A stretch of DNA of 64,000 nucleotides. It comes from an uncultured Verrucomicrobiota bacterium. GTDB lineage: Bacteria > Verrucomicrobiota > Verrucomicrobiia > Verrucomicrobiales > DEV007. This document shows positions 1-64,000 of the stretch, in pieces. The position numbers were made by a program, and so were the translations under genes. Positions within the stretch are counted from its first letter, which is position 1, and each line of letters opens with the position of its first letter. The notes beneath the pieces were generated by a model, which was given only the letters and a program-made list of their open reading frames with translations, made no database searches and was not told the origin of the DNA. Where the stretch lies: contig CACIUL010000010.1 in NCBI GenBank assembly GCA_902589825.1, positions 116 to 64,115 on the forward strand, in the 5' to 3' direction.

Positions 1-879
1 TGCCACAGAACGCTCCAGTGTCCTGAAACTTGGTTTTTGTCCCGAGGTAAGGTTCCCCAGGAAATACCTTGCCGGCTCATAATGGGTTTCCGCCGTGTAG
101 GGCTCCAGGAAGCTGTCAGCTGTCAGGTCCTCACGGACAAAGAAAGCATTTGCACCACTCAGGGAACACCCGACAAGGCAGTAACCCTTCTTGCTGAATC
201 CCTCCTCAAGGAACTTCAGTGAGGCACCGAAATTATCATCCCCGGACCATTTGTGGCCTTCATCATAGCTCATGCAGTATTGCATCGGCGGGGGGAACTT
301 CGCGTTATACTCGATAACGACAACCCTGGGATTGATGCAGGTAATCGATTCGAAGACATGAAAATCATTGCCATCAATATCTATTGCCAACAGGTCAATT
401 TCCTTTTCCCCAAGGGCCGTGGATATAAGCCCGTTAATGTTTTCCCTTGTCACGAAGTTATTGGACACCTGCAGTCGGCCACATCCTATCGTATTTTTCA
501 GCCCGTCCCTGATCCGGTCCGCCAACCGTTCCGAACCCTCTATCCACAGGCCTCGCCAGCCATCAAAGAGTAATGCCAGTGTATTGTTCTCAAGGCCGTC
601 ACCGACCCCAAACTCGACGAATGTTTTATTGGTCAGGCCAATCCTGCGGAAAATCTCACGGATAATACCGTCCTCATCACATTGGGAATACACCTTGTGT
701 CCTGATAAGATGAGGCATTTCTCATCCTGATAGCGCGTTCGGTTCCTGAGCCTTTCAAGGGACATGTGAACCGCGTTCGGGTCAGCAGTGCGAGGAGGAG
801 AAAGGATGCTGAAAAACGACCGGAATCCCGCGACCAGGGTCTTGACAGGTGTCTTGAAATAGCTGGATAGCCTCAACAT
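1..879 (-). CDS. SAM-dependent methyltransferase-like protein (FkbM/Methyltransf_21-like), C-terminus outside window
   Basis: Hand-translated minus-strand frame with ATG at 879-877 stays open to base 1 (293 codons, no stop). It reads MLRLSSYFK...FVEFGVGDGLENNTLALLFDGWRGLWIEGSE...IDLLAIDIDGNDFHVFE...SGANAFFVRED. It is missing from the ORF track because it has no in-window stop. The plus-strand ORFs 253-573 and 368-730 are its antisense shadows. Confidence 0.5.
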   Translation of the reverse strand, partial: MLRLSSYFKTPVKTLVAGFRSFFSILSPPRTADPNAVHMSLERLRNRTRYQDEKCLILSGHKVYSQCDEDGIIREIFRRIGLTNKTFVEFGVGDGLENNTLALLFDGWRGLWIEGSERLADRIRDGLKNTIGCGRLQVSNNFVTRENINGLISTALGEKEIDLLAIDIDGNDFHVFESITCINPRVVVIEYNAKFPPPMQYCMSYDEGHKWSGDDNFGASLKFLEEGFSKKGYCLVGCSLSGANAFFVREDLTADSFLEPYTAETHYEPARYFLGNLTSGQKPSFRTLERSVA

Positions 880-974
880 GGCGGGGTGATACAGCAGGGC
901 TTGCTCTTATCCTCGGATGGTTTCTGATCCCTGCAACATCTTGTCAATCCAGCCCGGTTACTCCAACCTGGTCA

Positions 975-2072
975 TTAGCGAAGGCCAAGGCCAAGGTTTT
1001 TCCTGCAATAGAAAATACTCTTGGCAATCTCATTCTTCTGGTAAGCCTGATTGGCTTCCTCCTTGCTAATCCCTGCAGGAGCAGACCAGGCCTTGCGAGG
1101 CTTGCCCTTCTTGGCAAGGGCAAGGAACTTGTCATAGCCCTTGGGCTTACCATCAGGCCATGCTTTCCAGAACGCCTTGTCCCGGGTCTTCAGCTCACGG
1201 TTAAAGCCGGAAATGGTCTCAATGTTCACGGCTGTTCCCGGGCACAACTTGGCATAGAGCTCAAAGTATGTCTTCAGGTCAGTATTTCCCTCACCCATCG
1301 CAGTCCACTGGGCGGTAACTCCATTCTCACTCTCCCACACTGCAGTATCACGCAGGCTGGTTGTAAGGGCATACTTGCCGAGGTTCCTGAGGTTTTCCAC
1401 GGGATCCTCAAGTGTCCAGACAGCATTTCCGGAATCCATGTTGGCTCCGACAAAGTCGCTGCCCGCCTCCTCGATCAACTCGACAAGTTCCGTTGAGTGC
1501 ATGTCACCGGCGTGATTTTCCATCGCAATCTTTACCCCATGGTCCACACAATAGGCCTTGTTCTCCTTGAGCACTGCAACGGTATCGGCAATGCGGGCCT
1601 TAATGCCGCCCTCGCTCAGGCGGTCAGTGCGATCGCCCAGGATCACCCGGAAAGCCGGCGAACCAAGGGCCTTGGACATGCGAACGCCCAGCTGGAGGTG
1701 CTCAGAGGCACTTCCCCAATCCTTCTTGAAACGATTGGCTGTAGGACAGATCGACCATGATCCCAGCAGGATCTTGACACCCTTGTCAGAAGCCATTTTC
1801 GCCAGGTCAACAAGGTAGGCATTGTCATCTAGCTTCTCCAGAGGCCCGAAATCCGTAATGAAAAGGGTGTCGCATTTAAGGGAAGCAGCGTAATCAACTA
1901 ATTGCGAAGCCTTCCATTTCATTGCCCGGACCGCAAAGTTGTCATAGCCGAGGGAAATCTTGGTCTTCGCGGCTGCCTGAACACCTCCGGTCACGGCAAG
2001 GCCGGAAACGATACCGCCAGCTGCCGCCGAAGTTGCCTGCAAAAAAGATCTGCGATGAATTGTTTCTTTCAT
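975..2072 (-). CDS. Tat-exported sugar phosphate isomerase/epimerase family protein (xylose isomerase-like TIM barrel)
   Basis: 365 aa with a twin-arginine signal (HRRSFLQATSAAAGG). Barrel-type motifs KIAMENHAGD and VGANMDSGN are present. Confidence 0.7.
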   Translation of the reverse strand: MKETIHRRSFLQATSAAAGGIVSGLAVTGGVQAAAKTKISLGYDNFAVRAMKWKASQLVDYAASLKCDTLFITDFGPLEKLDDNAYLVDLAKMASDKGVKILLGSWSICPTANRFKKDWGSASEHLQLGVRMSKALGSPAFRVILGDRTDRLSEGGIKARIADTVAVLKENKAYCVDHGVKIAMENHAGDMHSTELVELIEEAGSDFVGANMDSGNAVWTLEDPVENLRNLGKYALTTSLRDTAVWESENGVTAQWTAMGEGNTDLKTYFELYAKLCPGTAVNIETISGFNRELKTRDKAFWKAWPDGKPKGYDKFLALAKKGKPRKAWSAPAGISKEEANQAYQKNEIAKSIFYCRKNLGLGLR

Positions 2073-2234
2073 ATTTCACAGGCTAAAGCGCAATAACCCA
2101 GTGACGCAAGTCCGCAGAAAAAATTCATTTTCCGGTCATCCCCTCCTTTTTGTGCCGAAAACAAGCGCATAGGCCGCAGCTTAATATCCCGAAGAAACTT
2201 GTCATAGAAAACCCTGTTCCCTACATTTGGCCAA

Positions 2235-4556
2235 ATGATTGTCCGCATTCCGCTTATCCTCAGCGTGACGTTTCTCGCGAGTGCCCCAGCACAGATGATG
2301 CAGGAATATGTGCTCGATGACGGAAAAAGCCTGCGAAGTTACACGGTAGCCTGCGATGAATTGCATTGCCGGCCGGTGAAAGGCACGGATCACCCCCTCA
2401 AAATCCTGGCACTGGAAAATACGAATGAGACTGCTGCCTATGCTGCCGCCCAGGAAGCCGGGAAGGCAGCACGCTTTGACCTCGTGCTATACGAGACCGG
2501 AAAACCGCGCACGGCACGTTTCAGGAAAAGCCTCAGCCGGCGCATTCTTATCACAATGGACGGCACGGTCCCTGCCTTTGTCATTGCAAAGATGGCAGGG
2601 GCCTGCGGTTTTAAGGTACCACACTTCAGCAACCGCCACGTGATCTTATCATTCACCCGACCGGGAGACTCATTACGCAGGCTTAAAGATACCGCCAAGA
2701 TGCCGGGCATCGCCGCAGTCCGCCCCCTGATGGGAAATCGCAAGGCAAAACGCTTCACGCCTAATGACCCCCGCTTTTCATGGAGCTCCTCAAATTCCGG
2801 TTACCAGTGGCATCTTAAAAACACCGGGCAAAACGGCAGCATCACAGGCCACGACATCAATGTCACATCCGTATGGGACAGCTACCTCGGCACCGGTGTA
2901 ACCATAGGCATTGTCGATGACGGTGTTGAAGTTGCTCATCCCGACCTAGCCGCCAACATGAATACTGATATCGATCATGACTGGAACGATAACTCCCCTG
3001 ATGACCCGACACCAAGGAGAAGCTCTGATGATCATGGCACCTCATGCGCCGGTGTGGCCGCTGCGCGTGGAGACAATGGCATCGGGATTTCAGGCGCGGC
3101 TCCCAGGGCAAGCCTAGTGGGCCTGCGCCTTATCGCCGGGGATACCTCGGCTGCGGAAGATGCCGAGGCTCTCACATGGGCAACCGGTATCATTGACATC
3201 AGCAGCAACAGTTGGGGGGAATTTGACAGTGGTGATGATCTCTACCTACTGGACCCGCTTGTGGCCGCGGCATTTGTCAACGGGACCCAAACAGGGCGGG
3301 AAGGTCGTGGTACCGTCTATGTGTGGGCTGCGGGTAATGGTCGTGACCAAGGAGATTATTCAAATTATGAGGGCTACAATAATGCCCCGGAAACCATTTC
3401 GGTGGGAGCCGTAGACTACAGCAGGCAACAAGCTTTCTACTCAGAATCAGGTGCCAACGTGCTGGTTTGTGCGCCTTCAGACGGGGACTTGGGAGACCCG
3501 TCAATCACGACAACAACTGTTGTGGCCAATGGAGGTTACACGGATGAATTCGGTGGCACTTCCTCAGCCACCCCCCTGGTGGCAGGAGTGGTTGCCCTCA
3601 TGCTGGAAGCCAACCCGGATCTCGGATGGCGTGATGTGCAGGAAATACTGGTCCGCAGCTCCCAAAGGATTAATATCGACACTGATCCCGGTTGGACAAC
3701 AAACGGGGCCGGCTTTGCTTTTCATCACGGTTTCGGTGCCGGCATGGTTGATGCAGCCGCCGCAGTATCGCTGGCGGAAAACTGGCAAAACCTCGGGCCA
3801 AGGGAATCCATCTCCCTGACCTCCGGAAACCTGCAGGCCGCGATTCCTGACGATCAACCATCAGGTCTCAATGCGTCCCTTGAGTTCCCTGCCAGCCAGA
3901 TGCGCATCGAGCATGTGCTGCTCACAGTTGACATTAAACACAAATACCGCGGCGACCTCGTCATCAAGCTTACTTCCCCGGACGGCACTGTCAGCAGGTT
4001 TTCCGAGGTGCATGATGATTCCGGCAAGAACATGAATTACACATTCCTGTCTGTTCACCACTGGGGTGAAAACCCAACCGGGGTCTGGACTCTCAATGTA
4101 AGTGATGGGGCCGAGTTCGATGATGGCACCCTGGAGGACTTCAGCATTGAATTGCTGGGCGCCATTCCTGCCAGTGGCTATGAACAATGGCAGCAAGATC
4201 AATTCAGTGCCCAGCAAGTCCAAAACCCTGGAATTTCAGCAGAGAGTGCCGATCCTGATGGTGACGGGAGATCCAACCTGCTTGAATATGCAATCGGGGG
4301 TAACCCCCAGGCCTTTGATCAAACTGGGTCACCAGTACTGATCAGCAACGGAGATGCCCTCAGCCTTCAGTTCGTCGCTGATACCAGCAAAATCGACTTG
4401 GTTTACCAGGCCCAGCTATCAACAGACCTCGTCAACTGGACTGACACGGCAGCAGCGGTAACTGGAACATTTAACTCCCTTGAAATCCGAGAGGCCGCCT
4501 TGCCGGCAAATGCCATTGGCTTTGCTAGGCTTAAAGTAACGCGGACTTCACCCTGA
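2235..4556 (+). CDS. Secreted subtilisin/kexin-like S8 serine protease with proprotein-convertase P-domain and C-terminal DxDGD-LEY...GFARLKV module
   Basis: Signal peptide MIVRIPLILSVTFLASAPAQ. Catalytic triad contexts are IGIVDDGV (Asp), DDHGTSCAGVAAA (His) and GGTSSATPLVAGVVALM (Ser). P-domain-like stretch HKYRGDLVIKLTSPDGTVSRF. Confidence 0.85.
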   Translation: MIVRIPLILSVTFLASAPAQMMQEYVLDDGKSLRSYTVACDELHCRPVKGTDHPLKILALENTNETAAYAAAQEAGKAARFDLVLYETGKPRTARFRKSLSRRILITMDGTVPAFVIAKMAGACGFKVPHFSNRHVILSFTRPGDSLRRLKDTAKMPGIAAVRPLMGNRKAKRFTPNDPRFSWSSSNSGYQWHLKNTGQNGSITGHDINVTSVWDSYLGTGVTIGIVDDGVEVAHPDLAANMNTDIDHDWNDNSPDDPTPRRSSDDHGTSCAGVAAARGDNGIGISGAAPRASLVGLRLIAGDTSAAEDAEALTWATGIIDISSNSWGEFDSGDDLYLLDPLVAAAFVNGTQTGREGRGTVYVWAAGNGRDQGDYSNYEGYNNAPETISVGAVDYSRQQAFYSESGANVLVCAPSDGDLGDPSITTTTVVANGGYTDEFGGTSSATPLVAGVVALMLEANPDLGWRDVQEILVRSSQRINIDTDPGWTTNGAGFAFHHGFGAGMVDAAAAVSLAENWQNLGPRESISLTSGNLQAAIPDDQPSGLNASLEFPASQMRIEHVLLTVDIKHKYRGDLVIKLTSPDGTVSRFSEVHDDSGKNMNYTFLSVHHWGENPTGVWTLNVSDGAEFDDGTLEDFSIELLGAIPASGYEQWQQDQFSAQQVQNPGISAESADPDGDGRSNLLEYAIGGNPQAFDQTGSPVLISNGDALSLQFVADTSKIDLVYQAQLSTDLVNWTDTAAAVTGTFNSLEIREAALPANAIGFARLKVTRTSP

Positions 4557-4587
4557 AAACGGGCAATACCACGCCCCTGATCCCCGT

Positions 4588-5664
4588 TTAGAGAAGTTTT
4601 TCAGGGATGCCCTCGGTAAGGCCCTTGATCTGGTCCGCCTTTTCCCTATGTGCCACCAGCAATGCATCCCCGGTCTGCACAACGATCAGGTCCTCAACTC
4701 CAAGCAGTGCAACATGACTGTCCTTATTTGCACAATAGACAACATTATTGGATGAGCCCAGCGGGAATATCCGGGCATTGCTGCGGTTGCCATCGGTATC
4801 TTCATCCAGGTATCCGGCTACAGAAATCCAGCTTCCGACGTCGTCCCATTTAAAGTCAGCTTCAATGTTCAGTACCCGGCTCGCCTTTTCCATCAACGCA
4901 AAATCGATCGATATTTTTTCCAGATTACAAAATTTCTCTTCGAGTAATGCAGGCAAGTCCTCTGCCGTGCGAACCTCCTCGACAAATTCTGCCAATGCCG
5001 GGACATGTTGGCTGAACTCTGAAATAACTGTCTTCAGAGACCATATAAACATTCCTGAATTCCAGGAAAAGTTGCCCGCATCAAGGAATGTTTGAGCCGT
5101 TTGCGTATCCGGTTTCTCCCGGAAACGGACAACTTCGAAAACCGGGATATCGGTGGTATTTCCGGGAATGTCCACCTCGTGCGCCCTCTCGATATAGCCA
5201 TAACTCGGGCATGGCCAGGTCGGCTTGATTCCCAGTGTCACGACAGCATCAGAATTCTCAGCCACAGTGAAAGCAGCGTTCAACGTATTGGCAAAAGCCA
5301 CTTCATCCTGAATAAGATGGTCGGCAGGCAATACCGCCATGCTTGCATCAGGATCTCGGGAGGCAACCCATCCCACTGCCAGGGCAATAGCGGCGGCCGT
5401 GTCGCGCTTGGCCGGCTCACTCACGATATTCTCCGCAGGTAAATGCCCGGCAATCAATTCACGCACCGCAGCCTCCTGCTCAATATTGGTAAGCACCAGT
5501 ATGTTTTCCTTGGGCAATATGCCCTGAAGGCGGGATAAGGCAGCCTCGAGAAGCGTCTCGTCCCCGAAAAGCCTGAGTAACTGCTTGGGTGCAGCACGGC
5601 GAGATAACGGCCAGAACCTCTCGCCGGAACCACCGGCCAGAATTAACGCATATCGATTGTGCAT
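4588..5664 (-). CDS. manC: Mannose-1-phosphate guanylyltransferase
   Basis: 358 aa with N-terminal nucleotidyltransferase motif ILAGGSGERFWPLSR. The length indicates the guanylyltransferase domain only, with no PMI domain. Confidence 0.8.
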   Translation of the reverse strand: MHNRYALILAGGSGERFWPLSRRAAPKQLLRLFGDETLLEAALSRLQGILPKENILVLTNIEQEAAVRELIAGHLPAENIVSEPAKRDTAAAIALAVGWVASRDPDASMAVLPADHLIQDEVAFANTLNAAFTVAENSDAVVTLGIKPTWPCPSYGYIERAHEVDIPGNTTDIPVFEVVRFREKPDTQTAQTFLDAGNFSWNSGMFIWSLKTVISEFSQHVPALAEFVEEVRTAEDLPALLEEKFCNLEKISIDFALMEKASRVLNIEADFKWDDVGSWISVAGYLDEDTDGNRSNARIFPLGSSNNVVYCANKDSHVALLGVEDLIVVQTGDALLVAHREKADQIKGLTEGIPEKLL

Positions 5665-5702
5665 GAAGTTATCTGGGTAACTGGTTTATAGATTCTCGAA
5701 GA

Positions 5703-6434
5703 TCATGCCCATGAATGTTCCGGCGCCAGTTTTCTAGCCTTTGCCAGGGGCATGGGATCAAGCAGGAAGCGCCTGCTGTAACGGCCCCGGTTGTGGGCAC
5801 GGCAACATGGGTAACAGGCCGAGTCCCGGCTCAATTTCCGCACCCTCGGAACAATGATCCCGCAGTAGCGGCACTGGTAGGCGAACTTCCGCCTCACTGA
5901 CCGCCGCGCCAGCGGAAGGTCATGACATCTTCGCTCTCCCGGGATACCGAGTGCGTTACATGCCTCCCGCCACTCAGGGCCATGTGGCTGGATAACCCGG
6001 CCAGCCGCACGGTGATGGGCAACAATGTGGGCCAACTCATGGCGGAGCGTGCGCCCGGGCTCATCCGGGGGAAACTCGATTAACCGGGTATTGAGGTCAA
6101 TACGTGAGGTGGAATGATGCGCCAAGCCAGCCGTAGTAATGAGACGGGGATTCCAATATACCTGCAGCTGATCAGCTAATGCACCCAGACCAATAGCCTC
6201 GACCAGCTCACGGGCCTGAGCCGTCAGGCCAACGTCGATCTTTAATCCACGCTCCTGGGCTATTTGCTCCCTCTTAACAGGGTTCGGGGGGAGGACAACT
6301 TCAAACAGTCCAAGTAATTCGGCTGGTTTTGCGGGCTTGGATCTCCTTCGGGGTGAACGCGCCTTCTTCACGGGCCGCCTTTGTTCCACAAGGTCCGGCA
6401 GTTCGAAATTGAGTTGTCGATACTCAGGCACCAT
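5703..6434 (-). CDS. SprT-like zinc metalloprotease family protein
   Basis: HELAHIVAHH zincin motif followed by a Cys-rich ribbon (CRYCG...CYPCC). Confidence 0.65.
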   Translation of the reverse strand: MVPEYRQLNFELPDLVEQRRPVKKARSPRRRSKPAKPAELLGLFEVVLPPNPVKREQIAQERGLKIDVGLTAQARELVEAIGLGALADQLQVYWNPRLITTAGLAHHSTSRIDLNTRLIEFPPDEPGRTLRHELAHIVAHHRAAGRVIQPHGPEWREACNALGIPGERRCHDLPLARRSVRRKFAYQCRYCGIIVPRVRKLSRDSACYPCCRAHNRGRYSRRFLLDPMPLAKARKLAPEHSWA

Positions 6435-6440
6435 TAACGC

Positions 6441-7382
6441 TTAGCTACCTTTCTTTTCCCCGGAGTTCCTCCGGTGTGCCGACTTATCCTTGATATCATG
6501 AGTGACTTCGGGAAGTGCCACCAATGAATCCGGCTCGATACTCTTCATGATGAAGGCACTGGCTCCTATGGTACTGCGTGCGCCAATTGTTGTTTCTCCA
6601 CCGAGGATAGTTGCACCGGGATAGATAGTCACCCAGTCCTCGACATTTGGATGACGTTTGATTCCCTTGATCGGGTTTCCCTCTTCATCCTTTGGAAAAC
6701 TGCGCGCGCCGAGGGTCACCCCATGGTAAAGCTTAACATGGTGGCCAATCTCACAGGTTTCACCCACAACCACCCCCGTGCCATGGTCAATGAAGAAGTG
6801 CGATCCGATCTTTGCTCCCGGGTGAATATCAATCCCGGTTTTGGCATGTGCCCATTCCGTCATCATTCGAGGAATCAAAGGCACCCCCTCTTTATAGAGG
6901 ATACGTGCCATTCGCTGAATGGCTATTGCCTCAAGGCACGGATAGGCCAGGATGATCTCATCAAAGCTCCTGGCCGCAGGATCACCATCATAGGCAGCCT
7001 CCACATCAGTTCGTAAAAGCCGCCTGATGCCTGGCAATTGGCGCAGAAAAGAACAGACCATCTCGTGGGCCCGGTTTCCGTTCACATCCTCTTCCCCGGC
7101 CCCAAAACGCAAACTGCGGGCAACCTCCTTGTCGAGGGCGGTGATGACCTTGGAAACCCGCAGGGCAGTCTCCTTCTCCAGCTCTTCGGAAGCAATGGCT
7201 TCGGTGTCGAGGAATCCGGGAAAAGCAAGGCGAAGCAAATCCTCGCAAACAGAACCGATGGCCGGTTTGGACGGCAGGTTCGAGCAATCAATCCGATTGA
7301 TTCCTCCGACTTCCTGATAGGAGCCGAGCAGCTCAGAAACTATTTCGTTTACTTCGCGATCCATGAAGAATGACTGATGCAA
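6441..7382 (-). CDS. cysE: Serine O-acetyltransferase
   Basis: 313 aa. SATase N-domain followed by hexapeptide repeats (GIDIHPGAKIGSHFFIDHGTGVVVGETCEIGHHVKLYHGVTLG). Confidence 0.85.
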   Translation of the reverse strand: MHQSFFMDREVNEIVSELLGSYQEVGGINRIDCSNLPSKPAIGSVCEDLLRLAFPGFLDTEAIASEELEKETALRVSKVITALDKEVARSLRFGAGEEDVNGNRAHEMVCSFLRQLPGIRRLLRTDVEAAYDGDPAARSFDEIILAYPCLEAIAIQRMARILYKEGVPLIPRMMTEWAHAKTGIDIHPGAKIGSHFFIDHGTGVVVGETCEIGHHVKLYHGVTLGARSFPKDEEGNPIKGIKRHPNVEDWVTIYPGATILGGETTIGARSTIGASAFIMKSIEPDSLVALPEVTHDIKDKSAHRRNSGEKKGS

Positions 7383-7540
7383 TGAAGCTGCCGGGAGACT
7401 CCTGCCAAGCAGGATAGTTCATAATTGCTAATATCCAGTAAAAATTTATCATTTGGGCAAGAATTCCACCATTCGAATCTTTTATCAGTGCAATGAATGA
7501 ACAAAAAATACAGATTAGCTCTAAAATGACGCCTCAGGTA

Positions 7541-7572
7541 ACCCGTTGGCGACCGAACCCGTTGGCGACCGA
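7541..7572. repeat. Perfect tandem 16-bp direct repeat in the cysE / lipoprotein divergent intergenic region
   Basis: acccgttggcgaccga occurs twice (7541-7556 and 7557-7572), directly abutting a TTGACA hexamer. Confidence 0.85.
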
Positions 7573-7601
7573 TTGACACATTATCCCATAAGATTTAAAT
7601 A
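7573..7601 (+). promoter_or_regulatory. Candidate sigma-70-type promoter for the 7620 lipoprotein gene
   Basis: TTGACA (7573-7578), a 17-nt spacer, then TAAATA (7596-7601). The ATG at 7620 is 18 nt downstream. Confidence 0.35.
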
Positions 7602-7619
7602 TCCTGACTGATTAATCAC

Positions 7620-8102
7620 ATGAGTCTTTCCAAACTCTTCTGGCTCTTGGCGGGCACCTTGACTTCCCTGATGAGCGTTGCCTGCCAGTCAAACAACCTG
7701 AATCAATCAGGAACCGCCATCACAAATTCCAAGTATTTCCTTCTCGATCCTGCCAAGCAACCGGCCTCAGTCGACCCCATGATCCGATTCGAGCAACGAC
7801 ATTACCTGCACGGGGCAATCACCCGCGAGGAACGCAAGGGGCGCTATGGACACTATTATGTGTTCTGGTGGACGGACAGCGCAAGAACTCCCGCCGTTAT
7901 TCGTCTTGAATACCGCCAGGAAAATACAGGCGTTCAGGTCAAGGTTCAGGAATTTGCCGTCAATGCACCTTATCGCAGGAACAAAAGCCGTTTCCAAGTC
8001 ACGGGAACCGATTACCAGAATGGGGGGCGTGTCACCTCCTGGCGGGTATCTATCATACGCAATGGACGGGTTATTGCCCACGACCAGTCATACCTCTGGT
8101 AA
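7620..8102 (+). CDS. Hypothetical lipoprotein
   Basis: 160 aa with signal peptide and lipobox (LMSVAC|QS). No recognisable domain. Confidence 0.55.
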   Translation: MSLSKLFWLLAGTLTSLMSVACQSNNLNQSGTAITNSKYFLLDPAKQPASVDPMIRFEQRHYLHGAITREERKGRYGHYYVFWWTDSARTPAVIRLEYRQENTGVQVKVQEFAVNAPYRRNKSRFQVTGTDYQNGGRVTSWRVSIIRNGRVIAHDQSYLW

Positions 8103-8218
8103 TCGCGCCCGCCTGCCTTTGCTCACTGCACCAAAAAGAAATCATCTCCTTAAATAAGGATTCCCCTTGCCTATAGGCAGACTCAGCAGTTCTTTGTTTA
8201 CAGGTTTTAATTTCACAC

Positions 8219-8746
8219 GTGAACGCCATTGCGCCTATTTATGTTGGACAATTCCAGGACGGTGTTGTCTGGATCAGAGTCGAAGGTAAAGGCTCATTCC
8301 AGAACAGCCCCGAACTCAAGGAATTCGCCCTGCACATGATCAAGCGCGGTGCGACCAAATTTGTGATCGACCTGGAAAACTGTCCCGTGATGGACTCGAC
8401 CTTCATGGGTACCCTGGTGGGAATCGTAAAGCACCAGGATCCCGACAGGGAATCCAGCTTTGAAATTCTCAACGCCAATGCCCGCAACCTTCAACTCATC
8501 CAAAGCCTTGGCCTTGATCAGTTGCTGACCCTTGATGCAGATGGCAGCAAGTGGCCCGCTATCCGCAATCAAGTGCCTGCACTTATTGAAAACGGGAATC
8601 CACTTGAGCACATTGATCTGGAAAAACGGGAAAATAATGCACATGTTCTGGAAGCCCACCAGCAACTCAGTGCGACCAGCGGTGAGAATACCACACGCTT
8701 CCACGACGTGATCGAATTCCTGAAAAAGGAAATGCAGGGCGACTAG
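8219..8746 (+). CDS. STAS-domain protein (anti-sigma-factor antagonist-like)
   Basis: GTG start, 175 aa. STAS-like core with a candidate phospho-Ser context (VMDSTFMGTL) plus a C-terminal extension of roughly 60 aa. Confidence 0.6.
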   Translation: MNAIAPIYVGQFQDGVVWIRVEGKGSFQNSPELKEFALHMIKRGATKFVIDLENCPVMDSTFMGTLVGIVKHQDPDRESSFEILNANARNLQLIQSLGLDQLLTLDADGSKWPAIRNQVPALIENGNPLEHIDLEKRENNAHVLEAHQQLSATSGENTTRFHDVIEFLKKEMQGD

Positions 8747-8814
8747 CCTTCCTGGGTGGTCATGGCCAAGATGTTTCAAGGAACACCATCATCAGGGGGA
8801 AGGCAGTCGTTGTA

Positions 8815-10263
8815 ATGAACCCGGGCATCTTTATACTCCTGGCATTTTCCACGGCTTCACTGCTTATCCTCGCCTACATCCTACGTTCCCAATCCGGCAT
8901 CATCAGGCAACTGCGAAACCAGCGTGACGCGATTGAAATTGAAGAGCACCGCATGTTTGATTTTCTGCACGGGCTCGGAGAAACACTCATCAAGGAAGAC
9001 TCAACCCAAACAACCATACTGCACCGCACGATCGTCCGTGGAGCCGCAGTTGTCGTCGACACACACGGTGCAGCCCTGTATCTGCTGGACAAGACCGGAA
9101 ACCGTCTCGTGCCTCAATACCAGAGCGAGGCATGTCCTCCACTGATCCCTATTCCCCCGCATATCACAAAGCAGGCCGTCGATGCCCCGAACACTCTTGG
9201 AAGTTACCTTAAGCTCACCAGTATCGGCAGTGAATGGGGACCTTTCGGCACAGCCCTGTCCACGGGGCAGCCGCAGTTTATTGAAAACTTAAGTGAAGAT
9301 AAATCCTTTCAGGACGCCGACTTGGAATGCCATCAAGGGGTCTCGGTCATTGTTGCCCCCCTGATTTATGGAAACAAAAAACTGGGGATCCTGGCAGTTG
9401 CCAACTCATCGGTTGCGGACCCGTTTACCAAGAATGATTTTGATGTCTTCCGCTCTGTTGCTGAACAGTCCGCCTTTGCCCTTGGTAATGCCATTATCCA
9501 CAACGAGGCAGCCGAGAAAAGGCGACTTGATGAGGAACTAAACACTGCCAGCGAAGTCCAGCGTATTCTACTTCCCGAAAAGGACCCCGAGGTCAAAGGT
9601 TACCGGATCGCGGGGCTGAACGTCCCGGCAAGGCTGGTAAGTGGAGACTATTTTGACTTCTTCGAAATTGACAATACCCACCTTGGCGTCGTTATCGCGG
9701 ATGTCTCCGGCAAAGGAGTACCTGCATCGCTGATTACTGCCATGTGCCGCAGCGTGGTACGTGCCAACTCATCCGGCAAACTTTCACCCTCCGAGGTACT
9801 CTCGAGGGCAAATTGCCAACTCTTCCCCGACATCAGGGAAGACATGTTTATAAGCCTTGCCTATCTGGTGCTGGAAGCAGATAACTCGGTAATCAAGCTG
9901 GCCAGGGCAGGGCATGATCCACCGCTTCACTACAAGGCGGTTGAGAAAAGCGTAACCGCCGTGCAAAGCCCGGGTATCGCCATAGGCATCGATGCCGGTA
10001 ATGTGTTTGACAAGGTCATCCAGGATGAAGAACTCAAACTGCTGCCTGGCGACATCCTGCTTCTTCACACCGATGGTGTCAATGAGGCCACCAACCAGCA
10101 CGGGGAGGAATTCGGGCTGGAACGCCTTTACCAGGCTTTGACCAGTGCTGCCCCGCAAGGCGCAACCGCGGTCATTGAAAGCATCCGCAATGCTGTGGAG
10201 GAATTTGCCGGAAACGTCAGCCAGAACGATGATATCACGCTGGTTGCTCTCGAGAAGTGCTGA
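8815..10263 (+). CDS. Membrane-anchored GAF-domain PP2C-type (SpoIIE/RsbU-like) serine phosphatase
   Basis: 482 aa with an N-terminal TM helix and a central GAF-like region. PP2C motifs SGDYFDFF, ADVSGKGVPAS, HTDGVNEA and NDDITLVAL are present. Confidence 0.8.
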   Translation: MNPGIFILLAFSTASLLILAYILRSQSGIIRQLRNQRDAIEIEEHRMFDFLHGLGETLIKEDSTQTTILHRTIVRGAAVVVDTHGAALYLLDKTGNRLVPQYQSEACPPLIPIPPHITKQAVDAPNTLGSYLKLTSIGSEWGPFGTALSTGQPQFIENLSEDKSFQDADLECHQGVSVIVAPLIYGNKKLGILAVANSSVADPFTKNDFDVFRSVAEQSAFALGNAIIHNEAAEKRRLDEELNTASEVQRILLPEKDPEVKGYRIAGLNVPARLVSGDYFDFFEIDNTHLGVVIADVSGKGVPASLITAMCRSVVRANSSGKLSPSEVLSRANCQLFPDIREDMFISLAYLVLEADNSVIKLARAGHDPPLHYKAVEKSVTAVQSPGIAIGIDAGNVFDKVIQDEELKLLPGDILLLHTDGVNEATNQHGEEFGLERLYQALTSAAPQGATAVIESIRNAVEEFAGNVSQNDDITLVALEKC

Positions 10264-10264
10264 G

Positions 10265-10283
10265 GTGCCAGAAACACTGGCAC
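10265..10283 (+). terminator. Hairpin immediately after the PP2C phosphatase stop (weak terminator candidate)
   Basis: gtgccag-aaaca-ctggcac gives a 7-bp stem and 5-nt loop, starting 2 nt after the TGA. No T-tract follows. Confidence 0.25.
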
Positions 10284-10389
10284 TGATGGCAATTGGCGAC
10301 CGGTTTGCAGGGATTTGTCAAAAGTGCATTTCTTTTCGGGAAATCCGCCCGTATCAGGGTATAATGCGCGCCCGAAAACAATCCCTTAA

Positions 10390-10986
10390 ATGACTGAAGA
10401 AGCTGAAAACAAGGCTGATAACGGTGAGGAGTCCAGCCCTGAGGCCGAAACTCCCATAAATAGCCACGAGGAAGAACAAGCGCAAAACGCGGATGAAGCG
10501 GCACCTGAAGAACCCGTGGAACCGGATGCCGCGCACTGGAAAGACGTTGCCGCCCGCAACCAGGCGGAGCTTGATAATTACAGGAAACGAATGGCGCGAG
10601 AGAAGGCGGAACAGGCTAAATGGGCGAATGCCAATCTCCTGGGAGAACTGTTGTCCGTTTTGGACAGCTTCCAGATGGGACTCGATGCCGCGAGGCTGGA
10701 TGACAAGGATTCTGTGATCACACAGGGCATGGAAATGGTGCAGCGACAACTCGATGAATTCCTTACCAACCAAGGCGTTGTGGAAGTGCCTGCCATCGGT
10801 GAACGCTTCGACCCGAATCAACACGAGGCCATATCACATGAACATCACCCCGAGGTGGCCGAAGGGGTAATCATCAGCCAGGTCCGTAGAGGCTTCCGGT
10901 TGCACGACAGGTTGTTGCGGGCCTCAAATGTCCTTGTGTCCAAGGGACCGGAGGACGTGGAAGCCGCCGGGACTCCAGAAGAATAA
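10390..10986 (+). CDS. grpE: Nucleotide exchange factor GrpE
   Basis: 198 aa with an acidic N-terminus, NYRKRMAREK, and the C-terminal motif FDPNQHEAISH...GFRLHDRLLRASNVLVS. Confidence 0.9.
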   Translation: MTEEAENKADNGEESSPEAETPINSHEEEQAQNADEAAPEEPVEPDAAHWKDVAARNQAELDNYRKRMAREKAEQAKWANANLLGELLSVLDSFQMGLDAARLDDKDSVITQGMEMVQRQLDEFLTNQGVVEVPAIGERFDPNQHEAISHEHHPEVAEGVIISQVRRGFRLHDRLLRASNVLVSKGPEDVEAAGTPEE

Positions 10987-11066
10987 CAGGAGCTGTGCCT
11001 GATTCATGCTCCCTGCTGAATTAATTATCCTCTAATCCTTAACCTTCACTTCCTGCCAGATTCCTG

Positions 11067-12206
11067 ATGTCAAAACGAGACTACTATGAGGTCCTAGGGA
11101 TCAGTAAAGGGGCATCTGCTTCGGAAATAAAGAAAGCCTACCGCAAGGCAGCAGTTGAGCATCACCCCGACAAAAACCCCGATGACCCTCAGGCTGAAGA
11201 ACGCTTCAAGGAGGTTGGCGAGGCCTACGAGATTCTCTCCAATGAGGAAAAACGCGCTGCCTACGACCGCTTCGGTCATTCAGCCTTCTCCGGCGGCGGC
11301 CAGCGTTCCCATGATCCATTTGACCTGTTCCGGGAAGTTTTCGGTGGTGGCGGCGGCGGCGGCGGCGGTGGAATATTCGAGGAACTCTTCGGTGGTGGTG
11401 GTGGTGGCAGGGGAAGGAGAGGTGGCGCCAATAACCGTGGAGCCGATCTTCGCTATGACCTTGAGCTCACCCTTGAGGAAGCTGCGGCGGGAACCGAAAA
11501 ACAACTCGAGCTTGAAAAGGCGGTCTGTTGCAAAAAATGTTCCGGGTCCGGTTCATCCAGTGGTTCCGGATCCACGACATGCAATACCTGCGGAGGACAT
11601 GGACAGGTGATTTCCTCCAGGGGATTTTTCCAGGTCCAGCAAACATGCCCGGATTGTCGTGGAGGTGGAAAAATTGTCGAAAATCCCTGCCCGGATTGTC
11701 GCGGTGAGGGCCGGCTCGAGGAACTCTCAAGGATCAAGTTGAAAATCCCGGCCGGCATTGCCCACGGGTCAAGGATTCGCTCCACCGGAAATGGTGAGGC
11801 CGGATGGCGGGGGGGCGAAAGCGGGGACCTTTATGTTGTGATCCATATCAAGGAACACGATGTTTTTGACCGCGAAGACAATGACCTTTTCTGTGATGTA
11901 CCGATACCCTTTATCGTGGCCACGCTGGGAGGCGAGCTGGAAATCCCCACCCTGACCGGAAAGGCTTCCATCAAGATACCGCCGGGCACCCAGAATGCGA
12001 CGGTATTCCGCCTGCGGGACCGGGGTATACAATTCCTCAATTCCACGCGCAAGGGAGACCTTATGGTACAGGTCCAGGTGGAAATTCCCACGAAACTCAA
12101 CAAGCAGCAACGCGAAGCCCTGCAGACATTCGCCGATACCATTGGAGTGAAGAATTCACCCATGCACGAGAGCTTTTTCAAGAAGGCAAAAAGGTTCTTC
12201 AGCTGA
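11067..12206 (+). CDS. dnaJ: Molecular chaperone DnaJ
   Basis: J-domain (DYYEVLGI...HPDKNP), a G/F-rich tract, and four CxxCxGxG zinc motifs. Confidence 0.95.
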
Positions 12207-12314
12207 AATGGACAAACCCCGCCAACCCCAGCCGGGAGAAGCCAGTTGGAGTAAGACCGCGTCCCTGCCCGGCAAAGCCATGAAGCAATTCCAGTCACCC
12301 TCTTACTTTTGCTG

Positions 12315-13064
12315 ATGCACCGATTCTATATTCCCCCTGAAAACTGGAACCCGGAAGAACTCATACTTCCAGAAAGCGAATCCCACCACTGCCTCAATGT
12401 CCTGCGTCTCGGTGCGGGTAGCAGGGTCACTGTTTTCAATGGCAAGGGATATGAAATAACCACCACCATTGTCGAGTCCAACAAGGGAGCGGTGAAGCTC
12501 AACAGCAGTGCCCCCCAGAAAACACCACCGCTCCGGGCACATATCACCCTCTGTCAGGCGCTACCCAAGGGCAAGAATATGGAACTGATCATCGAAAAGG
12601 CCACAGAGCTCGGTGTTGCTGAAGTCTACCCACTGCTTTCTGAACGAACAGTCATCAGGCTCGACCCGGAAGAAAGGGAGAAAAAGCGGGAGAAATGGCA
12701 ACGCGTGGCCATTGAAGCATGCAAACAATCCGGACAGAACTGGCTGCCAACCATCCATTGCCCCCAGCCCACGGAAAGTTTTTGTGCCTCCGGGTTTCCT
12801 GACTGTCAGCTGCCGCTTGTCGCATCCCTGCAACCCGGATCGCGCCGACTCAAGGAAATCCTCTCAGCTTACCAATCTGAGCATCAGGAATCGATGCCAG
12901 ATTCCGCCCTCATCCTCATAGGCCCTGAGGGCGACTACACGCCGGCAGAGATTAATATGGCGCAGAATGCGGGTTGCCTTCCCATGACACTGGGCCCCAT
13001 CGTCCTGAGAACAGAGACTGCCGCCATCTACTCACTGAGCATCCTTGCCCATGAGTTGCTCTAA
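12315..13064 (+). CDS. rsmE: 16S rRNA (uracil1498-N3)-methyltransferase RsmE
   Basis: Starts MHRFYIPPENW. C-terminal SPOUT motif LIGPEGDYTPAEI...LGPIVLRTETA. The ATG at 12315 is preferred over the TTG at 12309. Confidence 0.8.
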   Translation: MHRFYIPPENWNPEELILPESESHHCLNVLRLGAGSRVTVFNGKGYEITTTIVESNKGAVKLNSSAPQKTPPLRAHITLCQALPKGKNMELIIEKATELGVAEVYPLLSERTVIRLDPEEREKKREKWQRVAIEACKQSGQNWLPTIHCPQPTESFCASGFPDCQLPLVASLQPGSRRLKEILSAYQSEHQESMPDSALILIGPEGDYTPAEINMAQNAGCLPMTLGPIVLRTETAAIYSLSILAHELL

Positions 13065-13085
13065 GACCAATGTCTTGCAGGCAAC

Positions 13086-14081
13086 CTACTTGCCAAGCAC
13101 CCAGACGTTGCGATACCTGACCGGGTTACCGTGATTCTGGAAAAACACCGGCCCTGGCTGGGGACCCTCCCGCATCGGCGAGGCCGTGGTGGCATGATCG
13201 CACACGGTCTTGTCATGGATTAACACGCCGTTGTGACGCACTGTCATGATGGCATTGGCTATTTTCTTGCCGTCCTTGAACTTGGCCGCCGTGAAGTCGA
13301 CATCATAGGTTTGCCAGGTCAGCGGGGGAAAACACATGTTGATCGACGGTGCCTTGGTCGAATAAATACCACCACACTCATTGTGGTGCCCCTCAAGGCC
13401 AAAGGAATCAAGCACCTGAACCTCATACCGCCCATGAGCGTAAAATCCGCTGTTGCCACGCCCCTGACCACGTGCCTTTGGCTTGTAAGGGGTGCGGAAC
13501 TCAAAATGAATCTTGAAGTCCCCGAAAGTCTGCTTGCTGGTGCAGCCCTCCATAAGCAGGCCATCCTTACTCATCCGTCCGCCCTTCCACAAGTCAGCAC
13601 CATGTTTCTTGCCGTCAAAAAGTATCACGGCACCTTCCGGGGCCTTGGCGCCAAGGGTTGGACTCTTGCGCACAAGGCGCTTTAAAGTGCCAACTTCCTG
13701 GCCATCACTCAGGATGGTGATCACGCCATCCTTAATAATACCCTGCGACCCATTGGACATGTTGAAAGTCGTCACGCCGTCCTTTGTCTCACCCTTGCCC
13801 TTGATCCGGTTTGCCTTGTCACCATTCCAGCCGTCACCCGGAAGACCACCTGGATAGCCAACCGCATCAAACTTGCCGTCCCCCAGAGCTATCACCTGGC
13901 CGCCCATTTTCTCCCCGTCAACAGCACCACTGTATTCACCCTGGATGGCATAGTCCGCATCGACATTAGCCGGGTCAATATACGTGCCACCTTTGCCGGG
14001 TGCTGCAAAAAGGGTCGCTACAGAAAAAAATGAGGACAGGGCGATGGTAAAAGTCTTTCTTTTCATATCTAATGAAGGCAT
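13086..14081 (-). CDS. Secreted DUF1080 (3-keto-disaccharide hydrolase-like) domain protein
   Basis: Signal peptide, then the C-terminal DUF1080 pattern FEFRTPY...NSGFY...YEVQVLDS...GGIY...FQNHGNPVRYRNVWV. Confidence 0.7.
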   Translation of the reverse strand: MPSLDMKRKTFTIALSSFFSVATLFAAPGKGGTYIDPANVDADYAIQGEYSGAVDGEKMGGQVIALGDGKFDAVGYPGGLPGDGWNGDKANRIKGKGETKDGVTTFNMSNGSQGIIKDGVITILSDGQEVGTLKRLVRKSPTLGAKAPEGAVILFDGKKHGADLWKGGRMSKDGLLMEGCTSKQTFGDFKIHFEFRTPYKPKARGQGRGNSGFYAHGRYEVQVLDSFGLEGHHNECGGIYSTKAPSINMCFPPLTWQTYDVDFTAAKFKDGKKIANAIMTVRHNGVLIHDKTVCDHATTASPMREGPQPGPVFFQNHGNPVRYRNVWVLGK

Positions 14082-14127
14082 TCTGTATCAATACTACCGA
14101 ATTAAGAAACCAAAAATTTCACTTTCC

Positions 14128-15315
14128 ATGCAAATTCATCAATTCCTCGCCTCATTTATGGCGGCCGGTTCAATGCTTTTAAGCACGGTTGCTGCACAAA
14201 ATGTCAGCTTTAAAGTCGCTTATCCCGACCTGAAGATCAAAAAACCCGTCTGGGCTACCACGCTTCCTGGCAGTGACAAGGAACTCATTGTCGCACAGGG
14301 AGGAGTGATCTATGAGTTGCCAAAGGATCGCAATGCCAAGTCTGCACCGGTCTGGCTTGACCTGACAAACCGGGTTGTCATTGACAAAGACTTCGAGGAA
14401 GGCCTGCTCGGGCTTGCTTTCCACCCAAAACACAAAGCCAACGGTAAATTCTATGTTTACTACTCACGGCAAAACCCAAAACGCGCCATCCTATCAGAAT
14501 TTGTCGCCAAGGACGGCAAGCCGGATACGGCAAGTGAGCGCATCCTGCTGGAAATCGCCCAGCCATTCTGGAACCATGATTCCGGCCAGATGACCTTTGG
14601 TCCGGATGGGCACCTTTATGTTTCCACCGGGGATGGCGGCAAGGGCAACGACCCGCTAATGACTTCACAGAACCTCTTCAGTCTGCTGGGCAAGATCCTG
14701 AGACTGGATGTCGACAGCAAGTCAGGCGACCTCGCCTATGGCATCCCGAAGGATAACCCCTTCATCGGGAAACCCGGTATCCGCCCGGAAATCTGGTGTT
14801 ACGGCATGCGCAACCCATGGGGCCTGCATTTTGACAAGTCCGGCCGCCTGTGGTGCGCGGACGTGGGACAGGCACTCTGGGAGGAAATCAACCTGGTGGA
14901 AAAGGGCGGCAACTATGGCTGGAGCTACCGTGAAGGCGCACATGACTTTCAATTAAGCAGGAATCCTCCCCTGCAAACCGAGGGTAAGGATGCCGTGAAG
15001 CTTATTGACCCGGTGCACGAGTACAGCCATGCCGATGGCATCAGCATTACCGGAGGCGTTGTCTATGAAGGCAAGGCCTTCCCGGCCCTGAAGGGCAGCT
15101 ACATCTACGGTGACTGGGGCTCGGGTTTCATGTGGGCCCTGAAAGTCAATGATGCCGGCAAGAAAACTGCCAACACCATCCTGCGCAAGCGCAACGCGGC
15201 AGGTAAAAGTGCATTCAAGGGCACCGGCTTTCAGCCCACTGCCATTACCATCCGCCCTGACGGCGAACTATGGATCCTTTCATGGGATGGAAAAATTTAC
15301 GAGATGAGCAAATAA
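14128..15315 (+). CDS. PQQ-dependent sugar dehydrogenase (soluble GDH/sorbosone dehydrogenase family)
   Basis: Start moved to the internal ATG at 14128, giving signal peptide MQIHQFLASFMAAGSMLLSTVAAQ. Motifs GLLGLAFHP, FWNHDSGQMTFGPDGHLYVSTGDGG and YGMRNPWG are present. Confidence 0.75.
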   Translation: MQIHQFLASFMAAGSMLLSTVAAQNVSFKVAYPDLKIKKPVWATTLPGSDKELIVAQGGVIYELPKDRNAKSAPVWLDLTNRVVIDKDFEEGLLGLAFHPKHKANGKFYVYYSRQNPKRAILSEFVAKDGKPDTASERILLEIAQPFWNHDSGQMTFGPDGHLYVSTGDGGKGNDPLMTSQNLFSLLGKILRLDVDSKSGDLAYGIPKDNPFIGKPGIRPEIWCYGMRNPWGLHFDKSGRLWCADVGQALWEEINLVEKGGNYGWSYREGAHDFQLSRNPPLQTEGKDAVKLIDPVHEYSHADGISITGGVVYEGKAFPALKGSYIYGDWGSGFMWALKVNDAGKKTANTILRKRNAAGKSAFKGTGFQPTAITIRPDGELWILSWDGKIYEMSK

Positions 15316-15362
15316 AACTCGTCATCAGGAAAATCCCGGCCAAACAAAAAAGATTCGTTTCA

Positions 15363-15389
15363 CCGGAGCAGGGTAACCTGCTCCGGTTT
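15363..15389 (+). terminator. Candidate rho-independent terminator after the sugar dehydrogenase gene
   Basis: Perfect 10-bp stem ccggagcagg / cctgctccgg with loop gtaa, followed by ttt. It lies 48 nt after the stop codon. Confidence 0.5.
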
Positions 15390-15506
15390 CCATGCAGCCA
15401 TGGTGAGAATTTTTGCTTTTACTCGCCCAGGCGTTAACCATCAAAAAAACCCGCTCTCAGCAACCTGCCAAGGTCTCTCTTATTGTTTTCCCCACAGGAC
15501 CAATAG

Positions 15507-17780
15507 ATGAAACGGTTAACCTGCACAGTGCTTGCAATCCTCTGCACCTCCGGTGCCATGCAGGCCGAGGTGCAATACAACCGGGATATCCTGCCCATCC
15601 TGACCGAAAAATGCCTTGCCTGCCATGGGGCAGATTCAAGCAAGCGCAAGGCCAAGCTACGCCTTGACGAAAAAGAATCGGCCTATGCCAGGCGAGATGG
15701 GTCATCGGCAATTGTCCCCGGAAACCCTGAAAAAAGCAGCCTGATCACGCGCATTTTCTCAAGCGATGTGGATGAGATAATGCCGCCACCTGACCAGAAA
15801 ACCAAACGGTTAAGTGCCGCAGAGAAGCAATTACTCAGACAATGGATTGCACAGGGTGCCGAATATGAAGAGCATTGGGCTTTTCAACCACCAGAGAAAC
15901 CGGTACTGCCTGCCAGCGGCACCTGGGGCCATAATGAAATTGACCGCTTTGTCCTGGCGCGACTCACAAGCAATGGGCTAGTGCCCCAGAGACAAGCCCG
16001 CAAGGAGCGGTTGATCCGCCGGGCCAGCATTGACCTGACCGGGTTACCTCCTACCCCCGGCGAGGTGGACGCCTTCCTGGCAGACAAGTCACCACAGGCC
16101 TACTCCCGGCTGATTGACCGCCTGCTCACATCTCCGCGGTTTGGAGAACGCATGGCTGCATGGTGGCTTGATGGGGCACGCTATGGAGACAGCCACGGTT
16201 ATGACAACGACCTGGAAAACTCCCAGTGGCCCTGGAGAAACTGGGTGATTGAATCATTTAATGCCAATAAGCCTTTTGATCAGTTCACCATAGAGCAGCT
16301 TGCCGGGGATCTTCTTCCTGACGCGAACGAGGAGCAGGTTCTGGCCACGGGTTTTAACCGCAACCACCGTATCCAGACAGAAGGCGGTGCTATCGATGAG
16401 GAATGGCGAACGGAATATGTCATCGACCGGGTCGAGACAATGGGTGCTGTTTTCATGGGCCTGACGTTGAGTTGCGCGCGATGCCATGACCACAAGTACG
16501 ACCCTGTCAGCCAGAAGGAATTCTACCAGCTCTTCGCCCTGTTTAACAACCTTGATGAAAAAGGATTTATCAACAACCTGCGCGGCAGTGCTGACCCGAA
16601 GGTCCGCTATCGGCTCAGGGAATACAATGAAAAGCTCCTTGCCATCAACGAGCGGCAGCATGACAAAAAGGCTCGGGAAAAGGAAATTGCCGAACTCAAC
16701 AGGCAGCACCCCCACGTGATGATCATGCGCGATAACAAGCCGCGCAAGGCCTATGTCCTGCATCGCGGACAATATGATGCCCCACGAGAGGAAGTAACCG
16801 CCGGAATTCCCCGGGCATTTCCTCCCGCACAGGAAGGCAGAATCACCACGCGCCTGGAATTGGCTCGATGGCTGGTTGCCAGGCAACACCCGCTCACGGC
16901 CAGGGTCATCGTCAACCGGCTCTGGGAGCAGCTCTTCGGGATCGGCATTGTCAAGAGCTCCGAGAATCTCGGGATCCAGTCTGATTGGCCAAGCCATCCG
17001 GCTTTGCTGGACTGGCTGGCAGTGCAATTCATGGAATCCGGATGGAATATCAAGGAACTGCTCAGGAAAATGATGCTCAGTGCCTCCTACCAACAAAGCG
17101 CGGTTGTGGACGCAAACCGCCTGGAGCGCGACCCGGAAAATCGGCTCCTCAGCCGTGGACCACGTAACCGCCTGCAGGCGGAGATGCTGCGGGACCAGGC
17201 CCTGATGCTTTCCGGTTTGCTGGTCGAGAAACTGGGCGGGCCAAGCTGGTGGGTCTATCAGCCCGCAGGGCTTTGGGAAGAGGTCGAGAAACGCGGGAGC
17301 TTCGTCCAGGATCATGGTGAAAAACTCTACCGGCGCAGCCTTTATTCCCGGATTCGTCGCACTGTGGCACCGCCAAGCATGCGGCTCTTTGACCAGCCAA
17401 GCAGGGAATTCTGCACGGTGAAAAGAACGCAGACCAATACTCCCCTGCAGGCCCTAGCGTTAATGAATGAAGTCACCTATGTGGAAGCTTCCAAGAAATT
17501 TGCCGAGCGAATGATCCTTGAGGGCAAAACCGTGGAACAGGCGGTTACCTGGGGCTTCAGGAGCGCCACATCCCGGTTCCCTGAAGACAAAGAACTTGAA
17601 ATACTCTTGAGTGGTTACCGGAAGCGCCTGGCATTTTACCTTCAAAACCCCCAAGCCGCAGAGGCACTGCTCAGCCAGGGGGAATCCCTTGTAGCTGATC
17701 ACCTCCCCAAAGGCCAACTGGCTGCATTGACGACGGTGGCCAGTGTCATCCTGAACCTTGATGAAGTAATTAACAAATGA
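15507..17780 (+). CDS. PSCyt1 (cytochrome c-like) / DUF1549 / DUF1553 domain protein
   Basis: 757 aa with a signal peptide and heme-c motif CLACHG near the N-terminus. The layout is typical of the PVC DUF1549...DUF1553 family, which is normally paired with DUF1501. Confidence 0.75.
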   Translation: MKRLTCTVLAILCTSGAMQAEVQYNRDILPILTEKCLACHGADSSKRKAKLRLDEKESAYARRDGSSAIVPGNPEKSSLITRIFSSDVDEIMPPPDQKTKRLSAAEKQLLRQWIAQGAEYEEHWAFQPPEKPVLPASGTWGHNEIDRFVLARLTSNGLVPQRQARKERLIRRASIDLTGLPPTPGEVDAFLADKSPQAYSRLIDRLLTSPRFGERMAAWWLDGARYGDSHGYDNDLENSQWPWRNWVIESFNANKPFDQFTIEQLAGDLLPDANEEQVLATGFNRNHRIQTEGGAIDEEWRTEYVIDRVETMGAVFMGLTLSCARCHDHKYDPVSQKEFYQLFALFNNLDEKGFINNLRGSADPKVRYRLREYNEKLLAINERQHDKKAREKEIAELNRQHPHVMIMRDNKPRKAYVLHRGQYDAPREEVTAGIPRAFPPAQEGRITTRLELARWLVARQHPLTARVIVNRLWEQLFGIGIVKSSENLGIQSDWPSHPALLDWLAVQFMESGWNIKELLRKMMLSASYQQSAVVDANRLERDPENRLLSRGPRNRLQAEMLRDQALMLSGLLVEKLGGPSWWVYQPAGLWEEVEKRGSFVQDHGEKLYRRSLYSRIRRTVAPPSMRLFDQPSREFCTVKRTQTNTPLQALALMNEVTYVEASKKFAERMILEGKTVEQAVTWGFRSATSRFPEDKELEILLSGYRKRLAFYLQNPQAAEALLSQGESLVADHLPKGQLAALTTVASVILNLDEVINK

Positions 17781-18121
17781 AGCGGGTTATTGAGCGGAAA
17801 AGTCAGGAAAATAAAGCAAGTCATTTGCCGGGTGATGATCCAGAAAGCGTCAAAAAGGTGAGGCGAGCCATTTCCCGATCACGGCTTCGTGACCCCCTCC
17901 GGGGTGCTCCATACCTGATAAGGCAGCTTGTTGGCTCATTCACCACCATTATTGTCATGATGACCTTCATCTACTTTGGCAGCCTCATCCTAGGGGAAGC
18001 AGGAGCTGCTTTGGGATTTGTCGTAGGACTGTTTCTTGGCCTGTGGCTTCCTCCCCACCTCCATGAAGGGGATGACAAGCATGAACGACAGGAACCGCAA
18101 CCAACTGATGAGAGCCGCTAA
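17777..18121 (+). CDS. Hypothetical small membrane protein (uncertain)
   Basis: 114-aa ORF whose ATG overlaps the upstream TGA (ATGA). It has a hydrophobic stretch (FTTIIVMMTFIYFGSLILGEAGAALGFVVGLFLGLWL). It fills the DUF1553-DUF1501 gap and overlaps the DUF1501 5' end. Confidence 0.3.
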   Translation: MKRVIERKSQENKASHLPGDDPESVKKVRRAISRSRLRDPLRGAPYLIRQLVGSFTTIIVMMTFIYFGSLILGEAGAALGFVVGLFLGLWLPPHLHEGDDKHERQEPQPTDESR

Positions 18122-19523
18122 TACGTTAAAAAGACGGGCATTCCTTGGCAATACGGCAGGCATTTTCGGTCCCGCAGCCCTCGGTTCCCTGCTCTCTGGG
18201 GATGCCCGGGGGCAGTCTTCCCTGAAGCAAGCAATGCCGCCGGGAAAGGCAAGGCGTGTCATTTCACTCTTCCAGTCAGGCGGGCCTTCACAAATGGACC
18301 TCTTCGACCCAAAACCGCAAATCGAGAAAGAACGCGGCAAGGAACTTCCGGAATCAATACGTGGCAAGCAGAGGATCACCACGATGACCTCAAAGCAGAA
18401 ATCCCTGCCGGTAACCCCTGCTATGTTCAAGTTTGCAAGGCATGGCAAAAGCGGAATGGAGCTCAGTGAGCTGCTGCCAAGGCTCGGGCATGTGGCTGAT
18501 GACATCTGCCTGGTGCGCTCCATGCATACCGAGGCAATCAATCATGACCCGGCCATTACCTTTTTCCAGACCGGGTTCCAGCTTGCGGGGCGGCCCAGTA
18601 TAGGGTCATGGGTTTCGTATGGGCTCGGCGCCCTGAACAGGAACCTTCCAGCCTATGTGGTAATGACCTCAAGGGCCACTGCAGGTGGGGCACAACCACT
18701 GTATAGCCGCCTCTGGAGCTCGGGTTTCTTGCCCACGGAGCACTCCGGGGTCAAGCTGCGCAACACCAAGGAGCCGGTGTACTTCCTGGAGAATCCCCCC
18801 GGTATAGACCACGCCACAAGAAGAAACATGCTGGACAATGTAGCAGCACTAAACCGCCAGCAACACGCTCAAATCGGTGACCCTGAGATCCAGTCACGAA
18901 TCGCGCAGTATGAGATGGCATTCCGCATGCAGACCAGTGTGCCGGAATTGGCAGATATCTCCAATGAGCCCGATCATGTGCTCAAACTCTATGGCCCGGA
19001 TGTCAAGAAGCCCGGCAGCTATGCACGCAACTGCCTGCTGGCCCGGCGTCTGGCGGAACGTGATGTCCGCTTCATCCAGTTATTCCACATGGGCTGGGAT
19101 CAGCATTCCAAGCTCGCAGAGGCCCTTCCGCGACAATGCCGTGACACCGACCATGGCACCGCCGGGCTCATTCAGGACCTCAAACAGCGGGGCATGCTGG
19201 ATGACACCCTCATTGTCTGGGGAGGAGAATTCGGCCGTACCATCTATGCTCAGGACCCCGGAAAAAACGCGGGGCGCGACCATCACCCGCGCTGTTTTTC
19301 GACCTGGCTTGCAGGAGCAGGTCTGCAGAAAGGTCACGTGCACGGGGCAACAGATGACTACTGCTACAACATCACCCGTGACCCGGTGCATGTGCATGAC
19401 CTGAATGCGACAATCCTGCACTTAATGGGCATTGACCACGAGCAATTGACCTACAAGCATCAGGGACGCAATTACCGGCTAACCGATGTCCACGGCAGGG
19501 TGGTTGATCAAATCCTTGCCTGA
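18081..19523 (+). CDS. Tat-exported DUF1501 (sulfatase/alkaline-phosphatase-superfamily-like) protein
   Basis: Tat signal MNDRNRNQLMRAANTLKRRAFLGNTAG. It is the standard partner of the upstream PSCyt/DUF1553 gene. The start is ambiguous (ATGs at 18036, 18063, 18072 and 18081). Confidence 0.75.
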   Translation: MNDRNRNQLMRAANTLKRRAFLGNTAGIFGPAALGSLLSGDARGQSSLKQAMPPGKARRVISLFQSGGPSQMDLFDPKPQIEKERGKELPESIRGKQRITTMTSKQKSLPVTPAMFKFARHGKSGMELSELLPRLGHVADDICLVRSMHTEAINHDPAITFFQTGFQLAGRPSIGSWVSYGLGALNRNLPAYVVMTSRATAGGAQPLYSRLWSSGFLPTEHSGVKLRNTKEPVYFLENPPGIDHATRRNMLDNVAALNRQQHAQIGDPEIQSRIAQYEMAFRMQTSVPELADISNEPDHVLKLYGPDVKKPGSYARNCLLARRLAERDVRFIQLFHMGWDQHSKLAEALPRQCRDTDHGTAGLIQDLKQRGMLDDTLIVWGGEFGRTIYAQDPGKNAGRDHHPRCFSTWLAGAGLQKGHVHGATDDYCYNITRDPVHVHDLNATILHLMGIDHEQLTYKHQGRNYRLTDVHGRVVDQILA

Positions 19524-19551
19524 TCGGGTCTCACACTGCCCGGGCTAGCCC

Positions 19552-20805
19552 CTACTCTTCACCAATGCAGTAGAGTTTTTCCTGCCGCACACCCCCGCCC
19601 ATCTCGGCAACACGGGCATAAATCCGGCCCCCGCAGATAACCGGCGTGGCAAACACCTGGTCGCCCAGCTTGTTTTTCGCCAAAACCTTGAAGCTCTTTG
19701 GGTCCGCCTTGAAAACAGAGAAATTACCCTGTTCATCGACAGCATAAATACGATCACCAACCATTACCGGCGACGCACTTGTCGTGCGGTTGAGCCGCTC
19801 TTTCCACATCTGCTTGCCGCTATCAGACTGCCAGCACATGGCATTGCCATTGTCCATGACAGCAAAAAGATAACCATCCCTGACCAGCATGGAGGGCACA
19901 TAGACACGGCTGATGTTCTCCCAGACCACTTCCCCTGAGCCATCCGCCTTCATGGCACAGACATGATTGCGGGGATAGCCGCCACTGGTGAAAACATGCA
20001 CTCCATCAGTGACGATTGAGCTGACACACTCAGTGGTGGCACCTTTTACCTGCCACCGCTTTTTGCCATTGGCAGGATCATAACTGGAAACCAGGTTACA
20101 CCCCTGGAAAATCAGCTGATCAAGGTCATTGATACGGTAAATAACCGGCGAGGCATAGTTGGGGTACTTAGGGCGATCAATCCTCCAGACGACACTGCCA
20201 TCAGTCCTTTTCAGGCCGCAGACGGCTCCTCCTCCCTTGTTGTCCGCCGAAACGATGAGCAGTGATTGATAGATGGCAGGTGAGGTGGCAAATCCCTGGT
20301 GAAGGATATAGTCGGTGATCTTGGTTTGCCAGAGCTGCTTGCCTTTGAGATCAAATGCCGTGGTATAAACCGCGCCGGCATGCAGGAAACTAATGAAGAC
20401 ACTCCTGCCATCACAGGCCGGCGTCGAAGAGGCATTACTCGCCTTCTTGTTGGACTTCTTTGGAAACCCGTCACGATGCACAACCCTCTCCCAGATGATC
20501 CTGCCGGTATCACGATCGATGCAGATCAATGACTGCGTCCTGGACTTCTCATCCGCTGTCGCCAGGAAAATATTTCTCCCATGAATGATGGGTGAACCAT
20601 GTCCGCGCCCGGGTATTGGAACGAACCACCGCACCTTTTCCGTCGCGCTGAACTTTAAAGGCGGCATTCTGGTGGCATCGGCAATGCCATCATGCCGCAC
20701 CCCACGCCACTGCGGCCAGTCTTCGGCCTTCGCGGAGCCGGCATGGAAGGCAGGCCAGGCAACTGCCATAAAGATCAACTGTTTTAAACGCATCCGGGTA
20801 AACAT
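19552..20805 (-). CDS. PQQ-like beta-propeller repeat protein (BamB-like fold), secreted
   Basis: Internal start gives signal peptide MFTRMRLKQLIFMAVAWPAFHAGSAKA followed by EDWPQWRG. Propeller-type repeats continue throughout. Confidence 0.65.
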   Translation of the reverse strand: MFTRMRLKQLIFMAVAWPAFHAGSAKAEDWPQWRGVRHDGIADATRMPPLKFSATEKVRWFVPIPGRGHGSPIIHGRNIFLATADEKSRTQSLICIDRDTGRIIWERVVHRDGFPKKSNKKASNASSTPACDGRSVFISFLHAGAVYTTAFDLKGKQLWQTKITDYILHQGFATSPAIYQSLLIVSADNKGGGAVCGLKRTDGSVVWRIDRPKYPNYASPVIYRINDLDQLIFQGCNLVSSYDPANGKKRWQVKGATTECVSSIVTDGVHVFTSGGYPRNHVCAMKADGSGEVVWENISRVYVPSMLVRDGYLFAVMDNGNAMCWQSDSGKQMWKERLNRTTSASPVMVGDRIYAVDEQGNFSVFKADPKSFKVLAKNKLGDQVFATPVICGGRIYARVAEMGGGVRQEKLYCIGEE

Positions 20806-20837
20806 CCTGTTACAGTAACCGGAACTATCCACCTCCT

Positions 20838-21458
20838 TCAACCCGCAACTTTTCCGGCAATCCATCGCTTGAACTGCTCAAGGGCACGACCACGGTGACT
20901 CATGCTGTTTTTTACTTCGCCGGAGAGCTCACCAAACGTCTCGCAATACCCATCCGGTATAAAGAGCGAATCATAACCAAATCCCCGTTCTCCTTTCTCA
21001 GTTTCGGCAATGCTCCCCTCAACGCTGCCCTCAAAAACCGTGACTTTCTCCGCGCCACGAGCCAACACCATGACACAGCGAAAGCGGGCATCGCGTGATT
21101 GCTCCCCGGAATCGGTTTGCTGCATTTGCTCCAGCAGTTTCTCACGGTTCTCCGCATCACTGGCGCCTGCTCCGGCGTAGCGTGCGGAATAGACCCCGGG
21201 GTGACCGCCAAGGGCATCAACCTCCAGCCCGGAATCATCAGACAGGACCCAGGTACTCTCTCCGAGAACCCTGGACACTGACAGGGCCTTAATCGAGGCA
21301 TTCTCCTCAAAAGTCTCCCCCGTTTCCTCAATTTCCCCGATTTCCGGATACGCAGACAAGTCCTCAACTGAGCTCACCAGATCACCCAGAATACGGCGAA
21401 TCTCGGCAGTCTTGTGAGCATTGCCGGTTGCAATAACCAACCGCAGGAGCCTTGTCAT
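20838..21458 (-). CDS. rdgB: dITP/XTP pyrophosphatase (Ham1/RdgB family)
   Basis: Start at the internal ATG 21458 gives MTRLLRLVIATGNAHKTAEI. Motifs GFGYDSLFIP and SHRGRA are present. The longer ORF start would run into the leuS promoter and coding region. Confidence 0.85.
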   Translation of the reverse strand: MTRLLRLVIATGNAHKTAEIRRILGDLVSSVEDLSAYPEIGEIEETGETFEENASIKALSVSRVLGESTWVLSDDSGLEVDALGGHPGVYSARYAGAGASDAENREKLLEQMQQTDSGEQSRDARFRCVMVLARGAEKVTVFEGSVEGSIAETEKGERGFGYDSLFIPDGYCETFGELSGEVKNSMSHRGRALEQFKRWIAGKVAG

Positions 21459-21515
21459 AAAAATTATATGGTTATCTCGTGATTTGGGCCTAAATAACAC
21501 AGCACTGCTAACCCA

Positions 21516-24140
<2,625 letters not shown>

Positions 24141-24191
24141 TGCCTTTTTGCCCAGTGTAGCGGGTTAATTCACTATTACCGTCATCTGGTT

Positions 24192-24473
24192 TCAACCGGT
24201 AATGGAGAAACCTTTTAAATCCTGCATTTCCGACAGCGGGATCTCTTCCTCGAGACACTCAAGGATATGGTGAGACAAGTTTGATTCATCACGTATCTCC
24301 TGCAAAAACGCCTCCACCTCCTCCACTTCCCCCATGGCACAAAGCTCTACCCTGCCATCTCCCAGGTTGCGTACCGTGCCAACCACATCAAAGCCCATCG
24401 CCAGTTGCTTTGTCCCATAGCGGAAACCCACGCCCTGCACGCGGCCTGCAAAGAACACTTTTTTGGCAATCAT
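24192..24473 (-). CDS. acyP: Acylphosphatase
   Basis: 93 aa with motif GRVQGVGFRY. Its ATG overlaps the stop of the upstream gene (ATGA at 24470-24473). Confidence 0.8.
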   Translation of the reverse strand: MIAKKVFFAGRVQGVGFRYGTKQLAMGFDVVGTVRNLGDGRVELCAMGEVEEVEAFLQEIRDESNLSHHILECLEEEIPLSEMQDLKGFSITG

Positions 24474-26089
24474 GGTTTTTGTTCGCCGGAATCCGCACTG
24501 GCGGCAGGTTCCGGAAACTTCTCCAGGAGTGCCCGGCCAAATTCCCCTGATGCAGCATCAATTACCCTGACCTGGTTCCCTTTCAGTTGGCGAACCGAGA
24601 CATAACGCTGCGATTTGCCAGCCCCTGGCTGCCCACCGGATTTCCTCCGGAAGGCAAGTGAGCGGGTGATGGCGTCAGCAAACTCCTTCGCATCTTCCGC
24701 CGTGCTCCACTGGCTGCGCCAGTAAACGTGGTCAGAGCCAACTTCACCATCTGCGCTGGGATATACCAGATAGCGGTCACCATACCATCCTGCAGCAGCC
24801 TTGGATCCATCCCGGGCAGAAAAATGCTCAATGCCCTTGGATACCAGCTCAGGCATGTCCAGGATATCAGGCTGTCCAAGCTCAGCCATCTGCTCAAGAA
24901 AATCGCTCTGATTAAGCAAGAGGGCAATGGCCAGTTCTCCGGCAACATTGTTCCATATTGGCTGCAAACCGGCAACGGCAAGCGCGTTGATGTCCCAGTG
25001 AAACGGCTCCGGATTAAATGGCTTTTCGGACAGGTATAATTCGGGGTGCAGGATCTGCGCCGTGCTTTTTGGAGGACTGTCGAGTCCCTTGTTGATCCTC
25101 TGCCACCTTCCTTCCTCATGCAGTTTCTGGCAAAACCCATCACCGAGTGAGAAGGGGAAAAGATAATATTCACGCACAAAGGCGGGAATCCTCTCAAACT
25201 GCTCACGGGTCATCTTGGTCGCACTCTGGAGGAACTGATCAGCACCCGGTGTATTATCCTGCAATTGAAAGCGTATCTTGACGAGGCTGGAATCCCCAAC
25301 GGCTACCGCCCAAAGAGCCTGTCTGGCATCATCGTTGTATGGCCATTGCTTAAGTGCGGGCAGCAAGTCAAAGTGCTGGTCCTGCAGGGCACGGGTAATC
25401 TCAATGGCCAGGGCAGTGCGGTCATTGGCACTGTTTGTTGTGCCTTTGCTGTTAAAGAGAACCGTGTCATCCCCGGAATAAAATGCAGCGCCAAGCTGGC
25501 CCTCAAGTAAATCCAGCATCCTGGCTCGCACATCCGTCTCCGGACTGACAAAGCCCATTGCTGCATAGGCGCGGGACTGTGTTGCCGCGTTTTCAGGGGT
25601 AACAAGGCCGGAGCCATTGGCCAATGCCTCCCGCATCCCGTCCTCCTCGGTAAACCGAAAGCGCAATGGTCTCTTGAGGGACAGTTCACGAATTGCGAGT
25701 GTCAACTCACGGCTGCTCTTGCGCCGGTCCAGTTCATCATCCGTCCAGTCCCTAGCCTGATCTGCCGATGCATCCCCGTTACGCAAACCGGCAAGGCGTA
25801 ACTCCAGCCGATCCTTCTGGCGAATCAGGTCGGCATTGCTGTCACGCTCGATATCCAGCTGGCGACGCAGGTTCCGGTTTTCATCTTCAAGACGAACTGT
25901 CTCAGCCTTGCTGTTTTCCAGGTCCTTCTCAAGGAATCCGAAATCACTGCGGCCCTGACGGGTAATCTCGGCAATCTTCTCACTACTGGACTTAAGGGCC
26001 CCGTTGCGTTCATTGATCCCCCAGAATATGCCCACCACAGCCAGCCCGAGAGCCAGAAGAATTGACAAAAGAGCCGCTGAAGAATTCAT
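24470..26089 (-). CDS. Hypothetical membrane-anchored coiled-coil protein with an uncharacterised extracytoplasmic domain of about 400 aa
   Basis: 539 aa. N-terminal TM helix (LLSILLALGLAVVGIFWGI), a heptad-like charged segment (ENSKAETVRLEDENRNLRRQLDIERDSNADLIRQKDRLELRL), then a large domain I cannot assign. Confidence 0.6.
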   Translation of the reverse strand: MNSSAALLSILLALGLAVVGIFWGINERNGALKSSSEKIAEITRQGRSDFGFLEKDLENSKAETVRLEDENRNLRRQLDIERDSNADLIRQKDRLELRLAGLRNGDASADQARDWTDDELDRRKSSRELTLAIRELSLKRPLRFRFTEEDGMREALANGSGLVTPENAATQSRAYAAMGFVSPETDVRARMLDLLEGQLGAAFYSGDDTVLFNSKGTTNSANDRTALAIEITRALQDQHFDLLPALKQWPYNDDARQALWAVAVGDSSLVKIRFQLQDNTPGADQFLQSATKMTREQFERIPAFVREYYLFPFSLGDGFCQKLHEEGRWQRINKGLDSPPKSTAQILHPELYLSEKPFNPEPFHWDINALAVAGLQPIWNNVAGELAIALLLNQSDFLEQMAELGQPDILDMPELVSKGIEHFSARDGSKAAAGWYGDRYLVYPSADGEVGSDHVYWRSQWSTAEDAKEFADAITRSLAFRRKSGGQPGAGKSQRYVSVRQLKGNQVRVIDAASGEFGRALLEKFPEPAASADSGEQKP

Positions 26090-26122
26090 CAGATCAACTG
26101 GTGGGTAACCAGTGCAACCGCG

Positions 26123-26800
26123 CTACTTGCGAGACTTGAAGATACGAAACCGGCGCTTGGGTTTCCTGTCCTCCTGCCCGTCGGTTTTGGTCCCGGGATA
26201 CTGGACAGCCCCGGAATTCAACCGAATCGTTGACCCGTCCCTGGAACGGACAAGCTTCCCTGAAACATCACTGTTCCCGGCACTGTTAGCCGCTGCAGGG
26301 GAATAGGCATGGTTTGAAGTTGTGCTCAGGGCCGTGGCATCATCCAGGGGTACCAGGTCACCTATGGGACGTCCATTCTGGTAGGTAGCGCAAAACGGCT
26401 TGGATTTTCCAAACCGGTCATACTGGTACATCAAGCGCCTTACGAGCTTTCCCTGTGCATTATATACGCGCTCTTCCTGTGCCTTGCCCTCGCTGTTGTA
26501 TATAAATTCACTGGTGAAAAGCAGATTGTTCTGGCCGTCGTAAACCCGTCCCTTCCTCTCACGGCCGAATTGATCCAGGACAAACTCGCTGCGCATAACC
26601 AGCGTATCATTACGCCGCTTGGTTTCGCGGATCAGGCTGCGGGAATGACGGTCACGGGCAGTTGTCGTATAGGTACCATCCTTATGGATCACGGTGCGCG
26701 ATGTCTGGTCGGCATCATCGTCATATGCCCCGGGGGGCAATGCCTTGACCATCAATGGCAGGATGGTAATAAACGCAGCGGAAAGGACAAACGTCTTCAT
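26123..26800 (-). CDS. Small secreted protein with YD/RHS-like repeats and a basic C-terminal tail
   Basis: Internal ATG at 26800 gives signal peptide MKTFVLSAAFITILPLMVKA. Repeats are GRVYDGQNNLLFTSEFIYNSEGK, ERVYNAQGKLVRRLMYQYDRFGK. The tail is KPKRRFRIFKSRK. Confidence 0.5.
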   Translation of the reverse strand: MKTFVLSAAFITILPLMVKALPPGAYDDDADQTSRTVIHKDGTYTTTARDRHSRSLIRETKRRNDTLVMRSEFVLDQFGRERKGRVYDGQNNLLFTSEFIYNSEGKAQEERVYNAQGKLVRRLMYQYDRFGKSKPFCATYQNGRPIGDLVPLDDATALSTTSNHAYSPAAANSAGNSDVSGKLVRSRDGSTIRLNSGAVQYPGTKTDGQEDRKPKRRFRIFKSRK

Positions 26801-26837
26801 GATTTGAGTTGAGGGTATTACAGGGGAAGAATAGAAT

Positions 26838-27719
26838 ATGGCACACCATACGGCAAGCAGCAAAACAGAACCCGAGGCCAATATCTGGTCGGTAGGAAGC
26901 CGCAACATTGACCTGTCGCGTGCCGGGATGATCATGGGTATTGTCAATGTAACCCCTGATTCGTTTTCAGACGGGGGTTATTTCCAGGATAGCGGGGCAG
27001 CGACAGACCGTGCATTGGCACTGGAAGAAGAAGGTGCAGCCATCATCGATTTCGGCGGGGAATCCACCCGCCCCGGTGCTGCTGAAGTAACCGTGAATGA
27101 TGAACTAATGCGGGTCCTGCCGCCAATTGAAGAATTTGCCTCCCGGCGCAGGCCAAAAACCCTGATTTCAATCGACACGTCAAAACCGGAAGTTGCATCA
27201 GCAGCCCTGGAAGCAGGAGCCGACATCATCAATGACGTCACCGGTTTTTCCAATCCCGAGATGCGCTCAGTTGCCGCTGGTTCAAATTGCGGAATGGTAC
27301 TCATGCACATGCTTGGTACCCCCCGCAATATGCAGAAGGATCCACAATACGGAAATGTCACCAGGGAAGTAATGTCATACTGGAGGCAACAATTGGCCCT
27401 GTGCGCACAGGATGGCATCGCTACTCAACGCGTGGTTCTTGATCCTGGGATCGGGTTTGGGAAATCCCTTTCACACAATCTGGACCTCCTGAAGGCGCTG
27501 CCTGAAATGCAGCACTCAGGCAGACCCCTGTTAATGGGTGTTTCCCGGAAATCATTCATCGCCACCCTGGTGGGCAAAGAAGGGATCGCGAACAGGGAAT
27601 GGCCAACTGTGGCATTAAGCGCTTACCTCAGGCAACAGGGTGCCGCAATACTGCGTGTGCATGACCCGCAACCCAACCTGCAGGCCATGCGCATGAGCGA
27701 AGCAATCCTCCACGGATAA
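26838..27719 (+). CDS. folP: Dihydropteroate synthase
   Basis: Motifs IMGIVNVTPDSFSDGG, IIDFGGESTRPGA and LDPGIGFGK. Confidence 0.9.
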   Translation: MAHHTASSKTEPEANIWSVGSRNIDLSRAGMIMGIVNVTPDSFSDGGYFQDSGAATDRALALEEEGAAIIDFGGESTRPGAAEVTVNDELMRVLPPIEEFASRRRPKTLISIDTSKPEVASAALEAGADIINDVTGFSNPEMRSVAAGSNCGMVLMHMLGTPRNMQKDPQYGNVTREVMSYWRQQLALCAQDGIATQRVVLDPGIGFGKSLSHNLDLLKALPEMQHSGRPLLMGVSRKSFIATLVGKEGIANREWPTVALSAYLRQQGAAILRVHDPQPNLQAMRMSEAILHG

Positions 27720-27809
27720 ACGATGCCACAGAAGTGTTTAATGCTTATCTTTTTCATGATGCATTACAGGAGGGATGTTTTGCGCTATATTGGCAGTCGC
27801 TAACAATAC

Positions 27810-28691
27810 GTGTCTGAAATCCTACAGTCTATCCGTGAGCATTTGCCGCTGGCCATTGAGATCCTCCTCGTCTCTATCGTCATGTATTTTGTCCTGCGCC
27901 GGTTCATGACACGCAACTGGGCCCGCCTGCTCACATTGCTGGTCACCATCCTGATCCTCCTTTTGCTGGCATCCTATGCCTTTGACCTGGTCGTGATCCG
28001 CTGGCTGGTCTTCAGCTTTGCTGGCTGCTTTGCCATATCCATCATGATTGCCTTTCAACCGGAAGTGCGAAGGGCAATGGCAGACCTTGGCAGCCGTGGA
28101 TTTTTGTTCTTCTCTGAGGGGAAAAACAAGGAATTTATAGATAACCTAGCCGATACCGTCCGCCAGCTCGGGGCAAAACGTTACGGCGCTCTCTTTGCCA
28201 TTGAACGGGGAATCGAGCTCAATGCCCATCTTGAAACAGGGGTCAAGATTGATGCCAGGTTTTCCCCGGAACTCCTGCTCACGATTTTCCATCCAAAAAC
28301 CACTCTGCATGACGGTGCTGTGATCCTCCGTGAAGGCAAGGTTATCAGTGCCGCCTGTGTCCTGCCGTTGAGCCAAAAAGAAATTGGCGACCATAGTATA
28401 GGCCTGCGGCACCGTGCGGGGCTTGGATTAACAGAGGAATCGGATGCCATCGCAATTATCGTATCTGAAGAAACAGGGGAACTCTCACTTGCCCATGCAG
28501 GAGAACTGGAACGCGGCCTTGAGCCTGAAGCATTCCACAAGCGCCTCCTTGAATTGCTCGAAGTGGAAAGGGAAAACGAGAATGCGCCGGAACCAATCGC
28601 CAGTGCGGCGGATCCTCCCAAGCCCAAACGCACAAAAACCAGTGCAAAAAACAAGCCGCCTGACAATAATATTTCCGCCCATAAAGCCTGA
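27810..28691 (+). CDS. cdaA: Diadenylate cyclase (c-di-AMP synthase) CdaA
   Basis: GTG start and three N-terminal TM helices. DAC-domain motifs are GALFAIE, TLHDGAVILREGKV, GLRHRAGLGLTEESDA and IIVSEETGELSLA. It ends in a Lys/Pro-rich C-terminal tail. Confidence 0.85.
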   Translation: MSEILQSIREHLPLAIEILLVSIVMYFVLRRFMTRNWARLLTLLVTILILLLLASYAFDLVVIRWLVFSFAGCFAISIMIAFQPEVRRAMADLGSRGFLFFSEGKNKEFIDNLADTVRQLGAKRYGALFAIERGIELNAHLETGVKIDARFSPELLLTIFHPKTTLHDGAVILREGKVISAACVLPLSQKEIGDHSIGLRHRAGLGLTEESDAIAIIVSEETGELSLAHAGELERGLEPEAFHKRLLELLEVERENENAPEPIASAADPPKPKRTKTSAKNKPPDNNISAHKA

Positions 28692-28771
28692 TTGGCCTCT
28701 ACTTTTTCACCCGCAAGTCATTCAGCTTCCCGGTTCAATTGCTGAAACTTTCCAGCCAGTTATCATGTTGT

Positions 28772-30160
28772 ATGTCAAACCCTGAGAAATTCTTCGGTAC
28801 AGACGGGGTTCGTGGCCGCGTAAATACCGGCGCCATCACGCCCGGCAAAGCGCTCCTCCTTGGCCAGGTTATTGCCTCCCGGTTAAGCCCTCTGCAGGGC
28901 AATACCCCGGCCCCTCCCTTACACGCGGTCATTGGCAAGGACTCACGGCGAAGCGGGGATATGCTCGAGAACGCCATCGCCTCGGGACTTCATTCCGTTG
29001 GCATGGACGTCATGCTCGCTGGAGTGGTCCCCACACCTGCTATATCAATGCTGGTCAGGGAAACCGGGGCGAACCTTGGGGTCGTCATCTCCGCCTCCCA
29101 TAACCCTCCAGAGGATAACGGGATCAAGTTCTTCGGGGCTGATGGTTATAAGCTCTCTGATGAGCAGGAAACGGAAATTGGCTCATTCATGCTCTCAGGA
29201 GAGCAATTGCCTCAAAGCAGCCTCGCAGACAATGCAATGATCGGCCGCAGCAGAATCCTGCCGGATGCCGCAAGCCGCTACATCTCCATGGCCGTATCCT
29301 CATTTTCGCAGGATGCCGGCAATAAGCCGCTCAAGGGAATTAAAATAAGCCTGGATACAGCAAACGGGGCATCATCAAGCACCAGCCCACAGATTCTCGA
29401 GAACCTCGGCGCAAACCTCGTGACGCATTTTAACACCCCCAGTGGCGAAAACATCAATGTCAATTGCGGCTGCACCCATCCCGGTATCATCGCAGAGAAA
29501 GTCAAAAGTGACGGGTCCGATGTCGGCATATCGCATGACGGGGATGCTGATCGTATCCTGATGTGTGACGAGAATGCCAATCCTGTTGATGGTGACGAGC
29601 TGATGGCACTCATCGGTTGTCACCTCCTGCAAAAAGGCGAAATGGCAGCCAAAACACTGGTTGCCACGAAAATGAGCAATCTGGGCCTAGACGAGTGCAT
29701 TGCCAAACATGGAGGCAGGACTGAACGCACTGAAATTGGTGACCGCCACGTGATCAACCGCATGCGGCAAATAGGGGCTAATTTCGGCGGCGAGCAAAGT
29801 GGCCATATTATCTGCCGTGACCATAACACCACCGGGGACGGTATCCTGGCCGCCCTGGCGGCACTGCAGGTGATGCAGGAAACGGGAAAACCTCTTTCAG
29901 AATTGCGCCGGGTCTTGCGCAAATTCCCGAGTAAACTTATCAACGTCCCGGTTTCATCAAAACCGGAAATCTCAACCCTGAAAGCTGCGAAACTGATTGC
30001 CCAGACAGAAAAAGAACTCGGTGAAACAGGCCGGGTGCTGGTTCGATACTCTGGCACAGGCCCAAAAATGCGCATCCTTGTCGAGGGAAAGGACGAAAGC
30101 CGCATTGCCTGCCGGGCAGAAGAAATCGCTGAAGCAGTAACCGAACAGATTGGCCTCTAG
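28772..30160 (+). CDS. glmM: Phosphoglucosamine mutase
   Basis: Starts MSNPEKFFGTDGVRG. Active-site loop ISASHNPPEDNGIKF and Mg site HDGDADR are present. Confidence 0.9.
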   Translation: MSNPEKFFGTDGVRGRVNTGAITPGKALLLGQVIASRLSPLQGNTPAPPLHAVIGKDSRRSGDMLENAIASGLHSVGMDVMLAGVVPTPAISMLVRETGANLGVVISASHNPPEDNGIKFFGADGYKLSDEQETEIGSFMLSGEQLPQSSLADNAMIGRSRILPDAASRYISMAVSSFSQDAGNKPLKGIKISLDTANGASSSTSPQILENLGANLVTHFNTPSGENINVNCGCTHPGIIAEKVKSDGSDVGISHDGDADRILMCDENANPVDGDELMALIGCHLLQKGEMAAKTLVATKMSNLGLDECIAKHGGRTERTEIGDRHVINRMRQIGANFGGEQSGHIICRDHNTTGDGILAALAALQVMQETGKPLSELRRVLRKFPSKLINVPVSSKPEISTLKAAKLIAQTEKELGETGRVLVRYSGTGPKMRILVEGKDESRIACRAEEIAEAVTEQIGL

Positions 30161-30256
30161 CCACTCTTGACTTTACCTGTAAGATTGGCATCAATCACTC
30201 AGAATGAATCCGGGTAAAGCTGTTATGCATCCGGATAAACCTCTCTTCTCAGGACA

Positions 30257-30928
30257 TTGAAACTCTTTATAACCGGAACCAGTACCGAGGTTGGCAAGAC
30301 CTACGTGACCCGGCTGCTGCTGCAGGCACTGGGAAAGCTCGGGCTGAGTGCCGCCGGGTTCAAGCCGATTGCATGCGGTGAGCGCACGGATGCCGAGGGC
30401 CTTGCTGAATGCAGTTCTCCCGTCGCTCCATCAATAGATCTGGTTAACCCGGTATTCTTCAAGAATCCTGCCGCACCAATGGCCGCCTCCCTGATAGAGG
30501 CAACCAAGGTTGACATCCCTGCAATCAAGGCTGCCTACCAGGCCCTTGCCAGGCAGTATGAATACGTCTTGGTGGAAGGGATCGGGGGCTGGGCCGTTCC
30601 CATAAGCGCAGAATACTCGATGGCAGACCTGGCTGCGGACCTCAAGTTGCCGGTGTTGGTGGTTGTCGACAACCGGCTGGGAGCGATCAACCATACAGTC
30701 TTAACGGTGAACGCCATTAAAGCCATGGGACTGGAGGTTGCCGGCATCGTTTTAAACCACGTTGCCGACGAACGGGATGCCGCAAGCATCTCCAACAGGA
30801 TCATCCTTGAGCAGCTGCTCAGTCCTCCCTTCATTTTGGATATCCTTCACGGAACTACTGAGATCCAATGGCCTTTCCCTGTCGGGAAAGATAACCATCC
30901 ACAGCACGGCGATAAGGAGAGGGCATAG
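30257..30928 (+). CDS. bioD: Dethiobiotin synthase
   Basis: TTG start. P-loop FITGTSTEVGKTYV and the motif LVEGIGGWAVP. The 3' end overlaps convergent mutY by 74 nt. Confidence 0.75.
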   Translation: MKLFITGTSTEVGKTYVTRLLLQALGKLGLSAAGFKPIACGERTDAEGLAECSSPVAPSIDLVNPVFFKNPAAPMAASLIEATKVDIPAIKAAYQALARQYEYVLVEGIGGWAVPISAEYSMADLAADLKLPVLVVVDNRLGAINHTVLTVNAIKAMGLEVAGIVLNHVADERDAASISNRIILEQLLSPPFILDILHGTTEIQWPFPVGKDNHPQHGDKERA

Positions 30929-31910
30929 GAAGGCGAGTAATCTCCTCAAGCCGAAACCACCGCTCGTTTTCACGGGCAATGACATCCTTTAATTCATGGA
31001 TGAACATCGTCACACGGTAACGTGTAATTGTATACTCTTGCTTGCATACAGGTGCACCATCCGGGATTTCCTCCATGGCACGTTCTGGCAGTTTCCAAAG
31101 TCCCTGCCTCCTGCGCCCGGTCTCCTGCTCCAGCAGGAGACTGTTGCGGCGAAAAGCCAGCACGACATGCTCCTCTACGGCAGTCTGGACCTTGCGCTTT
31201 TTCTTTATCGGCAGCAGCAGTGGCTCTGCTGCACGACACCACGAAGCTGCCGGGCACTGATGACAGGACACGGACCCGGATTTGCAAACATGTTGCCCGA
31301 GTTCCATCAATGCCGAGTTCCAGATCCTGCCACCCGAATCAGGTACCAGCGAGCCCGCCCATGCCAGGAGCTGCTTGCGGGCATATGCAGTGTCAATCCG
31401 CTCGCGAAAATCAAACAACCTTGCCAGCACGCGGGCGATATTGGCATCAACGGCTGCCTCAGCAGCGTTAAAGGCAAAACTCGCCACTGCCCCGGCTGTA
31501 TAACGCCCGACCCCGGGCAAAGCCTCGATCTGCGGCAGGGAACGCGGGAAAACCCCTCCATGTTCCTCGACAATATGCCGGGCGGCCTTCTGCAGGTTGC
31601 GGGCACGCGAATAATAGCCAAGGCCCTCCCAGGCACGCAAAACCGATCCTTCATCCGCCTTGGCCAGGGTTTGAACATCGGGAAAAAGCTCAAGCCACCT
31701 GGTGTAATACCCACGCCCCAAGACCGTTGCCACCTGCGTTTGCTGCAGCATGATCTCTGATACGAGGATCTCATATCCATCCTCAGTCGCGCGCCAGGGA
31801 TACTGCCTGCCTTCCCTGGAAAACCACTCCGTCATTGCAGCCTGCAGGCCCCCAACATCCTTGATGGGGGGATTTTTGACAACTTTATGCCCCTTCGGTG
31901 GTTGTGACAT
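30855..31910 (-). CDS. mutY: A/G-specific adenine DNA glycosylase
   Basis: YPWR...YEILVSEIMLQQTQV, helix-hairpin-helix LPGVGRYTAGAV, 4Fe-4S Cys cluster (CKSGSVSCHQCPAASWC), and a NUDIX-like C-terminus. Confidence 0.9.
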   Translation of the reverse strand: MSQPPKGHKVVKNPPIKDVGGLQAAMTEWFSREGRQYPWRATEDGYEILVSEIMLQQTQVATVLGRGYYTRWLELFPDVQTLAKADEGSVLRAWEGLGYYSRARNLQKAARHIVEEHGGVFPRSLPQIEALPGVGRYTAGAVASFAFNAAEAAVDANIARVLARLFDFRERIDTAYARKQLLAWAGSLVPDSGGRIWNSALMELGQHVCKSGSVSCHQCPAASWCRAAEPLLLPIKKKRKVQTAVEEHVVLAFRRNSLLLEQETGRRRQGLWKLPERAMEEIPDGAPVCKQEYTITRYRVTMFIHELKDVIARENERWFRLEEITRLPMPSPYRRAVDGYLSRQGKAIGSQ

Positions 31911-31936
31911 GATCGGCTTGCTGTTTAGTTCAGGGT

Positions 31937-32848
31937 GTGGCCGGCACGCTCAGCTCATATACTCATTCACTTTCAAGGTCGCAGGTTGATAGCCTGCGCA
32001 GAATTCTGGAACAATCCGGCTTCATTTTCAAAGATAAACCCCATGCCCTTTTTGCCGCGAGTGGTGAAAAGCTTCATGTCACCGTATATGAAAAAGGGCC
32101 AAAAGTAGTATTGCAGGGCAAGGGTACCGAGGACTTTGTCCGCTTCACGCTTGAGCCCGAGGTTCTGGGTGCCGCAGAGCTTGGTTATGAGGAAGAACTC
32201 AACCCCGAGATGTTTGAACCGCACTTCGGCATCGATGAAAGCGGCAAGGGGGACTTTTTCGGGCCGCTGGTTATCGCCGGTGCATACACCGACCGGGAGT
32301 CTGCACGCATCCTGCTTGATGAGGGGGTGATGGACTCAAAGAAAATTTCTGACCCGAAGATCAGGAAACTCGCTGACCTGATACGTCAAACCCCCGGCCT
32401 TGATCATGAAGTCATCATGATCGGACCAAAGAAATACAACGAGCTATACAGCAAGATTGGAAACCTTAACAAATTGCTCGCGTGGGGGCATGCAACAGCC
32501 ATCGAGAACCTGTGCATGAAAAGGCCGGACTGCAAGCGGGCACTAAGCGACCAGTTTGCCAACCCTTCGCGCCTAAACTCTGCACTGGGTAAAAGCGGCC
32601 GTGAAATTCATCTTCAACAGCGCACCAAGGCCGAGTCGGATATCGCCGTGGCGGCAGCCTCCATACTCGCCCGTGATAAGTTTCTCTGGTGGATGGAGCA
32701 GGCCTCGGAAAAATACGGGCAACCCATCCCAAAAGGTGCTTCAAAAGCAGTGAGAGAAACTGCCGCCAAACTGGTGGAGAAACACGGTAAGGGTATCCTC
32801 TTCAATATCGCCAAAACCCATTTCAAAACAGCCCTGGAATGGCTTTAG
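31937..32848 (+). CDS. rnhC: Ribonuclease HIII
   Basis: GTG start. An N-terminal domain of about 85 aa precedes an RNase HII/HIII core (GIDESGKGDFFGPLVIAG, DSKK, ASILARD). Confidence 0.7.
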   Translation: MAGTLSSYTHSLSRSQVDSLRRILEQSGFIFKDKPHALFAASGEKLHVTVYEKGPKVVLQGKGTEDFVRFTLEPEVLGAAELGYEEELNPEMFEPHFGIDESGKGDFFGPLVIAGAYTDRESARILLDEGVMDSKKISDPKIRKLADLIRQTPGLDHEVIMIGPKKYNELYSKIGNLNKLLAWGHATAIENLCMKRPDCKRALSDQFANPSRLNSALGKSGREIHLQQRTKAESDIAVAAASILARDKFLWWMEQASEKYGQPIPKGASKAVRETAAKLVEKHGKGILFNIAKTHFKTALEWL

Positions 32849-33028
32849 GGCGTCAATCAAAAACATTTACAAAGTAACGGAAAATTTCTTTTGCCAAACC
32901 TCCCGGTATCGCTATGTGTTTGAGCCCCACGATCAGTTGAGGTTCACGGCGAAGCAACACATCATAAATTGAGTAAAGTTCCCCGATAACCCCATAAAGA
33001 CCCACAATCACATTTTCTTAACAATTTC

Positions 33029-33397
33029 ATGAAGACTGTCACAAAGCGCGACCTAGTGGTGCAAATCAGCAACGAAACAGGAATGACTCAGCAACAGGTC
33101 TTCGATGTCATCCAGAAAACCCTTGATACCATCACCACGACGCTGGCCGGGGGAGATGAGGTGGTGCTGCGTAATTTCGGATCTTTTCAGGTACGTGAAA
33201 CCAAACAGAAAATCGGCCGCAATCCCAATAAACCGGATACCGATGTGATCATACCTCCGCGTGCCATTGTGAAGTTCAAGCCGGGCAAGGAAATGAAGGA
33301 GCGTGTTGCCAACGTCCTTCCGCAAATCCAGAATCAGGAAACAACAGAAGCTCCTCCAGCTGCTGCAACTCCATCCCCGGAAACCGGCTCCCTTTAA
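33029..33397 (+). CDS. HU/IHF-family DNA-binding protein with Pro/Ala-rich C-terminal tail
   Basis: KRDLV...FGSFQVRETKQKIGRNPNKPDTDVIIPPRAIVKFKPGKEMK. Confidence 0.85.
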   Translation: MKTVTKRDLVVQISNETGMTQQQVFDVIQKTLDTITTTLAGGDEVVLRNFGSFQVRETKQKIGRNPNKPDTDVIIPPRAIVKFKPGKEMKERVANVLPQIQNQETTEAPPAAATPSPETGSL

Positions 33398-33524
33398 AAA
33401 GCCCGAGGGCACCAAGGGGGCAAGTTCATGAAGACGATCATGGCATCATCGCCATGAGAACCTGATGGTCCCAAAGCAATGGCCTCGGCCTCACTTTTGT
33501 GGGCCCCTGCAGCAAAGTTGACGA

Positions 33525-34322
33525 CTAAAGCATTAACTGCAGCCCGTCATAGGCAATATCCACCCCGTCAGGTAACGAATCCTGTTCACGGGAATGAAGC
33601 ACTTCATGGGAAACATGCGTCAGCCATGTCTGCTTCGGTGCCAACTCAGCGGCAACGGCAAGTGCTTCGTCGATGCTCATGTGCGTAGGATGAGGCCTGG
33701 GACGCAATGCATCAATCACCAGGCAACCAACCCCGGCCAATGCCTCCATGCCGGCCCGGGGAATACGCTTACAGTCGGGTAAATAAGCAAACACCGGTTT
33801 TTCCTCATGCCGAAAAAGAAACCCCGCGCATTCCACATTTCCATGCTCAACGGCAATTGGGGTAATCTCCAGGTCTCCGATGCCAAGCTTCTCCTCCAGA
33901 ACATGTGGCTCCGGCTTGAAGTATCCCGGAAACCGATTGGCGTTGTTAAACATATAGAAAAACATCCTTTTCAAGGCATCCAGGCACGGGGTACTGGCAA
34001 AAACACGCAACCTGTCATCCTTGCCAGGAGTGAACCGGCGCAGGTCATCAAATCCCATGACATGATCAGCATGAGGGTGGGTGATCAATACGCCATCAAG
34101 CGTTGTGATCCCCTCACGGAGGCACTGCTGGCGTAAATCCGGTCCTGAATCCACCAACAGGCATAATTGTGGCGTCTTAACCAGAATTGAGGAGCGCAGG
34201 CGGCGGTCACGCGGATCCTCGGAGCGACAGGTCTCACACCCACAGCCGATCACCGGAACCCCTACCGAGGTCCCGGTTCCAAGGAAAGTTACCTCAAATC
34301 CGGTCATGGCAATCTCACACAA
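33525..34322 (-). CDS. MBL-fold metallo-hydrolase (PhnP/GPMB-like)
   Basis: FLGTGTSVGVP and the HPHADH motif. An alternative ATG lies at 34307. Confidence 0.7.
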   Translation of the reverse strand: MCEIAMTGFEVTFLGTGTSVGVPVIGCGCETCRSEDPRDRRLRSSILVKTPQLCLLVDSGPDLRQQCLREGITTLDGVLITHPHADHVMGFDDLRRFTPGKDDRLRVFASTPCLDALKRMFFYMFNNANRFPGYFKPEPHVLEEKLGIGDLEITPIAVEHGNVECAGFLFRHEEKPVFAYLPDCKRIPRAGMEALAGVGCLVIDALRPRPHPTHMSIDEALAVAAELAPKQTWLTHVSHEVLHSREQDSLPDGVDIAYDGLQLML

Positions 34323-34468
34323 TACACGATCATCCGCTCCTTAGACAGCATCACCAACTGCATCAAGCGGGAATTTGCTCACCATGGCGGTATTGGCAGT
34401 AATTGCTCCAGCATAATGGCCGGAAAGGAAATTCGGAGCCTGACATGCAATTTTTCGGTGGCTTTTTG

Positions 34469-34496
34469 CGTTCATTTGAACTATTGTTCAAATGAA
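34469..34496. promoter_or_regulatory. Candidate double LexA (SOS) operator upstream of recN
   Basis: 28-bp near-perfect palindrome GTTCATTTGAAC-TATT-GTTCAAATGAAC with 12-bp arms. It contains two GTTC-N4-GAAC units and one central GAAC-N4-GTTC unit, and it ends 23 nt before the recN ATG. Confidence 0.6.
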
Positions 34497-34519
34497 CTGT
34501 TAATTGGATACCTATAATC

Positions 34520-36184
34520 ATGTTAAGACTTCTGAAAATAAACAACCTCGCACTTGTTGAGGATCTCGTCTGGGAAGTGGGCAGTGGACTTATCGGCGTT
34601 ACAGGGGAAACCGGTGCCGGCAAATCAGTCATTGTCGGCGCCCTCAAGCTGATTGTCGGCGAACGGGCCAACCAGAACCTTGTCCGCACCGGATGCAATT
34701 CGTGTTCCATTGAAGCGGTTTTCGACCTCGAGCAAGCAGAAAGCGTGAATTCTGTTCTCGACGCCGCTGGGCTTGCATCATGCGAGAATGACCAACTAGT
34801 AATCCGCAGGGTTATCGACACTTCCTCAGGCAATAAACAATTTGTGAATTGCTCCCCGGTCACGCTCTCCGTCCTGAAGCAAATCGGCGAACTGCTCGTT
34901 GACCTGCACGGCCCCCACGACCACCAGTCTCTTCTTTGCCGCGAGCGGCAACTTGACCTGCTTGATGCCTACGCAAATGCCGAAGGGGAAGCGAATGGAT
35001 GTGCAGATGCCTACCGGCAACTCAGCAGCTTGAAGGCCCAGTATGATGAACTGGCCAATAGTGAAAGAGCCAATGAACAGGAGCTCGACCTTCTCAATCA
35101 CCAGGTTGAAGAAATTGAAAGTGCGAACCTTGTGCCCGGTGAGGAGGAAAAACTCGAACAAAACTACAAGGTGGCTGCAAACAGCAGTCATCTCATGCAA
35201 ACTGCTGCACACATCATCGGGGCACTGGGAGAAAGTGAGAACTCGGCAATCTCAAGCCTGTCGGCAATTACCCGGATGATACGGGACCTGGAAAAAAATG
35301 ATCCCTCCACTGCCAGATTCACGGAGAGTTTTGATACGGCACTCATTGAACTGGAGGAACTGGAAAGCAATATTCGTGACTATGCCGAAAACCTTGAGAT
35401 AGATGCCTCCGGGATCGAGACCCTCAGGGATCGATTCAACCTTATTGAGTCCCTGAAGCGCAAATATGGCAACAACATTAACGAGATTCTTGCTTTCAAG
35501 GAAAAGGCCACAAAAAAGAGAAACCGGATTGAAAGTCGGGGTGAAGAACTGGAAAAACTCTCGGCGCGGATCACCACGGCATCCCAAAAGTTGTGTTCAG
35601 CAGCACGGAAGCTATCCCTGAAAAGAAAACGCGCGGCTCCTAAACTTGCGACAAGCATTAGTGCCCATCTCGAGGAACTTGGCTTCAAGAAGGCACATTT
35701 TGAAGTCACACTTGAGACATTAGAGCAACCGGCAAGAACAGGAAACGAGAGCATCGAATTCATGTTCTCCCCGAACCCGGGTGAACCTGCCAAACCGCTG
35801 CGAATGATTGCCTCAAGCGGCGAGATGTCCCGTATCATGCTGGCCATCAAAAGCACCCTGGCCAGTCAGGATGCCGTGCCACTCCTGGTTTTCGACGAGA
35901 TTGACGCCAACGTGGGGGGAGAAATTGCCCAGGCTGTAGGGGCTAAGATGGCTTCACTTGGCGACCATCATCAAGTTATAGCCATCACTCATCTGCCACA
36001 AGTGGCATCAAGGGCGAACTGCCATTATTCCGTCAACAAGGAATTCAGCAGTGACGGGCGGACTCACTCACGATTAAGCAAAATAGAAAAAGACGACCGC
36101 ATTACTGAAATAGCCCGAATGCTTGGAGGTAACACCAACTCGGCACGTAAACATGCCGAGAGCCTGTTGGATATTGCCGCATGA
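34520..36184 (+). CDS. recN: DNA repair protein RecN
   Basis: 554 aa. Walker A GETGAGKS, a long coiled-coil, the SMC signature SGGEMSRIMLA, and Walker B LLVFDEIDANVGG. Confidence 0.95.
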   Translation: MLRLLKINNLALVEDLVWEVGSGLIGVTGETGAGKSVIVGALKLIVGERANQNLVRTGCNSCSIEAVFDLEQAESVNSVLDAAGLASCENDQLVIRRVIDTSSGNKQFVNCSPVTLSVLKQIGELLVDLHGPHDHQSLLCRERQLDLLDAYANAEGEANGCADAYRQLSSLKAQYDELANSERANEQELDLLNHQVEEIESANLVPGEEEKLEQNYKVAANSSHLMQTAAHIIGALGESENSAISSLSAITRMIRDLEKNDPSTARFTESFDTALIELEELESNIRDYAENLEIDASGIETLRDRFNLIESLKRKYGNNINEILAFKEKATKKRNRIESRGEELEKLSARITTASQKLCSAARKLSLKRKRAAPKLATSISAHLEELGFKKAHFEVTLETLEQPARTGNESIEFMFSPNPGEPAKPLRMIASSGEMSRIMLAIKSTLASQDAVPLLVFDEIDANVGGEIAQAVGAKMASLGDHHQVIAITHLPQVASRANCHYSVNKEFSSDGRTHSRLSKIEKDDRITEIARMLGGNTNSARKHAESLLDIAA

Positions 36185-36223
36185 TTTCCAGTTAGCTTCA
36201 TCACAGGCAATTTCTATCTGGAC

Positions 36224-37729
36224 TCAGGGTGCAGTGAGCCCGGCTTCCACCATTTTCTTTTTGGACCATCGGGGCCTAACGCGGGCAGGCGTGGGCTTGC
36301 CGTGCTGACGATCAAATTCATCCGCAGTGCGTAATTCAGGCACATGGTCCCCGGTTTCACGTTCCCACTTTTGCAGTGCATCACGCATCAGAACAAGGGT
36401 CTTTGAATAGTCAGGTGAATCCGCCAGGTTTTTCAATTCATGAGGGTCAGCACTGCAATCGTAGAGCTCCTCACGCGGCCTTGGAAACCAGAATAATTGA
36501 CCCTCTGCAGCCGACAAATCGGCCGAATCGTGACGTTTTTGCAAGGCCCTATAAGTGATACCCCTTACTGCATCAGCCGGCGGAGTGGGCGGCAGATCAT
36601 CGTAATAGTTTCTGATATATTTAAACTGTGTGCTGCGCACAGCTCTGGAGTGATCTTCATAATCATGCCAGTTTTTCTCGGCAAATGCGTAGCTGCGAAC
36701 AGGTAATCCAAGGGGCTTTGACAGGAGGCGATGAAAGCTAACGCCATCAAAGGTATCACCCTTCTCAACTCCGGCTATTTCAAGGAGCGTCGGGGCAATA
36801 TCAACAGCACTGATCAGCCTTTTACAAACAGTTCCTGGTTTAACGACTGGAGGATACCGGATAATAAATGGCGTTCGTATACCGGAATCGTAAAGTGATG
36901 TCTTATCCCTTGGAAAGGGCCTGCCATTATCCGAGAAGAATATCACCAGAGTGTTGTCCAGTATCGAATTTTTTTCCAGTTCACTGATCACCAGTCCTGT
37001 GAACCGGTCAAGGCGAGTGATCTCATCATAATAGAGAGCATACTCCCGGCGCACGCCGAATGTATCCGGATGATAGGGAGCTACACGAACTGCTGCAGGC
37101 AGGTGTGGTTGCTTAAGGATACCCTCATCATAGGGACGATGCGGATCAAGCGCGGCCAGCCACAAAAAAAACGGCTTATCTGCCGGGCGCGCCCTGATCA
37201 GCGAAACCCAGTCCGCACATCCACTCTTGGCATCACCTTTGGTCGTCTCTTTGAACACACCTGCCTGACCTGCCTTTCCTCCAGGCAATTGAAACCCAGA
37301 AGTATCAACATCGCGAATGAGGTCAAATCGATCACGAATTTCCTCCCCAAGGTGCCATTTCCCGGCAGCTGCAGTCCAGTATCCTGCCGCCCTTAGTTTC
37401 TCGACGAACGTTATCTGTTTAGCAGGCACCGGCCAGTGCAGTTCTTCGGCTCCTGTGCGATGCGGATAACGGCCTGTGATGATGCTTGCCCTGCTCGGAC
37501 TGCATGAGCTCGCAGTCAGGATGGCACGGGTAAACTTCATTCCCTCTGCGGCCAGCTTGTCCAGGTTTGGTGTGCGGACACGATCATTGCCGTATGGCCC
37601 GGAATCATCCCATGCTAGATCATCGGCCATAATCAACACGATATTGGGCTTCTGGTCGGCAGGAAGCGAGGCAGGAAGGCACAAGCTAAAAATCAGTAAT
37701 AATCTGGAAACATTCATCACCATTGCCAT
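36224..37729 (-). CDS. Secreted sulfatase (formylglycine-dependent)
   Basis: Signal peptide, then IVLIMADDL and the CxPxR motif SSCSPSRASIITG. The alternative ATG at 37717 forms a TGATG junction with the upstream gene. Confidence 0.85.
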   Translation of the reverse strand: MAMVMNVSRLLLIFSLCLPASLPADQKPNIVLIMADDLAWDDSGPYGNDRVRTPNLDKLAAEGMKFTRAILTASSCSPSRASIITGRYPHRTGAEELHWPVPAKQITFVEKLRAAGYWTAAAGKWHLGEEIRDRFDLIRDVDTSGFQLPGGKAGQAGVFKETTKGDAKSGCADWVSLIRARPADKPFFLWLAALDPHRPYDEGILKQPHLPAAVRVAPYHPDTFGVRREYALYYDEITRLDRFTGLVISELEKNSILDNTLVIFFSDNGRPFPRDKTSLYDSGIRTPFIIRYPPVVKPGTVCKRLISAVDIAPTLLEIAGVEKGDTFDGVSFHRLLSKPLGLPVRSYAFAEKNWHDYEDHSRAVRSTQFKYIRNYYDDLPPTPPADAVRGITYRALQKRHDSADLSAAEGQLFWFPRPREELYDCSADPHELKNLADSPDYSKTLVLMRDALQKWERETGDHVPELRTADEFDRQHGKPTPARVRPRWSKKKMVEAGLTAP

Positions 37730-38610
37730 ACCCCCTTCGCCTTGACCTTTCTACGATAAATCGCATCACCATTGGCAACATAAATATAGCCTAGCTCCCT
37801 ACCGGAAAAAACGACGCTGACCAGGGGCTTGCCGGGTTGAGGGGCATGCATAACCCCGGACATCCTTCCTGTCGGATCAAACATCTGCAGTCCAAGGTCG
37901 GAAGTCACATAAAAGCAACCCATTTCGTCAATTTCCATGCCATCACCCTTGCTTGGATGGAACCTCGCACGCAGCCTGAGGGAAGCGTAGGGAGAGCGAC
38001 ATCCAAGGGAACCATCTTCTTCAATCCTGAAGAACCATATCTCCTTATCCATATGGTCTGAAACCAATAAAGTGCCGCCATCAGCAGAAATCGCTATGCC
38101 ATTGGGCTTAGCGATGTCCTTTGCAACAATACGCAACCTTCTGCCCTTCTTATTCAAATTGGTGTGGTATACCCTGCGGGTAGAGGTTTCTGTAAAATAA
38201 ATATTACCGTCAGCGGTTACGACCAGGTCATTGGGCCGGACACCGGAAACAATGATGTCGGGAGCAGTGCCGGGCCTTAGAGCAATAATTCGCCGGGCGC
38301 GCCCCTGGCAGGCATAGAGTCTGCCGTCAGGGCCAAACTGCATCCCGCTGATACCTGCTATATCACTGATGTAGTTTGATACTTTTCCCGAGGTATCCAC
38401 TTTCCTGATACCGCCTCCGCCACCGACATCCGAGTAATAAAAATTGCCGGCTCCATCAGTGCAGCAGGCATCACAGAATTGCATATCTCCCACGACTTTT
38501 TCCCAGTCCTCTCCATCGATTAAAACATGCCCAAGGGAAATATCCTGAGCAAATCCAATGCAGGATGAAAAAACCACAGCCAGTAAAAGGCCAAAGATCC
38601 TTTTATACAT
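37717..38610 (-). CDS. SMP-30/gluconolactonase/LRE-like beta-propeller protein, secreted
   Basis: Signal peptide. Motifs ADGNIYFTE and PNGIAISADGGTLLVSD. Confidence 0.65.
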   Translation of the reverse strand: MYKRIFGLLLAVVFSSCIGFAQDISLGHVLIDGEDWEKVVGDMQFCDACCTDGAGNFYYSDVGGGGGIRKVDTSGKVSNYISDIAGISGMQFGPDGRLYACQGRARRIIALRPGTAPDIIVSGVRPNDLVVTADGNIYFTETSTRRVYHTNLNKKGRRLRIVAKDIAKPNGIAISADGGTLLVSDHMDKEIWFFRIEEDGSLGCRSPYASLRLRARFHPSKGDGMEIDEMGCFYVTSDLGLQMFDPTGRMSGVMHAPQPGKPLVSVVFSGRELGYIYVANGDAIYRRKVKAKGVWQW

Positions 38611-39479
38611 CAGCTTTTCGGGTAATCCCGCCAGAGCCAGCGCAGCATATCGGGAAAAATCGCTCCTCCATGCTTCCCGTTATGACCCCCATCACCCATG
38701 ACAAACCTGAAATCATATCCGGCAAACTTCAAGGCCGCAGCCATCTGGCGATTACCCAGGGGCCAACTGCCATGCAGGTTATCCAGGTCTTTTTCCCCCG
38801 CCTGCAGGAAAACCCGGATAGGCTTCTTTTCACTCTTGCGGATCATAGCAGGATAGTTGTGACCTCCACGGATATTCGTGAAACTGCCCACGTAACTGAT
38901 GACCTTGCGAAAAGCATCAGGCCGTTCCCAGGCAACTGTCCATGCGCAAATACCCCCTGAGCTGATACCGCAGACGGCACGACCTTCAGGATCATCTGTG
39001 ATCCTGTAATCACGCTTTAAAACAGGAAGTATGTCTACAAGCAAAAACCTGGCATACTGGTCACTAAGGGTGTCATACTCAAAACTCCGGTTTTTCCTCG
39101 GTTTTGCGCCTTCCTTGGCAGCAGGTATAACGCCCGGGTTGAGAAAAAGCCCGATTGTAAGAGGAATTTCCCCACTGTCTATCAAGTTATCAAGGACGGT
39201 GGGGACACGGGTGTGGCCACGGGGATCCTGATACCACTTGCCATCCTGAAAAACCATCAGGCATGCAGGTTTCGAGCCGTCATACTGCGAAGGAACATAA
39301 ATCCAGTAATCGCGTTCACTGCCAGGATACACTTTACTATCAGAGAACTGATGCATGGTCACCTTGCCCTGGGGAACATCCTTTTTGCGCAGCGAATCGG
39401 GACCCAGCTGGTAATCATCTGCCCCATCACAAACCGCGATGAGAAGGCACAATAGACTTAACAGGTTGCTAATTTTCAT
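38610..39479 (-). CDS. Secreted esterase-family alpha/beta hydrolase (enterochelin-esterase-like)
   Basis: Signal peptide. Motifs RDYWIYVPSQYDG and the nucleophile elbow GISSGG. Confidence 0.65.
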   Translation of the reverse strand: MKISNLLSLLCLLIAVCDGADDYQLGPDSLRKKDVPQGKVTMHQFSDSKVYPGSERDYWIYVPSQYDGSKPACLMVFQDGKWYQDPRGHTRVPTVLDNLIDSGEIPLTIGLFLNPGVIPAAKEGAKPRKNRSFEYDTLSDQYARFLLVDILPVLKRDYRITDDPEGRAVCGISSGGICAWTVAWERPDAFRKVISYVGSFTNIRGGHNYPAMIRKSEKKPIRVFLQAGEKDLDNLHGSWPLGNRQMAAALKFAGYDFRFVMGDGGHNGKHGGAIFPDMLRWLWRDYPKS

Positions 39480-39630
39480 TGCTCTAGCTTAGAATAAGCC
39501 CCGCTCTTCAGTCATGCAAACAAAGCAGGATTGGTAATTCCTTGACCATTTTGAACTCGATACCCACTGTCCTGCCTTCCGTCATCAGGCCCACTGGTCA
39601 CCGACTGATTAATGAGCCGATCTGAATTCC

Positions 39631-40638
39631 ATGTCTTACTGTAACCGAAGAATTGTCCTTGAGGAATATGGGGAACCATCGAGAGCCGCCAATCTCAAGA
39701 GTGAATCCATCCCGCTCCCCGGCAACGGTGAAATCCTGGTCAAAACGTCATTTGCCCCGGTCAATCCGGCTGATATCAACATACTGGAAGGACGCTACGG
39801 CAGTCTCCCGCCATTGCCGGCCACAATTGGCACTGAAGGGAGCGGGCAAGTAATCGCAACAGGCCCTGATGTGACAGATATCCGTAAAGGCGATCAGGTT
39901 CTTTATTTGTCGCGCACAGACTGCTGGCAGGACTACGTGAGCTGCACGGCAAAGCAAGTCATCAGGCTGCCCGGGGAACTACCTGAAGAAGCAGCGTGTA
40001 TGCTAAAAATAAACCCGGCAACGGCATGGCTGCTGCTCCATCAAGATGACGGTCAAATTCCTGGAGGCTGGATCGTGCAAAATGCTTCAAACTCAGGTGT
40101 TGGCCATGCCGTTATCGCCATCGCCAGAAAGCTGGGCATTCGAACCGTCAACTTCGTTCGTCGCGAAGAATTAATAAAACCCCTTCTTGAAGCAGGGGGA
40201 AATGTTGTCGTGATGGATAATGACGAGGGCAAGAACTCAGCCATGGAACAAATCGGGAATGCTCCTGTCGAATTGGCTCTCAATGCAGTCGGCGGTGAAA
40301 GCTCCCTGCGCATCATGTCCATGTTATCTGAAGGTGCCACACACATCACCTATGGAGCAATGGGTAAACGTCCTTTGAAGGTTCCAAACAGCATGCTGAT
40401 TTTCAAGAATTTGAAATTAAGGGGGTTTTGGCTGACGAAATGGCTGAGAACCACGGAACAAGGGGAAATTGAGAATGTATACAGAACCCTCTGTCAGTTA
40501 ATGCTCTCAGGCAGCATGCAACAGCCGGTGGACTCGGTTTATCCACCGGAGAATGTTTCTTCAGCCATCAAACGGGCTACAGAAAATCGTCGTTCAGGTA
40601 AAGTCCTGCTCGACTTCAGGACCAATGCCAGTGAATAA
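39631..40638 (+). CDS. MDR-family NAD(P)H-dependent oxidoreductase (enoyl reductase/quinone oxidoreductase-like)
   Basis: GroES-like N-domain (NPADINILEGRYG) and a Rossmann-type motif (NASNSGVGHAVIAIAR). Confidence 0.7.
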   Translation: MSYCNRRIVLEEYGEPSRAANLKSESIPLPGNGEILVKTSFAPVNPADINILEGRYGSLPPLPATIGTEGSGQVIATGPDVTDIRKGDQVLYLSRTDCWQDYVSCTAKQVIRLPGELPEEAACMLKINPATAWLLLHQDDGQIPGGWIVQNASNSGVGHAVIAIARKLGIRTVNFVRREELIKPLLEAGGNVVVMDNDEGKNSAMEQIGNAPVELALNAVGGESSLRIMSMLSEGATHITYGAMGKRPLKVPNSMLIFKNLKLRGFWLTKWLRTTEQGEIENVYRTLCQLMLSGSMQQPVDSVYPPENVSSAIKRATENRRSGKVLLDFRTNASE

Positions 40639-40645
40639 AAATGTC

Positions 40646-42028
40646 ATGGATGATCTCTTTGATTTTACTAATCAGGAACAGAGCAACATCGGCAATACTG
40701 CTTCGATATTCAGTGTCACTCAGTTAACGCGAAAAATCCGTAACCTTCTTGAAGAGCGTGTTGGTGAAGTATTGGTTGAAGGGGAAATAAGTAACCTGCG
40801 CAAACAATCCTCAGGTCACCATTATTTTACCCTCAAGGATGAAGGTGCCCAGATTTCCTGTGCGCTGTTTCAAAATAAAGTTCGCAACCTCGCCTTCCCG
40901 CTTGAAGATGGAATGAAGGTGCAGGTCCTGGGTAAGGTCTCAGTCTATCAGGCACGGGGTAATTACCAGATTATCGTTGAGCTTGTGCAGGCCAAGGGAA
41001 TTGGTGCCCTGCAGGCCAAGTTTGAAGCACTAAAGCGAAAACTGGACAGCGAAGGACTATTTGATGCCTCCACCAAGAAATCCGTTACGGATTTCCCCGA
41101 CACGATCTGCCTGGTTACATCACCCACCGGTGCAGCCTTGCGTGACATCCTGAGTATACTGGAAAGACGGGCACCCTGGGTGCGGGTGCTGGTTTACCCT
41201 GTCCGGGTTCAGGGAAAAGAAGCTGCAGGCGAAATTTCACGAGCATTGGATTTTCTCTCCAGCTGGAACGGGCAGACTGACACGACGATTGATACCGTTA
41301 TCATCACGCGTGGAGGAGGCAGCCTGGAGGACTTGTGGCCATTCAATGAGGAAAAACTTGCACGTGCTATCCATGAGTTCCCACTGCCTATCGTGTCTGC
41401 AATTGGCCATGAAATTGACTTCACCATCTCAGACTTTGTGGCGGATTTACGGGCACCCACACCCAGTGCCGCTGCTGAATTGGTCGTGCCGAATGCGGAA
41501 GATCTGCGTGCCCGCATTGCACAGATGGCTTTAACCCTCAAGAGAACAGCTGATACTGCAATCGGCCGCCAAACTGATCGCATCAACTACCTTGCCGGAA
41601 GCACCCTGTTAAAGGAACCAATACGGATAGTTTCCGACCTGACTCAGGACAATGACCGGGCAGGCGAAAAACTGCTATCCGCATTCCAGGAAGCCATTGG
41701 AGAAAAGGGAAATCTAATTAGCGAACGACGGCATCAACTGACACTTCTTCATCCTGTGAAACGGCTGGAATCCGTCTCCGGCAGGTTCTCCCTGCTGGCC
41801 AACCGTCTTGCAAGCTCGGCACTGGCCCAATGCCAGGCGCTCAGTGAGCGTTGCACAAGTGCCGCATCTGCACTGAAAAATCTCGGTCCTGATTCGGTAT
41901 TGTCCCGTGGATATTCAATTACCCTGGATGAGAATGGCAACCTGGTCGAATCAGCAAAGAGCACAAAACCAGGCGAGCGGATTGTATCCAGACTTTCTGA
42001 CGGTGAAATCCGCAGTGTCGTTGAATAA
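40646..42028 (+). CDS. xseA: Exodeoxyribonuclease VII large subunit
   Basis: OB-fold N-terminus (SVTQLTRKIRNLLEE...VEGEISN...SGHHYFTLKD), then TRGGGSLEDLWPFN and SAIGHEIDFTISDFVADLRAPTPSAAAE. The start is chosen after the upstream stop; an alternative ATG lies at 40625. Confidence 0.9.
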   Translation: MDDLFDFTNQEQSNIGNTASIFSVTQLTRKIRNLLEERVGEVLVEGEISNLRKQSSGHHYFTLKDEGAQISCALFQNKVRNLAFPLEDGMKVQVLGKVSVYQARGNYQIIVELVQAKGIGALQAKFEALKRKLDSEGLFDASTKKSVTDFPDTICLVTSPTGAALRDILSILERRAPWVRVLVYPVRVQGKEAAGEISRALDFLSSWNGQTDTTIDTVIITRGGGSLEDLWPFNEEKLARAIHEFPLPIVSAIGHEIDFTISDFVADLRAPTPSAAAELVVPNAEDLRARIAQMALTLKRTADTAIGRQTDRINYLAGSTLLKEPIRIVSDLTQDNDRAGEKLLSAFQEAIGEKGNLISERRHQLTLLHPVKRLESVSGRFSLLANRLASSALAQCQALSERCTSAASALKNLGPDSVLSRGYSITLDENGNLVESAKSTKPGERIVSRLSDGEIRSVVE

Positions 42029-42066
42029 TATAGGCTGACATCACCCGGAAGTGCCTGCCTTTACCG

Positions 42067-42107
42067 TGCGGGTAATTGGATGTGCCCTGCGGGTAGTTGG
42101 ATGTGCC
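42067..42107. repeat. Tandem 21-bp direct repeat (2 copies, 1 mismatch) in the convergent xseA/ssb intergenic region
   Basis: tgcgggtaattggatgtgcc (42067-42086), c, tgcgggtagttggatgtgcc (42088-42107). Confidence 0.8.
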
Positions 42108-42112
42108 AGCCC

Positions 42113-42574
42113 CTAAAAGGGGATATCATCATCATCACCCGAGGAAAATTGAGCACCATCATTTTCGGCTGGCTCCTGAGATCCCTGCTGGGCAGGTGCA
42201 CTTTCCCTTCCTTGCTGAAACCCGCCTCCACCTCCACCATCTCGACTTCCAAGAAGCTGCATTTGCTCACCCACCACTTTTAATTTGGAACGTTTCTGTC
42301 CGCTGTTCTTGTCTTCCCAGCTATCCATCTGTAAACGACCTTCGATATAAACAGGCCGGCCTTTTTTCAGATATTCTCCGGCAACCTCAGCCTGTCGTCC
42401 CCAAAGAGTCACGTCCACAAACGTTGTCTCTTCCCTTTTCTCTCCACCATCAGAGGAATAGTAACGATTCATCGCCAACCCAAGGTCAGTGACCGCTGTC
42501 CCCTTTGGGGTAAAGCGAACTTCAGGATCTCGGGTACAATTGCCAACAAGAATGACTTTATTTACTGATGCCAT
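42113..42574 (-). CDS. ssb: Single-stranded DNA-binding protein
   Basis: OB fold (MASVNKVILVGNCTRDPE), a Gly/Gln-rich linker, and the acidic tip DDDIPF. Confidence 0.95.
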   Translation of the reverse strand: MASVNKVILVGNCTRDPEVRFTPKGTAVTDLGLAMNRYYSSDGGEKREETTFVDVTLWGRQAEVAGEYLKKGRPVYIEGRLQMDSWEDKNSGQKRSKLKVVGEQMQLLGSRDGGGGGGFQQGRESAPAQQGSQEPAENDGAQFSSGDDDDIPF

Positions 42575-42694
42575 GCAAATAAAGGTACAGAAAGAAAACG
42601 CTCAGAGAAACCTTTTTCCGCAGAAAAATACGCATCGCAAGGGAATAAGGTGACCAATGGAGCCACTTCCCTCAAATTACAGCCAAACAAAGGC

Positions 42695-42979
42695 TTATCG
42701 AAGCTGGTAATGCTGGAGATGAACAGCCTCATTGAGGCTGAGCGCACTCTTGATCTTATCAATCGACTCCGGCAGGGCTGAAAAGTGATAGCTGACATAA
42801 TGACCCGAAGCAAGTTTACGGGCATTATAGGCAAAGTCCTTTCGACCGAGTTGCTCAATTTGTTCCAGGGCACCTCCTTCACTTTCAATAGCCCGCCCAA
42901 TGCCTTGGACAAGCTGATCCACATCCGCCTCGTGACCCGTGGTATCGAGAACAATCATGCCTTCGTAATCTCTTTTCAT
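42695..42979 (-). CDS. rpsF: 30S ribosomal protein S6
   Basis: 94 aa. MKRDYEGMIVL...LGRKDFAYNARK...GHYVSYHF. Its ATG overlaps the pth stop. Confidence 0.85.
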   Translation of the reverse strand: MKRDYEGMIVLDTTGHEADVDQLVQGIGRAIESEGGALEQIEQLGRKDFAYNARKLASGHYVSYHFSALPESIDKIKSALSLNEAVHLQHYQLR

Positions 42980-43626
42980 TTGTTGTCTATTTGTTTGTCT
43001 TCAGCCGGTAAATCGGTCTTGGGCAGTGAATCTTTAGCTTTTAATGGCTGTTTGTCCTGCTTTTTCTTTTCCTTTCCAACTACGGCGTTGAATCGGGTCA
43101 TCGCAACAGACAGCCCCTGCTCAATGATTACTGTGAGTGCTAATACCGCGTTTTTTACCGTTTTTTCAAGTTCTGATCGCTCTTCTTGGCGGAATTTACC
43201 AAGAACATGCTTAACCGTTCCCCTGCTGCCCGAACCTATCCCAATCCTTAAGCGCGGGAACTCCTGAGTCCCAAGGTGGTTAATGATCGACCGCATGCCG
43301 TTGTGCCCTCCGGCCGACCCGCTCCCGCGGATACGAAGCCGGCCAAGGGGCAAATCCATGTCATCATAGAGGACAAGAATCTGTTCAGGGCTGATCTTGT
43401 AATATGCAGCCACTTGCGCAACGGCAACACCACTATCGTTCATGTAGGTTTGCGGCTTGATTAGGTAACGCTCTTTATCCTTGGAAATCCTGGCCTTCCA
43501 CCTTTTCTCGTCATTAAGTTCCAGGCCAAGGTCACTGGCATATTGATCTATCACCATGAACCCGGCATTGTGCCTGGTATCAAGATAATCCTTCCCAGGG
43601 TTACCAAGGCCAACGATCAATCGCAT
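42976..43626 (-). CDS. pth: Peptidyl-tRNA hydrolase (with Lys-rich C-terminal extension)
   Basis: MRLIVGLGNPG...TRHNAGF...GHNGMRS. Confidence 0.9.
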   Translation of the reverse strand: MRLIVGLGNPGKDYLDTRHNAGFMVIDQYASDLGLELNDEKRWKARISKDKERYLIKPQTYMNDSGVAVAQVAAYYKISPEQILVLYDDMDLPLGRLRIRGSGSAGGHNGMRSIINHLGTQEFPRLRIGIGSGSRGTVKHVLGKFRQEERSELEKTVKNAVLALTVIIEQGLSVAMTRFNAVVGKEKKKQDKQPLKAKDSLPKTDLPAEDKQIDNK

Positions 43627-43681
43627 GGATCAACGATTGTCTCCCGTTGCCATATACTCGAACTGACTCAGGCCTAAAGAC

Positions 43682-44356
43682 CTAGCCGTCGCTGTCGGAT
43701 TCCCCGCCTTCAGCCGCGTCCTCTGCCTCGCCCTCAGCAGCTTCGCCCCCATCCTCAGGTGTTGCATCATCAGCGGTCTCCGACAATGCAGCCCTCGTCT
43801 CATTAACAATGGCAATCAGGACAGAGTCATCCAGGGAAGCACCAACGCCCTCTGGGAACGGAGCCGAGCCGATACTCAGGCTGTCGCCGATATCAAGGTC
43901 ACTGACATCAAAGGACAAAACCGATGGAAGATCCTTGGGCAGGCAGTGCACCTCAATGTCGTGCAGCAGGGTATCCAGAATGCCTCCCTGCTTAATCCCA
44001 ATCGCCTCGCCGGTAAGTTCAACGGGTACCCTGGCGTGAATCTCGTTATCTTCACTAACGGCATTGAAATCCACGTGGAGAATCTTGCCCGAAATGGAAT
44101 GGTGCTGTACGGCCTGGATAAGGGCCAACTTGTCGGATTCCTTGGCCCCTTCGATCTGAAGGTTTACCAGGATCTGCACGCTGGCACTGTGGCGCAGTAT
44201 GTCTTCAATAGCCTTGGCCTCGATCTGCACAGCGTAATTGTCCTGCGATGCACCATAAACAACACCCGGAATAAAGCCTGCGCGACGCAAGCGACCCACA
44301 GCAGCACTACCTACTGATTCTCTTTTCTCTGCCTTTAGATTGATCTGATCTGCCAT
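43682..44356 (-). CDS. rplY: 50S ribosomal protein L25 / general stress protein Ctc
   Basis: Internal ATG at 44356 gives MADQINLKAEKRES...LRRAGFIPGVVYG. The C-terminal tail is acidic. Confidence 0.85.
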   Translation of the reverse strand: MADQINLKAEKRESVGSAAVGRLRRAGFIPGVVYGASQDNYAVQIEAKAIEDILRHSASVQILVNLQIEGAKESDKLALIQAVQHHSISGKILHVDFNAVSEDNEIHARVPVELTGEAIGIKQGGILDTLLHDIEVHCLPKDLPSVLSFDVSDLDIGDSLSIGSAPFPEGVGASLDDSVLIAIVNETRAALSETADDATPEDGGEAAEGEAEDAAEGGESDSDG

Positions 44357-44427
44357 AACTATTTGCCGATTGTAGACTTGCGCTAAATCACCGATAAGCG
44401 CGAGGGGTGGCAATCCTATTCTTCCTT

Positions 44428-45351
44428 CTACCCGATGTCAAAAAGAGAAGTGACCGACTCGTCGTTGTGGATACGGCTAATCCCTTCCCCCATTAACCCG
44501 GCAATACTGATCGTGGTTACCTTGGGTCCTTTAGCCATTGGAGTGCTGTCAGTGGTAATCAACTCCTCAATAGCCGAATCAGAAAGACGCTTTTTGCCAA
44601 TTTCACCCAGAACACCATGTGAGACACCTGCATAAATCTTCCCCGCTCCCCGCTCCTGCAGCAACTCTGCAGCGGCACATAACGTCCCCGCAGTCTCAGT
44701 CATGTCATCAACCAGCAGAATATCACAACCTTCAACATCGCCAATCACGTTTAATGCCTCAACCTTGGTTGCACTGATTCGCCGCTTGCCGACAATAGCC
44801 AACGGAACATCTAGTGCCTTGGCATATGCATCGGACATCTTGAGGCCGCCGACATCCGGGGATACAACAGTCAGGTTCTTGATGTCCTTGCTCCTGAGGT
44901 AACCAATCAGGACAGGGGCCGCATACAAATGGTCAACAGGAATATCAAAAAATCCCTGAATCTGGCCGGCATGCAGATCCATTGTGAGCACACGGTTGAC
45001 TCCTGCCGCCGCGAGAAGGTTTGCAACCAACTTGGCTGTTATAGGAACCCTTGGCTGATCTTTGCGGTCCTGCCTCGCGTAACCAAAGAAAGGAATGACA
45101 GCGGTTATCCGTGCTGCACTCGCCCTTTTGGCTGCATCCACTGTGATCAGCAGTTCCATGAGATTGGAATTGGTCGGGGGACAGGTGGGTTGAATGATGT
45201 ATACATCACTGCCCCTCACATTCTCGTTAATCTTCACGAACGTTTCGCCATCAGGAAATGCAGTAACGGTGGCATCACATGGTGTCACCTTGAGATAATC
45301 GGCAACACTTTGAGCCAAGTCGGGATGAGCACTGCCAGATATAATCTTCAT
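44428..45351 (-). CDS. prs: Ribose-phosphate pyrophosphokinase
   Basis: 307 aa. Motifs YARQDRK, VSPDVGG and LVDDMTETAGT. Confidence 0.95.
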   Translation of the reverse strand: MKIISGSAHPDLAQSVADYLKVTPCDATVTAFPDGETFVKINENVRGSDVYIIQPTCPPTNSNLMELLITVDAAKRASAARITAVIPFFGYARQDRKDQPRVPITAKLVANLLAAAGVNRVLTMDLHAGQIQGFFDIPVDHLYAAPVLIGYLRSKDIKNLTVVSPDVGGLKMSDAYAKALDVPLAIVGKRRISATKVEALNVIGDVEGCDILLVDDMTETAGTLCAAAELLQERGAGKIYAGVSHGVLGEIGKKRLSDSAIEELITTDSTPMAKGPKVTTISIAGLMGEGISRIHNDESVTSLFDIG

Positions 45352-45562
45352 TGTGGATGCGAAACGCTGTTACGTATTGATGGATGCAACACGAAAGCGC
45401 TGCACTTTGCAATGCAGATTTGCGGTGTATTGCCATCTGCTCAACCTTGCATTCCTGTTGAAATAATTTAAAATATTAGCAACAACAGCTGACACCCTTG
45501 GCCCAAGTTCCCCCCCAGCCTAGCCGTAAGCATGGCTCAAAAAAGACCCGTCTAGTACGGCC

Positions 45563-46525
45563 ATGAACAATCACAGGCAACTCAATCCCTTGCTTTGGTT
45601 AAGGGAAAACCCGATTGCAACAGCTCTTTTGCTCACAATCACCGGGACTCTCGTTTATTTTTACGGTGCCATAGAGCTATTTGGCAATTATCGCAAACAA
45701 ACGGTGATTTACTGGATATGGGCTATTTGCGGCAAAACAGAGTATGATTACGGTCACGGTCGCTTTGTGCCTTTGGCGATGGCGTTTTTAATCTTCCGGG
45801 CACGAAAAAAAATCCTTTCTGCCCCGCGCTCAAGCGAATGGTGGGGGCTGGCCATCCTGATATTGGGAATATTCTTCTATATTGTGGCGTATCGCACCAT
45901 TCAGGCCAGGGTAGCGGCAGGGTCAATCCCGTTTGTCTTGTATGGGCTCATTGCGTTTATCTGGGGCCGGCATGTGGCCCGGCACTTCATATTTCCTTTA
46001 ATACTTGTATATTTCGCCATTCCCCTGCCCGGCCTTACACAGGCAACCAACGGCCTGCAGGTTATCGCCACGCAGATCGCATACCATGTCTCATCAATCT
46101 GTGGTGCCGATATTATCGCCGCGGGGACAAACATTCAGTCAGCGGCAGGAAAATGGGATGCCCTGGCCATCGCCGAAGGGTGCTCTGGGGTCAGGTCTTT
46201 AATAGCCCTTACATTCATTGCGGCTGTATACGGCAACCTGACCCAAGACAAAGTATGGAAACACATCGTTCTCATCGGTGTTTCAGTGCCCCTGGCAATC
46301 CTTGCCAATTCTATAAGGGTCACCACCATTATCTTGATCGCTGAATACGGGGATGCGGAATTTGCAGCCAAGACCTACCACAATTTTTCCGGTTTCATCT
46401 TCTTCCCGATGGGTCTTGCAGGGCTGCTGCTTTGCGGTTTCCTGATCAATGGCGGCTGGAAAAGGGAGCGTCAAAAAACAACCACGAGGATTATTCAATC
46501 AGGTGCTGAGAAGCCCCGCGAATAA
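45563..46525 (+). CDS. Exosortase (EpsH-family transpeptidase)
   Basis: 320 aa, polytopic. Candidate catalytic Cys in IAEGCSGVRSL, Arg in LANSIRVTTI, and His in KTYHNFSGFIFFP. It sits immediately upstream of an EpsI gene. Confidence 0.8.
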   Translation: MNNHRQLNPLLWLRENPIATALLLTITGTLVYFYGAIELFGNYRKQTVIYWIWAICGKTEYDYGHGRFVPLAMAFLIFRARKKILSAPRSSEWWGLAILILGIFFYIVAYRTIQARVAAGSIPFVLYGLIAFIWGRHVARHFIFPLILVYFAIPLPGLTQATNGLQVIATQIAYHVSSICGADIIAAGTNIQSAAGKWDALAIAEGCSGVRSLIALTFIAAVYGNLTQDKVWKHIVLIGVSVPLAILANSIRVTTIILIAEYGDAEFAAKTYHNFSGFIFFPMGLAGLLLCGFLINGGWKRERQKTTTRIIQSGAEKPRE

Positions 46526-46534
46526 AGAATAAGC

Positions 46535-47239
46535 ATGATTTGTAAACTGCTCATCACCCAGGCTGTTCTGGGCATTGGCCTCAGCGGAATCTACCTGCTG
46601 CCCGAGACCGTCAGCATGAGGCAGTCGGCGATTGTCATGAGTCTGCCCTCAGACCAGCCAGGCTGGAAATTCGAGCCTTCCGAACCCTCAAAACAAGTCC
46701 TCGATGCCCTTGCAGATGATACTGGTCATGAACAAGGTTTCTATTATCGAACAACCCCGGGAAGAATTGGAAAACTGGATTTAATCCGGGCTTATATTGT
46801 CCTTTCCGGTGAAGACATGAACAACAGTATTCATCGCCCTGAACGTTGCCTTTATGCGCAGGGTTTTGAAATACTGGATTCACAAACTATTGATATTGAA
46901 GTGGGTGAAGGCGTTACCATACCTGCTCAAAAGCTGACCGCCGAACATCGCTCATCAGGCATCAAGCAGGTATCCTATTACTGGTTTACGGGCGCTGAGG
47001 TAATTACTTCAAGCCATTATCAAAGAACTCTAACGGACATATGGGACAGGTTGATTACCGGCACCAATCAGCAATGGGCCTTCGTGACAATCTCGGCCTC
47101 CCTCAATGGTGAACCTCCCCTGACCCACCATGATGAGCAATACACTAATAAAATGCTCAGCCAATTCATCAGCGAAATTTTCCGCAAGATCCATAAGGTC
47201 GAACAACTTGGTGGAAAATGGAATCCTGCCGGGCCATAG
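46535..47239 (+). CDS. EpsI-family exosortase-associated protein
   Basis: One TM helix followed by a periplasmic domain with the motif HRPERCLYAQGF. It starts 9 nt after the exosortase stop. Confidence 0.75.
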   Translation: MICKLLITQAVLGIGLSGIYLLPETVSMRQSAIVMSLPSDQPGWKFEPSEPSKQVLDALADDTGHEQGFYYRTTPGRIGKLDLIRAYIVLSGEDMNNSIHRPERCLYAQGFEILDSQTIDIEVGEGVTIPAQKLTAEHRSSGIKQVSYYWFTGAEVITSSHYQRTLTDIWDRLITGTNQQWAFVTISASLNGEPPLTHHDEQYTNKMLSQFISEIFRKIHKVEQLGGKWNPAGP

Positions 47240-47270
47240 CTGAGTTGCCGCCATCCCAACTGTCCGGCCC

Positions 47271-48173
47271 ATGAAAATCATTCATCCAAGCCTGTACCGT
47301 CGTCCTGAGCTCTTCTTCAGGCCTTCACAAATTATCCGCAGAATCCTGTGGGAATTCAAACGCCCAAAAAAGAATGTACTAGTGAGTTTACCTTGGGGTT
47401 TACAGGTCAATGTCTCACCCAATGACCGGATAGGTGCCTCAATTCTCAAAACCGGCAGCTACGACACGGCAGTCCTGGAATGCCTGTACCGACTGGTGGA
47501 TGAGGAAGACCTCTGCCTGGATATCGGGGCAAATTTCGGGCTGATGACCGGAGTGATGGCCCTGGCCGCAGGCAAGAGGGGCAAGATTATCGCTTTTGAG
47601 CCGCACCCGGAAATAGCCAGCAGCCTGCAAGAGCATATTGAAAGATGGCGGGAGACTCCCCGCCTTGGCACCATTCAGGTCATCAACAAGGCCGTAAGTG
47701 AGAGAGCCGGAACGGCACAACTTGAAATTCCAGGGGAATTCCACTGCAACCGCGGGACAGCAAGGATTCATCAAGCAGGAGAGACCGGGGAAACAATGAA
47801 GCTGATCAAGGTCGACACGATCTGCCTGGATAATTTACTTGATGATCCCCAAGTAAGAATAGGAATGCTCAAGATTGACATCGAAGGACATGAAAAAGCC
47901 GCGCTTTCCGGCGCGGCTGGCTTATTAAAACGCGGTGCAATCCGCGATATCATCTATGAAGAGCAGGCTGAATATCCTTCCCCTGTCAGTAAATACCTGG
48001 AGCAGTTCGGGTATACAATCTACCTGATCCGGAAAGGTCTGCTGAAGCCCATTCTGATGCCTCCTGAGACTCCGCTTTATGAGCTGGGTAACTATTTGGC
48101 CACGCGCAATCCACAAAGGGTGGAAAAACGCATCGCCAACAAGGGTTACAGTATACTGCGCAACCTCTGTTAA
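47271..48173 (+). CDS. FkbM-family methyltransferase
   Basis: CLDIGANFGLMTGVMA...IIAFEPHPE...LKIDIEGHEKAAL. Confidence 0.75.
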   Translation: MKIIHPSLYRRPELFFRPSQIIRRILWEFKRPKKNVLVSLPWGLQVNVSPNDRIGASILKTGSYDTAVLECLYRLVDEEDLCLDIGANFGLMTGVMALAAGKRGKIIAFEPHPEIASSLQEHIERWRETPRLGTIQVINKAVSERAGTAQLEIPGEFHCNRGTARIHQAGETGETMKLIKVDTICLDNLLDDPQVRIGMLKIDIEGHEKAALSGAAGLLKRGAIRDIIYEEQAEYPSPVSKYLEQFGYTIYLIRKGLLKPILMPPETPLYELGNYLATRNPQRVEKRIANKGYSILRNLC

Positions 48174-49264
48174 GCGCTCCCGCCAGGAAGCTCAAACTGT
48201 GAGGATTCAGGGTAGAGCTCCTCCATGAACTGCACGAAATGCTCTATCTCACTGGGAGAAATATCCACACCACGCTCCTCCTGGATACAAAAAGCCCGGC
48301 CGCTCATCCTGCGAATCCTCTCTGCAACCTTTGAATTTTCATCACCTGAAAGACCCCAGCAATACATATCCTTCTCAAGCAATCGCGGCGGCACCAGGTC
48401 CGCACATCGTGCCTGACAAGCAAGATATGGGACGAGAAAACTGTGTAGGGCATACATCGAGGTGGAACGAAACCGCGATGCGCGTGTCGCTTCGAAAGCT
48501 TCTGGAAATCGCTCAGAGGCAAATTCCAGCAACAGCTTGTTGTGGGCATATGGACGATGCATGACAGTAAGGCGGGCATGCTTGCCGAAGCATTCATCAA
48601 GCAAACGGTTGACGTTCTTGTGCCCGGCCGAATCGCCTTCTTCCTCAGGAGAAGGCATTCCTTTTGGGGAAAGTGCTCGACCAAGTCGCACCCTGATCAA
48701 TCCGTCAGAAGCATAATACTGCCCAACATCCATTTCCCGACGGAGGAAAAAGTCATCGTTGAAATATATAAACCGGTCACTTAATCCGGGAATATTAAAG
48801 AAATAAGATTCTATGGCCTGGGTATTGTAGTTCGGGTAATGCGCAGGGTCAGTAATGATGTCTTTTGCCTCCACGACACGAATCTTCGGATGATCAATAT
48901 CAAGCCATGCAGGCAGTTGTCCATCGACCACGATATGGATTAACCGTACTCCCTTCAGGTAACGATCAACCGAGCGCAAAGAATAGCGCAATTCATCAAG
49001 TGAACTGGTTGGCCGCTTGGTCTGGATTCCTATGCGGCAGAAATCATCACGGGTTTCATCCTCAAGCACCTGCTGACGACGCTCTGCCCATAAATCATCA
49101 CTGGGGTCGCTCCAGAGATACACGACATCAACATCCCATATATGCTCACGGGGCCCCCGCCTATAACGCATGAAAAGATGGCGCAACTCAACAATGCCGG
49201 AAACAGTGACTATGCGGGATATCTCAAAAATCCGCACTAGGCTTCTTATGATCCTGGCTAACAA
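48170..49264 (-). CDS. Stealth-family protein (capsule-type hexose-1-phosphoryltransferase-like)
   Basis: Stealth conserved regions are visible: DVDVVYLWSDPSD (CR1), LDELRYSLRSVDRYLKGVRLIHIVVDGQLPAWL (CR2), and NTQAIESYFFNIPGLSDRFIYFNDDFFL (CR3). TTG start in the ORF track; an ATG alternative lies downstream. Confidence 0.75.
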   Translation of the reverse strand: MLARIIRSLVRIFEISRIVTVSGIVELRHLFMRYRRGPREHIWDVDVVYLWSDPSDDLWAERRQQVLEDETRDDFCRIGIQTKRPTSSLDELRYSLRSVDRYLKGVRLIHIVVDGQLPAWLDIDHPKIRVVEAKDIITDPAHYPNYNTQAIESYFFNIPGLSDRFIYFNDDFFLRREMDVGQYYASDGLIRVRLGRALSPKGMPSPEEEGDSAGHKNVNRLLDECFGKHARLTVMHRPYAHNKLLLEFASERFPEAFEATRASRFRSTSMYALHSFLVPYLACQARCADLVPPRLLEKDMYCWGLSGDENSKVAERIRRMSGRAFCIQEERGVDISPSEIEHFVQFMEELYPESSQFELPGGSA

Positions 49265-49433
49265 GGTGGTAACTAATCCCCCTGGGTGTAACTATAATTT
49301 AATGCGCTGACCTTATCTTTAAAACAACATCAAAGCCATTGGTCAAAGACAGCAAAAAGCAAGGATGTTTCATTTTAAATCTAGGTTAAAACTCAGTATG
49401 CATGACGCATGCCTGAATATATGCACTGATGGG

Positions 49434-51425
49434 TCACGGGATAACCTTGGCAGCCTGTCGATCTTTCAGCTGTTTTATCAAGGCCAGGGCACTCTTTGCC
49501 CCTGAACCTGCGCGATGCCCGCGGGGAGCCCCCTGCACGAAGAATTCAGGCACCCTCTTGAACTCTACAAGGGCCAGTTTTGCCTCCTTGGCTGCATCCT
49601 GCAATCGCCCAATCCTGTTTAAATAATAGGCATAATTGAGGCGGTAAAGGGCATGGGCTTCACGTGGCTTATACTTGGTCGGCGCCAGTGAGATGGCATT
49701 TTCAAAATGCTCTCTGGCACTCTGCCAGTAACCGCCCGCATCGGAAGCAGCGCCATGCCATGCGAGAAACATTTCACAATTACCTGCTCCGATATGGGAA
49801 AACCCATCAAAAGGATGTATTTCAATTGCTTTCAGGTAGGCAGCACGGGCCTTGCCTTGAAATTGTACTTTCACAAACGCCGGCAAGTTAGCTTCCTTTT
49901 TGAAATACCTGATCAGCCCCAGGCTGCGCCAGGGGTCGGCATTGGACGGGTCAAGCTCGATTGCCTTCTGGAGATGAACAACAGCCAGGTCAGGGCTGCC
50001 TCCCTTGACCTGCAAATGCCCCTTCTCCAGTTCCCAGCTGGCCTTGCCAAACCGTGCAAAAAAAACAACCAGGGCAATCCCGCACAATGCAGCTGCCCAG
50101 CGTATGCCGAGGTCAACACCAGAATGCCCGGGTTGATTGTCCCTGGGCTTGGGATTAGCCACAACGGCCAAGCAAAATACAATTGCCAGCCCGGTAACCG
50201 GCAACCTGACATGAAAATCCACAAAGGCCTGAAAGAGGTGCGCGCCAATAACCGCCAAGGCCCCGGCCACGAGGGCAAACTCCAGGGAATCCATTGAAGA
50301 CCGATTGGCATGGTCCCGCGACCGGCAATGATCACGTATTTTTCTGGCAGCATGGAAAACATGCGCAAAGAGGACAAGCAATACCAGCAAGAGTCCTACA
50401 ATGCCGTATTCAGCCGCCTGTTGAAGATAATCATTATGGGCAAACTCAGGATCGCGTTGATGGAACGGTGCCTCTGGAGGACGATACGCAGGATATTGGT
50501 AATGAAAGCTTCTTGCACCTGTGCCGAAAACCGGTGCTGAAATCCACTGGTCAATGGCACCTGCCCAGAAATTACCCCTTGAAGAAATTGAAAAAGCCTG
50601 ATCGACAGAATCGAAGCGCTTACTGAAGGCGGAAAAGGCAATGATCCCGACAACACAAGTGATAGCGACAACCCCAAATGCCCACCGGGTAATGTTCCTC
50701 ATGGCCCACTGAGCCTTTCCCTGGCCGCGAAGCCTCATGAAAAAAATGATGGCTAGAATCATCCCGCCGGGCACCAATCCCAGGAACACACCCCGGCTCT
50801 GGCTTAAGGCAATCCCTACAAGCGCAATTGCCGCACAAATAAGAGTTGCCGCCCTGATCGATTTCGCCACATGCGCAAACACTCCAATAGCAACCCCGAA
50901 GAGGACCGTGATCACAAGGAACCCGGCAAAATGCGGGTGCAGGTTGAAAAACCCCCCCGGTCGCAAAAGCTGCCCACCTGATCCCTGTCGCTCATAACCG
51001 GGTAAAATATTGAAGCCAAGATCAACCTGTAGTTGATAAACTGCTATGCATGTGTTCGCGATGCCAAGCAGAAGTAATAGAAAAAGAAAAGACAACCGGG
51101 CACGTGAACCGGACAAACACGTTGAAAATACAATATAAAAACCGAACAGGGTAAGTACCAGGATGACGTCAAGCCTTGCCAGGTAAGAAACCGGTGACAT
51201 CGAGGCACGGGTAACCATGTAAGCAAACAATGCCACCACGGCAAGGTAACAGAAGAGCGGTGGGCGGACCCTTTGATCCTTGCAGCGAATCAGTGGCAAC
51301 ATTACAAACCCGAGCCCCAGCAGCATCAGTCCCGGCCACTGGAAAACGACCTTGGTGCCGGTTCCGACCACTCCAATCCACAGGTAACCCAGCAAAATCA
51401 CGATAACCAAAAACGCACGCATCAT
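49434..51425 (-). CDS. O-antigen ligase/polymerase-like (Wzy_C) membrane protein fused to C-terminal TPR repeats
   Basis: 663 aa with about 10 or more TM helices. Wzy_C-like loop (LSQSRGVFLGL...FGTGARSFHYQY...EFAHNDYLQ). The C-terminal ~200 aa is TPR-like (AVVHLQKAIELDPSNADPWRSLG...AAYLKAIEIHP). Confidence 0.7.
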   Translation of the reverse strand: MMRAFLVIVILLGYLWIGVVGTGTKVVFQWPGLMLLGLGFVMLPLIRCKDQRVRPPLFCYLAVVALFAYMVTRASMSPVSYLARLDVILVLTLFGFYIVFSTCLSGSRARLSFLFLLLLLGIANTCIAVYQLQVDLGFNILPGYERQGSGGQLLRPGGFFNLHPHFAGFLVITVLFGVAIGVFAHVAKSIRAATLICAAIALVGIALSQSRGVFLGLVPGGMILAIIFFMRLRGQGKAQWAMRNITRWAFGVVAITCVVGIIAFSAFSKRFDSVDQAFSISSRGNFWAGAIDQWISAPVFGTGARSFHYQYPAYRPPEAPFHQRDPEFAHNDYLQQAAEYGIVGLLLVLLVLFAHVFHAARKIRDHCRSRDHANRSSMDSLEFALVAGALAVIGAHLFQAFVDFHVRLPVTGLAIVFCLAVVANPKPRDNQPGHSGVDLGIRWAAALCGIALVVFFARFGKASWELEKGHLQVKGGSPDLAVVHLQKAIELDPSNADPWRSLGLIRYFKKEANLPAFVKVQFQGKARAAYLKAIEIHPFDGFSHIGAGNCEMFLAWHGAASDAGGYWQSAREHFENAISLAPTKYKPREAHALYRLNYAYYLNRIGRLQDAAKEAKLALVEFKRVPEFFVQGAPRGHRAGSGAKSALALIKQLKDRQAAKVIP

Positions 51426-52555
51426 GGATTGCCTTCCTCCTTCCCAATTACGGCATCAAATACCTCGCGCATGCCTGTGAGGAAGGCACCCTGTGTGTAT
51501 TTTGAAACATATCTGGCTTCTGCCGCTAGAGACATTGCCTGGTTTTTCTTTCTATCTGTCATTACAGCCTCAATGGCATCTGCAAACTGATCGGTAGAGC
51601 TCACGTCGCAAAGTATCCCTGTCTCTCCTTCAACAACCATTTGCGGAATACCGCGCCAACGGGTTGCCACCACGGGAAGGCCGAAAGCCATTGCCTCAAT
51701 AAGCACAAGGGGGAAATTCTCGCTCTCGTAATAAGATGGGAAAAAGAACAGGGAAGCTTCCTTGTAAAGCATCCATTTCTTATCACCCGTGATTCGTCCA
51801 TGCACGACAATGGAGTCGGCAACATCCGCCTCCTGCACGGCAGCCTCAAATCGGCGGCGGGTATCTTCCTCCTGCCAGGGCCCCGCAACATCAAGCATGA
51901 AGTCCATTCCGCGGGCTTTCAGGGCTGAAGCTGTGTGGACAAGGTCCATCACACCCTTTGTTTTGCGCAGGCCAGCCATGTAGAGAATCCGAAAAGGCAG
52001 TTTATCAGGACTTGTCCCCGGATCACTATTCACGCCGGGAACATCCAGGCCATTGGCAACATGGAACTTTTGCTCAGCAACAAACTCCACGCCCGGACCA
52101 ATCTCACTTTTGGAAATCTCAATGCTGGCCTTCGCCCGTCCATAGGCACACCGTGCAAGGAAGCGCAAAAAGGGATTCAGTGAAGCCACGTATGCCGGCA
52201 ATCCACCGGCATGGTAGTGCAGTATCATCCCCCTGGAAAACGGCCTGACCGCAAACAGGTAGACGATATCCCTCAACACGGGGATCAGGTTTGGACTAGC
52301 AGGGGGATAATAGATAAAACAGGGACGGTTACGGAGAAGAATCCACCAGGATTTAACTATTAATGCCATTAAATGGAATAGTTTACTGATGCCGAACTTC
52401 CCGACATCAGCCTCTCCACTGCTGTATGCCATACGCAGACGTAACACCTTCAGACCTGGCCAATCATGATCAAAAAGAATCTTGGTCGCCACCGCCTGCC
52501 CATGGAAGGGTGGCGGGGTCTGGCCGACAAGGAGAATTGAGGCTCGCTTAGACAC
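51422..52555 (-). CDS. Glycosyltransferase, GT4 (group 1) family
   Basis: EX7E region FFFPSYYESENFPLVLIEAMAFGLPVVAT...GETGIL. Its stop overlaps the downstream start. Confidence 0.8.
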   Translation of the reverse strand: MSKRASILLVGQTPPPFHGQAVATKILFDHDWPGLKVLRLRMAYSSGEADVGKFGISKLFHLMALIVKSWWILLRNRPCFIYYPPASPNLIPVLRDIVYLFAVRPFSRGMILHYHAGGLPAYVASLNPFLRFLARCAYGRAKASIEISKSEIGPGVEFVAEQKFHVANGLDVPGVNSDPGTSPDKLPFRILYMAGLRKTKGVMDLVHTASALKARGMDFMLDVAGPWQEEDTRRRFEAAVQEADVADSIVVHGRITGDKKWMLYKEASLFFFPSYYESENFPLVLIEAMAFGLPVVATRWRGIPQMVVEGETGILCDVSSTDQFADAIEAVMTDRKKNQAMSLAAEARYVSKYTQGAFLTGMREVFDAVIGKEEGNP

Positions 52556-52616
52556 GTTAAATAATCAGTTTTGCAGACAAACACTCGCCGGGGATTTCAG
52601 TTCCACCGGAGCGCTT

Positions 52617-53312
52617 TTACTGGCAAAGCCTGCGCGTGGCCTTGCGGATTTTTAGTGCAAGTAATGCTGCGTCCATCAGTATAATCAGCACCATGCCTCC
52701 AAGGGGATAAATAATCTCTCCTGTAAAGTAACCTGCAAGAGGGCAAGCGAGGAACATAATCGCATGCTTGTCGGGAAAGCTTCCCGGCGGAAGCAAGCCG
52801 TTGCGGGAAAGCCAGCTTTGCTTGTCAGCCACGAAATGTGACCAGCTCCCTTCAATTTCCCGCTCAAGAAAATCATTCAGGTAGTTATTAATTCCACGCA
52901 AACCAAGAAGTGCCGTCACCAGCGCCATTGATTGCCAGGAAACTCCCATGCCGAATCCCAGACCAATAACGTTCAATATATAGACCAAGTGGTTAACAAG
53001 CCCATCGTAGAAGGCTCCAAAGGCAGAAGTCTTGCCGGTTAATCTGGCAACCTTGCCATCAACCCAGTCAAGCACCATGCACAACTGGTATACCAACACG
53101 GCGGCAACCGTGTGTTCCAGCAGGAAAAACACGGCAGAAAGAACTCCCAAAAGCAATGAAACAGTTGTCACCTGATTAGGGTGCACACGAGGAAAGAATT
53201 TGAGTAGCAGCCAGGCAATTAACGAGGAGGATGGGACAAGAAAACACTTTCCCCACCAAGCCTCTAATGACCTGCGGGTTTTCCTGTGCATCTCAAACAA
53301 TGACATCTTCAT
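52617..53312 (-). CDS. CDP-alcohol phosphatidyltransferase-family membrane protein (variant motif)
   Basis: Reads DWVDGKVARLTGKTSAFGAFYDGLVN, i.e. DxxDGxxAR-x8-G-x3-D-x3-N, with Asn where the family's last Asp is expected. Confidence 0.65.
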   Translation of the reverse strand: MKMSLFEMHRKTRRSLEAWWGKCFLVPSSSLIAWLLLKFFPRVHPNQVTTVSLLLGVLSAVFFLLEHTVAAVLVYQLCMVLDWVDGKVARLTGKTSAFGAFYDGLVNHLVYILNVIGLGFGMGVSWQSMALVTALLGLRGINNYLNDFLEREIEGSWSHFVADKQSWLSRNGLLPPGSFPDKHAIMFLACPLAGYFTGEIIYPLGGMVLIILMDAALLALKIRKATRRLCQ

Positions 53313-53453
53313 GGCTTTAATTTCTTATGGGGAATCATAACTGCATTCTCATTCCGTATATCGCAAATGACCCCTTTTAATCTTGCATAAGTCAATGGGC
53401 TCCATGCAGGGCGGCCGCAACCGGTCATTGAGGGACACTCTAGTGACAACCTT

Positions 53454-55001
53454 TCAAACTGCAGAAGGAACAGGACGGTTTAATCGATCCAATGCGGAAT
53501 CATCCAGATCTTGCCCTTCCTCAAGGGTCACGCCCGATGCGCTTTCATCACTTTGTTCCAGGATGCTTTTATTCATCACGGCCAAAACCGCAAGAAGGGT
53601 CCAAAACATGATCGCAGTGTAGGGAGCCTCAAATGTCGATTGGAAGAATGCGTTAACAAACCCGGCCAGAACAAATGCCCATGTAAATGCATAACGTGGG
53701 TCACATTGGCTCCCATGCCTGCGCATGATATCGACACCAATCCATAATTCCTTCATGATCAATACCGCTATCGGTATGAAGATGACCAACCCGATCAGTC
53801 CCATGCGCCCGAGTATGGTAAAAACAATATTGTGCGGATAACGCGCTCTCTTTTGAGCCGTGTTGATAAAAGGACTGTTGTTAAACTTGGCGTGAAATTC
53901 AGACGAAATATCTGAACCCATTCCCAGCCCGAATAACGGCCTTTTTTCCATCACGTCTTCTGTCACCATCGTCCACCAGGTCAACCTCCACTCCACCGTC
54001 CGTTGCCCATGTTTTTGCTGGGATCCACCAACACCAAAAACGTCAAAAGATGAGAACTCATCGAGGAAACGACTGAATTTACGGTCATTATCCTTAACAA
54101 TCCCGGATTGAATCAATACCATGAGCAGGAGAACCGCACCGATTCCCATTGGGATCATGGTGAACAAAATCTTCCAATGCCCAACGATCATCAGCGCCAC
54201 GATGTAAGCAAAGAAAGCAACATAGAAAACCGCCTTGCCGTGATAGAAAAGTGGAGCGGTACATGCAATGGATGAGATCAGGTAGATGCTTTTTAGTATA
54301 CCGTCGCTTTGCAACGATTTAATGTAAGCAAACGCGGAAAACGCAATACACACGGGAATCATCGCATCCACTGTCTGTAATATCAGTGGGGCTCCACGAA
54401 TCATGCTGGCGTTACCTAATGTGACACCTAGCTTTCCGAAAACAGTAACCGTGTATAGCAGGAGAGAAACTGCCGCAATCACCGGCAATAATTTCAATAT
54501 ATAATCACGGGTTGGCTTATGCTGCATTGAGCCATAAACCAGAAAGAAAAAAAGCGCGTAATAAACTGTCGCCGTATCCCGCAAGACCATAATCAAGGGG
54601 AACTCCCGCCTGTCGATCAGAAGGTGAATAAAACCATATACAAGAAAAACCAGCAGTGGCACGGTAAGGCGATGCTTAGGAACCAGGGATGTTGCACCAG
54701 TCATCACCCTGACAACATGGAAAAGCAACAACATGGCAAGGGTTGCCTCACCCACATAAATAATGGCAACGACACGCTGATAGGAAAACCCCTTCCCACC
54801 AAGAAAATAACAGGCAACAATAATGGCAATGAACCATCCCTCAAACCTGTAGCGCTTGCCGATAATGGTCATCAGCACAGCAAAAGCGGTGCCTGCAGCA
54901 ACAAATCCAGCCTTGCCATATTCCCCGTTGCCAACGGCAAGACCCGTCCACAGGGCAATAAACAAACCAACAATCATGGCTATGATGAATTGGATATTCA
55001 T
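53454..55001 (-). CDS. O-antigen ligase/polymerase-like (Wzy-type) membrane protein
   Basis: 515 aa, polytopic. Contains a periplasmic loop with ARYPHNIVFTILGRMGLIG. The gene is visibly AT-rich. Confidence 0.65.
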   Translation of the reverse strand: MNIQFIIAMIVGLFIALWTGLAVGNGEYGKAGFVAAGTAFAVLMTIIGKRYRFEGWFIAIIVACYFLGGKGFSYQRVVAIIYVGEATLAMLLLFHVVRVMTGATSLVPKHRLTVPLLVFLVYGFIHLLIDRREFPLIMVLRDTATVYYALFFFLVYGSMQHKPTRDYILKLLPVIAAVSLLLYTVTVFGKLGVTLGNASMIRGAPLILQTVDAMIPVCIAFSAFAYIKSLQSDGILKSIYLISSIACTAPLFYHGKAVFYVAFFAYIVALMIVGHWKILFTMIPMGIGAVLLLMVLIQSGIVKDNDRKFSRFLDEFSSFDVFGVGGSQQKHGQRTVEWRLTWWTMVTEDVMEKRPLFGLGMGSDISSEFHAKFNNSPFINTAQKRARYPHNIVFTILGRMGLIGLVIFIPIAVLIMKELWIGVDIMRRHGSQCDPRYAFTWAFVLAGFVNAFFQSTFEAPYTAIMFWTLLAVLAVMNKSILEQSDESASGVTLEEGQDLDDSALDRLNRPVPSAV

Positions 55002-55048
55002 ATTTTGTCGGCCATTATCTCGGTTAATCTGGGTGCTCTCATTTTCCT

Positions 55049-58000
55049 TCAGGACCTCGGGGAAATCCTGACCCGGTAAAATCCCTTTTCACCGGCAGGT
55101 GGGCGCAAGACGACCTTCTCAATCCCGTCACCTATATAGTTACGCGTCAATGCAGATTCGGGAAGCGCCTCCCAAGTATTTTCATCGGTAAGTTTCTCGA
55201 GATACGTTTTGTAGTAATGCCGGAAAACAGCACGTGACCTCTGAAACTCAATGACAGGAAACTTCAGATCTTCGATCCCGGCCTCCAGCCGGTAAACCGA
55301 ACCTGCATCCCCGGGATTTCCACCAAAAACAAATTCCATGAAGTTCGGCTGTAAGTCCCCGTCATCATCCTGGGCACCATCCGCGGTGCCTACTTTAAGG
55401 CCGGATTGCAATTCCCACCTGTCATGCATGCCGTCATTGTCAGCATCCAGCCACTCCGCCGGGCTGCTGCCTTGAGCAAGTTCATCAATGTTGTTCACCC
55501 CGTCGAAGTCATCGTCCCCGGAAGAGTCATCAGACAATGGATCCAAGCGGTTCCCAAGTTCCCAACCATCATGCATGCCATCACGGTCCGTATCTGCAAG
55601 GAGCTGATCCGTGCCTGCTATGATCTCTTGCCGATACGCTACACCGTCGCCATCGAGGTCCTCATCAGGGTCATTCACCAGGTTAATGGTAAGAATCGCA
55701 TCTGCAAAATTAATGCCATCTCCTGCACGGACCTTGATCTGCAACATGCTTGTTCGGGATAAAATCTTCTGATTAAGCCGCAAGCCCTGGGGAATATCCA
55801 GCTGCCCATCACCGCGACGCCCCCATCCAACCAGTGTGCCATCGGACTTCAACGCTATACTGTGATAGCCTCCTGCAAAAATGGCGATCACGCCTGTCAA
55901 TCCCTCGGGAACACCTGCCTGCCCATAATTATTGCGGCCCCAGGCCACAACAGTGCCATTTTCCCTGAGGGCAAGGTTGTGGTAACCGCCTGCGGCAAGG
56001 GCCACTACATTTTTTAAACCGGCAGGCACAATCCTTTGGCGATAGGTATTATGCCCCCACGCAGCAACGGTGCCGTCAACCTTCAGCGCAAGGCTATGCA
56101 GATATCCGGCGGCAATCGATGTCGCCGGGCCAAGACGTAATGGAACATTACGCTGCCCGTGAGTGTTTAAACCCCAGGTAACAATCGTTCCTTCATGATT
56201 CAGTACCATGGAATGATGCGCCCCTGCCGCTATAGCACGCACCTCACCCAGCCTGCTTGCCGAGGGCACATTGGCCTGTCCGTATTGATTACGCCCCCAG
56301 GCAACCACCCTGCCGTTAGCCTGCAAGGCAAGGTTGTGATATCCGGAAGTGGCTATTGCCGTGGCCCTGGACAGGTCCAAGGGAACATCTGCCTGCCCAT
56401 AGTTATTGGCCCCCCAGGCAACCACAACACCATCCTCCTGCAGGACCAAGCTGTGATAAAACCCTGCCGCAATCGCAATGGGCGAACTCATCTCGATAGG
56501 AACAACAGCCTGACCATCATTATCCCTTCCCCACCCGGTAACGTGCCCATCTGACCCGAGGGCAACGGAATGATAACCACCGGCAGCAACAGGAATACTC
56601 CGGGCGAGATCATTCAAGTCACCGGAATCATTAACCAAAAGGCGGTTGCCCTCGATTCTGAAGGCAGGATTACCGTCATGATCAGGGTCCTCATTATTGA
56701 TGATATCATATTCGATAATATCGCCATTAGGATCCATAACAGGCAAAACCCCTATAACCGTGTTGAGCGTGCTGGTTCTTGAAATGGAGAAATTTCGCTC
56801 AGAGAATGTCGGAGGCAAATCCGGGACGCTGAGCGGATCATTAGGGTCGGTGCCAAGGGAAAGCTCCTCGCCATCGTCAAACCCGTCACCATCGGTATCC
56901 TGCAGGGTAAAATCAGTGCCATAATGCACCTCTTTGACATCACTTACCCCATCACCATCAGTGTCCAGGCCAGAATTGTTTACTAGCGGGTTCCAGTTGT
57001 TGGCTATCTCCCAGAAGTCATCAAGTGTATCCCCATCAGTATCCGTTAACCTTGGATTTGTGCCTTGCCCAAATTCCTCAAGGTCAGTCAATCCGTCTGC
57101 ATCCGAGTCGCCTTGGGTGTCATATTTGAGGGGATCAATCCCATGCTTGTCTTCCCAGCCATCAGGCATCCCGTCTCCATCGGAATCCGGGTTATCAGGA
57201 AAGGTGCCGAGTTTGTTTTCTTCCACCAAACTCAAGCCATCATTATCGGTATCAATAACGGAGTCATCACGACGCGGATTCCAATTGTTATTAACCTCCC
57301 AGAGGTCAGTAAGTGTATCTCCATCGGTATCTTTTAAGAGCGGATTGGTACGGTTGCGAAATTCCACTATGTTGGTTAATCCATCATTATCAGGATCTTC
57401 CCCGGGGCCATCAACACTACCGTATTCAATCTCCCACCAATCGCTCATGCCATCGCCATCACTATCCATCATGCCCAGCCCAGATGACTGGTATTTTGCA
57501 CATAGCATGGCTTCAACCTCTCGTCTGTCCACATGACTCAAGGCCTGGGAGTAAGTAACCACTTCACTATAATCGGCTGGCTGGTATGCCAAGCCGCCAA
57601 TATGCCCAATCCACAATGAGCGGTCATTGGGTGGTATCAGTCCTTCAACCCTGGCCTGCTCCTCACCATCGACATACATCCTGCCCTCTTCATTGAAACC
57701 ATCATATACCAGGGTGACTATCCGTAATTTTTCCCTGTCCAAGCGCCTGAACGAGCGCACCGATAGCGGCTTGTCAGGCTGTGTTGAATAGAAATGCAGG
57801 TAACCTTGATCCAAAGTGAGCCTGAATCCGCTTTCACGCCAAACACTGTTGCCGGCTAGTGCATAAGTGCCGGCGGATACACCCTCCGAGCGCATTTTGA
57901 CCGCCATGATCAACGTCCATCCTCCCGATGCAGCATCCCCAAAGACCAAACCATTTCTGGTCTTTAAGCTGCCCGGACCAAAAGAAATCCCTGGATAACC

Positions 58001-60109
58001 ATTGATCAGTTCCCCCGTCATCACGGGAGCCTCGTGATTATAAGGCCTGCTCATCCTTATCTCTCCATCATCTTTCCACCCTTGCCATGGGGTAATCTTG
58101 CCGGATTCATTCATCGAGAGTGGTCCATTGGACTTAAGCCACATAGTGAGAGCAGCACTGGGAACAGCCCCCAATAGCGGATTACGCAGGCGTGGCATCG
58201 TACCCGACTCAAACTCTTCAATGTTATTCAGGTCATCATGATCCGGATCGTCAAGGGAATCGGCAGCCAGAGGATTCAGCTCATTCTGTATCTCCCAGCC
58301 ATCAGGCATCCCGTCACTATCCGTATCATCAAGGATGGGATTTGTGTCCGAAAAGTACTCCTCCAGGTTGGTGACTCCATCCTCATCAAAATCATCGCCT
58401 GAATCTTGGCGACGTGGATCCAGCCCATGGAGAATTTCCCATTCATCGGGCATCCCGTCACTATCATTATCAATAAGCTGATCTGGATCTGGATCAAGAA
58501 ACGGTGCCTTAAGCTCTGAATAGCTTACCCCTGTTATTGCCTGAATAAGAGCATCCAGTTCTGGATTATTGTTGTTAAAAAATGACTTGTGCCTGCCTAT
58601 GAATTGACTTCCCTCATCCTGACCAATTCCCCGCCATTCCCTCCATTTGTAGTATGCGCCGACAAACTCCTCCTCACTATCACCTTGTGAATACCAGTGG
58701 AAACTGCCCAGGGAAGGAGCGCCCGTGTAATATGTATTACGCTCCCAAAGATTACCTGCTTCAAGGAAATCCTGATAGACATCCCAGCCAAAGCTGCCGT
58801 ACTGCAGGCCGTTATATCCGCCTTTCGGCATCACAATTACATTGTCATGAATATGATTGTGCTCAGTAATATGTGTTCCACAAACCCCATCCGTATGACT
58901 CGGGCGGTGCTGATTAATAATTGAGATCCCGCCACCTCGTGCACCTTCATCCGGTGCGGCTTCAAAATAATTATGGTGCACATTGGCTGACTCGGAATTC
59001 TGGATCACAAACGGGACTCCCCACAACAACCCCCCCCGGGGAACCAGTCCATTCCAGCGGAGGACATTATTGCGTATTTCGCAATTGCAACTCAACTCAA
59101 AGAGTAATCCCTCCCAGGAATTATATTCACTGAGGTTTTCCTCGAACAGGCTGTCATGGGAGTTGATATCAAACCAGAACCCCGGGCCTGTATTATGGTG
59201 TGCATAATTGCGGCGAACAACCATCCCCTTGGACCCGGGCATCTTGGCGCCACCCCTCGACCAGTTACCCGAAAATCCCGCCCATCCATTATAGGCAAAC
59301 TCACAGTATTCTATCACCGTATCCTGCCCGCCATCATGCAGGCCCGCCAGGCCATTCCAGAGAAACCTTGAATTTTTGACATGTGAATAACTGCTGACAC
59401 GGATACCTGTGGCATGACATCCACTGATCATACATCCATCAATTAAGGCGTTCTCGCCCAAATGCACTGCCGCACTTTGACCCACCGTGGGAAATTTTTC
59501 ACAATGTATATTTTTTAAACTCACATCAGGCGCACTTGTCCTGATCGCGTATCGGCACAGACCGCTCAATTCCATCTTCTTTTGCGTAGGATCAAAGCGT
59601 ATATAGATTTTGTCCGCTTCATAATCATAGGCCCAGGAATTCTCATCATGCACCAGGGCAGGTGCGTATTTCTGGATAATCGGAAGATCATCAGCAAAAA
59701 GGTCATGTGGCCACCTCGCCCGCAATTCCCAATAATGCGCTGTCGGGTCATGCTCAGGAACCGCTTTCGAATGCGGCCCATCATGCACCCAGAAAGGATC
59801 TTCAAACCGCCATCCATCAAGTAACTCTGCGCCTGAAAGAACTGCCCCAGGTTGTCCCGACAAGCTATCGCCAGCTTTCAATACGAGTTCGTGACCACGG
59901 TGTATACCTGTCTCCAGCTCATATACACTGCCTGCCGGATGACTGTCTATTATGGCCTGTAGATCGCCATTATGTGGAAGCAAAATGACATCTTGAGCCC
60001 TAACTGATGGCCAAATGTATATGATGGCCATGCAGAAAAGCGCAGGCAGCTTGAAGCCCGGGGCTGACATAGGTTTCAGCAAAAATTGCGGCATTCGGTT
60101 ACCCGGCAT
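55049..60109 (-). CDS. Giant secreted multidomain protein: parallel beta-helix + TSP3-like Ca-binding repeats + LamG-like + cadherin-like + 7 RCC1-like repeats + C-terminal DxDGD...GFYRVRI module
   Basis: 1686 aa with a signal peptide ending VRAQ. The PbH1-like repeats run approx nt 58600-59960. DxDxDG..D..E repeats form three blocks (approx 58190-58500, 56830-57480, 55390-55690). The LamG-like region is approx 57500-58160. Seven G(G/F)YHS.AL...G.V..WG.N..GQ units lie at approx 55790-56600. Confidence 0.8.
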   Translation of the reverse strand: MPGNRMPQFLLKPMSAPGFKLPALFCMAIIYIWPSVRAQDVILLPHNGDLQAIIDSHPAGSVYELETGIHRGHELVLKAGDSLSGQPGAVLSGAELLDGWRFEDPFWVHDGPHSKAVPEHDPTAHYWELRARWPHDLFADDLPIIQKYAPALVHDENSWAYDYEADKIYIRFDPTQKKMELSGLCRYAIRTSAPDVSLKNIHCEKFPTVGQSAAVHLGENALIDGCMISGCHATGIRVSSYSHVKNSRFLWNGLAGLHDGGQDTVIEYCEFAYNGWAGFSGNWSRGGAKMPGSKGMVVRRNYAHHNTGPGFWFDINSHDSLFEENLSEYNSWEGLLFELSCNCEIRNNVLRWNGLVPRGGLLWGVPFVIQNSESANVHHNYFEAAPDEGARGGGISIINQHRPSHTDGVCGTHITEHNHIHDNVIVMPKGGYNGLQYGSFGWDVYQDFLEAGNLWERNTYYTGAPSLGSFHWYSQGDSEEEFVGAYYKWREWRGIGQDEGSQFIGRHKSFFNNNNPELDALIQAITGVSYSELKAPFLDPDPDQLIDNDSDGMPDEWEILHGLDPRRQDSGDDFDEDGVTNLEEYFSDTNPILDDTDSDGMPDGWEIQNELNPLAADSLDDPDHDDLNNIEEFESGTMPRLRNPLLGAVPSAALTMWLKSNGPLSMNESGKITPWQGWKDDGEIRMSRPYNHEAPVMTGELINGYPGISFGPGSLKTRNGLVFGDAASGGWTLIMAVKMRSEGVSAGTYALAGNSVWRESGFRLTLDQGYLHFYSTQPDKPLSVRSFRRLDREKLRIVTLVYDGFNEEGRMYVDGEEQARVEGLIPPNDRSLWIGHIGGLAYQPADYSEVVTYSQALSHVDRREVEAMLCAKYQSSGLGMMDSDGDGMSDWWEIEYGSVDGPGEDPDNDGLTNIVEFRNRTNPLLKDTDGDTLTDLWEVNNNWNPRRDDSVIDTDNDGLSLVEENKLGTFPDNPDSDGDGMPDGWEDKHGIDPLKYDTQGDSDADGLTDLEEFGQGTNPRLTDTDGDTLDDFWEIANNWNPLVNNSGLDTDGDGVSDVKEVHYGTDFTLQDTDGDGFDDGEELSLGTDPNDPLSVPDLPPTFSERNFSISRTSTLNTVIGVLPVMDPNGDIIEYDIINNEDPDHDGNPAFRIEGNRLLVNDSGDLNDLARSIPVAAGGYHSVALGSDGHVTGWGRDNDGQAVVPIEMSSPIAIAAGFYHSLVLQEDGVVVAWGANNYGQADVPLDLSRATAIATSGYHNLALQANGRVVAWGRNQYGQANVPSASRLGEVRAIAAGAHHSMVLNHEGTIVTWGLNTHGQRNVPLRLGPATSIAAGYLHSLALKVDGTVAAWGHNTYRQRIVPAGLKNVVALAAGGYHNLALRENGTVVAWGRNNYGQAGVPEGLTGVIAIFAGGYHSIALKSDGTLVGWGRRGDGQLDIPQGLRLNQKILSRTSMLQIKVRAGDGINFADAILTINLVNDPDEDLDGDGVAYRQEIIAGTDQLLADTDRDGMHDGWELGNRLDPLSDDSSGDDDFDGVNNIDELAQGSSPAEWLDADNDGMHDRWELQSGLKVGTADGAQDDDGDLQPNFMEFVFGGNPGDAGSVYRLEAGIEDLKFPVIEFQRSRAVFRHYYKTYLEKLTDENTWEALPESALTRNYIGDGIEKVVLRPPAGEKGFYRVRISPRS

Positions 60110-60117
60110 TTCTTATA

Positions 60118-61239
60118 TCATGGTTTCAAGGAAGGACTTGTGAGCTCCTGCAGAAAAGCCATGCGCTTGCCCTCCCAGTATTCACTGCCTACGTAAGGGC
60201 TGACTTCCTCCAGGGAAATACGTCGTCCTGTCATCGTGTTGACAAAGTCCATGATCTTATCCTTCGCAACAAGAATTCCACCCGGGTTGTTGGGAACCTT
60301 AAGGACCCAATCCGGTGTATCTCTGCCCAAAAAGGCAGTGTCCTCATAAGGCAAGATGACAGGTAATCCTGCCGCTAAATAATCCCGAACCTTCAATGGA
60401 CAGGCCTCTTCCATGTCTTTGGTATGGAGTCCCGCTGTACCCAGCCCACACGAGGCACCCCTAAAAACATTCTGAAATTCCGTTTCATTAAGAAATGAAT
60501 GCCATTGCACATTTACAGGCAGCCTGTGCCGGGAAGGTTCATAGCCGGCAACCAAGTCAAATTCGAGTTTTCCTTTGGTCTGCTCTGCAAGCTTGAGGAC
60601 ATCATCAACGCCGTGCCACGGATTGTCTGCACCAATCATGTAGACCACCCGGGGTAACCCATCAGCACATCCCTCAAATCTGACCGTGGACTTGCCGGCC
60701 AAGTTTGTCGAGTTGGGAATGGCCATGGTTGGCATTCCTGCCAATTGCACTTTCCGGTTATCAAGAATTTCCTGAGTCACTCCAATGAACGCTGCTGCAC
60801 ACTTTTCAAACTTTGCCCCTGTTGCCAGGTAATAAAGGTATCTGAGCCTGTCTACAATACTAGTCTTTGCCCTGCTCTTGAACTCACTGTTATAAATAGC
60901 ATTGAGCTCAATGCAGGTAGGAATTTCCAGCATCAATCGAGCTAGAGAAGACTTATAAAACTCCCACCGCAAATAATTAACATCGGGATTGAAATCCCTT
61001 ACTGCATTGCAGAGTTCCCTGTATGTTTTCCGGTTGGTTATTAAGGCCAGAGGATTATTCCAGATTCTCCGTCGTTGAAAAATATTCGCTGGGAATGGAG
61101 CGTCTGTTTTGAGATAGCTAGCACAAAAAACCTCAACCTCATGGCCAAGTGCGCGCCATGCATTCACCTGTTGTTCCACCTTGCTGGTAACCCCGTCCCG
61201 TTGACGAAGGTTCCATGTCAAAATATATGCAATCCTCAT
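60118..61239 (-). CDS. Glycosyltransferase (GT-B fold, GT4-like)
   Basis: 373 aa, starting MRIAYILTWNL. The C-terminal half has a GT-B-like sugar-donor region (GLPVILPYED). The assignment is weaker than for 51422-52555. Confidence 0.55.
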   Translation of the reverse strand: MRIAYILTWNLRQRDGVTSKVEQQVNAWRALGHEVEVFCASYLKTDAPFPANIFQRRRIWNNPLALITNRKTYRELCNAVRDFNPDVNYLRWEFYKSSLARLMLEIPTCIELNAIYNSEFKSRAKTSIVDRLRYLYYLATGAKFEKCAAAFIGVTQEILDNRKVQLAGMPTMAIPNSTNLAGKSTVRFEGCADGLPRVVYMIGADNPWHGVDDVLKLAEQTKGKLEFDLVAGYEPSRHRLPVNVQWHSFLNETEFQNVFRGASCGLGTAGLHTKDMEEACPLKVRDYLAAGLPVILPYEDTAFLGRDTPDWVLKVPNNPGGILVAKDKIMDFVNTMTGRRISLEEVSPYVGSEYWEGKRMAFLQELTSPSLKP

Positions 61240-61357
61240 TTAAGAAAATTTCTTATGTCCACATTGTGATGGGAATTACCTTTTGCGCAAACCAGTTACA
61301 ACCCCTGATTCATCCCCTCCCGCCGGCAAAAAAATGTACTGCATACTTAATCTGATT

Positions 61358-63373
61358 CTACTCAGCCTTGAAAAGATCCCCGTCAACCCATGACTGTAAA
61401 CACAGGACTCTCCACAGGTTACGGTAATGGCGTAGTGAAACCCTATTGCCGGCCAAGACATACCTCCCCAGCTTATTGACGCGACGCACATCACAAAATT
61501 GACCAATCCGCGAAGAAGGATCTCGTAACCTTTCTTCCCGTGCACGATATACCTCGGGAACAAGCTCGTGCTCCGGCGTCTCAAAACCCACCTTGTCCTT
61601 TCGCCAGACAACTTTATCGGGCACTAGTCCCGAAAGAGCCTTCCTCAATACCCATTTCGTCCACCCGTCCTTCAACTTGTGCTCCGCCGCATTGCGAAAG
61701 GCATGCTCTACCAGACGAAAATCTGTAAACGGAACACGTGCCTCACGACTGAATGCCATGGAATTTCTATCCTCCCAGTGCAAAAGCCTGCCGAGGTTAA
61801 AATCTGAAACCATGGACCGTAACGAGTCTTCCAGGCTGCGGCAATGAATCACATTCTCAAATCTGCGGGTAATAAAATCGGAGTATTCCTTGGAATTCAC
61901 AGCATTAAGTAAGCGCCTCGAGAGGTAACGGTAATAACCGCACCTGCCGCCAAATCCACGCGCTTTATCAACCAGTAGAATGCCCCGACTCTTTAAGCTT
62001 TTAATGATCAGATCACTCAACCCAAATCCGGAAGTCCTGCGCATTGTTTGTAACGCCCGGAACCCTGCTCTATAACCCTCCTTATCAATGGTCTGGCGCA
62101 ACAGTACCGCAAACGGTCTGTACCCACCATAGAGCTCGTCTGCTGCCTGGCCGTCCAGCAAAACAGGCGTGTGCTGGTTTTGAGCCTCCTCCATCACGCA
62201 CCACTGTGCAAAAATACTTGTCGTTGAGAAAGGTTCCTCCTGGTGATAGACCAACCGATCAAGGTCCCTGTTTAGTTTCTCTGCAGTGGGGAAAGTGTAA
62301 TGACTCGCAGACTTGTAATGTTGGCTTACCAAATCAATGAAATATTTCTCATTGTAACGCCCCTCTGATTCATAAACCGCACTGAAGGTATTGAATTTCG
62401 CCGATGCGTTAACACCAGCCAAGTGATTGGTGGCAAGTCCAACAATGCCTGATGAATCAATCCCTCCACTAAGGCAACTCCCCACCCTGACATCCGCCCG
62501 CAAACGCAACTTGACCGCATCGCTGAGTAGGTGCTGTAATTCCTCAATAACCTCCCCAGAAGACCTTACCTGTGGAGAAACCTTGACATCACTCAGGTTC
62601 CAAAAACTTCCCACATGGGTCCTGCTTCCCACGCAGACCTGCAAATTATTCCCGGGAGGCAGTTTCCGGACACCTTGAAAAAAGGTGTCGCCCGTAGAAT
62701 CCTCTGGATATGAGGACTTCGCCATGAACAACATGGTATAAATATCATCTACCTCGGGAGGCTTGCGGGAAATCCGGAACAGTGCCTTGAATTCTGAAGC
62801 AAAGCAAAAGCCCTTCTCATCGTCGGTATAGTTTAAGGGCTTAATCCCAAGCCGATCCCTTGAGATCCAGACTAATGGCCTGGCACCGCGCAAATCAAGA
62901 ATCGTGAAAGCCCACATGCCATTGAACCTGACCACGCAGTCTTTCCCCCACTGCTCATATGCAGATAAAATGACTTCTGTATCTGTTCCTGTTTTAAAGT
63001 GATGCCCTGCACTTTCGAGCTCCTGCCTTAACTCGACGAAATTATATACCTCACCATTGAATACAATCACAAGGTCACCCCTTGCATTGGACATTGGCTG
63101 GTGACCCAGCAATGAAGTGTCCTGTATGGAAAGCCGGCGATGGGCAAGAACCAGATCAAAGTGTCCTCCCGCTAAATTTTTGACATTGGGCAAACCGGTA
63201 CCCCTCGGTGAATCCTCTCCGCTGCAATAGTGGGATTCGCCTGTTTGCGTGTTCATCAGGAAATACCCTTCATCGTCAGGTCCGCGGTGCCGCTGCAGGT
63301 TATTGGCCTCAACCAGCCGATGAATATCAACAGCTGACCCGTCTTTTTTAAATTGACCGAGGATCCCACACAT
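61358..63373 (-). CDS. Asparagine synthase (glutamine-hydrolysing)-like amidotransferase, EPS/exosortase-locus type
   Basis: N-terminal nucleophile MCGILG and PP-loop SCLSGGIDSS. 671 aa. Confidence 0.8.
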   Translation of the reverse strand: MCGILGQFKKDGSAVDIHRLVEANNLQRHRGPDDEGYFLMNTQTGESHYCSGEDSPRGTGLPNVKNLAGGHFDLVLAHRRLSIQDTSLLGHQPMSNARGDLVIVFNGEVYNFVELRQELESAGHHFKTGTDTEVILSAYEQWGKDCVVRFNGMWAFTILDLRGARPLVWISRDRLGIKPLNYTDDEKGFCFASEFKALFRISRKPPEVDDIYTMLFMAKSSYPEDSTGDTFFQGVRKLPPGNNLQVCVGSRTHVGSFWNLSDVKVSPQVRSSGEVIEELQHLLSDAVKLRLRADVRVGSCLSGGIDSSGIVGLATNHLAGVNASAKFNTFSAVYESEGRYNEKYFIDLVSQHYKSASHYTFPTAEKLNRDLDRLVYHQEEPFSTTSIFAQWCVMEEAQNQHTPVLLDGQAADELYGGYRPFAVLLRQTIDKEGYRAGFRALQTMRRTSGFGLSDLIIKSLKSRGILLVDKARGFGGRCGYYRYLSRRLLNAVNSKEYSDFITRRFENVIHCRSLEDSLRSMVSDFNLGRLLHWEDRNSMAFSREARVPFTDFRLVEHAFRNAAEHKLKDGWTKWVLRKALSGLVPDKVVWRKDKVGFETPEHELVPEVYRAREERLRDPSSRIGQFCDVRRVNKLGRYVLAGNRVSLRHYRNLWRVLCLQSWVDGDLFKAE

Positions 63374-63498
63374 TGAACTACAGTTGCTTTGAAAAGCTTG
63401 TTTGCCTGAACCTACATAGTGCTACGCACCGATCATGGCTTTCCCTAAAATGAGGCTGACCGAATATATCCATCTTCTGTTTGCGGCATTGGGGACAG

Positions 63499-64000
63499 TT
63501 ACCCGGCAGGATCGTGAATCAGTTCTTCAATGATCTCAGCTGCAGTTTTGCCTGCCCGGCCAAAGTTGGACAGGATACGGGAACGACAATCTTTAATCCG
63601 TTCAACACTCTGCCCGGGTTCGCTCATGAGACGGCGGCAGGCCTCCACCACCGCGTCTGGCGAGCATTCACAAAGTGCACCAAGGTTCTTGCGTTCGCCA
63701 AGTTCAATGGGTTCAATGTCAATCGACTTGAAATCATGATTGAAAACCTTGACCGGCACCTCGACAAAAACCACGGGGCGCTCCATGACAAAAGCATACT
63801 CGAATGCCACACCCGAATAATCGGAAATCATCAAATCGGAGTAAAAAAAGCTGGCACTCTTATCGGATGGATCCTCGTAGGTAAAGCCATCATCACTGTC
63901 AAACCTCTCACGAATTTCAACAACTGCCTGAAGGTTGTTCCTTAGAATTCCGGGATGCGGGCGAAGCGTTACTCCAATACCCGCCTCCCTTAATTTACCC
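63499..64000 (-). CDS. CDP-glycerol glycerophosphotransferase (TagB/TagF)-like protein, N-terminus outside window
   Basis: The hand-translated frame stays open to the window end (GKLREAGIGVTLRPHPGILRNN...FFYSDLMISDYSGVAFEYAFVMERPVVF). The C-terminal TagF-like pattern is SDYSxxxFEY...RPxxF. Confidence 0.6.
   Translation of the reverse strand, partial: GKLREAGIGVTLRPHPGILRNNLQAVVEIRERFDSDDGFTYEDPSDKSASFFYSDLMISDYSGVAFEYAFVMERPVVFVEVPVKVFNHDFKSIDIEPIELGERKNLGALCECSPDAVVEACRRLMSEPGQSVERIKDCRSRILSNFGRAGKTAAEIIEELIHDPAG

Follow-up and report, generated by a model that had tools for sequence, protein, structure and literature searches.

The region at positions 45563–64000 of the window (the whole 64,000-nucleotide stretch of DNA that was analyzed) is a real but mosaic gene island for a cell-surface sugar polymer in a marine Verrucomicrobiales bacterium, and it adjoins a conserved protein-sorting pair. 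The reading that we favor, with slightly better than even confidence, is a strain-variable, Wzy-type island for a phosphodiester-decorated polysaccharide, with a probable kinase-less phosphoramidate pathway that includes a TagF-like transferase. With roles assigned to individual genes from their families, the window seems, on balance, to show two-thirds of a polysaccharide island that would span at least about 25 kb. All of the genes named in an earlier sequence-only reading were found where it had placed them, and every family was supported by profile searches. The features were as follows.

45563..46525, plus strand: exosortase, 320 aa (PF09721, E=2.9e-48; TIGR02602, 133 bits vs cut-off 105.6)
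46535..47239, plus strand: exosortase-associated EpsI, 234 aa, N-terminal TM segment (PF11984, E=2.9e-17; TIGR02914, 51 bits vs 42.8)
47271..48173, plus strand: FkbM-family SAM methyltransferase, 300 aa (TIGR01444, 89.6 bits; PF05050)
48170..49264, minus strand: Stealth-family hexose-1-phosphate transferase (Stealth_CR2, E=1.4e-33; CR3, 4.7e-8)
49434..51425, minus strand: Wzy_C membrane protein with C-terminal TPR (O-antigen ligase/polymerase-like), 663 aa (PF04932, E=1e-21; TPR_11/TPR_1)
51422..52555, minus strand: GT4 glycosyltransferase, 377 aa (PF00534, E=2.4e-34)
52617..53312, minus strand: CDP-alcohol phosphatidyltransferase-family membrane protein, 231 aa (PF01066, CDP-OH_P_transf, 55 bits vs 22)
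53454..55001, minus strand: second Wzy_C-family membrane protein, candidate polymerase, 515 aa (PF04932, 49 bits vs 31.7)
55049..60109, minus strand: giant secreted protein, 1686 aa (Pfam Beta_helix at 219–380; TSP3; Laminin_G_3, 31.6 bits vs 27.6; RCC1)
60118..61239, minus strand: GT4-like glycosyltransferase, 373 aa (weak Glyco_trans_4_4 and Glyco_transf_4 N-domain matches, under cut-off)
61358..63373, minus strand: AsnB-type glutamine-dependent amidotransferase, 671 aa (TIGR01536, 407 bits vs 267)
63499..64000, minus strand: 3' end (C-terminal 166 aa, 63502–63999) of a TagF-like gene of the CDP-glycerol glycerophosphotransferase family (PF04464, Glyphos_transf, 31.9 bits vs 22.1)

The left edge is sharp, with ssb, pth, L25, and prs at 42113–45351, and the remainder of the 64-kb window contains housekeeping or typical PVC genes; the island would lie immediately downstream of the exosortase-EpsI pair, beside prs. 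Three phosphoryl-transfer enzyme classes (Stealth, TagF-like, and CDP-alcohol transferase) do occur in one same-strand array beside exosortase/EpsI, as had been described, and the giant-protein gene is embedded in it, 8 nt from the upstream GT4-like gene and exactly 47 nt from the second Wzy_C gene. The stop of the first GT4 gene overlaps the Wzy_C-TPR start by 4 nt, and the convergent FkbM 3' end and Stealth stop also overlap by 4 nt. Counts of promoter-like and terminator-like motifs were not above those in shuffled sequence.

The exosortase contains the motifs EGC207, NSIR252, and YH273 (Cys207/Arg252/His273). Its top subtype model was XrtA (155 bits, under the cut-off of 208); by these scores the protein is XrtA-like, and its subtype is not assignable. 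Homologues were found at the same prs-adjoining site in five relatives (L083–L085, L087, and L089). EpsI was 3' of the exosortase in six homologous contexts with an intact EpsI; in L083, only a 47-aa fragment aligned. The FkbM methyltransferase follows EpsI in L083–L085 and is absent in L086–L089. A regular-expression screen for PEP-CTERM tails, one of the checks proposed with the earlier reading, detected none among the ORFs of the 64-kb window; the screen works, because the same expression found two canonical VPEP tails in L088. Since this tail is missing from the giant protein, we conclude from its sequence that it is not an exosortase substrate.

Comparison with relatives demonstrated that the island differs between strains and between species. 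Of two relatives that are about 93% identical, one is missing a ~13-kb block that extends from Wzy_C to the Fmt-like gene. L084 is entirely without the Wzy_C/giant/GT/AsnB/TagF block, and a methyltransferase replaces the CDP-alcohol transferase in L085. L086 (51%) keeps several families, rearranged and without Stealth. In L089 (64%), other glycan genes occupy this site, and the exosortase-EpsI homologues of L087 (47% identity) and L088 (42% identity) have no adjoining glycan genes. The genes are thus partly non-syntenic in L084, L086, L087, L088, and L089, and the proposal of one fixed, self-contained exosortase system was not sustained, since relatives differ in their glycan genes or have exosortase-EpsI alone. 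On these gene contexts the exosortase is a conserved neighbor of the island and not a demonstrated component of it, a status that exosortases usually have.

We consider it unlikely that the locus is one integrated novel system in which exosortase/EpsI is mechanistically coupled to the phosphodiester polymer, for example by attachment of sorted proteins to the polymer. Glycan genes do adjoin exosortase-EpsI in five of the seven homologous contexts (L083–L086 and L089); in L086, which has different flanks, the pair lies on the same strand as its neighbors, between GT4/giant/Wzy_C/GT4 and two CDP-OH genes plus Wzy_C-TPR; and Haft 2006 reports that homologues of epsH almost always lie among EPS genes (PMC1569441). 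However, housekeeping flanks are conserved along with much of the adjacency in L083–L085 and L089, which is therefore not independent evidence, the adjoining glycan genes vary, L087 and L088 have no glycan neighbors, and the window contains no PEP-CTERM substrate.

The glycan enzymes themselves were examined by profile and structure searches. In the Stealth protein, CR2 and CR3 passed, CR1 was under the cut-off, and CR4 was not detected by profile search in the 48170–49264 product. Its best PDB matches were CpsY (8j2n, 1.6e-34, full length) and the GNPTAB catalytic domain (2e-31); the alignment begins at residue 43, and translation probably starts at Met32 (49171). The AsnB protein scored 323 bits against TIGR03108 (XrtA/PEP-CTERM amidotransferase), under its cut-off of 817. 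The GT4-like protein has an identical copy in two JGI metagenome contigs and a 78% orthologue in L003; orthologues of the GT4 protein at 51422..52555 are present in L084, L085, and L086. Hydropathy indicated about 13 hydrophobic segments for the Wzy_C-TPR protein, which has orthologues in L084 (67%), L085 (46%), and L086 (31%), and about 10 for the second Wzy_C protein, whose gene comes immediately 3' of the giant-protein gene in the window, L080, L085, and L086.

The giant protein comprises, in order, a signal peptide, a right-handed, CAZyme-like beta-helix, TSP3 Ca-binding repeats, LamG, TSP3, an RCC1/BLIP-II propeller, TSP3, and a conserved C-terminal domain. The propeller (seven RCC1 repeats; match to BLIP-II, PDB 1jtd, at 8e-43) is a lineage-specific insertion at about aa 1090–1495 compared with the L086 homologue. 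An AF2 model of aa 38–545 (pLDDT 85.7) matched GH120, GH110, AlgE4/6 epimerase, a capsule lyase, and PL6 in Foldseek. The GT/giant/Wzy_C triplet is kept in L085 and L086.

O-oligosaccharyltransferases also fall in the Wzy_C family, and Wzy_C-TPR could be a PglL/TfpO-type enzyme that puts a phospho-substituted glycan on secreted, possibly PEP-CTERM, proteins rather than making free polymer. Its periplasmic TPR domain suggests protein binding, it recurs beside exosortase/EpsI in L084–L086, and it weakly matches the NCBIfam model TfpM (O-linking oligosaccharyltransferase; E=0.002). We regard such a protein O-glycosylation locus as quite improbable: the TfpM match is 17 bits vs a cut-off of 600, no acceptor proteins were identified, and the second Wzy_C gene and secreted beta-helix CAZyme suit a polymer better.

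The TagF-like gene is cut by the window edge. In L082, a contig that overlaps the window from 64000 to 63146 at 95.7% nt identity, it encodes 393 aa, and the locus runs at least 6.4 kb past base 64000 with genes for TagF, a 413-aa membrane protein, an Fmt-like protein, orf175, an NTP-transferase, a C26 protein, and a PPDK-like protein. Gene order is the same in L003 (about 74–75% nt identity), whose full-length TagF-like protein scored 41.4 bits with PF04464; the mpn-like genes are thus known from these close relatives, outside the window itself. A four-homologue TagF-like profile matched TagF (3.8e-8), TarL, and Cps3D in the PDB, and its RPH motif aligns with LRMH of TagF. The TagF-like enzyme may instead take a different CDP-linked donor. 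The 1021-aa glutamine-kinase homologue of this stretch matched the NCBIfam equivalog NF004508 with 931 bits (cut-off 501; model positions 5–786 of 789), and three close homologues carry the JGI name 'glutamine kinase'. The best match of the C26 protein was NF045546 (gamma-glutamyl-CDP-amidate hydrolase; 3.5e-35, next 3e-11), with 122 bits, under the curated cut-off of 250. Neither a specific model nor a PDB entry identified the cytidylyltransferase as one that acts on phosphoglutamine, and the 413-aa polytopic membrane protein had no Pfam or PDB match.

By models, gene order, and sizes, the cytidylyltransferase, C26 hydrolase, and 1021-aa protein match Cj1416, Cj1417, and Cj1418 of C. jejuni (sizes in the order mpnA/B/C: 791+230 / 214 / 257 aa here vs 779 / 200 / 253 aa in C. 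jejuni; PMC7901785, which places MeOPN near 14 ppm). The chemistry of the C. jejuni pathway is described in PMC11800397. Because no Cj1415-type kinase was seen here, the pathway would lack that step's enzyme. In Acidovorax kalamii, a cassette is collinear from mpnA via TagF-like to AsnB, which closes it (identities: mpnA 48%, C26 43%, NTP 54%, Fmt 34%, membrane 32%, TagF 37%, AsnB 42%). A TagF-family gene that scores 23.2 bits with PF04464 adjoins mpnA-C26-cytidylyltransferase on a plasmid of Vibrio alfacsensis, a borderline one (21.2 bits) flanks mpnA on a plasmid of Roseovarius pelagicus, and a third lies 7 kb from the mpnA genes in Haloarcula. In contrast, the arrangement in Azospirillum resembles that of Campylobacter, in that mpnA is unfused and is accompanied by a SAM methyltransferase and a protein with an APS-kinase domain, and in a Nitrospinota context a CDP-OH transferase stands in the place of the TagF-like gene.

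Among Gram-negative pathogens, capsule polymerases of the TagF-like and Stealth types are established. Here PF04464, PF01066, and Stealth domains are all present, and the closest relatives of known structure are Cps3D, TarL, and TagF, as expected if the TagF-like enzyme were a CDP-glycerol/CDP-ribitol polymerase of a teichoic-acid-like poly(alditol-phosphate) capsule, with CDP-OH transferase and Stealth adding phosphodiester units and the glutamine-kinase homologues unrelated. This too we judge rather improbable: TagD-, TarI-, and TarJ-type genes are absent from the window, L082, and L003, the only cytidylyltransferases sit in the mpnA-C26 cassette, and the TagF-like protein is short and single-domain and accompanies mpnA across four to five unrelated lineages.

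The CDP-alcohol transferase (D82xxD85G86xxA89R90x8G99x3D103x3N107, with Asn for the last signature Asp) is by sequence a member of a small clade with this change: only 7 representatives among 1.84 billion matched at E<1e-30, and the last position is N in 12 and G in three of the 16 closest listed, whereas remoter sequences keep D. The archaeosortase ArtA needs an archaetidylserine synthase. This distinctive protein might similarly make a lipid or head group receiving exosortase substrates and so serve the exosortase rather than the glycan: in L086 two CDP-OH_P_transf genes come right after exosortase-EpsI, and an NCBIfam model, 'protein sorting system archaetidylserine synthase', is weakly matched (E=2.6e-4). 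Such a role is very improbable, because the window copy is 5 kb off, on the opposite strand and within the glycan operon, is replaced in L085, is not beside exosortase-EpsI in L087–L089, and has Asn at the proposed catalytic base, which makes canonical phospholipid synthesis doubtful.

No ORF matching Wza, Wzc, a priming transferase, a Wzx-type flippase, or PrsK/PrsR was found in 45563–64000, in agreement with the sequence-only reading; the missing flippase, however, was partly a window-edge artefact, and extension past 64000 supplied a candidate in the polytopic membrane protein together with nucleotide-activation genes, but no priming or export genes in any sequence examined. As to the novelty that had been claimed, a text search of available literature found no paper joining 'exosortase' with 'Stealth'.

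In the favored polysaccharide reading, GT4-type glycosyltransferases would build the lipid-linked repeat at the cytoplasmic side of the membrane, with the priming enzyme encoded elsewhere; Stealth would add hexose-1-phosphate via a phosphodiester bond, and AsnB may amidate a carboxyl group. The 413-aa protein is the candidate flippase, one Wzy_C protein would polymerize, and Wzy_C-TPR would ligate or transfer the glycan. Outside the cell, the giant protein, with its Ca-binding repeats, may modify or trim the polymer much as AlgE epimerases or capsule depolymerases do, and exosortase/EpsI would process PEP-CTERM proteins encoded elsewhere. The TagF-like enzyme would belong to a horizontally shared cassette that begins past the window edge and comprises, in order, an mpnA-like glutamine kinase with a fused cytidylyltransferase domain, C26, cytidylyltransferase, small ORF, Fmt-like, polytopic membrane protein, TagF-like, and AsnB. 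By analogy with Cj1418/Cj1416/Cj1417, the cassette would yield a phosphoryl donor activated with CDP (most likely cytidine diphosphoramidate), from which the TagF-like enzyme would move phosphoramidate to a sugar hydroxyl and release CMP; FkbM may methylate a sugar or the phosphoramidate oxygen. To our knowledge, this phosphorus-nitrogen group is rare and has been chemically shown so far mainly in Campylobacter capsules; the genes past the window edge probably add it to the polymer of this marine bacterium.

ORF listing and profile searches confirmed every gene that the sequence-only reading had named in region 45563-64000, and the gaps of 8 nt and 47 nt flanking the gene for the giant secreted protein were exact. 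The plus-strand genes, followed by the minus-strand array read inward from the window edge, are:

45563-46525, plus strand: exosortase (PF09721, E=2.9e-48; TIGR02602, 133 bits against a cut-off of 105.6)
46535-47239, plus strand: EpsI (TIGR02914, 51 bits against 42.8)
47271-48173, plus strand: FkbM methyltransferase (profile search)
At the window edge, minus strand: last 166 codons of a TagF-like gene (PF04464, 31.9 bits against 22.1)
After the TagF-like gene, minus strand: AsnB (TIGR01536, 407 bits)
Between AsnB and the giant gene, minus strand: GT4-like protein, weak match
55049-60109, minus strand: giant protein, 1686 aa
After the giant gene, minus strand: Wzy_C protein (profile search)
52617-53312, minus strand: CDP-alcohol phosphatidyltransferase-family protein (55 bits against 22)
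Between the CDP-alcohol transferase and Stealth genes, minus strand: GT4, then Wzy_C-TPR
48170-49264, minus strand: Stealth (CR2, E=1.4e-33; PDB CpsY, 1.6e-34, and GNPTAB, 2e-31)

The left edge of the locus was sharp, with ssb, pth, L25 and prs filling 42113-45351, and GC content dropped across the island from approximately 0.53–0.56 to 0.48–0.51. The remaining 42 kb of the window carried housekeeping genes and genes typical of PVC bacteria; Wza/Wzc, a priming transferase and regulators were absent from it. At 15507-19523 on the plus strand, a 757-aa PSCyt1/PSCyt2/PSD1 protein precedes a 495-aa DUF1501 protein, a pair typical of Planctomycetota and Verrucomicrobiota, in agreement with the taxonomic placement. 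A subtilase of 773 aa that carries a proprotein-convertase P-domain (2235-4556, plus strand) has no relation to the island, and two adjacent minus-strand ORFs of 539 and 274 aa (24470-26089 and 26123-26947) gave no Pfam match at E<=0.001. The window yielded nothing in Rfam and tRNA scans. Because counts in scans for promoter-like and terminator-like motifs were at chance level, these motifs do not define the operons. The strongest terminator-like hairpin of the region, at 47897-47918 on the minus strand (8-bp stem with 7 G-C pairs, then a T-run), lies 250 nt downstream of the Stealth stop codon, within the convergent FkbM coding sequence.

For the Stealth protein, regions CR2 (115.8 bits) and CR3 (33.3 bits) scored above their cut-offs; in the same profile search CR1 reached 19 bits, under its cut-off of 27.2, and CR4 was undetected. 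Because the protein aligned over its full length to CpsY (PDB 8j2n, 1.6e-34), its membership in the family is very likely. That alignment starts at residue 43. The TTG start taken by the mechanical ORF call is probably too far upstream; Met32, at base 49171, is likelier and would leave a gap of approximately 260 nt after the Wzy_C-TPR gene.

The exosortase also matched the TIGR04178 signature (67.8 bits against 23 in the profile search) and retained the conserved Cys, Arg and His residues (EGC207, NSIR252 and YH273). It fell below the cut-off of every subtype, the top subtype model being XrtA (154.8 bits against 208). Exosortases are frequently associated with glycan genes (Haft et al. 2006; PMC1569441), and the link of exosortase-EpsI to such genes is ordinary in itself. 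Like the PEP-CTERM/exosortase EPS loci (PMC1569441; TIGR02602, TIGR02914, TIGR03108), this locus has an exosortase with the Cys/Arg/His motifs, an adjoining EpsI, and polysaccharide neighbors comprising an AsnB-type amidotransferase, GT4 and Wzy_C/O-antigen-ligase-like proteins. It differs from them in that its exosortase and AsnB lie below the XrtA and TIGR03108 cut-offs, respectively, Stealth, TagF-like and CDP-alcohol transferase genes are added, and the glycan neighbors of the exosortase are variable or missing in relatives. The 64-kb window also lacks the PrsK/PrsR/PrsT, Wza/Wzc, priming transferase and PEP-CTERM genes of those loci; profile searches for the PrsK and PrsR regulators and a PEP-CTERM tail screen of all window ORFs found none, and the C-terminus of the giant protein (...GFYRVRISPRS) has no such tail. 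The screen does work, because it recovered two canonical VPEP-CTERM proteins in L088, a comparison locus whose exosortase homologue is 42% identical. Within the searchable library, no paper joined exosortase with Stealth.

Comparison of the contexts of exosortase homologues (identity in parentheses) showed a conserved anchor and variable cargo. In L084 (80%), prs is followed by exosortase-EpsI-FkbM converging on Stealth, Wzy_C-TPR, GT4 and the CDP-alcohol transferase, and the last is followed directly by genes for a cytidylyltransferase, a C26-family hydrolase and a homologue of MpnA, the L-glutamine kinase Cj1418 of Campylobacter jejuni. The Wzy_C, giant-protein, GT, AsnB, TagF-like, membrane-protein and formyltransferase-like (Fmt) block is absent, with a 56-aa remnant of a small ORF, orf175, at the junction. 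Comparison of L084 (16800-19000) with the window and with L003, a contig of a Verrucomicrobiales MAG, puts the missing block at approximately 13 kb, beginning in the 3' part of orf175 and including Wzy_C at its other end. Because L084 and L003 are 93.5% identical in the mpn region, the presence or absence concerns close strains; it reflects either a true difference between them or an assembly joining strain variants. L085 (67%) has a methyltransferase in place of the CDP-alcohol transferase and retains Wzy_C and a 1281-aa beta-helix protein. At the same site L089 (64%) has WecG, an epimerase, a methyltransferase, Stealth (39%), several GTs and a GT2. L086 (51%), with different flanks, carries on one strand GT4, a 1294-aa beta-helix protein, Wzy_C, GT4, an epimerase, WecG, exosortase, EpsI, two CDP-alcohol transferases and two Wzy_C-TPR proteins. 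In L087 (47%) and L088 (42%), exosortase-EpsI has no adjoining glycan genes. In these contexts, then, exosortase and glycan genes are frequently but not obligatorily associated, and the gene combination in the window is one variant among several. The sequence-only reading had proposed a single novel exosortase-linked system uniting phosphodiester enzymes with the giant protein; this interpretation is partly supported, in that its gene families were borne out, but the combination varies or is absent in these relatives.

Two sequences extended the locus past base 64000. The metagenome contig L082 is 95.7% identical to the window over nucleotides 64000-63146 and reaches 6.4 kb further, and L003, with an AsnB 80% identical, has the same gene order. 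An exact-sequence look-up with the AsnB protein gave no match, and one with the GT4-like protein gave two near-identical short JGI contigs, neither reaching beyond base 64000. A genome scan anchored on AsnB, a poor anchor because it is too promiscuous, returned 79 loci with synteny only in close relatives. The order in L082, reading upstream, is:

TagF-like protein, full length, 393 aa
Polytopic membrane protein, 413 aa, no Pfam or PDB match
290-aa protein, borderline Formyl_trans_N match
ORF of ~150-175 aa (orf175)
NTP-transferase, 257 aa
Peptidase-C26/GATase protein, 214 aa
PPDK_N/PEP-utilizers protein, 1021 aa

The 1021-aa protein matched the NCBIfam equivalog NF004508 (931 bits against 501, model positions 5-786 of 789), which we take to be the Cj1418 model, the lengths (789 vs 779 aa) also matching; the glutamine kinase homologue was scored in the relatives L003, L082 and L084, outside the window. 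JGI labels three of its homologues (45–48% identity) 'glutamine kinase'; many of the fused homologues carry the JGI label 'choline kinase'. For the C26 protein the top match was NF045546, 'gamma-glutamyl-CDP-amidate hydrolase' (3.5e-35; 122 bits, below the curated cut-off of 250), and the second-best NCBIfam family reached only 3e-11. The 1021-aa protein consists of 791 aa plus a 230-aa N-terminal extension, and because this extension is 21–29% identical to the neighboring cytidylyltransferase in each locus, it is on sequence grounds a second nucleotidyltransferase domain. Pfam searches at E=5 gave nothing for the N-terminal 240 aa of the fused kinase, the 413-aa membrane protein or orf175. 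PDB sequence searches with the glutamine kinase, C26 and cytidylyltransferase homologues returned generic relatives only and no Cj1416-1418 entries.

To our knowledge, the biosynthesis of phosphoramidate-decorated glycans has been worked out only in C. jejuni, in which these glycans control the attachment of phages and resistance to serum. In a 2019 review, sugars modified with MeOPN were still said to occur only in Campylobacter (PMC6429109). The C. jejuni genes mpnA, mpnB and mpnC (Cj1418, Cj1417 and Cj1416) encode proteins of 779, 200 and 253 aa (PMC7901785), and their products together with Cj1415 convert glutamine, ATP and CTP to CDP-phosphoramidate 3'-phosphate (PMC11800397). The order and sizes of the genes in the relatives (791+230, 214 and 257 aa) match mpnA, mpnB and mpnC. 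As in the C. jejuni MeOPN genes Cj1415-Cj1422 (mpnA-D, two methyltransferases and the MeOPN transferases), homologues of the glutamine kinase, hydrolase and cytidylyltransferase occur in the same order and at similar sizes, embedded in a surface-polysaccharide locus with a SAM methyltransferase nearby. Unlike the C. jejuni genes, these homologues lie just beyond the window and are seen only in close relatives. The kinase carries the extra N-terminal nucleotidyltransferase domain, the methyltransferase is of the FkbM type, and the candidate transferase is TagF-like and 393 aa, rather than of the Cj1421/22 type (~610-640 aa). Nor was a Cj1415-type kinase seen: no APS_kinase or P-loop protein was found in the window, L082, L003 or L084, and orf175, at the position corresponding to Cj1415, has no Walker motif. 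A literature search found nothing linking Stealth with Cj1421.

The cassette is not confined to this lineage. The fused glutamine kinase homologue of ~1020 aa had 1452 matching proteins at E<1e-30; among the matches listed (at least 120), almost all were full-length with 44–92% identity, and their hosts included Proteobacteria, Nitrospinota, Anaerolineales and Haloarcula. In Acidovorax kalamii the order is mpnA (48%), C26 (43%), methyltransferase, cytidylyltransferase (54%), methyltransferase, a 162-aa protein, Fmt-like (34%), membrane protein (32%), TagF-like (37%), NAD-synthase-like and AsnB (42%). This cassette is collinear with L082 plus the window, and by that collinearity the TagF-like and AsnB genes of the window belong to it. 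In the Vibrio alfacsensis plasmid pYa108 (L094, record positions 119751-133444), mpnA, C26 and cytidylyltransferase are directly followed by a 360-aa PF04464 protein (23.2 bits), and the unit adjoins GT4 genes and a PGAP-named 'XrtA/PEP-CTERM system amidotransferase'. In Roseovarius pelagicus, mpnA is immediately preceded by the gene for a 410-aa protein whose match to PF04464 is borderline (21.2 bits), and in Haloarcula a PF04464 gene lies 7 kb away. The Nitrospinota context has no TagF-like gene and a CDP-alcohol transferase dissimilar to that of the window. Azospirillum lipoferum (L096) has an unfused 784-aa mpnA preceded by a SAM methyltransferase and an 846-aa protein with a C-terminal APS_kinase domain, a context that resembles Campylobacter. 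The fused architecture was seen in L003 (1571-4636), L090, L091, L093, L094 and L095, usually beside a divergent TagF-like gene. From these comparisons we infer two architectures of the pathway: unfused and with the kinase in Campylobacter and Azospirillum, and fused, kinase-less and TagF-linked in this lineage and several others.

The TagF-like match scored higher with the full-length protein of L003 (PF04464, 41.4 bits against 22.1), and the match to TagF in PDB (3.8e-8) placed R240-P241-H242 on the LRMH motif of TagF. The nearest PDB relatives were TagF, TarL and Cps3D for this protein and CpsY and GNPTAB for Stealth. The locus shares families that build or decorate glycans by phosphodiester chemistry with the capsule polymerases of Neisseria meningitidis A/X, Actinobacillus pleuropneumoniae Cps3D, Mycobacterium tuberculosis CpsY and TagF/TarL. 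Those systems either work with ABC transporters (group 2 capsules) or make Gram-positive wall polymers, whereas the window has two Wzy_C proteins, candidate parts of a Wzx/Wzy pathway (profile search). The window, L082 and L003 yielded no genes for making CDP-glycerol or CDP-ribitol (TagD, TarI/J), and no priming transferase or export genes were found in any sequence examined. TagF enzymes act on a CDP-activated phosphoryl donor and displace CMP from it; the same chemistry applied to a CDP-amidate would yield a sugar phosphoramidate.

On balance, we favor reading the region as a strain-variable Wzy-type surface-polysaccharide island with phosphodiester-type decorations, beside a conserved exosortase-EpsI, that includes part of a horizontally shared cassette probably installing phosphoramidate through the TagF-like transferase. 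A wider proposal, which we advance tentatively and with less confidence, is that the TagF-like and AsnB genes are the tail of a widespread uncharacterized cassette that may install phosphoramidate (P-N) on surface glycans in many phyla, composed of a fused cytidylyltransferase-glutamine kinase, a C26 hydrolase, a cytidylyltransferase and a TagF-like transferase, without the 3'-kinase. Its carriers span Verrucomicrobiota, Beta-, Gamma- and Alphaproteobacteria, Nitrospinota, Chloroflexota and haloarchaea.

The CDP-alcohol transferase was considered as the phosphoramidate transferase from its adjacency to the cytidylyltransferase gene in L084. This candidate was rejected as weak, because the adjacency is a deletion scar with the 56-aa orf175 remnant and the Nitrospinota gene is dissimilar to that of the window. 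The canonical PF01066 signature is D-x2-D-G-x2-A-R-x8-G-x3-D-x3-D, the final Asp of which is generally taken as the catalytic base; the window protein has D82xxD85G86xxA89R90x8G99x3D103x3N107, with Asn107 replacing this Asp. A full scan of 1.84 billion representatives showed the clade to be small, with only 7 relatives reaching E<1e-30 and 68 reaching E<1e-10. Among the 16 closest relatives listed, the last position is Asn in 12 and Gly in 3; remoter relatives keep Asp. The enzyme may decorate the glycan as a phosphotransferase that uses an unusual acceptor, or it may be linked to exosortase function, an idea drawn from the L086 context and a weak match to the model for an archaeal sorting-system archaetidylserine synthase.

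Besides a signal peptide, the giant protein contains a Beta_helix domain, TSP3 repeats and a Laminin_G_3 domain (31.6 bits against 27.6), together with an RCC1 propeller of seven blades that is closest to BLIP-II (8e-43). An AlphaFold2 model of residues 38-545, built from 15 sequences, had a mean pLDDT of 85.7 and a pTM of 0.89. Foldseek comparison of this model with PDB returned right-handed beta-helix carbohydrate-active enzymes: GH120 XylC (1.6e-12), BT_1002, GH110, alginate epimerase/lyase, the Klebsiella K1 capsule lyase, PL6 lyases, and the A-modules of the mannuronan C5-epimerases AlgE4 and AlgE6 (target TM 0.54–0.67). Homologues of the beta-helix module carry CBM and NPCBM domains. The giant protein is 50% identical over 1080 aa to the 1294-aa protein of L086, relative to which a block at ~1090-1495 (extra TSP3 repeats and the RCC1 propeller) is inserted. 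The two share a C-terminal domain of ~190 aa (residues ~1495-1686; 55049-56200, minus strand; 39% identity), which might be a sorting or anchoring module. This domain has neither a Pfam match nor a PEP-CTERM tail; close to the C-terminus the window protein carries FYRVR and the L086 protein YFRVR. The GT, giant-protein and Wzy_C triplet recurs in L080, L085 and L086.

Like the Azotobacter AlgE mannuronan C5-epimerases and the capsule lyases and depolymerases, the giant protein combines a signal peptide with a right-handed beta-helix module of catalytic type; as in AlgE-type enzymes, the beta-helix precedes Ca-binding repeats and the gene lies inside a polysaccharide locus. Unlike those of AlgE, its Ca-binding repeats are of the TSP3 rather than the RTX type, and LamG and BLIP-II/RCC1 propeller domains are added. 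A DPHD-type epimerase motif was not seen in the protein, and the fold similarity is generic (TM ~0.5), compatible with a hydrolase, lyase or epimerase alike. The most economical reading is a predicted extracellular Ca-dependent enzyme that would act on the finished polymer, as AlgE epimerases and depolymerases do.

The individual parts of the locus belong to known families. What is new is the combination of families, the kinase-less TagF-linked glutamine kinase pathway, the Asn-variant clade of CDP-alcohol transferases and the domain architecture of the secreted protein. A second architecture of the phosphoramidate pathway, kinase-less and linked to a TagF-like gene, is indicated in a marine Verrucomicrobiales polysaccharide island. 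If the phosphoramidate proposal is true, the TagF-like enzyme would define a new phosphoramidate transferase class, and chemistry of the Campylobacter type would be common among ocean bacteria and archaea. Because the collinear architecture occurs in the cultivable A. kalamii, V. alfacsensis and R. pelagicus, the idea is directly testable, and pYa108 offers a plasmid-encoded system in a cultivable host suited to testing the cassette. Exosortase-EpsI marks a hotspot of surface-glycan gene turnover, even between near-identical strains, which bears on how abundant marine heterotrophs interact with phages and grazers.

Follow-up and report, generated by a model that had tools for sequence, protein, structure and literature searches.

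Bacterial exopolysaccharide loci often encode a glycosidase of their own, through which the length of the polymer, its release and the architecture of the biofilm are controlled. Processing glycosidases and lyases encoded in EPS operons include PslG (GH39), BcsZ (GH8), PelA, AlgL, ExoK/ExsH (GH16) and Rhizobium PlyA/PlyB, with ExsH and PlyA/B carrying Ca-binding repeats. To our knowledge, no such glycosidase has been pointed out so far for exosortase-associated loci or for marine Verrucomicrobiales, which are abundant but uncultured glycan specialists of the ocean. The window analyzed here (the whole 64,000-nucleotide stretch of DNA, from an uncultured marine Verrucomicrobiales bacterium) holds a gene for a giant secreted protein in the middle of such a locus, which raises the question of what this protein does to the polymer made around it, if anything. 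We put at roughly 0.55 the probability that it is a secreted glycosidase of many domains and new architecture that processes polysaccharide and belongs to an exosortase-associated Wzx/Wzy-type locus. The candidate job, processing of the cell's own polymer, is already known in kind; the type of protein is new.

Gene context and synteny

The gene is an uninterrupted open reading frame at 55049..60109 (minus strand) that starts with ATG and encodes 1686 aa; in the public gene-caller version (P0001) the start lies 5 codons later, giving 1681 aa. The frame reported in a preliminary description of this DNA is real, and all peptide motifs quoted there were found in the translation. Its placement between a glycosyltransferase and a Wzy-like gene was also as described (Table 1), with gaps of 8 bp to GT4 and 47 bp to Wzy_C, and the conserved downstream block spans 45563..55001. 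Embedding in an operon is borne out by these short gaps, by a promoter and terminator scan that gave no signal above shuffled controls, and by the recurrence of the gene order in relatives.

Table 1 Features of the protein and its surroundings, with positions in the window
Feature	Position	Strand	Basis
Signal-peptide-like N-terminus (residues 1-38)	59996..60109	-	hydrophobic core LPALFCMAIIYIWPS, then VRA|QD; by eye from translation
GH120-like right-handed beta-helix domain (residues 39-540) with inserted beta-rich subdomain	58490..59995	-	Pfam, AF2, Foldseek, profile
Lys289, aligned with XylC Lys358	59243..59245	-	HMMER alignment
Asp314, aligned with XylC Asp382	59168..59170	-	HMMER alignment
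Glu338, aligned with XylC Glu405	59096..59098	-	HMMER alignment
TSP3-like Ca-binding block 1 (residues 541-634; 4 DxDxDG motifs)	58208..58489	-	TSP3_bac and motif positions
LamG/ConA-like lectin domain (residues 635-880)	57470..58207	-	PF13385
TSP3-like block 2 (residues 881-1089)	56843..57469	-	TSP3_bac (best stretch 1071-1092) and motif positions
Cadherin-like domain, N-terminal part (residues 1090-1171)	56597..56842	-	blastp/hhalign to P0024
Seven-blade BLIP-II/RCC1_2-type propeller (residues 1172-1444)	55778..56596	-	Pfam, PDB sequence match
Cadherin-like C-terminal strands (residues 1445-1481, ...SMLQIKVRAGDGINFADAILTINLVND)	55667..55777	-	hhalign to P0024
TSP3-like block 3 (residues 1482-1585)	55355..55666	-	motif positions and TSP3_bac
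Conserved C-terminal domain (residues 1586-1686)	55052..55354	-	AF2, Foldseek, HMM
GT4-like glycosyltransferase, upstream neighbour	60118..61239	-	weak Pfam
Wzy_C	53454..55001	-	Pfam/NCBIfam
CDP-alcohol phosphatidyltransferase	52617..53312	-	Pfam/NCBIfam
GT1	51422..52555	-	Pfam/NCBIfam
Wzy_C + TPR	49434..51425	-	Pfam/NCBIfam
Stealth	48170..49264	-	Pfam/NCBIfam
FkbM methyltransferase	47271..48173	+	Pfam/NCBIfam
EpsI	46535..47239	+	Pfam/NCBIfam
Exosortase	45563..46525	+	Pfam/NCBIfam
Subtilase S8 with proprotein-convertase P-domain, sharing the C-terminal domain	2235..4556	+	Pfam; tblastn E 7e-5

Orthologue loci were taken from about 15 species-level MAGs, with about 50-80% protein identity, and all carriers of the gene are uncultured MAGs. 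Synteny was counted in loci with enough flank only, and the order was scored to the exosortase as far as the flank extends. The order GT4, big gene, Wzy, GT1, Wzy+TPR, Stealth, FkbM, EpsI, exosortase was found in 12/13 loci and was kept in part in the remaining one (L003), the big gene was directly upstream of the Wzy-like gene in all 13, and the GT4 upstream neighbour was kept in 16/19 orthologue loci. Synteny with exosortase/EPS genes in relatives, on which the preliminary description had made its reading depend, is hence present, and the recurrence of the core order in 13/13 loci lends circumstantial support to its proposal of the locus polymer as the target of the protein. Like the processing glycosidases of EPS loci, the gene is encoded within a biosynthetic locus and conserved with it. 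As it occupies a fixed place in a conserved polysaccharide-synthesis/exosortase cluster, the protein, judged from sequence and synteny, most probably serves to trim or remodel the polymer on the surface of its own cell. For the exosortase, the generic model alone scored above its cut-off, and therefore no cognate sorting motif could be deduced.

A GH120-like beta-helix with three invariant residues

No other domain of the protein is as well conserved as the beta-helix, at 56-89% identity between orthologues. It matched Beta_helix (PF13229) at residues 219-380 (E 6.5e-16, Pfam) and was modelled by AF2 with a pLDDT of 91.2 and a pTM of 0.91; the fold had been predicted before at about 430 aa, and stands with the domain sized at about 500 aa. 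The best PDB match of the model in Foldseek was XylC (3vst_A, E 3.8e-12, TMq 0.58), the retaining GH120 beta-xylosidase of Thermoanaerobacterium saccharolyticum, with GH141, AlgE epimerases, K1 lyase, GH110 and PL6 ranking below it. XylC also came out best when the family profile was searched against PDB sequences (3vst_A, E 1.3e-10), at an identity to the domain of ~12%. This profile match takes in the catalytic coils as well as the region of the inserted sandwich: XylC 69-275, which includes the inserted beta-sandwich (residues 76-200), aligned with positions 85-245. In the AF2 model, an insert rich in beta-strands lies at about residues 95-170, a possible counterpart of the XylC insertion near the N-terminus of that right-handed beta-helix. 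A viral fold library gave only generic tailspike depolymerases, none of them nearer than XylC.

In XylC, Asp382 is the catalytic nucleophile, Glu405 the general acid/base, and Lys358 hydrogen-bonds the nucleophile (PMC3507262). These residues are matched by K289, D314 and E338 with identical one-coil spacing: intervals of 25 and 24 residues, equal to one turn of the helix, separate the three, each is located in a strand of successive coils in the AF2 model, and all are invariant in 23 sequences with identity down to 23%. The comparison of the -1 subsite took in Glu353, His360 and Trp383; the Glu353 position is Ser in this clade (WSRGGAK), and the His360 (M/P) and Trp383 (I) positions are not kept either. 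The domain thus has the beta-helix core and the Lys/Asp/Glu catalytic positions of GH120 while several XylC -1 subsite residues are unconserved, for which reason it is, on sequence grounds, a distant relative with putative GH120-like machinery and not a demonstrated GH120 member. Given the different -1 subsite, xylosides are not expected as substrate, and the substrate of XylC is almost certainly not shared. XylC differs further in being a stand-alone enzyme of a thermophilic Firmicute, without TSP3, LamG or propeller and encoded outside EPS loci. Distant relatives of the beta-helix domain are fused to CBM6, CBM35 and NPCBM modules, the pattern of glycan-active enzymes.

The depolymerase or glycosidase among the roles proposed in the preliminary description fits these results (XylC best by both profile and fold, Lys/Asp/Glu invariant). 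Its epimerase candidate belongs to another reading, which we consider unlikely, in which the beta-helix is a polysaccharide lyase or C5-epimerase (PL6, AlgG/AlgE-like or K1-lyase-like) that would cleave or modify a uronic-acid polymer of the locus through beta-elimination chemistry. AlgE4/AlgE6 (2pyg, 5lw3) and AlgG have a beta-helix of similar size and modify exopolysaccharides at the polymer level, the AlgE enzymes being Ca-dependent and modular; AlgE6 and AlgE4 were the second-best profile matches (E 1.6e-8 and 1.4e-7), and AlgE, K1 capsule lyase and PL6 are in the Foldseek list (E 1e-7 to 1e-5). There is also a basic residue (RRNY) one half-turn past K289, and a UDP-sugar dehydrogenase and WbpB/E/D-like genes in related loci, together with an AsnB-like amidotransferase in the window, imply that the polymer may contain (amidated) uronic acids. 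However, the AlgE motif YG(F/I)DPH(D/E) aligns with TGIRVSS (HMMER, AlgE6), which has neither Asp nor His and speaks against an AlgG/AlgE-type epimerase, and the conserved residues here lie one to three coils further on, matching GH120. PL6 lyases use a Lys/Arg catalytic pair, with a Ca2+ site that neutralises the uronate, unlike the invariant Lys/Asp/Glu on successive coils, and PL6 (chondroitinase B/alginate lyase) was matched at the level of the fold only (E about 6e-6, below XylC), with no match in the PDB sequence-profile search; PF14592 is present on some distant relatives of the domain. XylC outranked every lyase and epimerase in both the profile and the Foldseek searches. As the epimerase motif is absent, we prefer glycoside hydrolysis to lyase or epimerase action as the predicted activity of the domain.

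Predicted calcium-binding spacers and binding modules

Downstream of the beta-helix, TSP3_bac (PF18884) matched in 6 stretches (E 2e-21, 75.8 bits vs. a cut-off of 25), and 16 DxDxD[GDNS] motifs are spread over three blocks. The LamG domain was missed in the whole-protein Pfam scan and recovered by scanning residues 635-880 alone (Laminin_G_3, PF13385, residues 727-859, E 1.8e-7, 31.9 bits vs. a gathering cut-off of 27.6); PF13385 is also present on orthologues P0006, P0007, P0015 and P0019 (precomputed), and P0008 has additional LamG units. The propeller was recognized by WD40_RLD (E 6.5e-62) and by RCC1_2 in 7 stretches (E 1.5e-60, both Pfam), with BLIP-II as the best PDB sequence match (1jtd_B, E 8e-43, residues 1190-1439, about 250 residues). 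BLIP-II, the beta-lactamase inhibitor protein II of Streptomyces exfoliatus, likewise has seven blades of short RCC1_2 repeats, whereas the propeller here is an internal module of a giant protein, apparently set into a cadherin-like domain and found in one subclade only, and shows no sign of beta-lactamase binding. The domain searches therefore returned the beta-helix, LamG and RCC1 assignments, without which the preliminary description would have fallen, and the order predicted there was mostly recovered (signal-like N-terminus, beta-helix, three TSP3 blocks, LamG/ConA-like domain, seven-blade propeller, conserved tail).

One part of that order has to be revised. The propeller had been placed between a cadherin-like module and a second Ig/cadherin-like module; the propeller stands, and its flanks are better read as a single, interrupted cadherin-like domain. 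Neither half, nor the two joined, gave a Pfam match (PF00028 included), and a PDB profile search with the region returned nothing significant, so the label has no direct match behind it and comes indirectly, via another protein, P0024. The N-terminal part has 38% identity (blastp) to P0024 residues 1032-1081, a segment that is a Pfam Cadherin domain (E 3.7e-10), residues 1445-1481 align with the last strands of the intact P0024 cadherin domain, and the joined halves align with that domain across the junction (hhalign probability 83.7%, E 8e-6). From these alignments, the two modules look like one domain split by the nested propeller. Orthologues range from 1283 to 2023 aa, and the propeller and both cadherin halves are missing from the ~1283-aa form, which is the more abundant one; the cadherin-propeller block is, by this comparison, a clade-specific insertion outside the conserved core. 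The domain combination had been called unusual: the architecture is present in this protein, but since most orthologues are without the propeller block, the phrase describes one subclade.

With so many such modules, the protein could also be a non-catalytic, Ca-dependent matrix adhesin or scaffold that cross-links polymer, cells or surfaces, its beta-helix, LamG, cadherin-like domain and propeller all binding ligands, to which we give as little credence as to the lyase or epimerase. LamG, cadherin-like domains and propellers are typical binding modules, the many Ca sites predicted from motifs would suit such an adhesin, some adhesins are beta-helices (Foldseek listed one of them, PfbA, 4mr0), and the TSP3 blocks gave repeat-level matches to the Myxococcus cohesion/gliding proteins MtsD and CglD. 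The latter (NCBIfam, residues 880-1020) involve repeats only and are far under the cut-offs (77 vs. 800 and 61 vs. 400 bits), so that assignment to the MtsD/CglD family was rejected. Against an adhesin, the Lys/Asp/Glu residues are invariant at GH120 catalytic positions in sequences that have diverged to 23% identity, the beta-helix is conserved more than any binding module, and the binding modules vary among orthologues (propeller present or absent, additional LamG units in P0008). An Amuc_1099 assignment (NCBIfam) was discarded as well, as it was a repeat-level match far under its cut-off.

Proposed role in polymer processing

If the protein is a glycosidase of the locus, it would first be exported by Sec, and its beta-helix domain would then hydrolyse a glycosidic linkage in the product of the GT4, GT1, Stealth, CDP-alcohol transferase and Wzy enzymes encoded around it. 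The reaction would be a double displacement in which Asp314 serves as the nucleophile and Glu338 as the acid/base. The LamG domain would help to bind glycan, the three TSP3 blocks, with their 16 or more DxDxDG sites, may bind Ca2+ from seawater and serve as stiff spacers, and the cadherin-like domain, together with the BLIP-II-type propeller nested in it, could be an accessory binding module of one subclade only. The C-terminal FN3-like domain, common to many secreted Verrucomicrobiota proteins, might handle export or retention at the surface or in the matrix. On balance, the protein would control how long the chains of the cell's extracellular polymer become, set that polymer free or remodel it, a role that would parallel those of PslG, BcsZ, PelA and ExoK/ExsH in their systems.

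With PslG, BcsZ, PelA, AlgL, ExoK, ExsH and PlyA/PlyB the protein has in common that a secreted, here probably glycan-cleaving, enzyme is encoded in the locus of the polymer that it presumably processes. Its catalytic fold and family are unrelated to theirs, it is far larger (1283-2023 aa) and has TSP3 spacers, LamG and a lineage-specific C-terminal domain, and its locus is an exosortase/EpsI locus of Verrucomicrobiales, where action on the own polymer is read from synteny. We consider it less likely than a lyase, epimerase or adhesin that the protein is a foraging CAZyme for exogenous (e.g., algal) polysaccharide that lies in the EPS locus by chance, or else a glycoprotein that itself accepts glycan from the Wzy_C/O-antigen-ligase-like enzyme encoded next to it. 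Foraging could be suggested by CBMs typical of degradative enzymes on distant beta-helix relatives, a sulfatase in the window and the glycan-degrading lifestyle of marine Verrucomicrobia; against it, the position among biosynthetic genes is strictly kept in 13/13 loci at about 50-80% protein identity, as would not be expected of a foraging enzyme, and no SusC/D, transporter or other degradative genes are near the gene here or in related loci. The acceptor reading is a conjecture that draws on the Wzy_C family, in which protein O-oligosaccharyltransferases are found too.

As a glycosidase of the locus, the protein family would offer a concrete catalytic candidate with three mutable residues, and a way into the chemistry of a so far unisolated polymer. 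The beta-helix domain may represent a glycoside hydrolase family of its own, with GH120 as a relative. The common C-terminal domain is a separate lead on the sorting or retention of secreted Verrucomicrobiota proteins.

Protein termini and the common C-terminal domain

Orthologue N-termini are all hydrophobic and otherwise unconserved (4-52% identity), and no lipobox was found in the N-terminus. At the other end, the AF2 model (pLDDT 89.7) consists of a helix (NFMEFVFGGNP) and a 7-strand FN3/Ig-like sandwich ending in GFYRVRIS. The preliminary description had offered a tethered enzyme as one candidate, and tethering found no backing: the protein has neither a TM segment nor a lipobox, PEP-CTERM or any further anchor of a known type, and the tail resembles generic FN3/Ig-like sandwiches only (Foldseek, best E 1.7e-3). 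The tail was also rejected as a PEP-CTERM/exosortase substrate, given that it ends in ...GFYRVRISPRS with no hydrophobic helix and no NCBIfam match, and none of the ORFs of the window had a tail like PEP-CTERM in a regex scan. A T9SS CTD or another known anchor was rejected likewise, with generic FN3/Ig domains in Foldseek and no sequence match.

No Pfam or NCBIfam model covers the C-terminal domain, and our searches found no literature on it or on the protein family. The domain (consensus NLxEYALGxDP ... YxxExSxDLxxW ... FxRLxV) matches at least 192 representative protein clusters (E<=1e-3), mostly at the extreme C-terminus; carriers are subtilases, C10 and M4 peptidases, PhoD, and Ig and propeller proteins, and the 2 named matches in the homologue search were both from Verrucomicrobia. 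T9SS CTDs of Bacteroidota offer an analogy, being Ig-like sandwiches of ~90-100 aa that end unrelated secreted enzymes and adhesins within one phylum; the domain here differs in that it follows a helix and a TSP3-like Ca site, and its carriers are Verrucomicrobiota. By this analogy, we regard it as a rather doubtful possibility that the domain is a Verrucomicrobiota-wide sorting or attachment domain that would bring this enzyme and its many other secreted carriers to the cell surface or matrix, that the protein would accordingly be a depolymerase held at the surface, and that its catalytic domain would found a glycoside hydrolase family dedicated to exosortase-linked polymers. The sorting or attachment reading, tentative to the same degree, would make the domain a previously undescribed one with a logic like that of the T9SS CTD. 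That the C-terminal tail is conserved, as had been noted from this DNA before, can be seen within the window itself, where it is common to the big protein and the subtilase (Table 1): the tail HMM matched the latter with E 6.7e-18 at residues 687-779, 3 residues from the end, as numbered on the 782-codon stop-to-stop frame 2208-4553.

Domain architecture and gene setting

The gene is an intact ORF on the minus strand (1686 aa in the window translation, to which residue numbers refer), for which public gene calls place the start five codons downstream (P0001, 1681 aa). It is separated by 8 bp from an upstream GT4-like gene and by 47 bp from a downstream Wzy_C gene, and neither gap contained terminator-like or promoter-like sites exceeding the shuffled-sequence level. 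All close homologues derive from uncultured marine Verrucomicrobiales, Verrucomicrobiaceae or Akkermansiaceae MAGs. The beta-helix, TSP3-like blocks, LamG/ConA-like domain and seven-unit RCC1-like propeller named in the preliminary description were all recovered by profile, motif or structure searches, the LamG match being found also on four orthologues. The N-termini of the orthologues are hydrophobic in all cases, without sequence conservation.

Coordinates and supporting evidence for the gene, its neighbours, the protein domains and the tail-bearing ORFs
Feature	Coordinates	Evidence or remark
Gene of the 1686-aa protein	window 55049..60109 (-)	
GT4-like gene	window 60118-61239	
Wzy_C gene	window 53454-55001	
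Signal-peptide-like hydrophobic N-terminus	residues 1-38	ends VRA/QD; no lipobox; judged by eye
Right-handed beta-helix	residues 39-540	Pfam Beta_helix E 6.5e-16; AF2 pLDDT 91.2, pTM 0.91
Three TSP3-type blocks	residues 541-634, 881-1089, 1482-1585	16 DxDxD[GDNS] motifs in total
LamG/ConA-like domain	residues 635-880	PF13385, 31.9 bits (cut-off 27.6), segment scanned alone
Seven-blade propeller, short RCC1_2 repeats	residues 1172-1444	nearest solved relative BLIP-II, E 8e-43
Conserved C-terminal tail	residues 1586-1686; window 55052-55354 (-)	
Tail-bearing subtilase	window 2235-4556 (+)	773 aa
Tail-bearing ORFs, Opitutia/Opitutales loci	L020 5213-13714, 13718-16876; L021 3-1886; L022 13878-17801	

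Catalytic relationships of the beta-helix

A domain-only search retrieved distant relatives of the beta-helix at 23–34% identity, many of which carry a CBM6, CBM35 or NPCBM carbohydrate-binding module on the same chain. Across an alignment of 23 sequences just 17 columns were invariant, among them K289, D314 and E338. When the alignment profile was compared with all PDB sequences, the best match was XylC (3vst, E 1.3e-10), the GH120 retaining beta-xylosidase of Thermoanaerobacterium saccharolyticum, followed by the epimerases AlgE6 (E 1.6e-8) and AlgE4 (E 1.4e-7). The AF2 model, searched with Foldseek, likewise had XylC as its top match (E 3.8e-12, TMq 0.58), ahead of GH141 BT_1002, AlgE6/AlgE4, the Klebsiella K1 capsule lyase, GH110 and PL6. 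In the HMMER alignment K289, D314 and E338 fall exactly on XylC Lys358, Asp382 and Glu405, which in that retaining enzyme hydrogen-bond the nucleophile, act as the nucleophile and serve as general acid/base, respectively (PMC3507262). The three residues are spaced by 25 and 24 positions, i.e., one helix turn, and in the AF2 model they occupy strands of successive coils, one residue per coil. The XylC -1 subsite is not fully conserved (Ser stands in place of Glu353, and neither His360 nor Trp383 is retained), and for this reason the domain is described as GH120-like, a distant relative with a probably different specificity, and not as a GH120 member.

A lyase or epimerase would agree with the lower-ranked AlgE, K1 lyase and PL6 matches and is considered improbable: AlgE-type machinery is absent, since the catalytic segment YG(F/I)DPH(D/E) aligns with TGIRVSS. 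Of the enzyme roles originally proposed, an epimerase of the AlgG/AlgE type does not fit, and a depolymerase or glycosidase does. A Ca-dependent adhesin, also put forward initially and here taken as non-catalytic, would suit the TSP3 and LamG domains and would leave the invariant catalytic positions without a role; we give it an equally small chance. Among orthologues, identity is highest in the beta-helix (56–89%), compared with 36–79% in LamG and down to 22–26% in the tail, which fits the beta-helix as the likely functional core.

A fixed position in an exosortase-linked polysaccharide locus

Downstream of the gene the window encodes, in order, Wzy_C, a CDP-alcohol phosphatidyltransferase, GT1, Wzy_C+TPR and a Stealth-family hexose-1-phosphoryl transferase, followed by divergent FkbM methyltransferase, EpsI and exosortase genes, with GT4 and an AsnB-type amidotransferase upstream. 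The exosortase passes the generic model TIGR02602 only, so no subtype can be assigned, and a search of the window for PEP-CTERM-like tails found none.

Contig look-ups starting from three orthologues, together with a scan that covered a single genome for each GTDB species, yielded 19 orthologue loci (~15 species-level MAGs). In each of the 13 loci whose downstream flank is long enough, the beta-helix gene immediately precedes a Wzy_C-family gene of the same cluster, and 12 of these keep the full order of GT1 and Wzy+TPR and, where the flank reaches, also Stealth, FkbM, EpsI, exosortase and PrsA. L003 retains part of the order: its Wzy is weakly similar and lies farther downstream, it lacks Wzy+TPR, Stealth and FkbM, and it has an IS (rve) element between GT1 and the exosortase. 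GT4 is found upstream in 16/19 loci; genes farther upstream vary (sugar-nucleotide pathways, Wzx flippase, sulfotransferases in L003). As the slot is kept across orthologue loci, the gene belongs to the constant core of an exosortase-linked polysaccharide locus of the Wzx/Wzy type. A lack of synteny with EPS genes among relatives, which would have refuted the preliminary description, was not observed.

Two loci showed irregularities. In L002 (GCA_045557275.1, 13911-16176) the Wzy gene and the next gene are broken into several short ORFs, both being intact in the near-identical L001, which points to frameshifts or assembly errors. L017 (PBCE01000008.1), labelled as a Flavobacteriaceae MAG, carries a Verrucomicrobiales-type GT4 and beta-helix gene pair (48% and 60% identity), and its label is probably a binning error.

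Upstream genes of L004 (1-9896) look like those of a WbpA/B/E/D-type route to di-N-acyl amino-uronic acids, together with a formyltransferase and a Wzx flippase, and the window's AsnB-type amidotransferase (61358-63373, -) matches them in position. Amidated amino-uronic acids may be among the sugars of the polymer, and phosphodiester-linked substituents are suggested by the Stealth and CDP-alcohol transferases.

Proposed function

We favor, with a probability of roughly 0.55, a secreted GH120-like glycosidase that acts on the polymer of its own locus with the help of accessory modules. The protein would be exported by Sec, the beta-helix would hydrolyse a linkage in the polymer with retention, LamG would assist glycan binding, the TSP3 blocks would form Ca-stiffened spacers, and the tail would sort or retain the protein, the overall role being chain-length control, release or remodelling of the polymer, as for PslG, BcsZ, PelA and ExoK/ExsH in other systems. 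A foraging CAZyme or a glycoprotein acceptor of the neighbouring Wzy_C-like enzyme appears least probable, the fixed EPS-locus slot being unexpected for a foraging enzyme. Processing glycosidases encoded in EPS loci are already known components. Novelty lies in the catalytic domain, which is distantly related to GH120 and annotated in sources simply as 'right-handed parallel beta-helix repeat-containing protein', and in the way it is joined to TSP3, LamG and the tail. Also new are the insertion that appears to nest a propeller in a cadherin-like domain and the fixed slot in an exosortase locus of uncultured marine Verrucomicrobiales. No description of the beta-helix family or of the tail was found in the literature.

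The cadherin/propeller block

Pfam scans of the propeller flanks, each alone and both joined, gave no match, nor did the joined-flank profile against PDB sequences. The N-terminal flank resembles a repeated segment of P0024, another RCC1-containing protein; Pfam identifies this segment as a genuine Cadherin domain (E 3.7e-10). With hhalign, the joined flanks (A4) matched the intact P0024 domain at 83.7% probability (E 8e-6), ...SMLQIKVRAGDG... pairing with the cadherin F strand. Because the alignment crosses the flank junction uninterrupted, the simplest reading, on moderate sequence evidence, is a single cadherin-like domain, one loop of which would accommodate the propeller. The two separate modules around the propeller suggested earlier would be less economical; the cadherin likeness itself draws indirect support from P0024. 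The motif DPDHDG (residues 1141-1146; window 56687-56704, -) sits in the N-terminal half, aligns with the D-rich loop of the P0024 domain, and may be a Ca site of the cadherin-like domain instead of a TSP3 repeat.

The entire block (both cadherin halves and propeller, ~residues 1090-1481) is absent from the more abundant ~1283-aa orthologues (whose clusters reach 376 member sequences), and in the orthologue P0008 two additional LamG-like units take its place; the block is a clade-specific accessory insertion. In P0008 (2023 aa, L003 10001-16072) these units come with TSP3 spacers.

The C-terminal tail and other genes of the window

The last ~100 residues (NFMEFVFGGNP ... GFYRVRISPRS) recur in the window only in a subtilase S8 protein with a proprotein-convertase P-domain, which ends ...NLLEYAIGGNP...GFARLKVTRTSP. 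No Pfam or NCBIfam model covers the tail. A 12-sequence profile searched against 1.84 billion representative proteins matched 192 clusters at E<=1e-3 and 17 at E<=1e-10, most full-domain matches ending 0–7 residues from the C-terminus of proteins 100–2100 aa long. Some proteins hold two copies, at times in tandem in Opitutia/Opitutales MAGs, and large ORFs end with the tail in three Opitutia/Opitutales loci. Carriers include Ig-repeat proteins, RCC1 and DUF5122 propellers, LamG proteins, C10 and M4 peptidases and PhoD phosphatases; the named ones belong to Verrucomicrobia. The AF2 model (38 sequences, pLDDT 89.7) shows a short helix leading into a sandwich of seven strands, and Foldseek returned only generic FN3/Ig domains for it (best E 1.7e-3). 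A PEP-CTERM signal was rejected and the tail has no TM helix, so that the tethering first envisaged was not borne out. The tail could serve in export, retention or matrix binding; that it is a phylum-wide C-terminal sorting domain seems doubtful.

Elsewhere in the window, a 539-aa ORF (24470-26089, -) matched no Pfam family at E<=1e-3, and a PSCyt1/PSCyt2/PSD1 (DUF1549/DUF1553) protein (15507-17780, +) and a sulfatase (36224-37729, -) are both typical of marine-glycan-degrading Planctomycetes and Verrucomicrobia.
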